A stretch of 64,000 bases of DNA from Alphaproteobacteria bacterium (GTDB lineage Bacteria; Pseudomonadota; Alphaproteobacteria; UBA828): the NCBI GenBank assembly GCA_965221125.1, contig CBDCRW010000002.1, positions 96,001 to 160,000 on the forward strand. Reading direction: 5' to 3'. Under the pieces are notes generated by a model. It made no database searches. It was not told the origin of the DNA and was given only the letters and a program-made list of their open reading frames with translations. A program made the position numbers and the translations under genes. Shown in pieces: positions 1-64,000 of this stretch. Each line of letters starts with the position of its first letter. The first letter of the stretch is position 1.

Positions 1-718
1 CCACTCGAAGGCGATGTGGGATGCGATGTACGCCTACCAGCAGCGGGGCGGCCGGCTCATGTACATGGGCGCCAACGGCTGGTACTGGCGCATCGCCTTC
101 CACACCGAGGTGCCGGGCTGCATCGAAGTGCGCCGCGCCGAGGACGGCATCCGCACCTGGATCGCGCGGCCCGGCGAGTACTACCACAGCTTCACCGGCG
201 AGTACGGCGGCCTCTGGCGGCGCAACGGCCGCCCGCCCCAGGTGATCGTCGGCACCGGCTTCAGCGCGCAGGGCTTCGATATCTCGTCCTACTACGTGCG
301 CCAGCCGGACAGCTTCAAGAAGGAGGTCGCCTGGATCTTCGACGGCATCGGCGAGGACGAGAGGATCGGCGACTTCGGGCTGATCGGCGGCGGTGCTGCG
401 GGGCTCGAACTCGACCGGGTCGACCCGCTGCTCGGCACGCCGCCCAACACCTACACGCTGGCCACGTCGGAGGGTCACACCGACCTCTACCTCGTGGTCT
501 GCGAGGAGCTGGACGTGAACCGGCCCAACTGCGACGGCACGCAGGACCCGCTGGTGCGCGCCGACGTCGTGTTCTACGAGACCGCGAACGGCGGCGCCGT
601 GTTCTCCACCAGCTCCATCGCCTGGTGCGGGAGCCTCGCGCACAACGACCACGACAACAACGTCTCGCGCATGACCGAGAACGTCCTGCGCCGCTTCGCC
701 GATCCGACCCCGTTCTGA
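1..718 (+). CDS. N,N-dimethylformamidase large (beta) subunit family protein, C-terminal part (truncated by window start)
   Basis: Motifs GGRLMYMGANGWYW, GEYGGLWRRNGRPPQ, GGAAGLELDR, GGAVFSTSSIAWCGSL, NNVSRMTENVLRRF resemble DmfA2-family C-termini. Confidence 0.8.
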   Translation, partial: HSKAMWDAMYAYQQRGGRLMYMGANGWYWRIAFHTEVPGCIEVRRAEDGIRTWIARPGEYYHSFTGEYGGLWRRNGRPPQVIVGTGFSAQGFDISSYYVRQPDSFKKEVAWIFDGIGEDERIGDFGLIGGGAAGLELDRVDPLLGTPPNTYTLATSEGHTDLYLVVCEELDVNRPNCDGTQDPLVRADVVFYETANGGAVFSTSSIAWCGSLAHNDHDNNVSRMTENVLRRFADPTPF

Positions 719-725
719 GCACGCC

Positions 726-1520
726 TTGCCCATAGGGGCGGAGCGGGTTTCCGCCCCGTCGGCCCCGACCGGCGGGCCGGTGCTGGAGGTCGACGCGCTC
801 ACCAAGCGCTTCAGCAAGGTGACCGCCGTCGACGCGGTGAGCTTCACCGTGGCGCGGGGCGCGACCGCGGCGCTGCTCGGCGCGAACGGTGCCGGCAAGA
901 CCACCACCATCGCGATGATCCTGGGCCTGCTGCTGCCGAGCGCAGGCTCCGTGCGCGTCTTCGGCCGCGAGATGGCGACGGAGCGCTACGCCCTGCTGCC
1001 CCGCATGAACTTCTCCTCGCCCTACACGGACCTCCCCCACCGGCTCACCGTGCGCGAGAACCTCACCGTCTATGCGAGGCTCTACGGCCTGGCCGACGTC
1101 CGCGCGCGCATCGAGCGCATGGCGGAGACCCTCGACCTCGGCGATTTCCTCAAGCGGCCCACCGGCAAGCTCTCGGCCGGGCAGCGGACGCGCGTGGCCC
1201 TCGCCAAGGCGCTGCTCAACGACCCGGAATTGCTGCTGCTGGACGAGCCCTCGGCCTCGCTCGACCCCGACACGGCCGACTGGGTGCGGGGCGTCATCGA
1301 GCGCTACCGGGCCGAGACCGGCGCCACGATCCTGCTCGCCTCCCACAACATGGCCGAGGTGGAACGCCTCTGCGACGACGTGCTCGTGATGTGCGCGGGC
1401 CGCATCGTGGAAAGCGGCACGCCTGCGGACATGATCGCACGCCACGGCCTCGGCACGCTGGAGGAGGTCTTTCTCGAGATCGTGCGGGGCACGGGCAGCC
1501 TCGGCGAGGCGGCGCCGTGA
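726..1520 (+). CDS. ABC transporter ATP-binding protein (ABC-2 exporter type); start uncertain
   Basis: Walker A GANGAGKT, signature LSAGQ, Walker B LLLLDEP, H-loop ASH. Confidence 0.9.
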   Translation: MPIGAERVSAPSAPTGGPVLEVDALTKRFSKVTAVDAVSFTVARGATAALLGANGAGKTTTIAMILGLLLPSAGSVRVFGREMATERYALLPRMNFSSPYTDLPHRLTVRENLTVYARLYGLADVRARIERMAETLDLGDFLKRPTGKLSAGQRTRVALAKALLNDPELLLLDEPSASLDPDTADWVRGVIERYRAETGATILLASHNMAEVERLCDDVLVMCAGRIVESGTPADMIARHGLGTLEEVFLEIVRGTGSLGEAAP

Positions 1521-2347
1521 TGGGGAACGGCGGCGCACGCGCGCTCCCGTGGCCGGGACCTCTGCAGCGCATATGGGCGCTGGTGCTGCGCCACACCTAC
1601 CTGCTGCGGCGCTCCTGGCCGCGCCTGCTCGAGCTCACCTACTGGCCCACGGTGCAGATGATCATCTGGGGCCTGGTGACCATGTTCCTCGTCACCAACA
1701 GTTCGTGGGTGGCGCAGGCGGCGGGCGTGCTGCTCGCCGGCGTGATCCTGTGGGACGTGATGTTTCGCGGCCAGATCGGGCTTTCCCTGGTGTTCATCGA
1801 GGAGATGTGGTCGCGCAACCTCGGCCACCTCTTCGTGAGCCCGCTCCGGCCCTGGGAGCTGATCTGCGCGCTCATGCTCATCAGCCTGATCCGCACGCTG
1901 ATCGGGATGACGGGCGCGGTGGGCTTCGCCTTCCTGCTCTACGCGTTCTCGATCTTCGATCTCGGCTTCGCGCTGATCGGCTTCTTCGTGAACCTGATCG
2001 TGATGGGCTGGGCCGTGGGCTTCTTCGTCTGCGGCCTGGTGCTGCGCTACGGCCTCGGCGCGGAGAGCCTCGCCTGGTTCCTGATCTTCGCGCTGGCACC
2101 CTTCAGCTGCGTCTACTACCCGCTCTCGATCCTGCCGGACTGGCTGGAGCCGGTCGCCGCCATCCTGCCCTCCGCCCACGTCTTCGAGGGGATGCGCGCA
2201 CTCCTGGTGGACGGCGTCTTCAGCGGCGATCACATGATGCGCGCGAGCCTGCTCAACATCGCCTGGATGGCGGTCGGCGTCGCCACCTTTCTCGCCTTCC
2301 TGCGCAGCGCCCGCATCCGCGGCCTGCTGCACCAGATCGGCGAATAG
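1520..2347 (+). CDS. ABC-2 type transporter permease
   Basis: Multiple hydrophobic helices; ATG overlaps ATPase stop (TGATG). Confidence 0.85.
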   Translation: MGNGGARALPWPGPLQRIWALVLRHTYLLRRSWPRLLELTYWPTVQMIIWGLVTMFLVTNSSWVAQAAGVLLAGVILWDVMFRGQIGLSLVFIEEMWSRNLGHLFVSPLRPWELICALMLISLIRTLIGMTGAVGFAFLLYAFSIFDLGFALIGFFVNLIVMGWAVGFFVCGLVLRYGLGAESLAWFLIFALAPFSCVYYPLSILPDWLEPVAAILPSAHVFEGMRALLVDGVFSGDHMMRASLLNIAWMAVGVATFLAFLRSARIRGLLHQIGE

Positions 2348-2350
2348 CGA

Positions 2351-3379
2351 TCAGTCCGCCGGGCCGCTGACCCCGGCCGAGTCGAAGGTCGCCATGCCGT
2401 TGTGCGCCGCCACCGCCATGCGCACGAGCCCGGCGGCGAGCGCCGCGCCCGAAGCCTCGCCGAGCCTGAGGCCGAGATCGAGCAGAGGGTCCAGCGCCAG
2501 CGCCTCCAGCAGCTTCCGGTGGCCCGGCTCCGCCGAGCGGTGCGCGACCTGCGCGTGGTCGAGGCCGCCAGCCCGCAGATGCGCGACGACCGCGGCCGCC
2601 GCGGTGCAGGCGAAGCCGTCGAGCAGCACGGGCACGCGCGCGTGCCGGGCGCGCACCACGGCGCCCGCGATCGCCGCAAGCTCGCGCCCGCCGACGCGCC
2701 TGAGCGCGGCGAGCGGATCGCGCCGGGCCTCGGGATGCCGCGCGAGCGCCGCATCGACCGCGGCGGCCTTGCGTGCGAGCCCGTCCCGGTCGACTCCTGT
2801 CCCCGGCCCCACCCACGCCGCGCCGTCGCCGCCGCAGAGCGCCGCCGCGAGCGCCGCCGCGGCGGTGGTGTTGCCGATGCCCATCTCGCCCAGGCAGAGC
2901 AGGTCGGCACCCGCATCCACCGCCGCCATGCCCGCCTCCAGCGCCGCGACGCAGTCCGCCTCGCCGAGCGCAGGCGCTTCGGTCATGTCCACGGTGGGCC
3001 GGTGGAGATCGAGGGGCACCACCGTCAACGCCGCGCCCAGCACGTCGCAGAGCTGGTTGATGGCGGCGCCGCCCGCCTCGAAGTTGGCCACCATCTGCGC
3101 CGTCACGGCGGCCGGATAGGCCGAGACTCCGCGCGCCGCCACGCCATGATTGCCGGCGAAGACGACGACCTGGATTCGCTCCGCCCGCGGCGGATGACGC
3201 CCCTGCCACGCCGCAGCCCACCGGGCGAGCGCTTCCAGCTGGCCCAACGCGCCCGCCGGCTTGGTGAGCCCGGCATCGTGCGCCCTCGCCCGCTCCGCCG
3301 CCGCCTTGTCCGGCCCCGGCATGGCCGCGACGCGCGCGCGGAATTCGCTCGACGAGGCGAGCCGGAAGTCGTCATGCAT
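2351..3379 (-). CDS. cobT: Nicotinate-nucleotide--dimethylbenzimidazole phosphoribosyltransferase
   Basis: LTKPAGALGQLE, FAGNHGV, LGEMGIGNTT, VGPGTG, LGLRLGEASGA motifs. Confidence 0.95.
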   Translation of the reverse strand: MHDDFRLASSSEFRARVAAMPGPDKAAAERARAHDAGLTKPAGALGQLEALARWAAAWQGRHPPRAERIQVVVFAGNHGVAARGVSAYPAAVTAQMVANFEAGGAAINQLCDVLGAALTVVPLDLHRPTVDMTEAPALGEADCVAALEAGMAAVDAGADLLCLGEMGIGNTTAAAALAAALCGGDGAAWVGPGTGVDRDGLARKAAAVDAALARHPEARRDPLAALRRVGGRELAAIAGAVVRARHARVPVLLDGFACTAAAAVVAHLRAGGLDHAQVAHRSAEPGHRKLLEALALDPLLDLGLRLGEASGAALAAGLVRMAVAAHNGMATFDSAGVSGPAD

Positions 3380-3498
3380 GGTTGTTCCGCGCGGGCGTTC
3401 CCGCCATCTGCGATCTGTGGGGTTTCTTGGCGGCGTCGCCGCCCTGGCCTATAAGGCTGAGGGAGGATGCCGGGCCGGTGCGGACCGGGCAAGGGCAG

Positions 3499-4305
3499 AT
3501 GCGTTACGACGACGGCGACGAGGCTCCCCTCCAGCAGGCGGCCTACCGCGCGGTGCGGACCTGGCGGAGCGATCTCCGCGCCTCGCTCCTGTTCCTGACG
3601 CGGGTGCCGCTGAAGGCGGCCCGCGCCGAGGGCGATTCGCCACCGCTCGGCCGTGCCGTGCGCGCCTTCCCCATCGTCGGCGCGCTCATCGGGCTGGCCG
3701 CGGGGATCGTCTACGCCATCGCCGCCGGCATCGGCCTGCCCGACATCGTGGCCGCGGTGCTCGCCGTCGGCGCCGGCGCGCTCGTCACCGGCGCGCTGCA
3801 CGAGGACGGCCTCGCCGACATGGCGGACGGCTTCGGCGGCGGAAGCACGCCCGAGCGCAAGCTCGCCATCATGCGGGACAGCCGCATCGGCGCCTACGGC
3901 GTGATCGCGCTGGTCGTGGTGCTGGCGGCGAAGGTGGGCGCGATCTCCGACCTCGGCAGCACCGGGCTCGTGGTCGCCGCCCTGGTGGCCGCGGCCGCCG
4001 CCTCGCGCGCGGCGATGCCGGCCGTCATGCTGTGGCTGGAGCCGGCACGGGCAGACGGCCTCGCCGCCGACGCAGGCCGCCCGCCGTCCAGCCACGTGTG
4101 GACCGGCCTCGCCTTGGCCGCCGTGCTCGCCGTGGGTCTGCTCACCTGGAGCGGCCTCGTCGCCTTCATCGTCGCCGGCCTCGGCGCCGCTGCCGTCGCC
4201 TGGCTTGCGGAGCGGCAGGTGGGCGGCCACACTGGAGACGTCCTGGGCGGCGTTCAACAGTTCTCAGAGGTCCTCTTCCTTCTCACTCTTGCGGCAGTCA
4301 GATGA
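3499..4305 (+). CDS. cobS: Adenosylcobinamide-GDP ribazoletransferase (cobalamin synthase)
   Basis: FLTRVP, TGALHEDGLADMADGFGG, IMRDSRIGAYG, GGHTGDVLG motifs. Confidence 0.95.
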   Translation: MRYDDGDEAPLQQAAYRAVRTWRSDLRASLLFLTRVPLKAARAEGDSPPLGRAVRAFPIVGALIGLAAGIVYAIAAGIGLPDIVAAVLAVGAGALVTGALHEDGLADMADGFGGGSTPERKLAIMRDSRIGAYGVIALVVVLAAKVGAISDLGSTGLVVAALVAAAAASRAAMPAVMLWLEPARADGLAADAGRPPSSHVWTGLALAAVLAVGLLTWSGLVAFIVAGLGAAAVAWLAERQVGGHTGDVLGGVQQFSEVLFLLTLAAVR

Positions 4306-4928
4306 CCACCACAGTCACCCGGTGGTGGTGGGTGCGCCACGCGCCCGTCACCGATCATGGCGGCCGGCTCTACGGCCGCACCGACGTCTCCGCCAACACC
4401 AGCGAGCGCCCGCGCTTCGAGGGGCTCGCGCATGCGCTGCCCGAAGGCGCGGTGTGGATCACCAGCGCCCTGCTGCGCGCGCACCAGACCGCCGATGCCA
4501 TCGCGGACGCGGGCCACGCGGTGCCGGAGCGCGCCATCGAGGCGGACTTCGACGAGCAGGATTTCGGCGTCTGGCACGGGCTCACCTGGAGCGAGGTCGC
4601 GTCCGAGCGCGGCAGCGGGCTCGCCCACAAGTACTGGGTCGCGCCGGCGCACGTGACCCCGCCGAAGGGCGAGAGCTTCGCCGACGTGATCGCGCGCGCC
4701 AGCGGCGCCATCGCCCGCTGCACGGCCCGGCATCCCGGCAGCGACATCGTCGCCGTGGCTCACGGCGGGACGATCCGCGCGGCGCTCGCATTGGCCCTCG
4801 GCCTCGATCCCGAGCACGCGCTCGCCTTCAGCATCGACAACCTCTCGATCACCCGTATCGACCACGTTGACGCGCCGGCCAAGGGCGGCGCTTGGCGGGT
4901 CAACGCGGTCAACCTGCCGCCGGTCTGA
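4302..4928 (+). CDS. Histidine phosphatase family protein (CobC-like alpha-ribazole phosphatase)
   Basis: RH motif (VRHA), EQDFG, AHGGTIR; ATGA overlap with cobS. Confidence 0.8.
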   Translation: MTTTVTRWWWVRHAPVTDHGGRLYGRTDVSANTSERPRFEGLAHALPEGAVWITSALLRAHQTADAIADAGHAVPERAIEADFDEQDFGVWHGLTWSEVASERGSGLAHKYWVAPAHVTPPKGESFADVIARASGAIARCTARHPGSDIVAVAHGGTIRAALALALGLDPEHALAFSIDNLSITRIDHVDAPAKGGAWRVNAVNLPPV

Positions 4929-4987
4929 ACGCCCGCTTTGCCCGCGGGCCGGCTGCATGGCGCCGGCGGAGCGCGTAGAGTGACGCC

Positions 4988-6317
4988 ATGACGCGTCAGA
5001 ATGCGCCGAGCCTGTTCGAGGACGCGGCACCCAGGCCGCTCGCCGACCGGCTGCGCCCGCAAGCGCTCGACGAGGTGGTGGGGCAGGACCACCTGCTCCG
5101 CCCCGACGGCCCGTTAGGCCGCATGGTGGCGGGCGGCGCGCTGGCGTCCACCGTGCTCTGGGGGCCGCCGGGCTGCGGCAAGACCACCATCGCCCGCCTG
5201 CTGGCCGACCACACGGACATGCTGTTCGCGCCGCTGAGCGCGGTCTTCTCCGGCGTCGCCGAGCTTCGCAAGGTGTTCGCGGAGGCTCGCGAGCGCCGCG
5301 TCGGCGGCACCGGCACCCTGCTCTTCGTGGACGAGATCCACCGCTTCAACCGGGCGCAGCAGGATGCCTTCCTGCCCGTGGTCGAGGACGGCACCGTCAT
5401 CCTCGTGGGCGCCACCACCGAGAACCCCTCGTTCGAGCTGAACGGCGCGCTCCTCTCGCGCTGCGCGGTGCTGGTGCTGAACCGCCTCGACGACGCGGCG
5501 CTGGAGACCCTGCTCGCGCGCGCGGAGGAGGCCGAGGGCCGCACGCTCCCGCTCGAAGCCGACGCGCGGCCCATGCTGCGCGCCATGGCGGACGGCGACG
5601 GCCCGCGCGCTCATCAACATGGCGGAAGCCCTGTTCGCCGCCGGCGCCAGCGGGCCGCTCGACGTGCCGCAGCTGATGGAGACCGTGCAGCGCCGCGCGC
5701 CGCTCTACGACAAGTCGCAGGAGGGCCACTACAACCTGATCTCGGCGCTCCACAAGTCGCTCAGGGGCTCGGACACCGACGCCGCGCTCTACTGGCTCGC
5801 CCGCATGCTGGCGGGCGGCGAGGACCCCCGCTACATCGCCCGCCGCCTCGTGCGCTTCGCGGTGGAGGACATCGGCCTTGCCGACCCGGACGCGCTGGCG
5901 CAGGCGCTCGCTGGCTGGGAGGCCTACGAGCGCCTGGGCTCGCCCGAGGGCGAGCTCGCCATCGCCCAGACCGTGATCTATCTCGGCACCGCGGCGAAAT
6001 CGAACGCAAGCTACCGCGCGCTCGGCCAGGCCATGGCGTCGGCCCGCGAGACCGGCTCGCTGATGCCGCCCAAGCACATTCTCAACGCGCCGACGCGGCT
6101 GATGAAGGACCTGGGCTACGGCAAGGGCTACGTCTACGACCACGACACGGAGGAGAGTTTCTCGGGCCAGAACTATTTTCCGGACGGAATGCCGCGGCGC
6201 AGCTTCTACCGGCCGAAGGAGCGCGGCTTCGAGCGCGAGGTCATGAAGCGCCTCGCCTACTGGCAGAAGCTGCGCGATGCAGCCCAAGACGGCGACGACG
6301 AGGCGGAGGAGCCGTGA
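4988..6317 (+). pseudogene. rarA: Replication-associated recombination protein A (RarA/MgsA) with a +1 frameshift at ~5602-5604 (real lesion or sequencing error)
   Basis: N-half PLADRLRP, GPPGCGKTT, DEIHRFN, GATTENPSF in one frame; C-half HYNLISALHKSLRGSD, EDIGLADP in another; removing one C from GGCCCGC restores ADGDGRALINMAE. Confidence 0.85.
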
Positions 6318-6703
6318 AGGTCGCGCTCGCCATCGCGCTGGGGGGCGCTCTCGGCTCCGTCGGGCGCTACTACGTCATGGGCGCGGCCGAGCGCTGGCTC
6401 GCGTCCCTCATCGGCACGGGCTTCCCCTACGGCACGCTGACGGTGAACGTCGTGGGCTCGTTCGTCCTCGGCGCGCTGGTGCAGGGGCTCGCGCTTACCT
6501 TCGATGCCGGCGAGGTGGTGCAGCGCTTCCTCTTCGTAGGCCTGCTCGGCGGCTTCACCACCTTCTCCGCCTTCTCCGCCGACAGCATCGCCATGCTGGA
6601 GCGGGGCGATATCGGCCGGGCGCTGCTCTACATCGTGCTGTCGGTCGTGCTCTCGGTGGGCGGCTTCTATTGCGGGCTGCGGCTCGTGCGCGGGGTGCTC
6701 TGA
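6314..6703 (+). CDS. crcB: Fluoride efflux channel CrcB/FluC
   Basis: GGALGSVGRY, FPYGTLTVNVVGS, GLLGGFTTFSAFS; GTG start overlaps rarA stop. Confidence 0.93.
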   Translation: MKVALAIALGGALGSVGRYYVMGAAERWLASLIGTGFPYGTLTVNVVGSFVLGALVQGLALTFDAGEVVQRFLFVGLLGGFTTFSAFSADSIAMLERGDIGRALLYIVLSVVLSVGGFYCGLRLVRGVL

Positions 6704-6705
6704 GG

Positions 6706-7701
6706 GTGAGCGGCGTCGCCACCCTGGAGATCGCGCCGGAGGAGGGCGACCAGCGGCTCGACCGCTGGTTCAGGCGGCGCTACCCCGCCCTCGGCCACGG
6801 CCGGCTGGAGAAGCTGCTGCGCACCGGGCAGATCCGCGTGAACGGCAAGCGCGCCCGCGCCGGCACGCGGCTGGAGCCGGGCGACCGTGTGCGCGTGCCG
6901 CCCCTGCCCGAGGGCGGCAAGGTGCGCGCGCCGCGCCGCCCTGCCCCGCCGCCGGCGGAGGCCGACGTGGAGATGGTGCAAGACGCCGTCATCTACCGCG
7001 ACCGCGACATCATCGCGCTCAACAAGCCACCGGGCTTGCCGGTGCAGGGCGGCAACCACGTCGCCCGCCACCTCGACGGCATGCTCGCCGCGCTCCGCTT
7101 CGATGCGGCGGAGGCGCCCCGCCTCGTCCACCGGCTCGACCGGGACACGAGCGGCGTCCTCCTTCTTGCCCGCCACGCGGGTGCGGCGCGGGAGCTCACG
7201 GCGCTGTTCCGCACGCGCGCGGTGCAAAAGCTCTACTGGGCGCTGGTCGCGGGCGTGCCGAAGCCGGCGCAGGGGCGGATCGACGCGCCGCTCGCCAAGC
7301 GGCAGGTGGGCGCGGGCGAGCGCGTGGTCGCGACCTCGGACGGCGGCCAGCGCGCGATAACCGACTACACGCTGATCGAGGCGGCTGGCCGGCGCCTCTC
7401 CTGGCTCGCGCTGATGCCGCGCACGGGCCGCACGCACCAGCTCCGGGCGCACACAGCGTCGGTCTTCGGCCACCCGGTCGTGGGCGACGGCAAGTACGGC
7501 GGCGAGGCGGCGTTTCCGGCGGGCTTCGAGCCCCGCCTGCACCTCCACGCCCGGGCGCTGGCGCTGCCACGGGCGGGCGCCAAGGCGCCGCTCATTCTCA
7601 CCGCGCCGCTGCCGCCGCACATGGCCGCCGCGTGGCGCTTTCTCGGCTTCGAGCCCGAGCCTGCCGACGACCATTTTGGGCTGTTCGAGGCCGCGCCGTG
7701 A
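6706..7701 (+). CDS. RluA/RluC-family pseudouridine synthase with S4 domain
   Basis: QRLDRW, NKPPGL, HRLDRDTSG, TGRTHQLR, HPVVGDGKYG. Confidence 0.92.
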   Translation: MSGVATLEIAPEEGDQRLDRWFRRRYPALGHGRLEKLLRTGQIRVNGKRARAGTRLEPGDRVRVPPLPEGGKVRAPRRPAPPPAEADVEMVQDAVIYRDRDIIALNKPPGLPVQGGNHVARHLDGMLAALRFDAAEAPRLVHRLDRDTSGVLLLARHAGAARELTALFRTRAVQKLYWALVAGVPKPAQGRIDAPLAKRQVGAGERVVATSDGGQRAITDYTLIEAAGRRLSWLALMPRTGRTHQLRAHTASVFGHPVVGDGKYGGEAAFPAGFEPRLHLHARALALPRAGAKAPLILTAPLPPHMAAAWRFLGFEPEPADDHFGLFEAAP

Positions 7702-8408
7702 GCGGAACCAGGCCGAAGCGCTTCTACGAGGCCGCAGCCACCGTGAAGGCCGGCGGCGGGCACGGCATCGCGCTCGACGGCAAGCCGGTGCGCACGCCGG
7801 CGGGGAAACCGCTGGCGGTGCCGGGCGCTGCGCTTGCGGATGCGCTTGCCGGGGAATGGGCGACGCAGGGGGAGACCATCGATCGCGAGACCATGCCGCT
7901 CACCCGCCTCGCCTGCACCGCTCTGGACCTGGTGCCGGAGCGGCGGGAGGAGATCGTCGGTGAAGTCGCGGCCTATGCCGAGACCGACCTCGTCTGCTAC
8001 CGCACCGAGGAGCCGCCGGCCCTCGCCCGGCGCCAGATCGCCGCCTGGGAGCCGCTGGTGGCCTGGGCGGCGGAGCGCTACGGCGCCCGGCTCGCGGTCA
8101 CGACCGCCATCACCCCCCTCGCCCAGACGGCAGAGGCGCTCGCTGCGTTGCGCGGGGCGGTGGCGGCGCACGACGACTTCACGCTGGCAGGGCTCAGCCT
8201 GGCCGCGCGGAGCTTCGGCTCGCTGGTGATCGCCCTTGCCCTCTGCGAGCGGCGGCTCGGCGCGGAGGACGCCGCCCACGCCTCGCTGGTGGACGAGCAC
8301 TACCAGATCGAGCGCTGGGGCGAGGACGCGGAGCTTGCCGCCCGCTGTGCGCGGGTCGCCCGTGACGCGGAAGACGCCGCGCGCCTGTTCCGCCTAATTT
8401 CCGCCTGA
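7698..8408 (+). CDS. ATP12-family chaperone
   Basis: PKRFY, LDGKPVRTP, MPLTRL, TDLVCYR, VDEHYQIERWGED; conserved context after crcB-rluA. Confidence 0.9.
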   Translation: MSGTRPKRFYEAAATVKAGGGHGIALDGKPVRTPAGKPLAVPGAALADALAGEWATQGETIDRETMPLTRLACTALDLVPERREEIVGEVAAYAETDLVCYRTEEPPALARRQIAAWEPLVAWAAERYGARLAVTTAITPLAQTAEALAALRGAVAAHDDFTLAGLSLAARSFGSLVIALALCERRLGAEDAAHASLVDEHYQIERWGEDAELAARCARVARDAEDAARLFRLISA

Positions 8409-8558
8409 CTGGAGCGCTTCCGTTTTGCTCGGAACTGCTCCAGTGATTTTTCGCTCACGGCAGCCGGTCTTCGACCGGCGCCTGCGCGGGCGCGCCGCAG
8501 GGGCGGCGGGCCGCGGTCGCGGCCTGTCGGGCGTCCGTCACAGACGGACGCCCTCTGG
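8409..8558 (+). repeat. Dispersed multi-hairpin intergenic element, copy A
   Basis: Terminal hairpins CTGGAGCGCTTCCG..CGGAACTGCTCCAG and GGGCGTCCGT..ACGGACGCCC; core TCGCTCACGGCAGC shared with copies at 11287, 25631 and 53078. Confidence 0.9.
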
Positions 8559-8660
8559 ACGTGTGGAATCGCGCGGTAGTTCTTGCATCCGGCGGGGCCT
8601 GCGGATACGTTGACGCGCCGCCGGGCCGGGTCCCGCCGGCTCACATCAGGAGAATGACCC

Positions 8661-9047
8661 ATGGCGCGCGTGACGGTCGAAGATTGCGTCGGCCTGGTGC
8701 CGAACCGATTCGAGCTCGTGCTGCTCGCGGCGCAGCGCGCCCGCGACATCCGCTCGGGCGCGGAGCTCACGGTCGAGAAGGACAACGACAAGAACGCCGT
8801 CATCGCGCTCCGCGAGATCGCCGACGAGACGATCGATCTCGAAACGCTGCGCCACGAGCTCGAGCACGGGCGGGAAGTGGACACCGAGATCGACGAGCCG
8901 GACGAAGACGCCATGGCGGTGCTGGCGGCCGAGGCCGCCTGGGCCGGCGTGACCGGCCAGACGCCCCCCGACGACGAGCCGGCGGAGGAGGAGGGCGAGG
9001 CCGAGCCGGCGGAAGCGCCGGAGAACGAGGCAGAAGCGGAGGAATAG
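8661..9047 (+). CDS. rpoZ: RNA polymerase omega subunit
   Basis: [35 protein letters not shown]. Confidence 0.97.
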
Positions 9048-9138
9048 CGCCCGCCGGCGGCGCAGCGGGCGCGGCAGGGCCGCGGCCCGTATCCCTGCGG
9101 GGAACTGACGGCGGCGCCGGCCGGGTGCGCCAGCGGTC

Positions 9139-11289
9139 GTGATCCGGCAATACGAACTCGTCGAGCGCGTCAAGAGCTACGAGCCCGCCGCGGACGAAGC
9201 TCTGCTGAACCGCGCCTACGTCTTCTCGATGAAGGCGCACGGCACGCAGACCCGCGCCAGCGGCGACCCCTATTTCGCCCATCCCATCGAGGTCGCCGGC
9301 ATCCTGACCGAGCTCAAGCTCGACAGCACGTCGATCGCGACCGCGCTGCTCCACGACACCGTGGAGGACACGGGTGCCACGGTCGAGGAAATCGGCTCGC
9401 TGTTCGGCGAGGAGACCGCGCGGCTGGTCGACGGCGTGACCAAGCTGGGCCGGCTGGAGCTTCAGTCGGACCAGGCCCATCAGGCCGAGAACCTGCGCAA
9501 GTTCCTGCTGGCCCTCTCGGAGGATATCCGCGTCCTCCTCGTCAAGCTCGCGGACCGCCTGCACAACATGCGCACCCTCCATTTCGTACCCGACGAGAAG
9601 AAGCGCCAGCGGATCGCCCGGGAAACGATGGAGATCTATGCGCCGCTGGCGGAGCGCATCGGGCTTCAGGCCTTCAAGGCGGAGCTCGAAGACCTCGCCT
9701 TCAAGGAGCTGAACCCCACCGGCTTCCAGACCATGGAAGCGCGGCTCGAGGCCCTCCGCGCCGAAGCCGGCGGCATGGTGGACCGGGTCACCGAGTCGCT
9801 GACCGAGACGCTCCGCAACCAGCGGCTGCGGGCCGGCGTCTCGGGCCGCGAGAAGCGCCCCTACTCCATCTGGGAGAAGATGCAGCGCAAGAAGCTGGCC
9901 TTCGAGCAGCTCACCGACATCGTCGGCTTTCGCGTCGTCACCGAGAGCGAGGAGGACTGCTACCGGGCGCTCGGCATCGTGCACCGCGCCTACCCGATGG
10001 TGCCCGGCCGCTTCAAGGACTACATCTCGACGCCCAAGCCCAACGGCTACCGCTCGCTCCACACCACGGTGATCGGGCCCGAGCAGCGCCGCATCGAGAT
10101 CCAGATCCGCACGCGCGACATGCACGAGGAGGCGGAGTACGGCGTCGCCGCCCACTGGGTCTTCAAGCAGGCGGGCGACGTGCACGACGACCGGCAGCAG
10201 CGCTGGCTGCGCCCGCTGCTCGAAATCCTCGACAAGGCCTCCGGGCCCGAGGAGCTGCTGGAGCACGCCAAGCTAGAGATGTTCCAGGACGAGGTGTTCT
10301 GCTTCTCGCCGCGCGGCGCGCTCATCACGCTGCCGCTGGGGGCCACGCCGGTGGATTTCGCCTATGCGGTGCACACCGACGTGGGCGATACGACCGTCGG
10401 CGCCAAGGTCAACGGGCGCATGGTGCCGCTCTGGACCCGGCTCGAGAACGGCGATCAGGTGGAGATCCTGCGCTCCCGCGTGCCCCAGCCGCAGCCGGCC
10501 TGGGAGCGCTTCGTCGTGACCGGCAAGGCGCGGACCTGCATCCGCCGCTTCACCCGGCTGAAGGAGCGCGAGCAGTTCATCGCCCTCGGCCAGGCCGTCG
10601 CCGAAAAGCTCTGCCGCGAGGCCGGCTCGGATTATTCGGAAGCGCTGCTTGAGGGCGCGCTCTCCCGCCTCAAGCAGCGCTCCGTCGGCGACCTGCTGGC
10701 CGCGCTCGGGCGCGGCGACCTCACCAGCGGCGAGGTCGCGGACGCGCTCTTCCCGGCCCGCATGATCCAGGGCATCGCGCGCCGCGCGCTCTCGGTCGCG
10801 CGCGGCCGGCGGGGCACCAAGGCCGGCGACGTCGGCATCCCCGTGCGCGGGCTGATCCCCGGCATGGCCGTCCACCTCGCCGAGTGCTGCAACCCGCTGC
10901 CGGGCGAGCGCATCGTCGGCATCGTGACTACGGGCAAGGGCGTCACCATCCACACCATCGACTGCGACACGCTGGAGAGTTTCGGCGACACGCCGGAGCG
11001 CTGGCTCGACCTCTCCTGGGAGGCGGACGCGGAGGAGAAGGGCATCCACGTCGGCCGCCTCAACCTCGTGGTCGCCAACGAGACCGGCAGCCTCAGCAAG
11101 CTCACCACGGCGATCGCCAGGAACAAGGGCAACATCAGCAACCTGAAGATCACCAAGCGCTCGCTGGATTTCTTCGAGATGCTGGTCGATGTCGAGGTCA
11201 AGGACGTGCGCCATCTCGGCAACATCGTGGCGGCCCTGCGCGCGGTGACGACGGTGAGCAGCGTCGAGCGCGAACGCGCCCGGCATTAG
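9139..11289 (+). CDS. spoT: Bifunctional (p)ppGpp synthetase/hydrolase
   Basis: HD domain (LLHDTVED), KLADRLHNMRTL, PKPNGYRSLHT, TGS and ACT domains; follows rpoZ. Confidence 0.96.
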   Translation: MIRQYELVERVKSYEPAADEALLNRAYVFSMKAHGTQTRASGDPYFAHPIEVAGILTELKLDSTSIATALLHDTVEDTGATVEEIGSLFGEETARLVDGVTKLGRLELQSDQAHQAENLRKFLLALSEDIRVLLVKLADRLHNMRTLHFVPDEKKRQRIARETMEIYAPLAERIGLQAFKAELEDLAFKELNPTGFQTMEARLEALRAEAGGMVDRVTESLTETLRNQRLRAGVSGREKRPYSIWEKMQRKKLAFEQLTDIVGFRVVTESEEDCYRALGIVHRAYPMVPGRFKDYISTPKPNGYRSLHTTVIGPEQRRIEIQIRTRDMHEEAEYGVAAHWVFKQAGDVHDDRQQRWLRPLLEILDKASGPEELLEHAKLEMFQDEVFCFSPRGALITLPLGATPVDFAYAVHTDVGDTTVGAKVNGRMVPLWTRLENGDQVEILRSRVPQPQPAWERFVVTGKARTCIRRFTRLKEREQFIALGQAVAEKLCREAGSDYSEALLEGALSRLKQRSVGDLLAALGRGDLTSGEVADALFPARMIQGIARRALSVARGRRGTKAGDVGIPVRGLIPGMAVHLAECCNPLPGERIVGIVTTGKGVTIHTIDCDTLESFGDTPERWLDLSWEADAEEKGIHVGRLNLVVANETGSLSKLTTAIARNKGNISNLKITKRSLDFFEMLVDVEVKDVRHLGNIVAALRAVTTVSSVERERARH

Positions 11290-11471
11290 GGCGCGTCCGA
11301 CTTTAACGGACGCGCCCTAGCCCTAGGCCGCGACGGCGGCCCGCCGCGTATGCGGCGCACATTGCGCGCCCCTGCGCGCGTGGCCGCACGACGCGGAGGC
11401 GCCGGCCAAGGGCCGGCTGCCGTGAGCGACAAAGAGTCAGATCGTTCCCGTGCAGAACGGATACGCTCCAG
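11287..11471 (-). repeat. Dispersed multi-hairpin intergenic element, copy B
   Basis: Perfect hairpin TAGGGCGCGTCCG-N7-CGGACGCGCCCTA beginning at the spoT stop; contains GCTGCCGTGAGCGA (reverse complement of the core). Confidence 0.9.
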
Positions 11472-11617
11472 CCATTGAACCCGGCCCGAGCGGCCGGGTT
11501 ACGAGGCTCGGCCTGCGGGCGCCGGGGTCACGCCAAATTGAGTAATTCCGGCGCCGGCCTTATATTCCACGCGCCCTGGCCGCATGGCGGCACGGGGCCA
11601 ACGAGGAGGGAGATGGG

Positions 11618-12952
11618 GTGTCTCAGCCACGCCAGACGAGTCTCGCCGGCGGCAGCGACGCGGCGCCCGGCGCCGTGCTGACCGACCGCGACAGCGGGGG
11701 TACGGTCGAGCTGCCGGTCCTCGAAGGGACGATGGGCCCTCCGGTGATCGACATTCGCGCGCTCTACGCCGGCACGGGCAAGTTCTCCTACGATCCCGGC
11801 TACACCGCCACGGGCTCCTGCAAGTCGAGGATCACCTATATCGACGGCGAAGAGGGCGTGCTGCTGCACCGCGGCTACCCCATCGAAGAGCTGGCCGGGC
11901 ACAGCGACTTTCTCGAGGTCTCCTACCTGCTGCTCCGTGGCGAGCTGCCGAACGCGGCGGAGAAGGACAAATTCGTCAGCACCATCACCAAGCACACGAT
12001 GGTGCACGAGCAGATCAACTACCTCTACCGGGGGTTCCGCCGCGATTCCCACCCGATGGCGGTGATGATCGGCGTCGTCGGCGCGCTCGCCGCCTTCTAT
12101 CACGACACCACCGATATCGACGATGCGAAGCAGCGCATGATCGCCTCGCACCGGCTGATCGCGAAGATGCCGACCTTCGCAGCGATGGCCTACAAGTACA
12201 GCATCGGCCAGCCGTTCGTGTATCCGCGCAACGACCTCACCTACGCCGAGAACTTCCTGCACATGATGTTCGCGGTGCCGTGCGAGGTCTACGAAATCAA
12301 CCCGATCCACGCGCGCGCCATGGACCGCCTCCTGATCCTCCACGCGGACCACGAGCAGAACGCGTCCACGTCCACGGTGCGCCTCGCCGGCTCTTCCGGC
12401 GCCAATCCCTATGCCTGCATCGCAGCCGGCATCGCGACGCTGTGGGGGCCGGCCCACGGCGGCGCCAACGAGGCCGTGCTGCAGATGCTGGAGGAGATCG
12501 GCACGGTCGACAACATCCCGGGCTTCATTGCGCGGGCGAAGGACAAGGACGACCCCTTCCGGCTCATGGGCTTCGGCCACCGGGTCTACAAGAACTACGA
12601 CCCGCGGGCGACGGTCATGCGCGAGACCTGCCACGAGGTGCTCGACGACCTCGGCATCAGCGACGAGCTGCTCAGGATCGCCATGGAGCTGGAGCGGATC
12701 GCGCTGGAGGACGCGTACTTCGTCGACCGCAAGCTCTACCCCAACGTCGACTTCTACTCGGGCCTGATCCTGCAGGCACTCGGCATCCCGACGCATCTCT
12801 TCACGGTGATCTTCGCGCTGGCGCGCACCGTCGGCTGGGTCGCCCAGTGGAACGAGATGATCGCGGATCCGGAGCAGAAGATCGGCCGCCCGCGCCAGCT
12901 CTACACCGGCCCGGCCCGGCGCAGCTTCGTCCCCCTGCACGAGCGGGGCTAG
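11618..12952 (+). CDS. gltA: Citrate synthase (type II)
   Basis: [49 protein letters not shown]. Confidence 0.97.
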
Positions 12953-13131
12953 CCCGTATTTCTCACCAAGGTCATGGTCTGCGCGGCGCTATCCGGCCGA
13001 CAGGCAAGGAGAGGCGCGCAGGCACCCGCCGCGACCGGGGCGATGGCGGGGCCATGCGCGACGCCCCAGCCGCAGCCTTCGTGCCAGGCGAGGGCGGCAT
13101 CCTCCACCACGGATTCGGTGATCGCGCTCAC
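12949..13131 (-). pseudogene. hsdR: Remnant of type I restriction endonuclease subunit R (first ~30 codons recognisable)
   Basis: [29 protein letters not shown] resembles HsdR N-termini; GTG start overlaps the vapC stop; sequence degenerates afterwards. Confidence 0.6.
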
Positions 13132-13547
13132 AACGGGCGCCACGGGTCGATCACGTCAAGGCCGAGACCGTCGAAGTCGCGGACGTTTCGGGTCGCGACC
13201 GACAGATCGTTCGCGCCGGCGGTTCCGGCGATGAGCGCGTCCCCCAGGTCCAGGACGCGGCCCGAGCGATGCGCCCGCGCCCTCAAGGCGGCGGCTTGGC
13301 GCGCTTCCGAACGGCCCACGGGCAGGATTCGATCCTCGTATTCCGTCACGAACGCCGACAATGCGGCGCTTATGCCGTCGCGGCGGCGTCCCGGCGGGAG
13401 GAGGCCGACGCCGAAATCCAGCTCGTGCAGGACAACGGCCGACAGCCACAGGTTGTCATGTCCGGCGAGGAAGGCGAGAACCCGCGAGTCCGGCGTCTCC
13501 CTCGTCAGCTCGGACACCACGTTCGTGTCGAGGAGCACCCCGGTCAT
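13128..13547 (-). CDS. vapC: VapC-family PIN-domain toxin
   Basis: [30 protein letters not shown]. Confidence 0.92.
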
Positions 13548-13828
13548 TCAGCCGTGCCGGCCGCGAACGGTATCTCTCTCCGGGATTTCCGATCCTTGGG
13601 GATGTCGAGGGCCGTGCCGCGGGGCATGTTGTCGACCAGCCATTGCCCCATGGGCCGACGAGGCGGCGAGTTCGCGTACCACGCACCGGCGGGCACGACC
13701 ACGAAGGACCGCCTCATGCCGATATGCTGAGGTCCCTCCTCCTCGGCCAGGCGCAGGACTTCGGACAGCCGCGCCTTGGCCTGAGCGACGGTCCATACCC
13801 GGCGAGGTTCGGGACGACGACCGGCCAT
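13544..13828 (-). CDS. Phd/YefM-family antitoxin
   Basis: WTVAQAKARLSEVLRLAEEEGPQ; RBS GGAGG; ATGA overlap with vapC. Confidence 0.85.
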   Translation of the reverse strand: MAGRRPEPRRVWTVAQAKARLSEVLRLAEEEGPQHIGMRRSFVVVPAGAWYANSPPRRPMGQWLVDNMPRGTALDIPKDRKSRREIPFAAGTAE

Positions 13829-13852
13829 GTTTCCTCCGGACGAACGAATGTA

Positions 13853-13865
13853 GTCTATCATAGAC
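13853..13865. promoter_or_regulatory. Palindrome upstream of the antitoxin, probable TA autoregulatory operator
   Basis: GTCTAT-C-ATAGAC about 25 bp upstream of the antitoxin start. Confidence 0.5.
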
Positions 13866-14043
13866 CATGTCGTAATCGGCGTCAACGATGTCGGGGCCGT
13901 GCGCGACCTTCCAGCGCGCTGACCACGAGCGCGGGCATGGCGAAATTGGGGGCAGACCCGGAACAAATTTTGTTCAACCTTTGCGAAAGGTTGGACAATC
14001 GGGGGTCATACCCCATTGAGACATAAAGGAAATAAGAAATGAA

Positions 14044-14119
14044 TGGCGTCCCCAGGGGGACTCGAACCCCCGTTTCCGGCGTGAGAGGCCGGTGTCCTAG
14101 GCCGCTAGACGATGGGGAC
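14044..14119 (-). tRNA. tRNA-Glu (CTC)
   Basis: Reverse complement GTCCCCATCGTCTAGCGGCCTAGGACA-CCGGC-CTCTCAC-GCCGG..GGTTCGAGTCC..GGGGACGCCA; encoded CCA. Confidence 0.97.
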
Positions 14120-14310
14120 GCGGCCCACGGGAGATAACCCAGAAAGGCCGCAAACTCAACCGCCGGTGGGACACCGCCGGTGGGGACGCCGGCGGGGGCG
14201 CTGGCGGGCTCGGGTCTGCGGGCGGCCCGGTCCGCATTTCCCATCGTGCGCGAGGACGTTTGGGATATCGTGTACCCGGCGGCGCTACAGCCGGGAGGAG
14301 GCGGTTCCCT

Positions 14311-15336
14311 GTGTTCGAGGAGCTGGGGTTCGAGGAGCTGACGCCGATCGGGGCGTCGGTGCTGCTGGGCCTGGTGCTGGGCTCTGCCTACGGCGCGCTG
14401 GCGCAGCGGAGCGCCTTCTGCCTGCGGCGCAGCCTGGTGGGCCAGTGGCGCGACTGCCTGCCGGCTCTGGGGACCTGGGTGATGGCGCTGGCGTGCGCGA
14501 TCGCCGGCACGCGCGTGGCGGTCGCCTTCGACCTGATCTCCTTCGACGCGCACCGCTTCCTCGCGGCCGACCTCCCGGTCGCGTCCGTGCTGCTCGGGGG
14601 CGCGCTGTTCGGCGCCGGCATGGTGCTGGCGGGCGGCTGCGTCTCGCGCCTCACGGTGCTCGTCGGCAGCGGCAATCTGCGCGCCCTGCTCGTCCTGATG
14701 GTCTTTGCCGTCACCGCCCATGCGGTGATGAAGGGGGCGCTCGCGCCGATCCGCGAGGCGCTTGGCGACGCGACCCTCCCCGGCGGCGCGGCGACGGCGC
14801 TCTCGGCCTGGCCCGGCGGCGAGGTCTGGCCGCTCGTCATCGCGGGCGGCGCGTTTCTCTTCGCGCTCTTCTCCCGCGCGCCGATCGCCCATCTGGCCAT
14901 GGCGGGCGCGATCGGGCTGCTGGTGCCGCTCGGCTGGATCGGCACGGGCTTCGTGCTGGTGGACGATTTCGACCCGATCCCCGTGCAGTCCATGGGCTTC
15001 ACGGGGCCGATGGCGGACACGCTCTTCTGGGCCGTGGCGGCGACCTCCATTCCGGCCGGCTTCGGCACCGGCCTTGCAGCGGGCGTCCTGCTCGGCAGCC
15101 TCGCCGCGGCGCTGGCGGCCGGCGAGTTCCGCTGGCAGAGCCTGGAAGGGCCGCGGCAGACCGGGCGCTACCTCGCCGGCGCCGTGATGATGGGGGTGGG
15201 CGGCGTGCTGGCCGGCGGCTGCACGGTGGGCGCCGGCCTCTCCGGCGTGTCAACGGCAAGCCTCGCAGCCCTGCTCGCGCTCGCCGCCATGGCCGTCTCG
15301 GCGCGCGCCGTCGGCGTGCTCCTCGCCGCGCGCTAG
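14311..15336 (+). CDS. YeeE/YedE (sulfur-compound transport) family membrane protein
   Basis: QRSAFCLR, GGALFGAGMVLAGGC, MGVGGVLAGGCTVGAGLSG. Confidence 0.88.
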   Translation: MFEELGFEELTPIGASVLLGLVLGSAYGALAQRSAFCLRRSLVGQWRDCLPALGTWVMALACAIAGTRVAVAFDLISFDAHRFLAADLPVASVLLGGALFGAGMVLAGGCVSRLTVLVGSGNLRALLVLMVFAVTAHAVMKGALAPIREALGDATLPGGAATALSAWPGGEVWPLVIAGGAFLFALFSRAPIAHLAMAGAIGLLVPLGWIGTGFVLVDDFDPIPVQSMGFTGPMADTLFWAVAATSIPAGFGTGLAAGVLLGSLAAALAAGEFRWQSLEGPRQTGRYLAGAVMMGVGGVLAGGCTVGAGLSGVSTASLAALLALAAMAVSARAVGVLLAAR

Positions 15337-15349
15337 AGCCGCGCTCTAG
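15333..15349. repeat. Mini palindrome CTAGAGC-CGC-GCTCTAG at the yeeE stop, possible collapsed relative of the dispersed element
   Basis: Same TAGAGC..GCTCTA termini as the solo hairpin at 60932-60964. Confidence 0.5.
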
Positions 15350-15355
15350 CCCGGC

Positions 15356-16351
15356 TCAGGCGTTCACGTCGACGACGACGCGGCCGCGTACGCCGCCGTC
15401 CAGGATGTCGTTGGCCCGCGCCACCACCTGATCGAGCGGCACCACCTCGGTCATCGCGTCGAGCGCGTCGCGCGGCAGGTCTTGCGCGAGCCGCTGCCAG
15501 GCCTCGCTGCGGGGCGCGGCCGGGCACATGACGGAATCGATGCCGATCAGGCTCACGCCCCGCAGGATGAAGGGCATGACCGTGGTCTTGAGGCCGGGGC
15601 CGCCGGCGAGGCCGCAGGCCGCGACTGCGCCGCCGTAGCGGGTCTCGGCGAGGACGTGGGCCAGCATCGCGCCGCCCACCGAATCCACGGCGCCGGCCCA
15701 GTGCTCGGAGAGCAGCGGCTTCTCGGGCGCCTCCGCCCGCTTGCCGCGGGGCAGCACCTCGCTCGCGCCGAGGCCGGTGAGATAGTCGCGGCATTCGGGC
15801 CGGCCGGAGATGGCGGCGACTTCGTAGCCGAGGCGCGCCAGCAGGGCGACCGAGACGCTGCCGACGCCGCCCGCAGCCCCGGTGACCGCCACCGGGCCCG
15901 CATCCTTGGCGACTCCCGCGCGCTCCAGCGCGATGACGCAGAGCATCGCCGTGAAGCCCGCCGTGCCGATGGCCATGGCCCACTTCGTGTCGCAGCCCTC
16001 GGGCAACGGCTGCAGCATGCGCGCCGGCACCCGCGCCCGCTGGGCGAAGCCGCCGGGGTGCCGCTCGCCGACGCCCCAGCCGGTGAGCACCACGGCCTGC
16101 CCCGGCGCGAAGTCCGGCGAGTCGCTGCTCTCCACCGTGCCGGCGAAATCGATCCCCGCGGTCATCGGGGGCCGCCTGATGATGGGCGCGCGCCCGGTCA
16201 GCGCCAGGCCGTCCTTGTAGTTGAGGCACGAGTAGTCGATGCGCACCGTCACCTCGCCTTCCGGCAGGTCGGCCTCGGCGAGTGTCCTGATCTCGGCGAC
16301 GACGCCGTCCTCTGTCCGATCGACGACGAGCGCCCGGTAGCTGTCTGTCAT
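15356..16351 (-). CDS. acuI: Acryloyl-CoA reductase AcuI/YhdH-family MDR oxidoreductase
   Basis: [52 protein letters not shown]. Confidence 0.85.
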
Positions 16352-16434
16352 TGCTCTGTCCCACCCCGTCTCGCGTGGCCCGTCTCATATCCGGCCCGGC
16401 GGGGCGAGGCAACCGTGGCGGACGTGCGCCCTGC

Positions 16435-16462
16435 TTGACAGGCGAAGCGCCCCGGCTAGAGT
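16435..16462 (+). promoter_or_regulatory. Putative sigma70 promoter of thrS
   Basis: TTGACA-N16-TAGAGT. Confidence 0.55.
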
Positions 16463-16503
16463 GCCGCGACTTCCGGGGCAGCCAAGGATTCGACACCGCC
16501 GCC

Positions 16504-18444
16504 ATGCCGACACTCTCGTTGCCGGACGGCGCGGCGCGCTCGTTCGACGCCCCCGTCACCGGCGCCGACCTCGCAGCAGCGATCGGCCCCGGCCTCGCCA
16601 AGGCGGCCCTCTTGATCGAGGTCGATGGCGAGCTGTGGGATCTCTCCCGGCCCATCGAGAACGACGCGGCGGTGCGCATCGTCACCGCGCGCGACGAGGA
16701 CGCGCTCGAGGTGCTGCGTCACGATTCCGCGCACCTGCTGGCCGAGGCGGTCAAGGAGCTGTACCCGGACGTCCAGGTGACCATCGGCCCCGCCATCGAG
16801 GACGGCTTCTACTACGACTTCGCCCGCGACGAGCCCTTCACGCCGGACGATCTGGAAGAGATCGAGGCGCGCATGGCCGAGATCAGGGCGCGCGACGAGA
16901 CGGTGGAGCGCGAGGTGTGGTCGCGGGACGACGCGGTCGCGCTGTTCCAGGACATGGGCGAGCTTTACAAGGCGGAGCTGATCGCGGCGATCCCCGACGG
17001 CGAGCCGATCACGCTCTATCGCCAGGGCGGCTTCGTCGACCTCTGTCGCGGGCCCCACCTGCCGTCCACCGGCAAGGTCGGCGCCTTCAAGCTGCTCAAG
17101 GTCGCCGGCGCCTACTGGCGGGGCGATGCGCGGAACGAGATGCTCCAGCGCATCTACGGCACCGCCTGGCCGGACCAGAAGCAGCTCAAGGCCTACCTGC
17201 ACCGGCTCGAGGAGGCCGAGAAGCGCGACCACCGCCGCCTCGGCCGCGAGATGAACCTCTTCCACTTTCAGGAGGAGGCGCCGGGCTCGGCATTCTGGCA
17301 CCCGAAGGGATGGACCCTCTTCCGCACGCTGGTCGACTACATGCGGGCGCGCCAGGATGCCGCCGGCTACCACGAGGTCAGCACGCCGGACATGATGGAC
17401 AGCGTGCTCTGGGAGGCGTCGGGCCACTGGCAGACCTTCCGCGAGCACATGTTCACCTCGCAGACCGAGGACGGCCGGCACTACGCCATCAAGCCGATGA
17501 ACTGCCCGGGCCACGTGCAGGTCTACAAGCGCGGCATCAAGAGCTACCGCGACCTGCCGCTCCGCATCTCGGAGTTCGGCAAGGTCCACCGCTACGAGCC
17601 CTCGGGCGCGCTGCACGGCCTGCTCCGCGTGCGCGCCTTCAGCCAGGACGACGCGCACATCTTCTGCACGCCGGAGCAGACCGAGGCCGAGTGCCGGGGC
17701 GTGACCGAGCTCTGCCTCGACATCTACCGCGACTTCGGCTTCGAGGACGTGCACATCAAGTTCGCCGACCGGCCGCCCAAGCGGATCGGCGCGGACGAGG
17801 TGTGGGACCGGCTCGAGGCGGCGCTCAAGGGCGCGTTGGAGAGCATGGGGATCGACTACAGCCACAACCCCGGCGAAGGCGCCTTCTACGGGCCGAAGCT
17901 CGAATTCGTGCTGCGCGACGCCATCGGCCGCGAGTGGCAGTGCGGCACGCTCCAGGTCGACCTCAACCTGCCGGAGCGCCTCGACGCGGTCTACGTCGGC
18001 GAGGACGGTGCGCGCCACCGGCCGGTGATGCTGCACCGGGCGCTGTTCGGCTCGCTCGAGCGCTTCATCGGCATCCTGCTGGAAAACTACAGCGGCCGCC
18101 TGCCGCTCTGGCTCTCGCCCACGCACGCCGTCGTGGCCACCATCACCGACCAGTCCGTCGACTACGCGAAGACGGTGAGCCGGCGCCTGCAGGCCGGCGG
18201 GCTGCGGGTCGAGACGGACCTGCGCAACGAGAAGATCGGCTACAAGGTGCGCGAGCACAGCGCAGCCAAGATCCCGCTGATCCTCGCCGTCGGCGCGCGG
18301 GAGGCCGAGCAGGGCACGGTCTCGATCCGCCGGCTCGGCTCCAGGGATCAAGAAAATCTTGCGCTGGACGAGGCCGTCACTACACTTTGCCGGCAAGCGG
18401 CCAGTCCGATTGTCAGGCGGGCCGCCCAGGAGGGCACGGGTTGA
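16504..18444 (+). CDS. thrS: Threonine--tRNA ligase
   Basis: TGS domain, [48 protein letters not shown]. Confidence 0.98.
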
Positions 18445-18509
18445 CGAAGCCACACCGTCCATGACGACGCTGTCAGGCCGCCCCGCGCCACGATGAAGGG
18501 AGGCGGAGG

Positions 18510-19046
18510 ATAGCGAGACATCCGGTCGCGGCACCACCGACGCGTGAAGGACCGCGCGTCAATGACGACATCCAGGCGGCGAATGTCCGCCTCATCGATC
18601 AGAACGGAGGGCAGGTCGGCGTAGTCGCCGTTGAGCGCGCGTTGGAGCTCGCGGACGAGACGGGGCTCGACCTGGTCGAGGTTGCGCCGGACGCGGAGCC
18701 GCCGGTCTGCAAGCTCCTCGACTTCGGCAAGTACAAGTACGAGGCCCAGAAGAAGGCCAGCGAAGCCCGCAAGAAGCAAAAGACGATCGACATCAAGGAG
18801 GTCAAGTTCCGGCCCGGCATCGACGACGCCGACTACGAGGTCAAGCTGCGCAACATCCGGCGCTTCCTGGACGAGGGCGACAAGGTCAAGGTGACCATGC
18901 GCTTTCGCGGACGCGAGATGGTGCACCAGAACATCGGCATGGACGTGCTTGCGCGCGTGCGCGATGACCTCGGCGAGCAGGCGAAGGTCGAGCAGATGCC
19001 GAAGATGGAGGGCCGCCAGATGACCATGGTCATGACCCGCAAGTAG
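18510..19046 (+). CDS. infC: Translation initiation factor IF-3 (non-canonical ATA start)
   Basis: In-frame ATA 6 nt after GGGAGG; [36 protein letters not shown]. Confidence 0.93.
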
Positions 19047-19072
19047 GCGCCCGGCGGGCACGGAAGCCTGCA

Positions 19073-19522
19073 ATGCCCACGTGGAAACGCCTTCTCATCG
19101 CGTGGCTCTTCGTCCCGGTGCACCATTTCCTGTTCCGCCTCTCGGGCGGCCGCGTCCTCGGCAGTCTGGAAGGCACCGGGGTCCTCGTGCTCGTCACGAG
19201 AGGCCGCAAGAGCGGTGAGCCGCGCTCGTCGCCCCTGCTGTACTTCCAGTTCGAGGTTGCCGGCGACCTCATTGTCATCGCTTCGAACTACGGCCAGGAC
19301 CGCCATCCCGCGTGGTACTTGAACGTCGCCGCCGACCCGATCGTATCCGTCGAGACCCGCGGCGAGCGCTTCGAGGCCGAGGCCCGCATAACCCAGGGAG
19401 AGGAACGCACTGCGCTCTACGACAGAGTGGTTGCGGCAAATCCACGCTACGCCACCTACCGCGCCAGCACGCGCCGCCAGATCCCCGTCGTCGCGCTCCG
19501 CCGCGCCCGGCCGTCGGCCTGA
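19073..19522 (+). CDS. Deazaflavin (F420H2)-dependent nitroreductase/quinone reductase family (Ddn-like)
   Basis: GRKSGEPRSSPL, ASNYGQDRHPAWYLN, YRASTRRQIPVVAL. Confidence 0.85.
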   Translation: MPTWKRLLIAWLFVPVHHFLFRLSGGRVLGSLEGTGVLVLVTRGRKSGEPRSSPLLYFQFEVAGDLIVIASNYGQDRHPAWYLNVAADPIVSVETRGERFEAEARITQGEERTALYDRVVAANPRYATYRASTRRQIPVVALRRARPSA

Positions 19523-19678
19523 GGGGCAGCCGGGGAGGACGCAGGCTTTCGCCCGCGTGTCTCTGCGGCTTCCGGGATACCCGCCTACGCCCTTGAAACC
19601 TGCGGGCGCAGCGAGTAAAAGGGCGCGCGCCCGGCGCCCCCTCTTCACCCGAGAAACGACGAGAAACGCGAGACGCTT

Positions 19679-19876
19679 ATGTCCAAGCTCAAGTCCAAGA
19701 GCAGCGCCAAGAAGCGGTTCTCCGCCACGGGGCGCGGCAAGCTCCGCCGGCGCACGGCCTTCCACCGGCACAACCTGACCAAGCGCGCGAAGAAAGTGAA
19801 GCGCAACCAGCGCGGAGCGAAGACGCTGTCCGCGTCGGATGCGGCGATCGTGCGGCCGTTCCTGCCTTATCTCTGA
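19679..19876 (+). CDS. rpmI: 50S ribosomal protein L35
   Basis: [22 protein letters not shown]. Confidence 0.95.
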
Positions 19877-19897
19877 GCGCGGCGGAGGACTCCTCGA

Positions 19898-20263
19898 ATG
19901 GCACGGATCAAGCGGGGCGTGACCACCCACGCCCGGCACAAGAAGGTGCTGAAGATGGCGCGCGGCTATCGCGGTCGCAGCAACTCCAGCTACCGGGTGG
20001 CCCTCGGCCGGGTCGAGAAGGCGCTGCAGTACGCCTATCGCGACCGGCGTACGCGCAAGCGCCGCTTCCGCGCGCTCTGGATCCAGCGGATCAACGCCGC
20101 CGCCCGCGAGCACGGGCTCACCTATTCGCAGCTCATGCACGGCCTCGCGCTCGCGAAGATCGATATCGACCGCAAGGTGCTGGCCGACCTCGCCGTCCGC
20201 GAGCCGGCGGCGTTCGCGGCCGTCGTGGAGCAGGCGCGGAGCGCGCACGGCGCGACCGGCTGA
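19898..20263 (+). CDS. rplT: 50S ribosomal protein L20
   Basis: [36 protein letters not shown]. Confidence 0.97.
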
Positions 20264-20312
20264 TCGGCCGCCGCCCCCGCCGGGGGTGAGGACGGCCGAC
20301 GGAGAGTGTTCC

Positions 20313-21389
20313 TTGGAAGACCTCCCCGCCCTGGAAGAGCGCATGCTGGCCGGGATCGAGACGGCCGGCGACCTGCCCGCGCTGGAGCAGGCGCGCGTGG
20401 CAGCCCTCGGCAAGAAGTCGCCGCTCACCCAGGCGATGAAGGGCCTGGGCGGTCTCGACATCGACGCCCGCAAGGAGGCCGGCGCGCGCCTCAATCAGAT
20501 CAAGCGTCGGCTCGCCGATGCCGTCGACGCGCGGCGTGCGGCGCTGGAGCGCACTGCCCTGGACGAGCGCCTCGCCACCGAGCGCGTGGACGTGACGCTC
20601 CCGCCCCGCCCGGAGGCGGACGGCACCGTTCATCCCATCAGCCAGGTGCTGGATGAGCTGATCGCGATCCTCGCCGACATGGGCTTCCGCGTCGTCGAGG
20701 GGCCGGATATCGAGGACGACTTTCACAACTTCACGGCGCTCAACATCCCGCCGGAGCATCCGGCGCGGCAGATGCACGACACCTTCTACTTCGGCGCCGA
20801 CGAAGCGGGCGAGCGCATGCTGCTCCGAACCCATACCTCGCCGGTGCAGATCCGCCACATGCAGGCCGAGCCGCCGCCGCACCGCATCATCGCGCCGGGG
20901 CGCACCTACCGCTGCGACTACGACATCACGCACACGCCCATGTTCCACCAGATCGAGGGGCTGGTGATCGACGAGAGCACCCACATGGGCCATCTCAAGG
21001 GCTGCCTCATCGATCTCGCGCGGGCCTTCTTCGAGGTGGAAGACCTGCCGGTGCGCTTCCGCCCGAGCTACTTCCCCTTCACCGAGCCCTCGGCCGAGAT
21101 GGACATCGGCTGCTCGCGCGAAGGCGGGGGCTTGCGCATCGGCCACGGCGCCGACTGGATGGAGATCCTCGGCTGCGGCATGGTGCACCCGAGGGTGCTG
21201 GAGATCGTGGGGCTCGATCCCGCGCGCTACCAGGGCTTCGCCTTCGGCCTCGGCGTCGAGCGCCCGGCCATGCTCAAGTACGGCATCCCGGACCTCCGCA
21301 GCTTCTTCGACGCCGACCTGCGCTGGCTGCGCCACTACGGCTTCGCGCCCTTCGACGTGCCCAGCCTCGCCGCGGGGCTGAGCGCGTGA
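20313..21389 (+). CDS. pheS: Phenylalanine--tRNA ligase alpha subunit
   Basis: HPARQMHDTFY, LRTHTSPVQ, FRPSYFPFTEPS, GFAFGLG; TTG start after GGAGAG. Confidence 0.97.
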   Translation: MEDLPALEERMLAGIETAGDLPALEQARVAALGKKSPLTQAMKGLGGLDIDARKEAGARLNQIKRRLADAVDARRAALERTALDERLATERVDVTLPPRPEADGTVHPISQVLDELIAILADMGFRVVEGPDIEDDFHNFTALNIPPEHPARQMHDTFYFGADEAGERMLLRTHTSPVQIRHMQAEPPPHRIIAPGRTYRCDYDITHTPMFHQIEGLVIDESTHMGHLKGCLIDLARAFFEVEDLPVRFRPSYFPFTEPSAEMDIGCSREGGGLRIGHGADWMEILGCGMVHPRVLEIVGLDPARYQGFAFGLGVERPAMLKYGIPDLRSFFDADLRWLRHYGFAPFDVPSLAAGLSA

Positions 21390-23794
21390 AGTTCACCCTC
21401 TCCTGGCTGAAGACGCACCTGGAGACGGATGCGTCGGTCGACGCCATCGCGGCCAAGCTCACCGCGGTCGGCCTCGAGGTGGAAGGGGTGCGCCGCCCCG
21501 GCGACGAGCTCGCGCCGTTTACCGTGGCCCACGTGGTCGAGGCGCGGCAGCACCCGAACGCCGACAAGCTGAGCCTCTGCGTGGTCGACACGGGCACAAG
21601 CCAAGTGGAGGTGGTCTGCGGCGCACCCAACGCCAGAACCGGCATGAAGGGCGTCTTCGCGCCGCCCGGCACGACCATTCCCGGCACCGGCGTGGTGCTG
21701 AAGAAGGCGAAGATCAGGGGCGTCGAGAGCTGCGGCATGCTCTGCTCCGAGCGCGAGATGGGCCTGAGCGACGAGCACGAGGGGATCATCGAGCTCGACG
21801 CCGACGCCCCGGTGGGCACGCCCTTCGCCGAGATCATGGGCTTGGACGACCCGCTGTTCGACATCGCGATCACGCCCAACCGCGGCGATTGCCTGGGCGT
21901 CCACGGCATCGCCCGCGACCTCGCGGCCGCCGGCCTTGGGCGGCTCAGGACCGCCGAGATCGAGCCCGTCGCCAGCGCGTACAAGAGCCCCATCGACGTG
22001 ATCCTCGATTTTCCGGGCGAGGGCCCAAGCCCCTGCCCCCTCTTCCTCGGCCGCTACGTGCGGGGCGTGAAGAACTGCGAGAGCCCCCGCTGGCTGAAGG
22101 AGAGGCTCACCTCCATCGGCCTGCGCCCGATCTCCGCGCTGGTCGACCTCACCAATTACCTCACCATCGACCGCAACCGGCCCGTGCACGTCTTCGACGC
22201 CGGCAAGGTGAAGGGCGACATCTGGCTCCGGCTCGGGCAGGGCGGCGCCGCCTTCGCCGCGCTCAACGGCAAGGAGTACGCGCTCGGCGACGCGATGACC
22301 GCCATCGGCGACGAGAGCGGCGTCATCAGCCTCGCCGGCGTCATGGGGGGCGAGCCCACGGGCTGCACGATGGAGACGACGGACGTCTTCATCGAGATCG
22401 CGCTGTTCGACCCCGTGCGCACGGCGGCGACCGGGCGCGCGTTCAACCTGGAGAGCGACGCCCGCTACCGCTTCGAGCGGGGCGTCGATCCGGCCTTCGC
22501 GGGGCCCGGCATGGAGCTGATGACCCGCCTCGTGATCGAGCTCTGCGGCGGCGAGGCGAGCGAGGTCGTGGTCGCAGGCGCGGAGCCCGCATGGCGGCGC
22601 GAGATCGCCTTCCGCCCGTCCCGCGTCAAGGCGCTCGGCGGCGTGGACGTCGCGCGCTCGGACTCCCTCGGCATCCTCGCGAGCCTGGGCTTCGCCTGCG
22701 AGGAGCAGGACGAGGACCGGGTGGCGGTGCGGCCTCCGCCCTGGCGCGGCGACATCGTCGGTGAAGCGGACCTTGTCGAAGAGGTGCTGCGGATCGCGGG
22801 CTTCGACCGAATCCCGTCCGTCTCCCTCACGCCCACCGCAGCCGAGCGGGCGCGGCCCGCGCTCTCGCCCACGCGCCGCCGGCTCGGCGCCGTGCGCCGC
22901 TCGCTCACCGCGCGCGGCATGTTCGAGGCCGTGACCTGGTCGTTCGTGCCCAGGCAGCACGCGGCGCTCTTCGGCGGCGGCGGGGACGAACTGGTGCTGG
23001 CGAACCCGATCAATGCCGAGCTCGACGCCATGCGCCCCTCGATCCTGCCCAACCTGATCGAAGCCTGCCGGCGCAACGCGGACCGCGGCCTCGGCGACGT
23101 CGCGCTGTTCGAGACCGGCCCCGTCTACGACGGCACCAGCCCTGAGGATCAGCGTTCCCACGTCACGGGCGTCCGCGCCGCCGCGGCGGTGCCGCGCAAC
23201 TGGCACGGGGCCGAGCGGCCAGTCGATCCCTTCGACTCCAAGGCCGATGCGCTTTCTACGCTCGACGCGGCCGGCGTCCCGCTCGGCAGGCTCCAGACCA
23301 GGGCGGAGGGGCCCGCGTGGTACCACCCCGGCCGGGTCGGCACCCTCGGGCTCGGGCCCAATGCGCTGGCCCATTTCGGCGAGCTGCATCCCGGCGTTCT
23401 CGCCGAACTCAGGGCCGAGGGGCCGATGGTGGGCTTCGAGGTGATGGTGGACGCGCTGCCCAGGCCCAAGGCGAAGGCGACGCGCGCGAGACCGCCCCTC
23501 GCCGCCTCCGACTATCCGGCGGCAGAGCGCGACTTCGCCTTCATCCTCGACAGCACGGTCCCGGCGGCGGAGGTGGAGCGCGCCGCCCGCAACGCCGAGA
23601 AGGCGCTCATCAAGGCGGTCACGGTGTTCGACGTCTACGCCGGCCCCGGCATCGAGGACGACAAGAAATCGCTTGCGATCACCGTGCGCCTGGAGGCGCG
23701 GGACCGCACGCTGACCGACCCGGAAATCGACGCGGCGGCCGCGAAGATCGTCGCCAACGTGGCGAAGATCACCGGCGGCGTGCTGCGCGGTTGA
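21386..23794 (+). CDS. pheT: Phenylalanine--tRNA ligase beta subunit
   Basis: [44 protein letters not shown]. Confidence 0.97.
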
Positions 23795-23832
23795 GCGCGC
23801 CTGCGCGCGGGCGAAGGGTTCGGGCCGCCCCC

Positions 23833-25635
23833 ATGAGCGACCTCGCGCGCATCCGCAATGTCGCGATCATCGCCCACATCGACCACGGCAAGTCCACGCT
23901 TGCTGACCGGCTGATCGAGCGCTGCGGCGGCCTGCAGAAGCGCGAGATGACCAGCCAGGTGCTCGATTCCATGGAGCTGGAGCGCGAGCGCGGCATCACG
24001 ATCAAGGCGCAGACGGTGCGCCTCGCCCATCGCGGTGCCGACGGCACGGAGCACGTGGTCAACCTGGTGGACACGCCCGGCCACGTGGATTTCTCCTACG
24101 AGGTGAGCCGCTCTCTTGCGGCATGCGAAGGCTCGCTGCTGGTGGTCGACGCCACGCAAGGCGTGGAGGCGCAGACGCTGGCCAACGCCTACCAGGCGGT
24201 GGACCACGACCACGAGATCGTCCCGGTGCTCAACAAGATGGACCTCGCCTCGGCCGAGCCGGAGCGGGTCAAGCGGCAGATCGAGGACGTGATCGGCATC
24301 GACGCGTCCGGCGCCGTCGAGGTCTCGGCCAAGACCGGGCACGGCATCGAGGCCGTGCTGGACGCGCTGATCGCCCGCCTGCCCGCGCCCGAGGGCGACG
24401 CCGACGCCCCGCTCACGGCGCTGCTGGTGGATAGCTGGTACGACCCCTATCTCGGCGTGGTGATCCTGGTGCGCGTCCTGCACGGGCGGCTTACGGCAGG
24501 CATGAAGATCCGCATGATGGCGTCAGGCGCCGAGCACGACGTCGAGCGCGTCGGCGTGTTCACGCCCAAGAAGACGCTGGTGGACAGCCTGGGCCCCGGC
24601 GAGATCGGCTTCATCACCGCCGCCATCAAGGACGTGGGCGACTGCGACGTGGGCGACACCATCACCGCGGTCCGCCGGCCTGCGGCGGCGGCGCTGCCGG
24701 GCTTTCGCCCCAGCGTGCCGGTGGTCTTCTGCGGCCTCTTCCCGGTCGATTCCAACGACTACGAGCGGCTGCGCGAAAGCCTCGCCAAGCTCCGCCTCAA
24801 CGATTCGAGCTTCCACCACGACGCGGAAAGCTCGCCCGCGCTGGGCTTCGGCTTCCGCTGCGGCTTCCTCGGCCTGCTCCACCTGGAGATCGTGCAGGAG
24901 CGGCTGGAGCGCGAGTTCGGCCTCGATCTCGTCGCGACCGCACCGAGCGTGGTCTACCGCGTGACGCTCACCGACGGCGACGAACTATCGCTCCACAATC
25001 CGGCGGACATGCCGGACCCGACGCGGATCAAGCGCATCGACGAGCCCTGGATCCACGCGACCATCCTGGTGCCGGACGAGCACCTGGGCGGCGTGCTCGC
25101 GCTCTGCGAGGAGAAGCGCGGCATCCAGCAGGACCTCACCTACGCCGGCAACCGGGCGATGGTGATCTATCGCCTGCCGCTCAACGAGGTCGTCTTCGAC
25201 TTCTACGACCGGCTGAAGTCGGTCTCGCGCGGCTACGCGAGCTTCGACTACCGGCTCGAGGACTACCTGGAGAGCGACCTGGTCAAGCTCGCCATCATGA
25301 TCAACGGCGAGCCGGTGGACGCGCTGGCGCTGATCGCCCACCGCAGCCAAGCCGAGCGGCGCGGCCGCGCGCTCTGCGTCCGCCTCAAGGAGCTGATCCC
25401 GCGCCAGCTCTTCAAGATCGCGATCCAGGCCGCGATCGGCGGCAAGGTCATCGCCCGCGAGACGGTGAGCCCGCTGCGCAAGGACGTGCTGGCGAAGTGC
25501 TACGGCGGCGACGTGACGCGCAAGCGCAAGCTTCTCGAGAAGCAGAAGAAGGGCAAGAAGCGCATGCGCCAGATCGGCAACGTCGAGATTCCGCAGGAGG
25601 CGTTTCTCGCCGCCCTCAAGATGGGGGAGCCTTAG
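23833..25635 (+). CDS. lepA: Elongation factor 4
   Basis: [48 protein letters not shown]. Confidence 0.97.
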
Positions 25636-25811
25636 ATCGCTTCCGCGTTTCGCGGAACCGATCTAAGTATTTCTCGCTCACGGCAGCTGGCCTGCGGCCA
25701 GCGCCTCCGCGTCGCGCGGTCACGCGCGCAGGGGCGCGCGATGTGCCCCGCATTCGCGGCGGGCCGCGGTTGCGGCCTGTCGCGCGTCCGTCGAGGACGA
25801 ACGCGCTCTGG
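25631..25811 (+). repeat. Dispersed multi-hairpin intergenic element, copy C
   Basis: CTTAGATCG..CGATCTAAG hairpin containing the lepA stop; core TCGCTCACGGCAGC; right hairpin GCGCGTCCGT..ACGAACGCGC. Confidence 0.9.
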
Positions 25812-25845
25812 CTCGGACGTTGGACGGGGATGCCGGCCCGGCGCC

Positions 25846-26151
25846 TCACGACCAGATCTTGCGTTGCCGGCGCCGGCTGAGCAGGAGCAGCAGTGCCGCC
25901 GGCACGAGAGGAATCGCCCAGGCCGGCCCGCGCAGCACCGGCAGCACGATGTCGGACCAGAGCCAGGGAGCGATCTTTTTCTCGATCAGGGCCTGGAAGC
26001 CGACGAGGCTGTTCCCGTCGAACATGAACCATAGCTCGCCGCCCGAGATCAGGCGGTAGCCGCCGCCGGCCACCGCGCTGTAGACCTCGTGGCCGAACAC
26101 CGCGAGAAACACGAGCAGGAGCACGACCCCGACGAGGCGAACGATCACCAT
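25846..26151 (-). CDS. Small hypothetical membrane protein (101 aa)
   Basis: RBS AGGAGAGG; N- and C-terminal hydrophobic segments; GGELWF and APWLW motifs. Confidence 0.75.
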   Translation of the reverse strand: MVIVRLVGVVLLLVFLAVFGHEVYSAVAGGGYRLISGGELWFMFDGNSLVGFQALIEKKIAPWLWSDIVLPVLRGPAWAIPLVPAALLLLLSRRRQRKIWS

Positions 26152-26227
26152 ATGACCTCTCCTTTCGACCAATATGGTGTCTCGCGTATTGCAGCGCCAG
26201 ACGTTGTTGCTATTGTTCCGCCGCCCC

Positions 26228-26315
26228 GGAGGGATGGCCGAGTGGTTTAAGGCGCACGCCTGGAAAGCGTGTTCACCGAAAGGTGTCCGGGGTTCGAATC
26301 CCCGTCCCTCCGCCA
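26228..26315 (+). tRNA. tRNA-Ser (GGA)
   Basis: GGAGGGATGGCCGAGTGGTTTAAGGCG-CACGC-CTGGAAA-GCGTG, long variable arm, GGTTCGAATCC, CCCTCCGCCA. Confidence 0.97.
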
Positions 26316-26396
26316 TATTTTGCCGCTCACGCCTGGAATCGCACGAAGATTTGAACGGCCGGCGAGCGTCCGCGGAGTGCGGCAGTCGGCGGCGGT

Positions 26397-26810
26397 TCAG
26401 GCCGTATCCCGCCCCCGGAGCATGTCGCGGAGCGTGCAGAGCTCGTCGAGAACGCGGGCGGCGCGGGCGCGGGCTTCGGCGTCGAGAGGTCCATCCGCCG
26501 CGTCCGTTTCCGGCGCCTCGGGCGCGGCGGCCGGTCGCGACGCCCGCTCGCGCAGCAGCTTCTGCACGCCGCGCACGGTGTATCCCTCGGCGTGGAGCAA
26601 GTGGCGGATGTGGCGCAGCAGCGCCACGTCCTCGGGCCGGTAGTAGCGCCGCCCGCCGCCCCGCTTGAGCGGCCTGATCTGCGGAAACTTGGTCTCCCAG
26701 AAGCGCAGCACGTGCTGCGGCACGGCGAGCGCCTCCGAGACCTCGCCGATGGTGCGGAACGCGTCCGGCGATTTCGGAACGCCCGCGCCTGCGGGCTCCG
26801 CACCCTGCAT
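26397..26810 (-). CDS. MerR-family transcriptional regulator
   Basis: [30 protein letters not shown]; conserved position after ihfA. Confidence 0.92.
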
Positions 26811-26813
26811 CGT

Positions 26814-27182
26814 CTAGTAGGAGGGCGGCCCGTCGGGCCGCTCGAAGTCCGCCGCCGTCTCCGCGCCCTCGCCCTCTTCGGCGGGCGCGAGCGAGCTGTT
26901 GATGCGGTCCTTCAACACGTGGGACGCGCGGAACACCAGGACGCGGCGCGGCAGGATCGGCACCTCCTCGCCGGTCTTGGGATTGCGGCCGATACGCTGG
27001 CCCTTCATCCGCGCGCTGAAGCTGCCGAAGGAGGAAATCTTTACCGGCTCGCCGCGCGCGAGCGCGTCGGCCATCAGGTCGAGCACGGACTCGACCAGAT
27101 CCGCCGATTCCTTTCGTGACAGGCCGATTTCGCGGAAGACAGCCTCGGCGAGATCGGCGCGGGTGACCGTTCGCCCGGCCAT
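26814..27182 (-). CDS. ihfA: Integration host factor alpha subunit
   Basis: [30 protein letters not shown]. Confidence 0.95.
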
Positions 27183-27290
27183 TGTTTCCCGCCTCCCTTA
27201 TGACGGCGGCCACGGTAATGCCTTGCGGCGCCAGCGTCAACCACGACTCGCATGGCGGGCGGCTTTCAATTGTCGGGCGGGATCAGCGCC

Positions 27291-28262
27291 TTACAGACGG
27301 ATGACGCCGGCCCCCCAGACCAGCCCGCCGCCGATGGCCTCCACCACCAGCAGGTCCCCCGGCGTGATCCGCCCGTCGTCGATGCCGGCGTTGAGGGCGA
27401 GCGGGATGGAGGCGGACGAGGTGTTGGCGTGGCGGTCCACGGTCACGATCGTCTTCTCCGCCGGGATGCCGAGCTTCTTGCCGGTGGCGTCGATGATGCG
27501 CCGGTTCGCCTGGTGGGGGACCAGCCAGTCGACCTCGTCGGCGCCAACGCCGGCGGCGTCCATGGCCTCGCCCGCGATCTCCGCGAGATTGGCGACGGCA
27601 TGGCGGAAGACCTCGCGCCCCTGCATCCGCAGGTGGCCCGACGTCTGCGTCGACGAGACGCCGCCGTCCACGTAGAGCGCCTGGTAGTGGCGCCCGTCGG
27701 AGCGCATGCGGACCGCGAGCACGCCCCTGTCCGCCGTCTCGCCGGTGCCGGCCTCCGCCCGCAGCACGGCGGCGCCCGCGCCGTCGCCGAAGAGCACGCA
27801 GGTCTGGCGGTCGTCCCAGTCGAGAATGCGCGAATAGGTCTCGGCGCCGACGATGAGCGCGGTCTCGGCCGCGCCGCTCCGCACCATGCTGTCGGCCACC
27901 TGGAGCGCGCAGACGAAGCCCGCGCACACGGCCTGGACGTCGAAGGCGATGCCGCCGGTCATGCCGAGCCTCGCCTGCACCTTGGTCGCGGTGGCGGGGA
28001 AGGTGTTGTCCGGCGTCGACGTCGCCAGCACCAGCAGGTCGAGGGACTCCGCGCCGATGCCGGCCGCCTCCAGCGCCGCCCGGCTCGCCGCGCAGGCGAG
28101 GTCCGAGGTGAGCTGGTCGTCGGCGGCGACGTGGCGCTGGCGGATGCCGGTGCGGGTCCTGATCCACTCGTCGCTGGTGTCGATGCGCGTGGACAGCTCG
28201 TCGTTGCTGAGCACCCGCTCAGGGAGGTAGGCGCCGCAGCCGACCAGCCGGGAGCGGCGCAT
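27291..28262 (-). CDS. fabH: 3-oxoacyl-ACP synthase III
   Basis: [39 protein letters not shown]. Confidence 0.96.
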
Positions 28263-28264
28263 GG

Positions 28265-29317
28265 CTAGAGCGCAGCCCTCTTCGGCTCCGGCAGCTCGGC
28301 AAGCTGGAGGCGCGACAGCTCGTCGATGATCTTGGGGTTGATCCCCTGGTTCACCATGTCGAAGGCGACGCCGATGGCGTTGGCGAAGCCCTTGTGATCC
28401 GTGCCCCCGTGGCTCTTCACGACGACCCCGTTCACGCCGAGGAACATCGCGCCGTTGTACGCGCGGGGGTCCACGCGCTCCCTGAGCAGGCGGAGCGCCG
28501 GGCGCGCCAGCAGGTAGCCGAGCCGCGAGAACAGCGATCGCCGGAAGGCGCTCTTCAGATACTCCGTGTAGAGACGCGCCGTGCCCTCCGCCGACTTGAG
28601 CGCGATGTTGCCGGCGAAGCCGTCGGTTGCGATCACGTCGACCGTGCCGGCGGCGATGTCGTCGGCCTCGACGAAGCCGTGGAACTTGATCGGCAGCCCG
28701 GAATCCCGCAGCACGGTCGCGGCGGTGCGAATGGTCTCGCTGCCCTTCAGCTCCTCGGTGCCGATGTTGAGGAGGCCCACCGTCGGCTCGCGGACGCCGA
28801 GGACGTTGCGCGCGAAGACCTCGCCCATCACCGCGAACTGGGCGAGCGTCGCCGAGTCGCAATCGATGTTGGCGCCGAGGTCGAGCATCACGCTCTCGCC
28901 GCGTACCGTGGGCACGATCGAGCCCATCGCCGGGCGGCCGATGCCCGGCAGCGTCTTGAGCGCGAACTTCGACAGCGCCATGAGCGCGCCGGTGTTGCCC
29001 GCCGAGACGACGCCGTGCGCCGCCTTCTCGCCCACGGCGTCGATGGCGAGGCGCATGCTCGAGCCCTGGCGCCGGCGCAGCGCCTGGACGGGCTTGTCGT
29101 CGTCGGCGATCACCTCTTCCGCATTGTGGATAGTGCTCGCGGACCTCAGGCGCTTGAAGCGCTCCAGGCTGGCCGCGATCGCCGACTCCTTGCCGAAGAA
29201 CATGAAGCGGAGCTGCGGATAGCGCACGCGGGCGATGTTGGCGCCCCGGATCACCACGTCGGGTGCGCCGTCCCCGCCCATCGCATCGAGGGCGATCACG
29301 ATCTCCGATTGGCTCAT
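28265..29317 (-). CDS. plsX: Phosphate acyltransferase PlsX
   Basis: [36 protein letters not shown]. Confidence 0.96.
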
Positions 29318-29348
29318 CCTGGGGCCTTCGCCTCGGCCTGATGTTCGG

Positions 29349-29528
29349 CTAGGCCTTGCCCTCGATCACTTCGCGGCCATCGTAGTAACCGCAGGCCCGG
29401 CACACGTGGTGGGGCAGCTTGTACTCGCCGCAATTGGGGCATTCGACCGGATTGGCCTTCGCCAGCGCGTCGTGCGACCGGCGGCTCCCGCGGCGGGCGC
29501 GGGAGATCTTCTTCTTCGGGACGGCCAT
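29349..29528 (-). CDS. rpmF: 50S ribosomal protein L32 (zinc-ribbon type; absent from the ORF track)
   Basis: Translates [59 protein letters not shown]. Confidence 0.95.
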
Positions 29529-29622
29529 CGATAGCTTCTCACCGCTTGGGGGCGCCGACGCTGCGCCTTCGCTTCAGCTGCATCGCGTCGCGTGCGTCGG
29601 CACTACACGATCAATTCGCACA

Positions 29623-30195
29623 TTACAACTTGCTTTTGAGTTGGCCAAGCGCCGCGAACGGCCCGGCGGGCGCGTCGTCGCCCGCAGCGCTCCGTTCCGC
29701 CTCTCCCCCGCCCGCCGCGTAGGTGAGCGGCTCCTCCGGCGCGTCCGGATGGCGCGGATAGGGGTCGAGGACGAGGGCGAGATGCTCCGCCACGATCTCG
29801 CTCACGTCGATGCCCTCCGCAGGCAGGGGCTCGGCCTCGTCGCCCTCCGCCAGCACCTCGACCTCGTGCCCGGACGACTCCTCCGGCAGCGGCGCGTAGA
29901 GGACCGAAACCGGCTCGGAAATCTTGCGCGGCACGGGCTCGAGCGTCACCACGCAGCTCTGGGCGAGCTGCGCCTGGACCCGCCCGCTCACGCGAATGGC
30001 CCCCTCGGCCTCGTCCGTCCGCTCGAAGCGCAGCGCGGCCGCGAGCCGCTCCAGCGCCAGCAGGTCGAGCCGGCGCTTCAGCGCCTCCCGCTCGCTCTCG
30101 TCGAATTCGATCTCGCTCGTGAGGCCCTGCGGCCCCACCTCCTCCGGCGCGATCAGGCGCGGGCGCCCGCCGCCCCTCGGCGCGTCGACGCTCAC
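29623..30195 (-). CDS. YceD/DUF177 family protein
   Basis: QSCVVTLEPV, EHLALVLDPYPR, GPFAAL; upstream of rpmF. Confidence 0.88.
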   Translation of the reverse strand: MSVDAPRGGGRPRLIAPEEVGPQGLTSEIEFDESEREALKRRLDLLALERLAAALRFERTDEAEGAIRVSGRVQAQLAQSCVVTLEPVPRKISEPVSVLYAPLPEESSGHEVEVLAEGDEAEPLPAEGIDVSEIVAEHLALVLDPYPRHPDAPEEPLTYAAGGGEAERSAAGDDAPAGPFAALGQLKSKL

Positions 30196-30788
30196 GCGCC
30201 GCCCTCCGCCGGCGTGGCGGCAGCAAGCGGCGGCACCGGCGGCAACTCCAGTTCGCCGGCGAGCAGCGCCGCCGAGTTGTTGCGGTCGAGAGCGTCGAGC
30301 AGTGTCTCGACGTAGCCTGCCATCGCCCGAACGCGATCGGCGGCCGGCGGATCGTTGTTGAAGACGTTGCGCTCCAGCGCCTCGGCGATGGCGCGGCGGC
30401 GGCCCGCGCCCGGCGCCTGGTCGAAAGCCTGGTCGTAGGCCGCGGCGCGGCCGTAGAAGGCGCGCGCCATCTGCTTCACCCGCTTGCCGACGCGCAGATC
30501 GCCCACGCCCATCTCCCGCAGGCTCTGATCCATGTCGTCGAACATCACGTCGAAGAGCGACTGGCTGAGCTGCCGGCCCGGCTCCTCGCACTGGCGCAGC
30601 CGGCGCATGACCGGCACCACGTGGAGCACGATCAGGTCGAAGCGGCCGTCCAGCGTGTCCGCGACGCCGCCTTCGGTATAGAGCACAGGCTCGCGCGCCT
30701 GGCGCACCGCCGCCAAGTAGAGGCGCCGCGCCGCCTCGCGCCGCCGCTTGCGCCCCTCCAGGTGGCGCCAGATGCGCCCCACCGCCAC
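30192..30788 (-). CDS. Ubiquinol-cytochrome c chaperone (Cbp3) family protein
   Basis: DTLDGRFDLIVLH, DMDQSLREMGVGD, AFYGRAAAY. Confidence 0.9.
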   Translation of the reverse strand: MAVGRIWRHLEGRKRRREAARRLYLAAVRQAREPVLYTEGGVADTLDGRFDLIVLHVVPVMRRLRQCEEPGRQLSQSLFDVMFDDMDQSLREMGVGDLRVGKRVKQMARAFYGRAAAYDQAFDQAPGAGRRRAIAEALERNVFNNDPPAADRVRAMAGYVETLLDALDRNNSAALLAGELELPPVPPLAAATPAEGGA

Positions 30789-30872
30789 GACGGCCCCCTA
30801 GCCCGCCGCGGCGTTGACACGCCCCGCCAACGCGCGCACGGTTGCGCGGCTCGGCGAGCGGAAGAGGTTTTC

Positions 30873-31358
30873 ATGAAACTCCGGCGCGGACATGCGGACA
30901 AGACAGCGCCTCGGGCGCGGCGCTGGCGGCGCACCCTGCTCGGCTGTGCGCTGGCGGCGGCGCTTCTCGCCGGCTGCGCGCCGCAGGTCCACCAGCAGGG
31001 CCACGTCGCCGATCCGGACGCGCTGGCCGAGATCGAGCCCGGCGTGCAGACCCGCGCGGAGGTCGCCCGCCTGCTGGGCACGCCGTCGGCGGTGGGGACC
31101 TTCGAGGACACGCACTGGTACTACATCACCCGCCGCGCGGAGACGACGGCGTTCTACGCGCCCGAGCTGGTCGACCAGAACATCACCGTGATCGCCTTCG
31201 ACGAGAACGGCGTGGTGGCCGAGATCTCGACGGTGACGCTCGCCGAGGCGCGCGCCGTCGACTTCGCGGAGCAGGAGACGCCGACGCGCGGGCGCGAGCT
31301 TACCCTGCTCGAGCAGCTCTTCGGCAATATCGGCCGGCCGACCGCGCCCACGCAGTAA
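30873..31358 (+). CDS. bamE: Outer membrane protein assembly lipoprotein BamE
   Basis: Lipobox LAGC, LLGTPS, WYYI, QLFGNIGR. Confidence 0.88.
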   Translation: MKLRRGHADKTAPRARRWRRTLLGCALAAALLAGCAPQVHQQGHVADPDALAEIEPGVQTRAEVARLLGTPSAVGTFEDTHWYYITRRAETTAFYAPELVDQNITVIAFDENGVVAEISTVTLAEARAVDFAEQETPTRGRELTLLEQLFGNIGRPTAPTQ

Positions 31359-31399
31359 GGCGCCTCCTCCCCTCGACCTCCTGTCGGCACCGCGGCGCA

Positions 31400-33493
<2,094 letters not shown>

Positions 33494-33867
33494 GGTGGCA
33501 ACCTCATTGAGCGATGGGGAGAAAGGCGTTTGTGCACACGATGGTGCGCGCCGGGGCGGCCCCGCCGGCGGGCCGGAAAATGCCAGAAGCGCCCGGCGAA
33601 CGCAACCGGTGTACGGGCGACCTCGCCCCGGCAGCAAACGGGCGTGCACATTAGTTGGGCCGGGCCGCTAAGCGGCCCGCAGCGCGCGACCGCGCGTCGC
33701 ACGGCCACGTGCGCAGGCGCACGATGCGCCAATTGGCGCGAAAGCCAAGCGAGCGTCGCGCGTCCACACGCGCGCGGGCGCGTGATGCGAGCGCCCGGCG
33801 CCTGAGGGATATCAATAAGGCCTCGGGCTGGTATAGTGCGCGCGCCTTCAGAGCCGGGAGAGGACGA

Positions 33868-34722
33868 ATGAAGCTGTTGCGTGTTGGCGAGGCAGGCGCC
33901 GAGCGGCCGGCCGTGATGCTGCAGGACGGAACCATCATCGACGTGTCGAGCGAGGTCGGCGAGATCGACGGCGCCTGGCTCGAAGGCGGCGGCATCGGGC
34001 GCCTGGCGGGGGTCCTGGCCGAAGGCACGGACCGCTTCCCCATCGTGGAAGCCGGCACGCGAATCGGCGCGCCGGTCGCGCGGCCGGGGCACATCATCGC
34101 CATCGGCCTCAACTATGCCGACCATGCCAAGGAAGCCGGCATGGACCTGCCGACGGAGCCGATCATCTTCAACAAGGCGCCGAGCTCCTACAGCGGGCCG
34201 GACGACGACGTGCTGATCCCGCGCGGCAGCACCAAGACCGACTGGGAGGTCGAGCTCGGCATCGTGATCGGCCGCGGCGCCGAGTATCTGCCCGACGAGG
34301 CGGCGGCGATGGCCCATGTCGCCGGCTACTGCATCTGCAACGACGTCTCCGAGCGCGACTTCCAGCTCAATCGCGGCCCCACCTGGGTCAAGGGCAAGTC
34401 GGCCCGCACCTTCTGCCCCACGGGCCCGTGGCTGGTGACGCCGGACGAGGTGCCGGACCCCCAGAGCCTCGCCATGTCGCTCACCGTCAACGGCGAGGTG
34501 CGCCAGAGCGGCAGCACGGCCACGATGATCTTCGGCGTCGCCCACCTCGTCCATTACATCTGCCAGTTCATGGTGCTGGAGGCGGGCGACCTGATCGCGA
34601 CGGGGACCCCGCCCGGCGTCGGCATGGGCATGAAGCCGCCGATCTTCCTCAAGGCCGGCGACGTGATGGAGCTCGAGATCGAGGGCCTCGGCCGCCAGCG
34701 GCAGACGCTCCGCCAGGGGTAG
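33868..34722 (+). CDS. Fumarylacetoacetate hydrolase family protein
   Basis: IGLNYADH, DWEVELG, NDVSERDFQ, TGTPPGVG. Confidence 0.92.
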   Translation: MKLLRVGEAGAERPAVMLQDGTIIDVSSEVGEIDGAWLEGGGIGRLAGVLAEGTDRFPIVEAGTRIGAPVARPGHIIAIGLNYADHAKEAGMDLPTEPIIFNKAPSSYSGPDDDVLIPRGSTKTDWEVELGIVIGRGAEYLPDEAAAMAHVAGYCICNDVSERDFQLNRGPTWVKGKSARTFCPTGPWLVTPDEVPDPQSLAMSLTVNGEVRQSGSTATMIFGVAHLVHYICQFMVLEAGDLIATGTPPGVGMGMKPPIFLKAGDVMELEIEGLGRQRQTLRQG

Positions 34723-34763
34723 CCCTGCGCCCAGGGGTAGCCCTGCTCCAGGGGTAGCCCTGC
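34713..34763. repeat. Three tandem copies of CCAGGGGTAGCCCTGC
   Basis: Exact 16-mers at 34713, 34731 and 34748; the first contains the FAH stop codon. Confidence 0.9.
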
Positions 34764-34771
34764 GCCATCGT

Positions 34772-34800
34772 TTGACAGGGGTGCGGGTGCTCCCTATGGT
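34772..34800 (+). promoter_or_regulatory. Putative sigma70 promoter of rpmJ
   Basis: TTGACA-N17-TATGGT. Confidence 0.6.
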
Positions 34801-34826
34801 GCGCCGCGCTTCCCGAAGAGGATGAC

Positions 34827-34952
34827 ATGAAGGTCCGCAACTCGCTTCGCGCCGCGAAGAAGCGCCACAAGGATTGCCAGATCGTGCGCCGCCGGGGCCG
34901 CGTGCTGGTCATCAACAAGCGCAACCCGCGCTTCAAGGTGCGCCAGGGCTGA
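34827..34952 (+). CDS. rpmJ: 50S ribosomal protein L36, zinc-free type (absent from the ORF track)
   Basis: Translates [41 protein letters not shown]. Confidence 0.95.
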
Positions 34953-35085
34953 TCGCGCCGCGCTACGCCAGCCGCGCCGGCGCGGCATCCGCCTGCATTG
35001 ACGGGCGGCGCTTGCGCACCGACAATCCGCTCCCAACGACAACCAGGGCCCCGGCCGGGCCCCGAAAGGTGCTGCCGTGGTAGCC

Positions 35086-36567
35086 ATGCCGGAGCCCGAC
35101 GCGGGCGTCATCAGCGAGCGGCAGTCCTTGGTCGCGGCGCTCCGCAAGCTGCTGCCCGAGGACTGCGTCATCGACGACGAGCGCGGCCTGCGCCCCTTCG
35201 AGTGCGACGGCCTCAGCGCCTACCGCGCGCTCCCTATGGTGGTCGTCCTGCCGCGCGACACCGGCGAGGTGAGCCGCGTGCTCGCGCTCTGCCACGAACG
35301 CGGCGTCAAGATCGTGCCGCGCGGGGCCGGCACCGGGCTTTCCGGCGGGGCGCTGCCGCTCGCCGACGGGGTCACGGTGGGCTTCGGCAAGCTCAACCGC
35401 GTGCTCGAGATCGACACCGCCAACCGCTGCGCCGTGGTGCAGCCCGGCGTCGCCAACCTCGCCATCTCGACGGCGGTGAGCCCCCACGGCTTCTACTATG
35501 CGCCGGACCCCTCCAGCCAGATCGCCTGCTCCATCGGCGGCAACGTCGCCGAGAATTCCGGCGGCGTGCACTGCCTCAAGTACGGGCTCACCACCAACAA
35601 CCTGCTCGGCGTCGAGATGGTGCTGATGGACGGCGAGGTCCTGCGCCTCGGCGGCAAGCAGTTCGACGCCGAGGGCTACGACATGCTGGGCGTCGTCACC
35701 GGTTCGGAGGGCCTGCTCGGCGTCGTCACCGAGGTGACGGTGCGGATCCTGCCCAAGCCGGCGACGGTGCGCGCGCTGCTCCTCGGCTTCCCCGACAACG
35801 CATCGGCCGGCGCCTGCGTGGGCGAGATCATCGCCGCCGGCATCATCCCGGCCGGGCTGGAGATGATGGACAAGCCCGCGATCGAGGCGGCGGAGGCCTT
35901 CTGCCAGCCGGGCTACCCCTTGGACGTGGCGGCGATCCTGATCTGCGAGCTGGACGGGCCGGAGGTGGAGGTCGACGAGCTGGTCGACCTGGTGGGCGAG
36001 CTCGCCCGCAAGTCAGGTGCTACGACGATCCGCTCGAGCACGAGCGAGGAGGAGCGCGAGCGCTTCTGGCTCGGCCGCAAGACCGCCTTCGGCGCCGCAG
36101 GCCGCATGGCGCCGGACTACTACGTGATGGACGGCACCATCCCCCGCGCGCGCCTGCCCGAGGTGCTCAACCGGATCGGCGAGCTTTCGCAGGAGTACGG
36201 CCTGCCGGTCGCCAACGTCTTTCACGCCGGCGACGGCAACCTGCACCCGCTCATCATGTACGATTCCGCCGTCCCCGGCGAGCTGGAGCGGACCGAGGAG
36301 ATGGGCTCGGAGATCCTCAGGCTCTGCGTCGAGGTGGGCGGCGTGCTGACCGGCGAGCACGGCGTCGGCGTCGAGAAGCGCGACCTGATGGGCGCGATGT
36401 TCACCGAGGACGACCTCAAGCAGCAGCAGCGCATCAAGTGCGCCTTCGATCCCGACCAGCTGCTCAACCCCGGCAAGGTCTTCCCGACGCTGCACCGCTG
36501 CGCCGAGCTCGGCCAGATGCACGTGCACCGGGGCGAGACGCCCTTCCCCGACCTGCCCCGCTTCTGA
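35086..36567 (+). CDS. glcD: Glycolate oxidase subunit GlcD
   Basis: PRGAGTGLSGG, PDPSSQIACSIGGN, HAGDGNLHP, GEHGVG. Confidence 0.93.
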   Translation: MPEPDAGVISERQSLVAALRKLLPEDCVIDDERGLRPFECDGLSAYRALPMVVVLPRDTGEVSRVLALCHERGVKIVPRGAGTGLSGGALPLADGVTVGFGKLNRVLEIDTANRCAVVQPGVANLAISTAVSPHGFYYAPDPSSQIACSIGGNVAENSGGVHCLKYGLTTNNLLGVEMVLMDGEVLRLGGKQFDAEGYDMLGVVTGSEGLLGVVTEVTVRILPKPATVRALLLGFPDNASAGACVGEIIAAGIIPAGLEMMDKPAIEAAEAFCQPGYPLDVAAILICELDGPEVEVDELVDLVGELARKSGATTIRSSTSEEERERFWLGRKTAFGAAGRMAPDYYVMDGTIPRARLPEVLNRIGELSQEYGLPVANVFHAGDGNLHPLIMYDSAVPGELERTEEMGSEILRLCVEVGGVLTGEHGVGVEKRDLMGAMFTEDDLKQQQRIKCAFDPDQLLNPGKVFPTLHRCAELGQMHVHRGETPFPDLPRF

Positions 36568-37784
36568 TGGCCGATAGCCTGGCGCCGGCCGACGCGGACA
36601 GCCTCGCGGACGCCGTCCGCTGGGCGATCGCGGGCGAGCATCCGCTGGAGGTCATCGCCGGCGGCTCCAAGCGGGCGCTCGGCCGGCCGGTGCAGAGCGC
36701 GGCCACCCTCTCGCTCGCCGCGTTCGACGGCATCGTCGATTATCAGGCCTCCGAGCTGGTGCTGACGGCCGGCGCCGCGACGCCGCTCGCCGCCATCCAG
36801 GCGGCGGTCGAGGCCGAGCGGCAGATGCTGGCGTTCGAGCCCGCGGACTACGGGCCCCTCCTCGGCGCGGCGGAGCCTGCGACGCTCGGCGGCGCGCTCG
36901 CCTGCAACCTCTCGGGCCCGCGCCGCATCAAGGCGGGTGCGGCGCGCGATCACTTCCTCGGCGTGCATGCGGTGAGCGGGCGGGGCGAGCGCTTCAAGGC
37001 CGGCGGCCGCGTGGTCAAGAACGTGACCGGCTACGACGTCTGTAAGCTGCTCGCGGGCTCCTACGGCACGCTCGCGCTCATGCACGAGGTGACGGTCAAG
37101 ATCCTGCCCGCGCCGGAGCGCACGCGCACGGTGCTGGTGTTCGGCCTCGAGCCGCCCGCGGCCCTCGAAGCCCTGGGCACAGCGCTCGGCAGCGCGCACG
37201 AGGTTTCCGGGGCGGCCCACATGCCGGCCGAGGTCGCCGCGCGCTCGGCGGTCTCCTACGTCTCGGGCGCCGGCGCTGCGGTGAGCGCCGTCCGCGTCGA
37301 GGGATTTCCCGCCTCGGTGGAAGCGCGCTGCGCGGCGCTGCGGGAACTGCTCGGGCGCTTCGGCGCGGTCGAGGAGCTGCATTCCAAGAACTCGACGACG
37401 CTCTGGCGCGAGATCCGGGACGTTCGCTCCTTCGCCGGCGACGACCGGCCGCTCTGGCGCCTCTCCGTGCCCCCGGCAGCGGGCGCGGACGCGGCCGCGC
37501 GCGTGACTGAGGCGGCGGACGTGCGCGCCCTCTTCGACTGGGGCGGCGGGCTCGTCTGGCTCGCGGTGGGTGGTGCTGCCGACGCGGGCGAAGCCGCCGT
37601 GCGCGCCGCTGCGGCGGCCGTCGGCGGGCACGCGACGCTGGTGCGCGCCGATGCGCCCACGCGGGCGGCACGGGCGGTGTTCCAGCCCCAGGCGGCGGGC
37701 CTGGCCGCGCTGACCACGCGCATCAAGCGCGCGTTCGATCCCACGGGCGTGCTCAACCCCGGGCGCATGCACGCGGGCGTCTAG
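36567..37784 (+). CDS. glcE: Glycolate oxidase FAD-binding subunit GlcE
   Basis: SGPRRIKAGAARD, GGRVVKNVTGYD, DWGGGLVW, FDPTGVLNPGRM; TGATG coupling. Confidence 0.93.
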   Translation: MADSLAPADADSLADAVRWAIAGEHPLEVIAGGSKRALGRPVQSAATLSLAAFDGIVDYQASELVLTAGAATPLAAIQAAVEAERQMLAFEPADYGPLLGAAEPATLGGALACNLSGPRRIKAGAARDHFLGVHAVSGRGERFKAGGRVVKNVTGYDVCKLLAGSYGTLALMHEVTVKILPAPERTRTVLVFGLEPPAALEALGTALGSAHEVSGAAHMPAEVAARSAVSYVSGAGAAVSAVRVEGFPASVEARCAALRELLGRFGAVEELHSKNSTTLWREIRDVRSFAGDDRPLWRLSVPPAAGADAAARVTEAADVRALFDWGGGLVWLAVGGAADAGEAAVRAAAAAVGGHATLVRADAPTRAARAVFQPQAAGLAALTTRIKRAFDPTGVLNPGRMHAGV

Positions 37785-37789
37785 CGCGG

Positions 37790-39094
37790 ATGCAGACCCA
37801 GTTCTCCGAGAGCCAGCTCGCGCACCCGGCGGTGGCCGAGGCCAACCAGGTGCTGCGCACCTGCGTCCACTGCGGGCTCTGCCTCTCCACCTGCCCCACC
37901 TACGCGCTGCTGGGCGACGAGCGGGACAGCCCGCGCGGGCGCATCTACCTCATCAAGGACATGCTGGAGCAGGACGCGCCGGCCGACGCCACGGTGACGC
38001 GCCACATCGACCGCTGCCTCTCCTGCCTCTCGTGCATGACGACCTGCCCGGCGGGCGTCGACTACATGCACCTGGTCGATCACGCGCGAGGCCACATCGA
38101 GCGGACCTGGCAGCGGCCGCTTGCCGAGCGCGCGCTCCGCACCGTGCTCAGCACCGTGTTGCCGCGCCCGGCCCTGGCCCGCCTCGCGCTGATGGCGGCG
38201 CGCGGCCCCTCCCTGCTGGCGCCGCTCTTCGGCGGGCGCATCGGCGCGCTGCTGCGCCTGGCGGGCCGGCCCTCCTACGGGCCGAGCTGGGTCGAGCGGC
38301 CGCAGGTGATTCCCGCCCAGGGCCCCCGCCGCAGGCGGGTGGCGCTGCTCACGGGCTGCGTGCAGTCCACGCTTGCGCCGGAGATCAACGAGGCGGCGGT
38401 GCGCGTGCTCACCCGCCACGGCTGCGAGGTGGTGGTGGCGCGCGGCGCGGGCTGCTGCGGCGCGCTCTCGCACCACCTGGGCGACGAGGCGCGCGGCCGG
38501 GCCCAGGCCGGGCGCACGGCGGCGGCGCTCGCGCGCGAGGCCGGCGACGGCGGGCTCGACGCGGTGGTCGCCACGGCGTCCGGCTGCGGGACCATGCTCA
38601 AGGACTACCGCCATGTGCTGAAGGACGACCCCGCCCATGCCGACACGGGCGAACGGGTGGCGGCGCTTGCCCGCGATGTCAGCGAGGTGCTGGCCGAGCT
38701 CGGCCTTGCCGCCGACGGACCCGCGCCCACGGATGCGCCGGTCGCCTACCACTCGGCCTGCTCGCTGCAGCACGGCCAGCGGGTCGAGCGCCAGCCGATG
38801 GCGCTCCTCGCCGCCGCCGGCTTCACCGTGCGGACGGTCCCGGACGGACATTTCTGCTGCGGTTCGGCGGGAACCTATAATATTCTTCAATCGGAGATCG
38901 CCGAGTCACTCGGAAAACGAAAGGCGGCAGCAATCGAAAGCACGGGCGCCGCGCTCGTCGCTGCGGGCAACATCGGCTGCATGGTGCAGATCGGAGGCCA
39001 CACCGCGCTGCCGGTGGTGCACACGGTCGAGCTGCTCGACTGGGCGACCGGCGGCCCGCGCCCTTCGGCGCTGCCGCACTCGGCCGCCGCATAG
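37790..39094 (+). CDS. glcF: Glycolate oxidase iron-sulfur subunit GlcF
   Basis: CVHCGLCLSTCP, CLSCLSCMTTCP, CCG domains. Confidence 0.94.
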   Translation: MQTQFSESQLAHPAVAEANQVLRTCVHCGLCLSTCPTYALLGDERDSPRGRIYLIKDMLEQDAPADATVTRHIDRCLSCLSCMTTCPAGVDYMHLVDHARGHIERTWQRPLAERALRTVLSTVLPRPALARLALMAARGPSLLAPLFGGRIGALLRLAGRPSYGPSWVERPQVIPAQGPRRRRVALLTGCVQSTLAPEINEAAVRVLTRHGCEVVVARGAGCCGALSHHLGDEARGRAQAGRTAAALAREAGDGGLDAVVATASGCGTMLKDYRHVLKDDPAHADTGERVAALARDVSEVLAELGLAADGPAPTDAPVAYHSACSLQHGQRVERQPMALLAAAGFTVRTVPDGHFCCGSAGTYNILQSEIAESLGKRKAAAIESTGAALVAAGNIGCMVQIGGHTALPVVHTVELLDWATGGPRPSALPHSAAA

Positions 39095-39175
39095 CGCCAC
39101 CCGGCCGGGACCGGCGCGCAAGAGAAACGACAGGTGGGGCATTCGTTGGGATCGCCCAGAGCCAGCCAGGACATC

Positions 39176-39514
39176 ATGAACGTGACGACGGAACGCGAGG
39201 CCGGCGTGCTGTCGGTGCGGGTCGAGGGGCGCATCGACGGCTCCACCGTGCTCGCGTTCCACGAGGCGATCGAGACTGCGCTCGAGGACGGCGATCACAC
39301 CGTGGTCGTCGACTGCGAGAGGCTGACCTACATCGGCAGCGCGGGCCTTCGCACCGTGCTGGCGCTCACCAAGGCCGTCTCCAACCGTGACGCCCGGTTC
39401 GCGCTCTACGCGGTTTCGGCTCACGTCAGGAGCATTTTCGAGAAGAGCGGATTCGACACCATCATCACGATCCGCCCGTCGCGGGCCGAGGCGATCGCCG
39501 CCCTCGCGGAGTGA
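39176..39514 (+). CDS. STAS-domain anti-sigma-factor antagonist
   Basis: VEGRID, VDCERLTYIGSAGLR (phospho-acceptor Ser motif), IFEKSGF. Confidence 0.88.
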   Translation: MNVTTEREAGVLSVRVEGRIDGSTVLAFHEAIETALEDGDHTVVVDCERLTYIGSAGLRTVLALTKAVSNRDARFALYAVSAHVRSIFEKSGFDTIITIRPSRAEAIAALAE

Positions 39515-39720
39515 GGTCGCGCCCCGCGCACGCGCTCACGCGGCGTGCGACCAAGAATCAGCCCGCACCATGGTGCGGTGCACGGGGCGGGCGGGTGGGG
39601 GCAGGCTCTGCGGATGCAGCACGCAGACCGTCGCACTTCAGGGAAAGCCGGGCCGGAGCGGCTCGGGGGAGCCGGCGCGTGGCCGGGCGCTTATACACCG
39701 GGTTCCCGCCGCCGCCGGCT

Positions 39721-39844
39721 TGTGCCGCCTTGTGCCACCTTGGGCCACTTTGTGCCACCTTGTGCCACTTTGTGCCACTTTGTGCCGCCCGATTCGTGCC
39801 ACTTTGTGCCACTTTGTGCCGGCGTATGCCGGAATGTGCCGGGT
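39721..39844. repeat. 10-bp tandem array (consensus TGTGCCACTT), 12 units
   Basis: 7 units at 39721-39790, 4-bp insert GATT, 5 units at 39795-39844. Confidence 0.92.
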
Positions 39845-39874
39845 TAAAGCCTTTCCGTGTGAAACGGGACCGCT

Positions 39875-40819
39875 CTACAGGCGGATCGCCTTCTGCGCCT
39901 CCTCGGTGAGCGCGGCTCCAGCGCCGGCCGCGGCCTCCGCCAGCACGTCGATCCACCGCTGGCCGTGGGCGGCAACCCGGTGGGTGAGGCCGATCCGCCG
40001 CGAGGGCTCGGGCGCGGCGAAACGCAGGAAGCTCAGGTCGGGCTCGGCTGCGCGCTCGGCGAGCGCGGCGGTTTCCGGGAGGAGCGTCAGCCCGGCGCCG
40101 CTCGCGACCAGCCGGGACAGCGTGGCAAGCGATTCCGCGCCGCGGCGCACCTCCCGCGTGCGCCACATCAGGGAGGCGCCGAGGACCTGGTCGGCCAGGC
40201 AATGCCCGTCGCCGAGCGTGAGCAGCGGCCCGATGTCCGCCCGCGCCAGGTCGGAGGGACGCACGTCGTCGCCGAGCGTGCGCCGGATCGAGGCCAGGCG
40301 GTCGGCCCGGCCGGCGAGCACGAAGTGATCCTCGAAGAGCTCGCGCTCGGGCAGCTCCATCAGCCCCAGCGGGAGAGAGACGATCGCCGCGTCGAGGCGC
40401 CCGGCAAGGAGGCCGGCCACGACGTCCTGCCCCGGCGCCTCCCTGATATCGAGCTCGATACGGGGCGAGGCCTCGTGCAGGCGGCTCAGGATGCCGGAAA
40501 GCAGATAGGGCGCGAGCGTGGAGACGATGCCGACGGAGACGTGGAGCGGGCCCGACTCGAACCTCTGGCCCAGGTTCTCGAGGAGCAGCGTCTCGTCCAG
40601 GATGCGAAGGGTCTGCTCATGCGCCTCGCGGCCGAGCGGCGTGAGCAGGATGCCGCGGGGCTCGCGCTCGACCAGCGGCCCGCCGAGCGAGCCCTCCAGC
40701 TCGCGAATCTGGAGCGAGAGCGCGGGCTGCGAGACGTGGACGCTCTCGGCGGCCCGGCTGAACGAGCCGTGCTCGATCAGGGCCTGGAAGTAGCGGAGCT
40801 GACGCAGGGTGACGGGCAT
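39875..40819 (-). CDS. LysR-family regulator, OxyR-like
   Basis: TLRQLRYF, VSQPALSLQI HTH; GHCLADQ motif; SLATL, GLTLLP. Confidence 0.85.
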   Translation of the reverse strand: MPVTLRQLRYFQALIEHGSFSRAAESVHVSQPALSLQIRELEGSLGGPLVEREPRGILLTPLGREAHEQTLRILDETLLLENLGQRFESGPLHVSVGIVSTLAPYLLSGILSRLHEASPRIELDIREAPGQDVVAGLLAGRLDAAIVSLPLGLMELPERELFEDHFVLAGRADRLASIRRTLGDDVRPSDLARADIGPLLTLGDGHCLADQVLGASLMWRTREVRRGAESLATLSRLVASGAGLTLLPETAALAERAAEPDLSFLRFAAPEPSRRIGLTHRVAAHGQRWIDVLAEAAAGAGAALTEEAQKAIRL

Positions 40820-41113
40820 GTCCTGTCCCTATGGGCGCGGCCGCTGCGGCGAGGGCGATCGAGGCCGGATGCCGGCGAGAGCATGCCCCGGCGACCGTGC
40901 CGTCAGACGGTGCGAAAGAACACCACCGGCCGCCGGAATCAACGATTCATGATATATCATAATTGATATTACTCTGTCGCCTGCAATCGCATCGCAGTAT
41001 ACCTCGCCCTTTGTGACGACATGGGGCAACAACTTCAAATATAGAATTCTTTATCGATCTATAAAATGTGCTTATGCGTCACCGTCGCGGCCACGCGCAG
41101 GGCCGGAACTCAG

Positions 41114-43102
41114 TCAGGCAGGGGCGGTATCGCCCGGCTCGCCATCGTAGCGCAGCACGATGCACGTGATGTCGTCGGACTGCTCCGCGCCGGCGACGAA
41201 TTCGACCACCGCGCTGGTCACGTTCGTGAGCACGGCGTCGACGGGCAGCGCGTGGCCATCGGCAAGAACCGCCTCCAGACGGGCCTCGGTGAACTCCTCC
41301 TCGTCGGCGTTCATGGCCTCGGTGATGCCGTCGGTGTAGAGGAACATCGTGTCCCCCGGCGCCAGCGTCGTCTTGTCTTCGCTGTAGGGCAGTCCGGGCA
41401 TGACGCCGACGGCCATGCCGCCCGTCATCGGCAGCGCCAGGACGTCGCCGGGGCGCTTGACGACGAACGGCGGGTTGTGCCCGGCATTGGCGTAGACGAA
41501 CTCGCCTGTCTTGGGGTCCAGGATTCCGTAGAAGAGCGTGACGAACAGGTCTTGCGGGTTCTGCTCGCAGATCGCGTCGTTGACCTCCTCCAGGCAGGGG
41601 CCAGGATCGGGATGCCGGGCCGCAGCCGCGCGCATGACGGTGCGCGCGATCGCCATGAAGAAGGCCGCCGGCACGCCCTTGCCGGAGACGTCCGCCATGA
41701 CCACGCTGAGCCGGCCGTCGTCGAGCATGAAGAAGTCGTAGAAGTCGCCGCCCATCTCGCGTGCCGGAGTCATGAGCGCGTGCCCTGAGAAGGACGGGCT
41801 GTCCGGCAGCGTCTTGGGCAGGATCGCGCCCTGCAGGGCGTGCGCGATCTTGAGCTCCGACTCCATGCGCTCCTTCGCCCGTTCGAGCTGCGCGTTGGAT
41901 TCCTCCAGGTCCCGCGTGCGCGCGCGCACCATGCTCTCCAGGTATTCCTCGCGCGCCTGCACCTGGCGCACCATGTTCTGGAACACGCGGACCAGGGTGC
42001 CGAGCTCGTCCCGCCGGCCGGCGACGGGATCGAGGGTCTCCGGCGCGAAGCTGAGCGTGTCGGTGTCTACCTCCGCCGCCGCCGTGGTCAGCGCCGTGAC
42101 CGGCTGCACGATGCGGCGCGCCGAGATGGCGGCGATGATCGAGCCGATGGCGAAGGCCGCCGCCGCGACGATGAGGCCGTACTTCACGTGGTCCGCGAAC
42201 AGCCGGTCCAGGTGGTCGCGCCCCATGTGGAGCACCGCGGCCCCGGTGGCGACGCCGCCGCGGTCGAGAATCGGCGCCGCCACGTGAAGGGCGCGCTCGC
42301 CCAGGTAGGACATGGAACCGTCGATGCCGAGCGCGCGCGTGGCGAGATCCTCGTCTTCGGCCGAGAGGGACGCGTCCGTTATGGGGTCGTCCGGGCCCGC
42401 GAACGCAGCCATGCCGATCAGGTCGAGCAGGTCGTTGACGACCCAGATCGCCTGGATCGCCTCGCGCCCGGCCAGCGACTCCAGCGCCGCCTCGATGCCG
42501 ATGATCTCGCCGGGGCCGCCGGTCTCGGCCGCCAGCGTGCCGACCAGGACGGATTCGCGACTGCTGGCGCGAACGCCTACGTACCGCATGGGCTTTTCCC
42601 ACCCGCTTGGCGGGATCGACTGGAACGTGATCGAGAAGCGCCGGCCGGAGACCAGCGCCTCCACGACACGGGAATCGATGCCGGCGGACGCGAGATCCGA
42701 GGGCCTGTCCTCGCTCAGCCCGCCGACCGCCCGCAGCTCCGGCTTGCCGTCCTCGTCCAGCAGCCAGATGTCGTCGACGGCGCTATCTGCCGTCAGCTTC
42801 GCGAAATAGGCGCCGAGGGCTTCTTCGCTGAGCTCCTCCTCGTGGTCGCGGCTTTCGAGATGGCGGGCGATCGCCAGCGCCTGCGCCTCCATCTGGCGGA
42901 CGATCATGCGGTCTATCTCGTCGGCGGTGAGCTCCGCCCGGTTGGCTTCGCTCGCGATCAACCCGGCGACGAGCCGGGCCTGGTCCTCGGCCTGCTCGAT
43001 CAGCGCGTCGCGCGCAAGAAAACCCATCGCCAGCGAAACGCCGACGATGGCCACGCCGACCGACGCGGCAACCGTGATGATCAGGCGTCTCGAGAGGGTC
43101 AA
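41114..43102 (-). CDS. Membrane PP2C/SpoIIE (RsbU-like) phosphatase with periplasmic sensor region and HAMP domain
   Basis: Two TM segments, HAMP (RRDELGTL), MGGDFYD, DVSGKG, NAGHNPP, YTDGITEA, QSDDIT; TTG start. Confidence 0.9.
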   Translation of the reverse strand: MTLSRRLIITVAASVGVAIVGVSLAMGFLARDALIEQAEDQARLVAGLIASEANRAELTADEIDRMIVRQMEAQALAIARHLESRDHEEELSEEALGAYFAKLTADSAVDDIWLLDEDGKPELRAVGGLSEDRPSDLASAGIDSRVVEALVSGRRFSITFQSIPPSGWEKPMRYVGVRASSRESVLVGTLAAETGGPGEIIGIEAALESLAGREAIQAIWVVNDLLDLIGMAAFAGPDDPITDASLSAEDEDLATRALGIDGSMSYLGERALHVAAPILDRGGVATGAAVLHMGRDHLDRLFADHVKYGLIVAAAAFAIGSIIAAISARRIVQPVTALTTAAAEVDTDTLSFAPETLDPVAGRRDELGTLVRVFQNMVRQVQAREEYLESMVRARTRDLEESNAQLERAKERMESELKIAHALQGAILPKTLPDSPSFSGHALMTPAREMGGDFYDFFMLDDGRLSVVMADVSGKGVPAAFFMAIARTVMRAAAARHPDPGPCLEEVNDAICEQNPQDLFVTLFYGILDPKTGEFVYANAGHNPPFVVKRPGDVLALPMTGGMAVGVMPGLPYSEDKTTLAPGDTMFLYTDGITEAMNADEEEFTEARLEAVLADGHALPVDAVLTNVTSAVVEFVAGAEQSDDITCIVLRYDGEPGDTAPA

Positions 43103-43157
43103 CGGCGGTGTCCGGCAGTGGTGTACGCCCGATGCGAGCCTCGGGCGCGGGGCGCTG

Positions 43158-43835
43158 TCACGGCAGCGGAGCCCCGGTTATATCGGTCGTCTCTTCCAGC
43201 GGCCGATGCACGCGCCGCCTGATGTGTCTGCTCAGCCAGTTCATTCCGAGCGTCAGCAGGATGCTGAAGCCGAGGAACCAGATCATAGCCCAGAGATAGA
43301 CCCAAAGCGCCAGCCCGATCTCGTCGACGGCGCCGATGACCGTATCCGCGCGCCGCACGAGCTCCGGCACGCCGATCACCGAGGCGGTGCTGGAGGCCAT
43401 GACGATGATCAGGAAGTAGCTGGTCCAGGCCGGCACGAAGAGCAGCGCCTCCGGCATCTCCTGGCGGCGCATGTGGCGGATCGCGGCGAGCGCGTTGTCC
43501 GACACGTAGCCGGCGACCGCGATGCCGAGCGCGAGCGATGCCTTGATCCAGGCCGGGAAGGTCGCGGAGGCGCCGAAGAGCGTGAACTCGGTGGGGATGA
43601 TGTAGGCCAGGTAGAACAGCATCACGAAGGTCGGCGCGTTGCGGGCCAGCGTCGTGAGCCCGCTGCCGCCGTGCCTCACGCCCCAGTTGGCGCCGCCCCG
43701 CAGCAGCGCGAGCACGACGCCCACGACCGTCCCGATCGCCATGGCGAGCAGGGAGACGATGATGTTCCAGCCGAAGCCCTCCGCCAGGAAGGGCGACCAG
43801 ACCCAAAGGACGTCGATCGTCTCCCCCGCCGTCAT
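43158..43835 (-). CDS. Polar amino-acid ABC-type permease (divergent)
   Basis: HisM/GlnP-like topology, RNAPTFV, ASSTASVIGVPEL. Confidence 0.8.
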   Translation of the reverse strand: MTAGETIDVLWVWSPFLAEGFGWNIIVSLLAMAIGTVVGVVLALLRGGANWGVRHGGSGLTTLARNAPTFVMLFYLAYIIPTEFTLFGASATFPAWIKASLALGIAVAGYVSDNALAAIRHMRRQEMPEALLFVPAWTSYFLIIVMASSTASVIGVPELVRRADTVIGAVDEIGLALWVYLWAMIWFLGFSILLTLGMNWLSRHIRRRVHRPLEETTDITGAPLP

Positions 43836-45433
43836 CGTGTCGTGGCCCTGCCCCGCTCGAACCGGCGGAAGAGCTGCACGGTGATGATGACCAGAACGAA
43901 GTAGCAGATGAGGAGAAGGTTCATCATGACGTCGGCATTGCCCTTCTCCGCCACGATCGACGTGCTGGCGTGCACCAGCTCGGGCAGGGCGAGCGTGCTG
44001 GCCATGCCGGTGGCCTTCACGATATTAGCGGAGTTGCCCATGATCGCGGCGTAGCAGAGCCTGAACGCCCGATTGATGTCGCGCGGCACGAATTTCAGCT
44101 TGTGGCTGCCGGTGGCGGCGACATCGGCCGCCAGCGAGAACGCGATCGCATTGCTCGAGGCGGCATAGAGCGACAGCACCACGGCGGCGACCAGGAAGGC
44201 GTCGAGCGTGAACCCGAGCGACAGCAGCACGCCGCCGAGGCCGAAGAACACGATGTAGAGCTGGAGCAACGGGGGAGTCATGCGCAGGAACTCGCTGAAC
44301 GCCCGCAGGAAGTGGCTGACCCCCGGCACGCGGCGGTGCATCAGCCAGCCGAAGATCACCCCCAGCAGGATGCTGCCGAAGACCGTGATGGCCGAGAGCG
44401 CCGCGGTGAGCGCGAGGCCGTAGAGGAAAACGCTGCGGTCGAGCGGGTCGTAGAGGATGCTGATGTCGAGGCCCGTCACCTCCATGATCGTCAGCGAGAA
44501 GCCCGAAAGGCCGCCGATGCCGCTGCCGGTGACGAGGGCCACCACCCGGCATTCGAGCGGCCACTGGCCCTGCTCGTTTCGCCGGCACTTCGGCTCCCCG
44601 GCTTCGTCGGTCTCCTGCCAGGTCGTCCGCGCGTCACGCAGGAAGGGCGAGGGCGGCAGCTCCCACTTCTTCTCCAGCGATTGCAGGAAGCCGTCGCGAT
44701 GCCACCCCGCCAGCGTGTCGCCCATGAGCCGGTCGAGCGCGCCGCCGCCTTCCTCCTTGGCGATGGCGACGGCCCAGGGCAGCACGAAGCGCGTCGGCAG
44801 CGAGACGCTGAAGCCATCCCACTCGCCGGATTCCAGTTCGTGGAGGAGGAGGACCTCGTCGTAGATCCAGCCGACGCAGTGCTCGTTGCGCAGCCCCTGG
44901 CTGGCCTCGCGGGTGCTGTTGAAGGCGGTCACGTCGAGCAGCAGCCGCTGCTTGGCGAGCCGGTTCCAGAGCGAGCCCTGAAGCCCGCAGACGGTCTGCC
45001 CGCGCAGGTCGGCCCAGGTGCCGATCCTGGCGCTGTCCCGCAGCAGCACGTTGGCCCCGTCGCCGTAGTATTGCGGCTCGATCATGGTGACCAGCTCGCG
45101 GCGGCTGCGGGTGTCGCCCATGGTGGCGGCGACGATGTCGATCTCGCCCTGCTGCACCTTCTGCAGCCGGTTGGCGCTGGTGACCGGCTCCAGCCGGAGC
45201 TCGACGCCGATCGCCTCCGCGAAGCCGCGCGCCACGTCCACGTCGTAGCCGACCAGCGTGCCCTCGGCGTCGCGAAAGCCGAAGGGCGCGTAGTCCTCCT
45301 TCACGCCGACGGTGACGTAGCCGCGCTCCTGGATCTCCTGCAGCCGGTCGGCAAGCGCAGGCGAGGCCAGGCCCGCCCAGGCGACGAGGGCGATGGCGCC
45401 GAGCAGGCGCCAGGGCGGGAATCGCAAGCTCAT
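43832..45433 (-). CDS. Fused family-3 substrate-binding domain + amino-acid ABC permease
   Basis: Signal peptide; VGVKEDYAPFGF, GYDVDVA in the N-half; RMTPPLLQL and TM helices in the C-half. Confidence 0.85.
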   Translation of the reverse strand: MSLRFPPWRLLGAIALVAWAGLASPALADRLQEIQERGYVTVGVKEDYAPFGFRDAEGTLVGYDVDVARGFAEAIGVELRLEPVTSANRLQKVQQGEIDIVAATMGDTRSRRELVTMIEPQYYGDGANVLLRDSARIGTWADLRGQTVCGLQGSLWNRLAKQRLLLDVTAFNSTREASQGLRNEHCVGWIYDEVLLLHELESGEWDGFSVSLPTRFVLPWAVAIAKEEGGGALDRLMGDTLAGWHRDGFLQSLEKKWELPPSPFLRDARTTWQETDEAGEPKCRRNEQGQWPLECRVVALVTGSGIGGLSGFSLTIMEVTGLDISILYDPLDRSVFLYGLALTAALSAITVFGSILLGVIFGWLMHRRVPGVSHFLRAFSEFLRMTPPLLQLYIVFFGLGGVLLSLGFTLDAFLVAAVVLSLYAASSNAIAFSLAADVAATGSHKLKFVPRDINRAFRLCYAAIMGNSANIVKATGMASTLALPELVHASTSIVAEKGNADVMMNLLLICYFVLVIITVQLFRRFERGRATTR

Positions 45434-45886
45434 GCGGCCGACCGCGCCTCGGGCGCGGAGACAACGGGTTCGACGGCATGGCCGCTGCCCGCGGCAGTCG
45501 AGCGACGGGATGGTGGAACGGGAGCGCGCCTGCGCATCAATCCGCCCCGGCCGTGGCGGCACGAGCCCCGGAGGCCAGGCAAGATGCCACGGCCGCATTG
45601 CGTCGGAGGTCGATGATCGTCGCGTGAATCATCGTTGCCACTCTTCTTGACGCGAACCGGAAACAGGGTTCTGCGCAACGGAACGCTCGCCCTCCCGGCC
45701 ATCGCCGCGGTGCCGTCGGCCGCGGCAACGAAGAATCCTATCCGATATGGACATAGGACGAAATAGAGTATCGTGCCGCACGGGTGGAACCAGTTTCTGC
45801 CGTCATTCCATGCGTCGCCGTGCCGCAGGGGGTCGGCGCGCGCGCATCGCGGCCCGCGGGAAGGACGGCAGACCGTCGGGGGAAGA

Positions 45887-46831
45887 ATGACCGGCTTCAG
45901 TCATCGTCTGCACCTCGCTCTGCCGCGACGTCGGGCGCTGCCGCGCTACGGGGGCGCCCTGCTTGCGCTCGTCATGCTGGCGTCGGGCGCGCCGCACCCG
46001 GCGCCGCCGGCACACGCCGCCGCCGACGGCGTGCTCGCCAGGATCGAGGCGGACGGCGTGATTCGCGCCGGCACCCGGGCGAGCGCGCCGCCCTTCGCCC
46101 GGAAGCTCGAAACCGGCGGCTTCGAAGGCTTTTCGGTCGACCTGCTGGAGCTGGTCCGGGCCGCGACGCAAGAGAAGGTGGGCCGGCCGGTCGCGCTGGA
46201 GCTGCAAGAGGTGACGCCGGGCGACCGGCTGCAGCGGGTCGCCGCGGGCGAGCTCGACATCGTCTGCGGCATCACCACGCCGACCTGGGATCGCGAGGCC
46301 CTGGTCGACTTCTCCGTGCCCTTCTTCCGCGACGGCACGCGCATCCTGACCTATCGCGAGCATGCCACGGGCGGAGTCGATCTCGGCCGGCTCGACATCG
46401 GGGTGGTCGAAGGCACGACGACCGTGAACATCGTCAACGAAGAGCTGCCGACGGCGAACCTGCATCGGTTCCCCACCATGAAGGACGCGATGAGCGCGCT
46501 TGCGGCTGGCGAGGTGAAGGGCGTCGCCAACATCGGCATCACGCTGCTGGGGCTTGCGGCGAAGGCGGAGCCGCGCCGGAGCGTGGTCCTGCTGCCGCGC
46601 ACCTACGCGCTCGCCATGGAAACCCTGGCCTGCGTGCTGCCGCAGGACGACAGCCCGTGGCGCGATACCGTCAACCGGGTCATCATCGACATGTTCAGCG
46701 GCGTCGAGGACTCCAACAGCCGCTACGACGAGGTCTACGACCGCTGGTTCGGGCGCGACAGCGAAATCTTCTATCCGCTCGACCGTGACAATCGCACCTA
46801 CCTGAGCACGGTATCGATCTGGGCGCGCTGA
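45887..46831 (+). CDS. Family-3 amino-acid substrate-binding protein
   Basis: Arg-rich signal peptide, GFSVDL, DIVCGITT, VDFSVPFF, GTTT. Confidence 0.85.
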   Translation: MTGFSHRLHLALPRRRALPRYGGALLALVMLASGAPHPAPPAHAAADGVLARIEADGVIRAGTRASAPPFARKLETGGFEGFSVDLLELVRAATQEKVGRPVALELQEVTPGDRLQRVAAGELDIVCGITTPTWDREALVDFSVPFFRDGTRILTYREHATGGVDLGRLDIGVVEGTTTVNIVNEELPTANLHRFPTMKDAMSALAAGEVKGVANIGITLLGLAAKAEPRRSVVLLPRTYALAMETLACVLPQDDSPWRDTVNRVIIDMFSGVEDSNSRYDEVYDRWFGRDSEIFYPLDRDNRTYLSTVSIWAR

Positions 46832-46880
46832 CGGCCTCCGCCGCGGCGCCCCCGCATCCGCCATCCGACGCTAAGCCTGG

Positions 46881-46903
46881 GTGATGGTATAGTGTAGCCT
46901 GAC
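46881..46903. promoter_or_regulatory. Possible Zur box
   Basis: GTGATGGTATAGTGTAGCCTGAC partially matches the GAAATGTTATA-W-TATAACATTTC consensus, upstream of zur. Confidence 0.4.
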
Positions 46904-46949
46904 GCGGCGGCCGCAGGACGTCTCGCGATGCGGCCGGACCGGGGAACGA

Positions 46950-47456
46950 ATGGACGCTCCATCCGCAGACCGGCCCGCCTTCCACGACGGCGGGCACGAG
47001 CACCGGGGCTGCATCGCGGACGCGCTGGCCCGCGCCGAGGCCGTCTGCCGCGAGCGCGGCGCCCGCCTGACCCCCTTGCGGCGCAGGGTGCTGGAGCTGG
47101 TCTGGGAAAGCCATCGGGCGGTCAAGGCCTACGATCTGCTCGCCGCGCTCGGCGACGAGGGCGGCGCGGCCAAGCCGCCGACGGTCTACCGCACCCTCGA
47201 GTTCCTGATGGAGCATGGCCTGGTCCATCGCATCGACAGCCTCAACGCCTTCGTCGGGTGCCCGCAGCCGGACGAGGGCCACAGCGCCCAGTTCCTGATC
47301 TGCGGCGATTGCGGCGAGGTCTCGGAGATGAACGCGGCCAGCATCGACCGCGCGGTCGCCGCTCAGGCGGCCGGCTCGGGCTTTGCGCTCACGCGCACGA
47401 TCGTCGAGCTGCACGGCAAGTGTCCGCAGTGCGCGCCGCGCCCGCAGAGCGGCTGA
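46950..47456 (+). CDS. zur: Zinc uptake regulator (Fur family)
   Basis: RLTPLRRRVL, AYDLL, PPTVYRTLEFL, CGDC and CPQC; precedes znuCB. Confidence 0.9.
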   Translation: MDAPSADRPAFHDGGHEHRGCIADALARAEAVCRERGARLTPLRRRVLELVWESHRAVKAYDLLAALGDEGGAAKPPTVYRTLEFLMEHGLVHRIDSLNAFVGCPQPDEGHSAQFLICGDCGEVSEMNAASIDRAVAAQAAGSGFALTRTIVELHGKCPQCAPRPQSG

Positions 47457-48295
47457 GCCGGCAGCCCGCCGCGCCCGGGCCGCTGCTTGCCTCGGGCCGC
47501 GACCTGGTGGTGCGCTACGGCGGCCGCGCGGTGCTGGACCGGGTCTCGATCGAGGTCCGCCGCCAGGAGGTGGTAAGCCTGATCGGGCCGAACGGCGCGG
47601 GCAAGACCACCGCGGTGCGCGCGCTGCTCGGCCTCATCAGGCCCGATTCCGGCGCCGTCCACCACGAGCCCGGCATCGCGGTGGGCTACGTTCCCCAGCG
47701 CTTCGAGCAGCAGGAGCTTCTGCCGCTCAGCGTGCGCCGCTTCGTGGCGATGGCGAGGCGGCGCGCCAGCGGCGATGCTGCCGCTGTGCTTCAGGAGGTG
47801 GGGGCGGCGGCGGCCATCGACCGCCAGCTCAGCAGCCTCTCCGGCGGCGAGTTCAGGCGGGTGCTGCTCGCCCGCGCCCTGTTGCGCGACCCCGACCTGC
47901 TGGTGCTCGACGAGCCGATCCAGCAGGTCGACTTCGCCGGCCAGATGGCCATGCACCAGCTGATCGGCCACCTGCGGGACCGCCGCGGCTGCGGCGTGCT
48001 GGTCATCTCCCACGACCTTCACCTCGTCCTCGGCGCGACCGACCGCGTGATCTGCATCAACGGGCACGTCTGCTGCGCGGGCGAGCCGGAGGCGGTGAGC
48101 CGGCATCCCGAGTACGTCGCGCTGTTCGGCCCCCATGCGGCTGCGGCGGTGGCGGTCTACACCCACCACCACGACCACAGTCATGGCCTTCCCGTCTCCG
48201 TGGCCGCGATGGAGCCCGGCCTGCCGGACGGCGGACCACCGTCCGGCGACGGACCTGCGTCCGGTGACGGACCTGCGTCCGGCGAGGCCGGCTGA
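47429..48295 (+). CDS. znuC: Zinc ABC transporter ATPase; start uncertain (GTG 47420/47429 or CTG 47453)
   Basis: GPNGAGKT, GYVPQ, LSGGE, LDEP, SHDLH, HVCC, YTHHHDHSH. Confidence 0.9.
   Translation: MRAAPAERLSRQPAAPGPLLASGRDLVVRYGGRAVLDRVSIEVRRQEVVSLIGPNGAGKTTAVRALLGLIRPDSGAVHHEPGIAVGYVPQRFEQQELLPLSVRRFVAMARRRASGDAAAVLQEVGAAAAIDRQLSSLSGGEFRRVLLARALLRDPDLLVLDEPIQQVDFAGQMAMHQLIGHLRDRRGCGVLVISHDLHLVLGATDRVICINGHVCCAGEPEAVSRHPEYVALFGPHAAAAVAVYTHHHDHSHGLPVSVAAMEPGLPDGGPPSGDGPASGDGPASGEAG
48241..48285 (+). repeat. 18-bp in-frame tandem repeat (SGDGPA) in the znuC tail
   Basis: GTCCGGYGACGGACCTGC x2.5. Confidence 0.8.
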
Positions 48296-48302
48296 GCGCG
48301 CA

Positions 48303-49136
48303 GTGCTCGACGACTTCTTCGCGCGCGCGCTCGCCGGCGGCATCGGCGTGGCGATCGCCACCGGGCCGCTCGGCTGCTTCATGGTCTGGCGGCGCATGGC
48401 CTACTTCGGCGATTCGGTCGCCCACAGCGCGCTGCTCGGCGTCGTGCTGGGCGTCGGCCTCGGCATCGAACCCAACGCCGGCATCCTCATCATGTGCGTG
48501 GCCCTCGCCCTGCTGCTCCTGCTCCTCCAGCAGCAGCGCCGCCTCGCCACCGATACGCTGCTCGGCATCATGGCGCACGGCGCGCTCGCTCTCGGCCTCG
48601 TCGGGATCAGCTTTCTCGAGACCGTGCGGGTGGACCTGATGAGCTACCTGTTCGGCGACATCCTGGCCGTGAGCGGCCGCGACCTGCTCTGGATCTACGG
48701 CGGCGGCGGCGCGGTCCTGCTGGCGACGGCGCTGATCTGGCGGCCGCTGCTGGCCGTCACCGTGCACGAGGAGCTGGCGCGTGCCGAGGGCGTGCGCGTG
48801 CACCTCGTGCGCATCGCCTTCACCCTGCTGATCGCGCTCGCGGTCGCCATCGCCATGAAGATCATCGGGCTGATCCTGATCGTGTCGCTGCTGATCATCC
48901 CGGCGGCGACGGCGCGCCGGCTCGCACGCTCGCCCGAGCAGATGGCCCTGCTCGCGAGCGCGACCGGGGCGGTGGCCGTGGCCGGCGGGCTCCACGGCTC
49001 GCTTGCGTGGGACACGCCGTCCGGTCCCTCCATCGTGGTCGCGGCGCTCGCGCTCTTCGCGCTGGCGCACGGCGGCGCCGCGCTGGCCTCGGCCTTCGCC
49101 GGCCGGATCGTTGATTCGGCACGCGCCAACCACTAG
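48303..49136 (+). CDS. znuB: Zinc ABC transporter permease
   Basis: GPLGCFMVWRRMAYFGDSVAH, YLFGDIL, LIIPAATAR. Confidence 0.93.
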   Translation: MLDDFFARALAGGIGVAIATGPLGCFMVWRRMAYFGDSVAHSALLGVVLGVGLGIEPNAGILIMCVALALLLLLLQQQRRLATDTLLGIMAHGALALGLVGISFLETVRVDLMSYLFGDILAVSGRDLLWIYGGGGAVLLATALIWRPLLAVTVHEELARAEGVRVHLVRIAFTLLIALAVAIAMKIIGLILIVSLLIIPAATARRLARSPEQMALLASATGAVAVAGGLHGSLAWDTPSGPSIVVAALALFALAHGGAALASAFAGRIVDSARANH

Positions 49137-49165
49137 CTTCGCGCTCTCGCGCAAGGAGAACGCAG

Positions 49166-49546
49166 ATGGCTGCGAGCGGTGAGGTGGCCCGGCAGGTGAT
49201 CGAGCGGCTGCGTTTCGACGATGCCGGCCTCATCCCCGCGATCGCGCAGTCGCACGAGACCCGCGAGGTGCTGATGCTCGCGTGGATGAACGCCGACTCG
49301 GTGCGGGAGACGCTCGCCACCGGCCGGGTCTGCTACTGGTCCCGCTCGCGCCAGCGGCTATGGCGCAAGGGCGAGAGCTCGGGCCACACGCAGCGGCTGG
49401 TCGAGATGCGCTTCGACTGCGACAGCGACGCTCTGCTCCTGCTGGTCGACCAGACCGGCCCCGCCTGCCACACCAACCGCCCGGCCTGCTTCTACCACGC
49501 CGTGCAGGACGGCGAGATCCGCGTGATCGCGGAGCCGGTCAGCTAG
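49166..49546 (+). CDS. hisI: Phosphoribosyl-AMP cyclohydrolase
   Basis: YWSRSR, LWRKGESSG, DCDSD, ACHT. Confidence 0.95.
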   Translation: MAASGEVARQVIERLRFDDAGLIPAIAQSHETREVLMLAWMNADSVRETLATGRVCYWSRSRQRLWRKGESSGHTQRLVEMRFDCDSDALLLLVDQTGPACHTNRPACFYHAVQDGEIRVIAEPVS

Positions 49547-50666
49547 CTAGGAGGCGGCCGGGGCCGAGGGTCTCGGCGGCGATGCCGCGGGCGGCGGCGG
49601 CCTCGGGCACCGGATTGCCGCTGGCGAGCGCCGCCACCACAGCGCCGAGCGCGGGCGCGGTCATGATGCCGGCGCCCCCCTGCCCCGCCAGCCAAAAGAA
49701 GCCTTCGGCGGCGCGGTCGAAGCCCGCGACCGGCTGACGATCCTTCACGAAGCTCCTGAGCCCCGCCCACTTGTTGCGGATGTGGCGGATCTCCAGCCGC
49801 GTCGCCTGCATGATGCGGTCGGCGCCGATGGCGATGTCGAGCTCCTCGGGATACGCATCGCAGGGCTCGGACGGGACCTCGTCGGCGGGCGATCCCAGGA
49901 CCCGGCCGGCGTCGGGCTTGAGGTAAAAGGAATCCTCGACGTCGTGCACCATCGGCCAGCCGTCGACGCCCTCCGCCGGCCCGTCGAAGATGAACGCAGT
50001 GCGCCGCTTCGGCTCGAGACCGATGGGCGCGACGCCGGCAAGCGCGGCCACGGCGTCGCACCAGGCGCCGGCGGCGTTGACCACGACGGGCGCCGCGAAC
50101 CCGCCGGCCGGCGTCTCCGCGTGCCAGAGGCCGCCCTCGCGCCGGAGCCCCGTCACCGCCGCCTCCGTCATCAGCGTGCCGCCGCGCGCGCGGAGGCCTC
50201 GCAGGTAGCCCTGGTGCAGGGCGGCGACGTCGATCTCCTCCGCATCCGGCTCCAGCACCGCGCCGGCGACGTAGTCCTCGCGCAAGGGCACGGGCTGCGC
50301 CAGAGCTTGCTTGGCGTCGAGGCGGGCCAGGGACGGCACGCGCCGCCGGTTCTCCTCGTAGAAGCGGTCGAGCGCGGCGATCTGCTCGCTGCGGCCCACG
50401 TAGAGCACGTGGCGCGGGCTGAGCAGCGGCGCGGCCGCGAAGCCGGCGGGCGGGTCGGCGAGGAAGGCGCGGCCCGCGACGGCGAGACCCTTGGTGAGCG
50501 GCCCGCCATACGTCTCCATGTACATGGCGGCTGAGCGCCCGGTGGAGTGATAGCCGGGCGCGTCCTCCTGCTCGAGAACGACGACGCGGCCCCGCTCGGC
50601 AAGCCAGTACGCCGCCGAGGCGCCCGCCATGCCGGCGCCGACGACCAGGAAATCGCAACGCTGCAT
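49539..50666 (-). CDS. FAD-dependent oxidoreductase (DadA/D-amino-acid dehydrogenase family)
   Basis: VVGAGMAG, HSTGRSAA, VNAAGAW, WAGLRSF, GQGGAGI. Confidence 0.88.
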   Translation of the reverse strand: MQRCDFLVVGAGMAGASAAYWLAERGRVVVLEQEDAPGYHSTGRSAAMYMETYGGPLTKGLAVAGRAFLADPPAGFAAAPLLSPRHVLYVGRSEQIAALDRFYEENRRRVPSLARLDAKQALAQPVPLREDYVAGAVLEPDAEEIDVAALHQGYLRGLRARGGTLMTEAAVTGLRREGGLWHAETPAGGFAAPVVVNAAGAWCDAVAALAGVAPIGLEPKRRTAFIFDGPAEGVDGWPMVHDVEDSFYLKPDAGRVLGSPADEVPSEPCDAYPEELDIAIGADRIMQATRLEIRHIRNKWAGLRSFVKDRQPVAGFDRAAEGFFWLAGQGGAGIMTAPALGAVVAALASGNPVPEAAAARGIAAETLGPGRLLAS

Positions 50667-50799
50667 GGCGCGCATTCTATGCGGCGCACCCGGCAGCCGA
50701 AATGGCGGGACTCGGCGTTCGGGGATACGGAACTGCCGCTCTCGGCAAGGCGGGCGCGGCCCGCTACTCTTGCGCCCTCTTCAAGAGCGGGAGCGGACG

Positions 50800-51615
50800 A
50801 TGGAAATTTCGTGTGAGGGCCGGCGCGCGGTGGTGACCGCAGGCGGGTCGGGGATCGGGCGGGTCATCGCGGAGACGCTGGCGGCCAACGGCGCCGCCGT
50901 CTTCACCTGCGACGTCCAGCCCGGACTGGTCGAGGACGTGCGGAGCAGGAGGATCGGCGCGATCGAGGCCGACGTCGCCGATCCGGCCCAGGTGGACCGG
51001 CTGTTCGAGGTCGCGGCGGAGGCCATGGGCGGCGTCGACATCCTCGTCAACAACGCCGGGATCGCCGGCCCCACCGCCCACGTCGAAGCCATCGAGCCCG
51101 CCGACTGGGACCGCACGATCGCGGTCAACATCTCCGGCCAGTTCTATTGCGCGCGCCGCGCGGTGCCGCTCATGCGCGCGGCCGGACAGGGCGCCATCGT
51201 CAACATCTCGTCCACCGCAGGGCGCATGGGCTTCCCGCTCCGGCTCCCCTATGCGACATCGAAGTTCGCCATCACCGGGCTTACCAAGACGCTCGCCATC
51301 GAGCTGGGCCCGGCCAACATCAGCGTCAACGCGATCCTGCCGGGCTACATCCTGAACGAGCGGGGCAGACGCGTGGTCCGCGCCAAGGCCGAGGCCGCCG
51401 GGCGCACGGTGGAAGAGATGCAGGCGACCATCCTGCGCAACATCGCCATGCGGACGGGCATCACGGAGCAGGAGATCGCCGACCTCGCGCTCTACCTCTG
51501 CTCCGACTCCGGCCGCCACATCTCGGGCCAGCTCCTCGGCGTCGACGGCATGTTCGACACCTACATGGGCATGGACAACCTCGACGACCCGCCGTCCGGC
51601 GCGGCCGGCGCGTGA
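50800..51615 (+). CDS. Short-chain dehydrogenase/reductase
   Basis: TAGGSGIG, NNAGIAGP, YATSK. Confidence 0.92.
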   Translation: MEISCEGRRAVVTAGGSGIGRVIAETLAANGAAVFTCDVQPGLVEDVRSRRIGAIEADVADPAQVDRLFEVAAEAMGGVDILVNNAGIAGPTAHVEAIEPADWDRTIAVNISGQFYCARRAVPLMRAAGQGAIVNISSTAGRMGFPLRLPYATSKFAITGLTKTLAIELGPANISVNAILPGYILNERGRRVVRAKAEAAGRTVEEMQATILRNIAMRTGITEQEIADLALYLCSDSGRHISGQLLGVDGMFDTYMGMDNLDDPPSGAAGA

Positions 51616-52352
51616 TCGTCCTCTTCACGGATTTCGGGCCGGGCGGGCCGTACACGGGCCAGATGAAGGCCGTGCTCGCGCGCGAGGCGCCGGGCGTCCC
51701 CGTGGTCGACCTCGCGGACGACCTGCCCGCCTGCGATCCCGAGCCCGCCGCCTATCTGCTCGCGGCCTTCGCGCCGGCCTTCCCGCCGGGCGCGGTCTTC
51801 GTCTGCGTGGTCGACCCCGGCGTGGGCAGCGCGCGGGCGCCGGTGGCGGTGAGCGCCGGCGGTCGCTGGTACGTCGGCCCCGACAACGGCCTCCTCGCCA
51901 TCGTCGCCCGGCGGGCGGACGACGCGCGCTGGTTCGCCATCGACTGGCGGCCACCCACCCTCTCCGCCTCCTTCCACGGCCGCGATCTCTTCGCGCCGGT
52001 GGCGGCGCAATTGGCGCGCGGGGACGCGCTGCCGGGCACGCCGCTGGACGGCGCCCCGGCCGGCGCCGACTGGCCGGACGACCGGGCCGCGATCGTCTAC
52101 ATCGACCCCTACGGCAACGCGATGACCGGAATCCGCGCGGCCCGGCTGGCGGAGGACGCGGTCGTCGTCGCAGGCGGCCGGCGGCTCCAGAAGCTGCGCA
52201 CGTTCTCCGACGCCGCAAGGGGCGCGGCCTTCTGGTACGAGAACGCGAACGGGCTCGCCGAGGTCGCGGTCAACCGGGGCCGCGCGGACCGGGTTCTGGG
52301 TCTCGGCGTGGGAACGCCGGTCCGCATCGAGACGGCGGGCGGCGCGGGATGA
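51612..52352 (+). CDS. SAM hydroxide adenosyltransferase (DUF62; chlorinase/fluorinase superfamily)
   Basis: LFTDFG, VVDPGVG, GPDNG, SFHGRDLFAP, IDPYGN, EVAVN; GTGA overlap with SDR. Confidence 0.88.
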   Translation: MIVLFTDFGPGGPYTGQMKAVLAREAPGVPVVDLADDLPACDPEPAAYLLAAFAPAFPPGAVFVCVVDPGVGSARAPVAVSAGGRWYVGPDNGLLAIVARRADDARWFAIDWRPPTLSASFHGRDLFAPVAAQLARGDALPGTPLDGAPAGADWPDDRAAIVYIDPYGNAMTGIRAARLAEDAVVVAGGRRLQKLRTFSDAARGAAFWYENANGLAEVAVNRGRADRVLGLGVGTPVRIETAGGAG

Positions 52353-53080
52353 CGGGCTGGCGGCCGAACGGAGACCAGATTCGCGCGGGCGCGCTCGCCG
52401 GCGCCGACCTCTCGGGCTTCGACCTGCAGGGCTTCCACTTCCGCCAGGCCGACCTGCGCGGTGCCAGCTTCGCCGGCAGCATCCTGCGCGAGGTCGACCT
52501 CTGGGCCGCCGATCTCACCGGCGTCGACCTCACCGGCGCGAACCTGCGGCTTGCCACCTTCAAGGGTGCAAAGCTGCAGGGCGCGCGGCTCGCCGGCGCG
52601 GACCTCTGGAGCGCCGATCTCAAGGTCGCCGACCTGGACGGCGCCGTTCTCTCGGAGTGCAATCTCGCCCAGGCCGAGCTTGCCGGTGCGAAGTGCCGGG
52701 GCGCGGACTTCAGCGGCGCCGAGCTCTACTGCGCCGACCTGCGCCTCGCCGACCTGGAGAACGCCAACCTCGGCCGCGCCGACGGGCGCCTCGCCAAGCT
52801 GGAGGAGGCGGTGCTGATCGGCGCCAACCTGCGCGAAGCGAATTTCTCGGGCGCGAGCTTCAAGCGCGCGCGCCTCGCCACTGCCGACTTCGCCGGCGCC
52901 TACCTGCGCGAGGCGAACTTCCGCGAGGCCGATCTCATCCGCGCCGACTTTCGCGGGGCCGAGGTGGCGGACGCCTTCTTCGGCCAGGCCAACCTCGACG
53001 GCACGGTGATGCCCGACGGCACCATCGAGTCCGCGGCGCTGCGCCACTGGTCCCCGCCGCCGGAGCCGGACGAGGATTGA
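52349..53080 (+). CDS. Pentapeptide repeat protein
   Basis: Continuous A(D/N)(L/F)xx repeats ending in MPDG. Confidence 0.92.
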   Translation: MTGWRPNGDQIRAGALAGADLSGFDLQGFHFRQADLRGASFAGSILREVDLWAADLTGVDLTGANLRLATFKGAKLQGARLAGADLWSADLKVADLDGAVLSECNLAQAELAGAKCRGADFSGAELYCADLRLADLENANLGRADGRLAKLEEAVLIGANLREANFSGASFKRARLATADFAGAYLREANFREADLIRADFRGAEVADAFFGQANLDGTVMPDGTIESAALRHWSPPPEPDED

Positions 53081-53252
53081 AGCGCGTCCGTCATGCACGG
53101 ACGCGCTTCAGGCCGCGACCGCGGCCCGCCGCGAATGCGGCGCGCCCGCATCGTGCGCTCCGCGCGCGTTCCGCGCGACGGCGCCGGTCGAAGACCGGCT
53201 GCCGTGAGCGATAAAGGCATAGAGCGTTTCCGTGCAATACGGATACGCCCTA
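53078..53252 (-). repeat. Dispersed multi-hairpin intergenic element, copy D
   Basis: TGAAGCGCGTCCGT..ACGGACGCGCTTCA and TAGAGCGTTTCCG..CGGATACGCCCTA hairpins; both ends are stop codons of convergent genes. Confidence 0.9.
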
Positions 53253-54935
53253 CCGCCCTTCGTTCCCGAAGCCGTCGTCGACGACGACATCGAGGAGCGT
53301 CGGCCCGTCGCGCCGGGTGGAGTCGGCGAGGGCCGGCGCGATGTCGTCCGCATCCGTGATCCGCAGCGCGGTCACCCCGAGCGAGCGGGCGAGGCCGGTG
53401 AAGTCGATCGCCGGGTCCTTGAACTCCATGCCGGCGTAGTGCTCGACGCCGTGAAACGATTTCAGGCGCTCCTTGATGATGCGGTAGCCGCCGTTGTTGG
53501 CGATGACGTAGGTGATCGGCAGCCTGGCGTTCGCGGCGGTCCAGAGCGCCTGGATGCTGTACATCGCGCTGCCGTCGCCGACGACGGCGACGACGGGCCG
53601 GTCGGGAAGCGCCAGCTGCACGCCCACCGCGCCCGCCATAGCGAAGCCGATGCCGCCGCTGCCGAGGCCGAAGTACGCCCTGGTGTCGCGGAAGGGATAG
53701 AGCGCGGGGAGCGCGCGGGCGCTCAGGATCCCCTCCTCCACGATGACCGCGTCGGCGGGCAGGGCGTCGACGAGCCGGAGCATCGCGAGGTCCGGCGCCA
53801 TCGGCGTCTCGCCCGCGCGCGCACACGCGGTGGCGCGGACGGCCTCGCGCTTCGCGGACCAGTTGGAGGGCCCGAGCGCCGCAATCGCGGCTTCTGCCTC
53901 GGCGGCTCCTGCAGCGCCCCGCCTGCTCGCGATCAGGCCGGCGAGGGCGGCGAGCGTCTCCTTCACGTCGGCGCGCAGCGCGATCTCCGCCGGGTAGTTC
54001 TTGCCCATCTCCCAGTCCCGGAGGCCGATCTGGACCACGGCCAGGCCGTCGGGCATCGGGTCGGTCTCGCTGAACACCGACATGCGCAGCACGTCCGAGC
54101 CGATGCAGAACATCAGGTCGTGGGGCGCAAGGGTCTCGCGGATCTCGCGCTGATCGCGCGTGAGCGCGCCCATGAAGGCCGGGTGCTCGGAGAGGAAGTG
54201 CGCCCCGTCGCACACCGTCTGCTGGTAGACCGGCGCGCCCAGCGCCTCGGCAATCCTCGCCGCTTCCGCAAGGGCGCCCGAGGTCGCGACTTCGTGCCCG
54301 GCCACGATGACCGGGCGCCGCGCCGCGAGCAGGCGGTCCGCCAGGCGACCGAGCGCCGCGTCGCTCGGCCTGCCGGCCGCATCCACCCGCGTCGGCTGGC
54401 CGAGCTCGAGCGCGTCCTGCTCGTTGAGAATGTCGCCCGGCAGCGAGATGAACACCGGGCCGGTGGGCGGCGTCGTCGCGATCTTCGCGGCACGGCGCAG
54501 GATGCGCGGCAGGTCGCGCAGCCGGCTCACCTCCACCGCCCACTTCACGAGCGGCTGCGCGATCGGCACCAGGGGCGCGTAGAGCAGCGGCTCGGTCAGC
54601 CCGTGGCCCTGCTCCTGCTGCCCGGCGGTGACGATGACCGGCGAGCCCATCCACTTCGCGTTGTAGAGCGAGCCCATGGCGTTGCCGAGCCCCGGCGCGA
54701 CGTGGACGTTGCAGGCGCTGAGAGCGCCCGAGGCGCGCGAGTAGCCGTCCGCCATGGCGACCACCAGGGCCTCCTGCAGCGCCATGACGTATCTGATCGC
54801 AGGCCGGCCGGGGAGCGCCGCCATGATCGGCAGCTCGGTGGTGCCGGGGTTGCCGAAGAGATGCGATACCCCCTCGCTCTCGAGCAGCGCGAGGAAGGCG
54901 TCGCGGCCGAAGATTGTGTTCATGGCGTCGGACAT
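53250..54935 (-). CDS. Thiamine-diphosphate-dependent enzyme (benzoylformate decarboxylase-like)
   Basis: FGNPGTTELP, ALQE, HVAPGLGNAMG, GDGSAMY..NNGGY. Confidence 0.9.
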   Translation of the reverse strand: MSDAMNTIFGRDAFLALLESEGVSHLFGNPGTTELPIMAALPGRPAIRYVMALQEALVVAMADGYSRASGALSACNVHVAPGLGNAMGSLYNAKWMGSPVIVTAGQQEQGHGLTEPLLYAPLVPIAQPLVKWAVEVSRLRDLPRILRRAAKIATTPPTGPVFISLPGDILNEQDALELGQPTRVDAAGRPSDAALGRLADRLLAARRPVIVAGHEVATSGALAEAARIAEALGAPVYQQTVCDGAHFLSEHPAFMGALTRDQREIRETLAPHDLMFCIGSDVLRMSVFSETDPMPDGLAVVQIGLRDWEMGKNYPAEIALRADVKETLAALAGLIASRRGAAGAAEAEAAIAALGPSNWSAKREAVRATACARAGETPMAPDLAMLRLVDALPADAVIVEEGILSARALPALYPFRDTRAYFGLGSGGIGFAMAGAVGVQLALPDRPVVAVVGDGSAMYSIQALWTAANARLPITYVIANNGGYRIIKERLKSFHGVEHYAGMEFKDPAIDFTGLARSLGVTALRITDADDIAPALADSTRRDGPTLLDVVVDDGFGNEGR

Positions 54936-54949
54936 CGGGCCGGCCCCTC

Positions 54950-56044
54950 CTAGGCGCCCACGTCCACGATGGCCACCACCGGGCCGCCGCCCTGCGGCCC
55001 CTGGTGCATCGCATCGACCGAGACGAACACGGCGGGATCGCCGATGGCCGCCGCCGCGACGCCGCCGACCGCGCCCTTGGAATGGCGGTGGTGGTGGACG
55101 TCGGAATCGTCCAGCATGATCTGGCGGCGGCCGCGCAGGCGCGCGGTGCGGTCGGCCTCGCACTTGATGAAGCAGTTGACGAGCTTGCCGCCGAGATCGG
55201 CCGCGCGCGCGCGCTCCGGCAGGTCGAGGCCAGCGTTGCGGATGCCATCGTAGATGCCGTCGATGTCGAGCGCGTCCTGCATGACGCCGTGGCCGATGCG
55301 GAAGCGCCCGCCGGCGCCGCGCGCGTTGCCGAAGAGGACGATCTGCCCGCGGTCGAGCTCCACGCCGGACGAGCACGAGGCGACCGAGGAGTAGAGGTCG
55401 AGGTTGCGGCAGATTTCCTCCGCCCGCGGCATGGCGACTTCGCCGAGAGCGACCGCGATGCCGAGCCCGGTGGTGCCGTTGGAGACCCCCATCGATTCGT
55501 GGACCTCGCAGGCCGCGCTCTCGCCCCGCCCGTGGGCGTCCTGCACCGTGTCGATGGTGAGCAGCGGCGTCTTGGTCTGCACGTAGTGGACGTCCGCCGC
55601 ATCGGCGATGCCGGCGTCGGCCATGGCGGCGCGGACGCCGTCCGCGATCTTTTCCACCATCGCCGGCCGGCCGATGTCCTCGGGCAGGATGGGCGCGCTC
55701 ATGGCGGTCCCCATGGCGAGGCGGAGCGCATCCGGGGGCCCGGTCTCGTCGTTGCGGGCGAAGACGGTGGCGTGCGGGGTGAGCACGCCGTCGCAGCCGC
55801 CCGACCAGACCATGGGGATCTCGCCGACCTCCGCTTCGCTCCGCGCGCCATGCGCGAGGAGGACGCCGCGGAAGGCGTTGTCCGACAGGATCCGGGTGAA
55901 GTCGTTGACCCCGCCGTTGCCCTCCGTCTTGCCGATCACGGCGACGACGGAATCCGCCGCCATGCGGCCCGACGCGATGAGTTCCTCAAGCCCTGAGGCG
56001 TCCGAGACCGACTTGATCTCGACCTTCGCGACGTCGATGGCCAT
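54950..56044 (-). CDS. Ring-opening amidohydrolase (AtzD/barbiturase family), barbiturase-like
   Basis: [35 protein letters not shown]-terminal [16 protein letters not shown]. Confidence 0.88.
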
Positions 56045-56064
56045 GTCTCCCTCCCCTGCCGCTC

Positions 56065-57318
56065 TCAAGCCCAGGCCGTGCGCCGCTGCGTCACGGTCTC
56101 GGCGACGACGCGGCCGCGCTTGATGACGTGGGTGCGGTCGGCCCGCCGGGTCAGCGCCTGCAGCGGGTCGGCCGCGTCGATGACGACCAGATCGGCGACG
56201 CAGTCGGGCGCCGCGCCATAGTCGGCGAGCCCCATGGTGCGCGCGGCGGCGCCGGTCTGCATGTCGAAGACGGTCTCGATCTCGTGCGGGCGGCTCATGT
56301 GCGCGGCGTGGCTCGCGAGGAAGGTCACCTCCAGCGGATCGCCGGTGCCGAAGGGGTAGAACGTGTCGCGGATGCAGTCCTGACCGCAGGAGACGTTGAC
56401 GCCCGCCTCCAGCAGCTCCTTCACGCGGGTGATGCCGCGCCGCTTGGGCTGCGCGTCGCCCCGCCCCTGCAGCATCAGGTTGGTCGCCGGGTTCACGATC
56501 ATGTGGATGCCGGCGTCCCGCACGAGGCCGATGACGCGGTTGGCGTAGTTCTCCTCGTAGCCCGCGAGCGCGCAGGTGTGGCCGGCGGTGACGCGCCCCT
56601 GCCAGCCGTTCTCCATCGTCTGCTCGGCCAGCATCTCCAGCGTCTTGGCGTCGGGGTCGTCGGTCTCGTCCACGTGCATGTCGATATCGGCATCGTGGTG
56701 CTTCGCGATCTCGAAGGCGAGCGCAATGTGGCGCGCGCTCTCCGCCGGCGAGGCCTCGTTGAAGGGCATGCCGCCCACCAGATCGCAGCCGGCCTCCATC
56801 GCCTTCCACATGAGGTCGTGGGTGCCCTTGTCCTTGAAGATGCCCTCCTGCGGGAAGGCCACGATCTGCACGTCGGCGATGTCGCGGGTGCGCTCGCGCG
56901 CTTCGAGAACGCCTTCGAGGGGGCGCAGGCCGCCGATGCTGTCCACGTCGACGTGGCTGCGAAAGCGCGTGACCCCGTGGGCGACGGCGGAGCGGATGGT
57001 GCGCACCGCGCGCGCGGCGATTTCCTCCACCGTGTAGGCGCGCTTCCGCGCCCAGATGATCTCGATGGCCTCGTCGAGCGTGCCCGACGCGTTGGGCCTC
57101 ACGTCGTCGTTGATCTGCGCCTTGTCGAGGTGGATGTGCGGCTCCAGAAAGCCGGCCACGCAGAGGCGCCCGCCGGCATCGACGGTGCGCTCGGCCGCAG
57201 CCGCGCCGCCCGGAGGCGCGTCGACGAAGCGGCCGTCTCGGGCGAAAAGGTCGCAGGGCGCGTCCTCCCGCCAGAGGCGCGCGCCTGTGATCGCGAGGTC
57301 GACCCGGTCGTCCGTCAT
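56065..57318 (-). CDS. Metal-dependent deaminase (cytosine deaminase/AtzC-like amidohydrolase)
   Basis: [36 protein letters not shown]. Confidence 0.88.
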
Positions 57319-57332
57319 CGTTCGCTCCTTCC

Positions 57333-58742
57333 TCAGCCGCCAGCGTCCGCAAGGCGGGCCAGAGTCTCGTCCCGGCCAAGCGCCGCCATGACGGCGAAGA
57401 TTCCGGGCGACGCATGGGAGCCCGTGAGCGCCGCCCTGAGCGGTTGCGCGACCTTGCCCAGCCCGACCCCTTCGCCTTCGGCGAAGGCGCGGACGGCACT
57501 CTCAAGCGCCGCCTGGTCCCACGCCGCGCCATGCTCCAGGGCGGCCTTCAGGCGGGCAAGACGGGCGCGCGCCTCGCTGCCCGCGTCGCCGATCAGCTTC
57601 GCCGCCTTGGGCGTCATGGCGTCTCGCGGATCGCGAAACAGGAACGCGAGGTTGTCCGCCAGCTCGACCAGGGTCTTGGCGCGCGCCTTGGCCTCGGGCA
57701 GCAGGGCTGCGATGCGCCGGCGCCCCTCGGCGGTGGCGGCCAGCGGGTACGTTGCGGCGAGGCGGGGCTCGACCTCGGCCAGCAGGTCCGAGTCCGCGCT
57801 CTCGCGGATGTAGTGGCCATTCAGGCTCTGCAACTTCTCCATGTCGAAGCGGGCGGCGCCCCGGTTCACCGCCCCTAAGTCGAACCAGGCGATGGCCTGG
57901 GCGGTGTCGATGATCTCGTCGTCGCCGTGGCTCCAGCCCAGCCTCAGCAGCGCGTTGCGCATGGCGGCGGGCAGGATGCCGTCATCGGCATAGGCGCCGA
58001 TGGCGACCGCGCCGTGCCGCTTGGAGAGCTTCGCGCCGTCGGCGCCGTGGATCAGCGGGATGTGCGCGTAGGCCGGCGGCTCCCAGCCCAGCGCGCGGAA
58101 GAGCTGGGTCTGGCGAAAGGCGTTGCTGAGGTGGTCGTCCCCCCGGATCGCGTGGGTGATGCCCATGTCGTGGTCGTCGACGACCACCGAGAGCATGTAG
58201 GTGGGCGTGCCGTCGGCCCTGAGCAGCACCATGTCGTCGAGCGCGCTATTGTCGATTTTGACTTGTCGTTGTACCAAATCCGATATGACTGTCTCCCCCT
58301 CCTGCGGCGCCCGGAAGCGGATGACGGGGTCTGCGCCGGGCGGCGCGTCCGCCGGATCGCGGTCGCGCCAGCGGCCATCGTAGAGCGCGGCCCGGCCCTC
58401 GGCGCGGGCCTCGGCGCGCATGGCCTCCAGCTCCTTCGGCGAGCAGTAGCAGCGGTAGGCCCCGCCGGCGGCGAGCAGCCCGTGCGCGACCTCCACATGG
58501 CGCTGCCGGCGCTCGGACTGCCGCACGATCTCGCCGTCCCAGTCGAGGCCGAGCCAGCCGAGCCCGTCGACGATGGCGGCGATGGCCTCGGGAGTCGAGC
58601 GCTTGCGGTCGGTATCCTCCAGGCGGAGCAGAAAACTGCCGCCGTGGTGGCGCGCGTAGAGCCAGTTGAAGAGGGCGGTCCGCGCGCCGCCGAGATGCAG
58701 CATGCCGGTCGGCGACGGCGCGAAGCGCGTGACGACGCTCAT
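57333..58742 (-). CDS. gltX: Glutamate--tRNA ligase
   Basis: [26 protein letters not shown]. Confidence 0.96.
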
Positions 58743-58876
58743 GTGCGGTCTCACCCCCGGCAGGCGGCCCGGCGCTTGGCCGCGGATCGGAACGGTCGAG
58801 CGTTTAGCATATCGCCCGGCGGCAGGCGACCGGCGGCGGCACGTGCAAGGCGCCTTCGCTGCGCGAGCTTGCCCGC

Positions 58877-60934
58877 GTGCTGAGGCGCCTGGCCGGGCTG
58901 CGCCTCCATCTCGCCTCGGTGTGGGCTGCCGAGCGTCAGCGCGTGTTCCTCTGGGTGCCGGTGCTGTTCGGCGCGGGCGGCGGCCTCTATCTCACCCTGC
59001 CGGCGGAGCCGGTGGGCTGGATCGCGCCGGCGGCCGCCGGGATTTTCGTGTCGGGCGCGCTGCTCGTGCGCCGGCACACGGCGCCGGCCCTCGCACTTGC
59101 GGCGCTGGCGCTGCTCGCCGCCGGCGTCGCCGCCGCCGACTGGCGCACCGGGCGGGTCGCCGCGCCGGTGCTGGAGGAGCCGATCGGCCCGGTCGATGTG
59201 ACAGGGCGCGTGGTTTGGGTCGGCGCCGGCGACGGCCCGCAGCGCTACCTGCTCGACCGCGTGCGCATCGAGCGCCTGGCCCCGGAGGCAACGCCCGCGC
59301 GCGTGCGCCTCAGCGTGCGCAGCACGGGCCCGGACGGCCTGGCCGCGCCCGGATCGTGGCTCACGGCGCTCGCCTCGCTCAGGCCGCCGCCGGCGCCGGC
59401 GGAGCCCGGCGCGTGGGACTTCGCGCGGCAAGCGTGGTTCCAGCGGATCGGCGCGGTCGGCTTCGTCTACGGCGCGCCGCAGCCGTTGGCGGCGTCTGAG
59501 GGCGAGGGCGGCGGGCTGCTCTCGCTGCTCTCCCAGGTGCGCCACTGGGTCTCGGCGCGGATTCTGGCACACACCACGCCGTCTGCAGGACCCTTCGCGG
59601 CGGCGCTGCTCACCGGCGACCGGAGCGCCATCGAGAAGACGACGCTGCAGGCCATGCGGGACTCCGGCCTGGCTCATCTGCTGGCGATCTCCGGGCTTCA
59701 CGTCGGCCTCGTCGCCGGGTTCATCTTCTTCGCCGCGCGCGGGGCGCTGGCGCTGATCGAGCCGGTGGCGCTGCGGATGCCGATCAAGAAATGGGCGGCG
59801 GGATGCGCGCTGCTCGGCGGTGCCGCGTACCTGTTGCTGTCCGGCATGAGCGTGCCGACGCAACGGGCGTTCGTCATGGTCGGTTTCGTGCTGCTCGCGA
59901 TCATGCTGGACCGGGCGAGCATTTCCATGCGCCTGATCGCCCTGGCGGCGCTCCTGGTGCTCGCGCTCGCGCCCGAGAGCATGCTGGGCCCGAGCTTCCA
60001 GATGTCCTTCGCCGCGGCGACGGCGCTGATCGCGACCTACGAGGCGGCGCGCCGCCCCTTCGCCCGGCTGGCGGCGCGGGGCGGCCTCGCGCTCCGCCCC
60101 CTCGTCTACGCGGCGGGCGTGGCGCTCACCTCCCTCGTTGCCGGCATCGCCACCGGCCCGTTCGCGGTCTACCACTTCAACCGCATCGCCGACTACGGGC
60201 TGGTCGCGCTCGTCCTCATGCCGCTCGGGCTCGAAGGGCTCGCGCTCGCACCCATGGGCTGGGGCATCGACGCGGTGGTGTGGATCGCGAGCCGGGTCGC
60301 CGAACAGCCGGGCGCGGTCACGCTGGTTCCGGCGATGCCGGCGGCTGCGCTGCTTGCCATCGTGGTCGGCGGCCTCTGGCTCTGCCTCTGGCGCAGCCGC
60401 TGGCGCTTTCTCGGGATCGCCGTGATCGGCGGCGGCATGGTGATCGCGGGCCTGGACCGGAGGCCGGACATTCTGATCGACGGCGAGGCCAAGGTGATGG
60501 CGGTGCGGGGCGAGGACGGGCGGCTCTGGGTCTCCACCCGCAAGCGCGGGCGCTTCGTGAGCGACGTCTGGCTCAGGCGGGACGGACAGGCGGAGCCGCT
60601 GACCTGGCCGCGCGCCGGCGAAGGCGCGCCCGCCGCGGGCCTCCGCTGCGATACGCTCGGGTGCATTCAGCAGCGGGGCGAGAGAATCATCGCCTTCGTG
60701 CGCGACCCCCGCGCCTTCGCGGAAGACTGCCGCCGGGCCGATCCCGTCATCGCCGCCGTCCCCGCCTGGGATCTCTGCCCGAGCCCTGAGACCGTGGTGG
60801 ACCGCTTCGACCTGTGGCGGGCCGGCAGCCACGCCATATGGTTCCTGCCCGACGGCGTCCGCGTGGAAAACGTGACCGAATTGCGCGGAGAGCGGCCGTG
60901 GGTCGCACGGCGCACTCCGGCCTGGGAGAAATAG
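58877..60934 (+). CDS. comEC: ComEC/Rec2 competence protein (possible short in-frame internal deletion)
   Basis: [27 protein letters not shown]; conserved position between gltX and lexA. Confidence 0.88.
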
Positions 60935-60964
60935 AGCGCGTCCGCAAGAGTCGGACGCGCTCTA
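60932..60964. repeat. Solo terminal hairpin of the dispersed element, between convergent comEC and lexA
   Basis: TAGAGCGCGTCCG-CAAGAGT-CGGACGCGCTCTA perfect 13-bp stem; first and last three nt are the two stop codons. Confidence 0.85.
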
Positions 60965-61669
60965 GTAGCGGCGGAGGATGCCCTTGAGCTGCCCCTGCAC
61001 CTTGACGCGGCCGGGGCCGAAGATGCGCGTCTCCAGCCGCTTGTTCGCGGGCTCCAGCGCGATCGACTCGCCCTTGCGGCGCAACCGCTTGAGCGTCACC
61101 TCGCTGTCGTCGACCAGGGCGACCACGATGGCGCCGTTCTCCGCCGTGTCGCAGCGCTCGATCACGGCGGTGTCGCCATCGAGAATCCCGGCTTCGATCA
61201 TCGAATCGCCGTCGACCTCGAGCGCGTAGTGCTCGCCGGACCCCAACATGGCGCCGGGGACATCGGTCTGGCTGGTCTCGTCGCGCAACGCCTCGATGGG
61301 CGTGCCGGCGGCGATGCGGCCGTAGAGCGGCAGCGCCACGCTCGCCCGGTCGTCGGACGGGCGCTCGGTCCCCCGCCCGGAGCGGAAATCGCCCTTGATG
61401 ACGCTCGGCCGGAAGCGCCGGTTGGGCTGCCGTTGCGGCACGCTCTCGACCCGCGACGGCGGCGGCCGCAGCACCTCGAGCGCCCGCGCCCGGTGCGGCA
61501 ATCGTCGCAGAAATCCACGCTCCTCCAGTGCTTTGACCAGCCTGTGAATGCCGGACTTGGACTTGAGGTTGACCGCCTCCTTCATCTCTTCGAAGGAAGG
61601 GGCGATCCCCCGTGTCTCCAGATACGAATCGATGAAGAGCAGAAGCTCTTTCTGTTTCTTGGTCAGCAT
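60962..61669 (-). CDS. lexA: SOS repressor LexA
   Basis: [24 protein letters not shown] cleavage site, GDSM, VTLK. Confidence 0.96.
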
Positions 61670-61714
61670 CGGACGAACTCCAGGAGCCGAACAAAGGGGC
61701 AACTGACGCGCCAT

Positions 61715-61729
61715 GTTCTAGTTTGGTTC
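61715..61729. promoter_or_regulatory. Alphaproteobacterial LexA box
   Basis: GTTC-TAGTTTG-GTTC upstream of lexA; degenerate second site GAAC-N7-CAAC at 61689-61703. Confidence 0.85.
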
Positions 61730-61901
61730 GCCCGCTATGTCAAGAGGCGCAGTTCTCCCGCGCCCGCGGTCATGCCGGAACGACCTCGGCCAGAGCCTGT
61801 CCCGGACCTTCCCGGCCGCGAAAGGCGTCCGCGAACTGCATTGAACCTGCTTCGGCCAAGGGCTAGCATTTACCGAAGGATGCGACGGGGGGACCTCCGA
61901 C

Positions 61902-62510
61902 ATGGCACACGATCATGCTCACAATGCGCCTCCATCCGATACCGCGATGAGGGTGAAGGCGCTGGAGACGCTGCTCACCGAGAAGGGCCTGCTCGATCCG
62001 GCCGCCATCGACGCCCTGGTGGAGACCTACGAGACCAAGATCGGCCCGCGCAACGGCGCCAAGGTGGTGGCCAGGGCGTGGACGGACCCGGACTACAAGG
62101 CAAGGCTGCTGGAGAACGGCAGCGCGGCGATCGCCGAGCTCGGATTCAGCGGCGTGCAGGGCGAGGACATGGTCGTCGTGGAGAACACCGACGACGTGCA
62201 CAACATGGTCACGTGCACGCTCTGTTCCTGCTACCCGTGGCCGACGCTCGGCCTGCCGCCCATCTGGTTCAAGAGCGCGCCCTACCGGGCCCGCTCGGTC
62301 ATCGACCCGCGCGGCGTGCTCGAGGAGTTCGGCGTCGAACTCTCCGACGACGTCGAGATCCGCGTGTGGGACAGCAACGCCGAGCTCCGCTACCTGGTGC
62401 TGCCGCAGCGGCCGGCAGGCACCGAGGGCATGAGCGAAGACGCGCTGGCGGCGCTGGTGACCCGCGATTCGATGATCGGCACGGCGCTGGCCGAAGCGCC
62501 CGCCGCCTAG
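61902..62510 (+). CDS. nthA: Nitrile hydratase alpha subunit, cobalt type
   Basis: Metal-binding CTLCSCY (Thr/Tyr indicate Co type), [19 protein letters not shown]. Confidence 0.95.
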
Positions 62511-62532
62511 CAGGTCGCAAGGGAGCAGAGCG

Positions 62533-62847
62533 ATGAACGGCATCCACGACATGGGCGGCATGCAGTGCATGGGCCCGATCGTCCGCGAAGAAAACGAGCC
62601 CCAGTTCCACGAAGAGTGGGAGGGCCGGGTCTTCGGCATGTTCTTCACCAACTTCGCCGAGGGCCACTTCAACGTGGACATGTTCCGCCACGCCATCGAG
62701 CGCATGGGCCCGGCCGAGTACCTGGAGACCTCGTATTACGAGCACTGGCTGCACGTCTACGAGACCGTGCTGGTGGAGCGCGGCGTGCTGACCAGGGAAG
62801 AACTCGACGAGAAGCTCGCCAGCCTTCGCGAAGCGGGAGGATCGTGA
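62533..62847 (+). CDS. Nitrile hydratase beta subunit, N-terminal helical half (separate gene)
   Basis: MNGIHDMGG, WEGR, FRHAIERM, SYYEHW. Confidence 0.9.
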   Translation: MNGIHDMGGMQCMGPIVREENEPQFHEEWEGRVFGMFFTNFAEGHFNVDMFRHAIERMGPAEYLETSYYEHWLHVYETVLVERGVLTREELDEKLASLREAGGS

Positions 62848-63200
62848 TGCCGACTCTGACGCCTGACATGGTGCCGGGCCTGGTGGCCGGCGGCGCCTCC
62901 TGCCGGATGGACGTGGACGTGGCGCCCAGTTTCAAGGTGGGCGACGCGGTGACCGCCCGCGACATCAACCCCGTGTCCCACACGCGCCTGCCGCGCTACA
63001 TCCGCGGCAGGACCGGGCGGATCATGCGCGATCACGGCGTCTTCGCGTTTCCGGACACGTCGGCCGCGTCCGGCACCCACTGCGACCCGCAGCACGTCTA
63101 CAGCGTGCGCTTCGAGGGGAGCGAGCTTTGGGGGGCGCATGCGAACGCCAACGCCTGCGTCTACATCGACCTCTTCGACGACTATCTCGAGAGCGCATGA
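62847..63200 (+). CDS. Nitrile hydratase beta subunit, C-terminal SH3-like half (separate gene)
   Basis: FKVGD, HTRLPRYIRGRTG, YSVRF, ELWG, DLFDDYLE; own RBS GGGAGG and TGATG coupling. Confidence 0.88.
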   Translation: MPTLTPDMVPGLVAGGASCRMDVDVAPSFKVGDAVTARDINPVSHTRLPRYIRGRTGRIMRDHGVFAFPDTSAASGTHCDPQHVYSVRFEGSELWGAHANANACVYIDLFDDYLESA

Positions 63201-63571
63201 GCGACGCGCCGTCGGCCGACGATCTGCCGCAGCTTCCCTGGGAGGCCGAGGACGGGCCTGTCTTCAAGGAGCCGTGGGAGGCGACCGCCTTCGCCATGGC
63301 GGTGCGGCTGTCGGAGGCCGGCACGTTCACCTGGTCGGAGTGGGTTGACTACCTCTCCGCCGAGATCGCGGCGGCGAAGCGCAGCGGCGAGCCCGACCTC
63401 GGCGATCGCTACTACGAGCACTGGCTGCGCGCGCTGGAGAAGCTCGTGGTCGACAAGGGGCTGGGTTCCGAAGCGGAGCTTGCCCGCCTCAAGCACGACT
63501 GGACCGAGGCGGCCGTCCATACGCCCCGCGGCAAGCCCATCGCGCTGAAGAAGCGCACGCCCGCCGATTAG
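63197..63571 (+). CDS. Nitrile hydratase accessory/activator protein (P14K-like)
   Basis: PVFKEPWEATAFAM, FTWSEW, YYEHWLRALE, HTPRGKPI. Confidence 0.9.
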   Translation: MSDAPSADDLPQLPWEAEDGPVFKEPWEATAFAMAVRLSEAGTFTWSEWVDYLSAEIAAAKRSGEPDLGDRYYEHWLRALEKLVVDKGLGSEAELARLKHDWTEAAVHTPRGKPIALKKRTPAD

Positions 63572-63595
63572 CGCGGGGCGGGCGATGGCCTCGCC

Positions 63596-64000
63596 CTAGA
63601 TCACCCTCACCGCATCGCCTCGCTTTACCGTCCCGCCCTGGATGACGAAGGCGTAGACGCCCGCGCACGGCAGCGACTCGCCGTCGAGCAGCGGGACCGG
63701 GAGGCGGTTGTGCTCGACGATGGTGCGGAGTATCTGCGGGTCCTTCGCGAGGTCCTCCTGCGCGAGGGTTGGGATCGAGCAGCGGGGCGTGGGATCGGAG
63801 ATGCGGAGCCGCACGTCCGCGCCGATGGCAAGCTCGCGGCCGACCCAGTCGTTCTCGACGAAGCCGGTTTCGCCCTCCGGCGTCGCGATCGTCACGTTGG
63901 GGCGAAAGCGGCGCGCGTTGAACTTGGACTCAGGGCGGAGTTCCGCGAGGCGCGCCATCGTCGCCGTGGTGATGAGGTGCAGCGCCGCGTAGTCCGAGAA
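63596..64000 (-). CDS. MOSC-domain protein, C-terminal part (truncated by window end)
   Basis: RRFRPNV, ENDW, PRC, GVYA..GTVKRGD. Confidence 0.88.
   Translation of the reverse strand, partial: FSDYAALHLITTATMARLAELRPESKFNARRFRPNVTIATPEGETGFVENDWVGRELAIGADVRLRISDPTPRCSIPTLAQEDLAKDPQILRTIVEHNRLPVPLLDGESLPCAGVYAFVIQGGTVKRGDAVRVI

What the first reader, a model, noticed from the sequence alone, without database searches (positions are those of the whole stretch)
8409..53252. Family of four structured 150-185 bp elements with covarying hairpins
Seen: copies at 8409-8558(+), 11287-11471(-), 25631-25811(+) and 53078-53252(-) share one architecture: left hairpin, A/T-rich linker, invariant TCGCTCACGGCAGC, small hairpin, variable middle, GGCCGC-N4-GCGGCC, right hairpin with GCGTCCG..CG(G/A)ACGC. 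Stems change compensatorily: GCCGGTC-TTC-GACCGGC / GCCGGCC-CTT-GGCCGGC / GCTGGCC-TGC-GGCCAGC; left stems CTGGAGC..GCTCCAG vs TTAGATCG..CGATCTAA; loops vary freely. Known: the TAGAGCG..CGCTCTA-type terminal palindromes recall alphaproteobacterial Bru-RS/RIME/CIR repeats. Inference: a lineage-specific non-autonomous mobile element or structured RNA under selection for folding, about one per 16 kb here, with no cognate transposase in the window.
Basis: partly seen in the sequence, partly recalled or inferred. Interest (0 to 1): 0.75.

Follow-up and report, generated by a model that had tools for sequence, protein, structure and literature searches.

The report
Stop-codon-landing mini-transposon with conserved core
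The four repeats are copies of a small non-coding jumping element, about a hundred per genome, that lands on the TA of gene stop codons and probably borrows the enzyme of an IS630-type insertion sequence; its folded middle part is unexpectedly shared with many distant relatives.

Summary
The four copies belong to a family with 115 hits (75 full length) in this genome and matches in 19 of 20 congeners. Empty orthologous sites show insertion with a 2-bp duplication at a YTAR target; 43 of 69 copies complete a gene's stop codon, and the lepA and spoT stops were hit independently, in both orientations, in different species. The element's left end matches the right end of a recently active IS630-family element of a congener (21 of 26 bases; same YTAR target, 12 of 12 copies). 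No such transposase is in this assembly. So it is most likely an IS630-mobilised MITE of the CIR/RIME/Bru-RS type, not an HUH or IS110 partner and not a stand-alone RNA gene. Stem covariation is real, but part of it bears marks of arm-to-arm copying in DNA (two-base conversions both ways, a loop inversion, matching of host flank). The unusual part is the 80-base core: it covaries across families, has no Rfam match, and occurs without the transposon ends in 40 of 101 genomes of another order, after stop codons, tRNAs and 23S rRNA. Mobilisation and core function are inferred, not shown.

The parts
8412..8555 (+). Copy 1, short form (144 bp): left hairpin 8412-8440, T-rich linker, core 8445-8526, right hairpin; 4 bases after the TGA of the ATP12 gene, upstream of rpoZ
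   Evidence: absent from 10 of 10 relatives aligned and from a contig of run X13
8410..8411 (+). Left copy of the 2-bp target duplication of copy 1 (TG; right copy TG at 8556-8557)
   Evidence: filled versus empty sites
11289..11468 (-). Copy 2 (180 bp, with a 30-bp internal module and a GANTC site at 11434-11438); its right-end base completes the TAG of relA/spoT (11287-11289); flanks TA 11287-11288 and CA 11469-11470
   Evidence: empty in 7 of 8 relatives, an independent opposite-orientation copy in G008
25635..25808 (+). Copy 3 (174 bp, same internal module as copy 2); its first G completes the TAG of lepA (25633-25635); right flank TG 25809-25810
   Evidence: empty in 12 of 14 relatives aligned, independent copies in G019 (same orientation) and G014 (opposite)
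53080..53250 (-). Copy 4 (171 bp, different internal module); completes both the TAG of a TPP-enzyme gene (53250-53252, minus) and the TGA of a pentapeptide-repeat gene (53078-53080, plus)
   Evidence: the TPP-gene stop is element-free in G007
60932..60964 (.). Solo right-type hairpin (remnant) whose two ends are the TAG stops of convergent ComEC-like and lexA genes
39845..39877 (-). Degenerate solo left-type hairpin starting at the TAG of ORF 39875-40819; belongs to a related remnant class followed by 10-bp tandem repeats

Best explanation
A non-autonomous miniature transposon (MITE) of the alphaproteobacterial two-arm (CIR/RIME/Bru-RS) type. Its ends, GAGCG-N2-TCCG read inward, derive from the end of an IS630-family insertion sequence of the ISRel6-related group. 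The transposase, supplied in trans, cuts it out and inserts it at the TA of YTAR, duplicating TA. Because the element starts with G at both ends, insertion into a TAG stop rebuilds the stop in either orientation, so copies survive at gene 3' ends. After insertion the unneeded TA decays and the arms of each hairpin are homogenised, partly by template switching. Shown: mobility by filled/empty sites, 2-bp duplication, YTAR and stop-codon bias, end likeness to IS630. Inferred: that this transposase moves it, the template-switch mechanism, and why stops are favoured.
For: Empty sites with a net 2-bp duplication: C5:451290 in 5 of 5 relatives, C5:431125 in 3 of 5, copies 1 and 2. Independent hits at the lepA and spoT stops in both orientations. 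End dinucleotides TA in 39 of 69 left and 32 of 69 right ends, most others TG or CA; pyrimidine before the stop in 34 of 45 versus 495 of 1288 TAG stops; 43 of 69 copies complete a stop versus 868 of 10450 non-coding TAGs (crude gene caller). IS630 element of G009: NCBIfam NF033545, 22 full copies at 97-100%, YTAR flanks in 12 of 12 copies seen; its right end matches the MITE left-end consensus at 21 of 26 bases and scores 34.9 bits on a matrix of MITE ends, which 8 of 107167 other TA-led 26-mers of the genome reach at 20 bits, the best of them element remnants; six IS5-type elements score -22 to -63. IS630 elements insert into and duplicate TA (PMC2170065, passages).
Against: No IS630 transposase in this assembly (92% complete) nor in four distant genomes that carry the element, so co-variation of IS ends with MITE ends could not be tested. 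Only the left end matches strongly; on the right-end matrix the best IS ends score 9-10 bits. Three GAGC-ended IS630 elements (G001, G006, G007) score -26 to +2 on the left-end matrix. No near-identical copies: nearest-neighbour identity at most 91% among 44 short copies, so no recent burst here. The distal TA is intact in only 9 of 41 informative copies, faster decay than the rest; CTAG is depleted genome-wide (0.25 of expectation) but the cause was not tested. Three of five further sites examined could not be resolved.
Confidence: 0.75

Rival explanations
1. The core is a functional structured RNA element (processing or stability signal at transcript 3' ends) kept by host-level selection; the transposon ends only deliver it.
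For: Core covaries across families: 21 of 24 pairs, 0 of 500 shuffles, including the helix that closes an asymmetric internal loop. It occurs without the hairpin ends after asd (1-4 tandem copies, 4 of 4 genomes of one genus), after tRNAs and in 23S-5S spacers, mostly in sense orientation among the loci viewed. A gene reads into the element within 80 bases in 58 of 67 copies; a perfect right hairpin goes with a stop at that end (11 of 24 versus 5 of 43, p=0.003, one of 8 tests).
Against: In this genome the element faces both ways to the upstream gene (21 left, 27 right stop overlaps of 75); sites are empty in most relatives; G-T and A-C mispairs are equal in the left stem (16 versus 18); left-hairpin perfection is unrelated to stop overlap (p=0.44). 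No expression data: only contigs were available.
Confidence: 0.2
2. A REP/REPIN-like single-stranded DNA element moved by an HUH (RAYT, IS200/IS605), IS110 or small GIY-YIG enzyme that recognises the hairpins.
For: Hairpins at both ends; inner arm of the left hairpin matches the outer flank up to two bases beyond the TA, as a pairing-guided target choice might give.
Against: A 2-bp duplication is not expected for IS200/IS605-type insertion (established knowledge). No Y1 transposase in the genome; IS110 ends unlike the element; 9 ORFs between close element pairs are metabolic or transport genes; no core next to 8 non-UvrC GIY-YIG loci, nearest about 700 bases away.
Confidence: 0.07
3. The covariation is wholly a mutational by-product of template switching between palindrome arms; nothing selects the fold.
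For: Two-base conversions of the right stem in both directions (7 outer-to-inner, 2 inner-to-outer, 7 other among 16 perfect stems of 67); an exact inversion of the commonest left loop at C5:676897; arms match host flank (26 and 27 of 40 versus 12.4 and 16.0 expected). Template switching is reported to perfect inverted repeats in proteobacteria (PMC5941160, abstract) and to make compensatory changes in RNA stems (10.1101/2021.04.15.439925, abstract).
Against: The bulges, the asymmetric internal loop and unpaired TCAC of the core persist across families, which arm copying would erase. Compatible with the best explanation for the terminal stems.
Confidence: 0.25

Closest known systems
CIR1-CIR4, Caulobacter CcrM-associated intergenic repeats (Chen and Shapiro 2003, seen only as summarised in PMC2229807), with Bru-RS1/2 and RIMEs as kin
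   Same: Intergenic; two independently folding arms joined by a linker; TA at the termini; GANTC in 27 of 67 copies. A Sinorhizobium record holds TAGAGC...GCTCTA hairpin repeats of like design, two with GANTC in the linker.
   Different: 144-205 bp rather than about 110, through a multi-hairpin core; GANTC lies in the linker and is absent from 40 of 67; the review lists the duplication as '?' and the mobility as unknown, both addressed here. No direct sequence comparison with CIR, Bru-RS or RIME was possible.
RUP of Streptococcus pneumoniae and other TA-flanked MITEs (ERIC, Correia) (PMC2229807, passages)
   Same: Non-coding, TA target duplication, ends like an IS630-family element, about 100 copies.
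   Different: Those fold end-to-end; here each end is its own hairpin, with a modular covarying core and a strong overlap with stop codons.
IS630-family elements related to ISRel6 of Rhizobium etli (RefSeq annotation)
   Same: TA-flanked ends starting GAGC; right end 19-21 of 26 bases like the MITE's left end in seven elements; YTAR target.
   Different: They carry the two-part transposase gene and lack the completed hairpins and the core.
GTAG- and CGTC-tagged REPs (PMC3733652, passages)
   Same: Palindromic, extragenic, abundant in alphaproteobacteria.
   Different: No such tag; longer; 2-bp duplication; no RAYT in the genome.

Membership tests
IS630-related MITE | Short, non-coding, multi-copy, with empty orthologous sites | tested here: met
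IS630-related MITE | TA target duplicated on insertion | tested here: met
   net 2 bp at four sites; one TA copy is usually decayed
IS630-related MITE | Terminal inverted repeats like those of an IS630 element | tested here: met
   left end 21 of 26, 34.9 bits; right end weaker, 9-10 bits
IS630-related MITE | Cognate transposase in the same genome | tested here: not met
   IS630 present in 14 of 17 congeners
IS630-related MITE | Mobilisation in trans by that transposase | not testable with these tools
   needs a transposition assay
CIR/RIME/Bru-RS repeats | Two arms folding separately, joined by a linker, TA termini, intergenic | tested here: met
   definition from PMC2229807
CIR/RIME/Bru-RS repeats | Conserved GANTC site | tested here: inconclusive
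   27 of 67 copies
CIR/RIME/Bru-RS repeats | About 100-116 bp | tested here: not met
   mostly 147-151 and 174-180 bp; three shorter derivatives of about 100-115 bp exist
CIR/RIME/Bru-RS repeats | Sequence homology to the published consensus | not testable with these tools
   original paper not held; no whole-element hit in plasmid records
REP/REPIN (RAYT) or IS200/IS605 derivative | Y1 transposase in the genome and no target duplication | tested here: not met
Known Rfam RNA family | Match at gathering score | tested here: not met
   window, 5 loci at E up to 10, 20 core loci

The most novel reading that the evidence does not exclude
The 80-base core is an undescribed, class-wide structured nucleic-acid module of Alphaproteobacteria with a job of its own (an RNA processing or stability signal, or a protein-binding fold) that has been picked up repeatedly by unrelated carriers: IS630-type MITEs with different ends, tRNA-end elements and tandem arrays. 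The IS630 link would also give the CIR/RIME/Bru-RS class its long-missing mobilising enzyme.
Probability: 0.3. Interest if true: 0.7.

Novelty: new variant of a known kind. Interest (0 to 1): 0.42.

Why it matters
A review lists the CIR-type repeats with unknown target duplication and unknown mobility; this family supplies a duplication, a target and a candidate active transposase, so the question can be tested. It shows how a selfish element can rebuild stop codons of core genes (lepA, spoT) again and again. It is also a caution for RNA-motif mining: strong covariation in repeat hairpins can come from DNA arm copying. If the core has its own function, a widespread structured element is missing from Rfam.

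Tried and rejected
Rfam: no family. Viral contigs: 0 matches to the core pattern. Plasmids, whole element: only chance hits, E 5; one followed was coding sequence. Y1 and IS630 transposases not found in own genome; ends of five IS families of the genome unlike the element, one merely inserted at an element's TTAG end. IS5-type elements of the family: ends do not match. Enzyme between element pairs: none among 9 ORFs. IS630 in four distant carriers and one Sinorhizobium record: none found, test impossible. A recalled likeness of the core to a ColE1 single-strand initiation region: no model hit at E up to 1 (one 8-mer match at chance level). GIY-YIG neighbour: not supported. Terminator scan over 8300-11700 flagged no element hairpin. 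The right-stem table had a strand error and was redone.

Full report
Observation. The four copies are present as described and fold far better than shuffles (copy 3: z -5.8 RNA, -5.3 DNA). A profile from the four finds 118 hits in the genome; after one round, 115 hits, 76 spanning both ends, of which 75 above 50 bits were analysed. The window has no Rfam match but two tRNAs. The host is an uncultured alphaproteobacterium: an exact pattern hits 19 places, all in MAGs titled Alphaproteobacteria or Rhodospirillales bacterium, and near-identical DNA lies in runs labelled sponge metagenome. Copy 1 matches 19 of 20 congeners and 5 of 5 genomes of a sister family.

Anatomy. Left hairpin (11-bp arms GAGCGTTTCCG / CGGAAACGCTC, 7-base loop), T-rich linker, TCGCTCAC, a bulged hairpin, a mini-hairpin, two 6-bp hairpins and a right hairpin of the same design as the left. 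Modules of about 30 bp are inserted at two fixed internal points, giving 147-151, 174-180 and about 205-bp forms; deletion derivatives lack one hairpin or the middle. Two solo hairpins lie in the window, one serving as the stop of both a ComEC-like gene and lexA.

Mobility and target. Orthologous sites are mostly empty: lepA 12 of 14 relatives aligned (17 fetched), ATP12 10 of 10, spoT 7 of 8. The exceptions are independent insertions at the same stop codon, two of them reversed. Of five more sites compared in five relatives, one gave a net 2-bp duplication in 5 of 5, one in 3 of 5, and three were unresolved. After dropping 6 mis-anchored copies, 43 of 69 have a terminal base that is the third base of a called stop, against 8% of non-coding TAGs; the caller is crude (3570 stops) and the background is probably understated. 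The base before the stop is a pyrimidine in 34 of 45. The TA copy that is not a stop is intact in only 9 of 41, most often TG or CA; this is unexplained beyond a genome-wide CTAG deficit. Whether stops are targeted or merely tolerated is not settled.

The enzyme. The genome has no Y1 or IS630 transposase, and its IS4/5-type and IS110 ends differ from the element. IS630 occurs in 20 of 41 genomes of the family. Among 30 IS630 loci, several have TA-flanked ends beginning GAGC. That of G009 is 1052 bp with its TAs, has two overlapping frames matching NF033545, 22 full copies at 97-100% and YTAR flanks in 12 of 12 copies seen. Its right end matches the MITE's left end at 21 of 26 bases, loop included; related elements of G012, G236 and four rhizobial plasmids, one annotated ISRel6, match at 19-20. 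On a matrix of MITE left ends these three score 23-35 bits; six IS5-type and two other IS630 elements score -22 or less; three GAGC-ended IS630 elements score -26 to +2. The MITE right end is matched only weakly. No copy pair in this genome exceeds 91% identity, which fits loss of the transposase some time ago.

Covariation. On 43 copies from several genomes, 26 of 52 named pairs change on both sides (128 cells against 37 in shuffles, 0 of 500; slid controls far lower; the tool warns that relatedness inflates this). In 67 own copies the left stem has 17 compensated double changes against 4 uncompensated, but G-T and A-C mispairs are equal and the plus strand does not fold better (28 of 75 as RNA). 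The inner arm matches the outer sequence two bases beyond the TA: 38 and 37 of 75 against 23 and 25 expected; in the 40 copies without GANTC, a split chosen after seeing the data, 26 and 27 of 40 against 12 and 16. At copy 1 the matched base is the A of the host stop. The right stem is perfected by two-base changes in both directions, and one left loop is the exact reverse complement of the commonest loop. These are the marks of template switching (PMC5941160 and 10.1101/2021.04.15.439925, abstracts). Selection is not excluded: perfect right stems go with stop overlap at that end (p=0.003, one of 8 tests).

The core. A whole-element model hits 13 of 151 genomes across the class, this one included. 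In them the core is kept while the terminal hairpins differ or are missing. An alignment of 26 cores has 21 of 24 pairs with double changes, including 4 cells in the helix that closes the internal loop. A core model hits 9 of 151 genomes of the phylum, all of this class, and 40 of 101 genomes of another alphaproteobacterial order, up to 41 of 45 scored places (E-values rough, no shuffled control; the 28 loci viewed keep the motif). Contexts: tandem copies after asd, directly after tRNA ends in four genomes, rRNA spacers, after stop codons, and inside other hairpin-ended repeats. Partial matches lie on Mesorhizobium, Phyllobacterium, Neorhizobium, Rhizobium, Agrobacterium and Azospirillum replicons (10 records, one a Streptomyces). 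No Rfam family, ColE1 region or adjacent GIY-YIG gene explains it.

Comparison with what is known. It works like an IS630-related MITE and is built like the CIR/RIME/Bru-RS repeats; strict membership in those could not be tested, because the original paper is not held and ISfinder is not available. I read passages of PMC2229807, PMC3184786, PMC3733652, PMC2573895, PMC10800456, PMC11578231, PMC2170065 and 10.64898/2026.09.22.753630. Nine full-text searches showed no description of this family, of the core, or of an IS630 link for CIR-type repeats; the library lacks most subscription papers and supplements were not read, so this is weak evidence of novelty. CcrM as reader of GANTC comes from PMC2229807. 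Earlier notes of this scan reach the same IS630 reading; I saw them, and they are not independent support.

Verdict. Real, and in kind known: a stop-codon-landing IS630-type MITE (confidence 0.75). New variant through its modular, class-wide core. Interest 0.42; 0.7 if the core proves to be a functional module (probability 0.3).

Noticed in passing
window 39720-39830: Array of degenerate 10-bp tandem repeats (GGCACAAAGT type) behind the degenerate solo hairpin; the same hairpin-plus-array arrangement occurs at G000 C5:418052 and C5:669322.
   Followed up: no
G000 C5:442075-442373 (L127:17075-17373) and C5:431990-432134: A second repeat family of about 300 bp with TA-flanked terminal inverted repeats, many copies in congeners; it carries the same internal module as copy 4, so modules move between families.
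   Followed up: partly
L202:1250-1401: An IS630 element of G006 sits in the terminal TA of a MITE copy; another IS family sits in the TTAG end of the copy at G000 C7:652382.
   Followed up: no
L274, L264, L356: Where the core follows a tRNA, a decayed copy of the tRNA 3' tail is seen by eye about 35-40 bases after it, as if carried by a tRNA-end element.
   Followed up: partly
G000, whole genome: TAG makes up 1288 of 3570 called stops (36%), high for a 69% G+C genome by my recollection; crude caller.
   Followed up: no
L036 and G000 C7 near 652280: A further palindromic repeat beginning CCCCACCTCACCCC lies in spacers of this genus.
   Followed up: no
window 52349-53080, 53250-55376, 54950-57532: Pentapeptide-repeat gene convergent with a TPP-enzyme gene and an AtzD/TrzD-type ring-opening amidohydrolase; the TPP gene has other neighbours or is not found in most congeners.
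   Followed up: no
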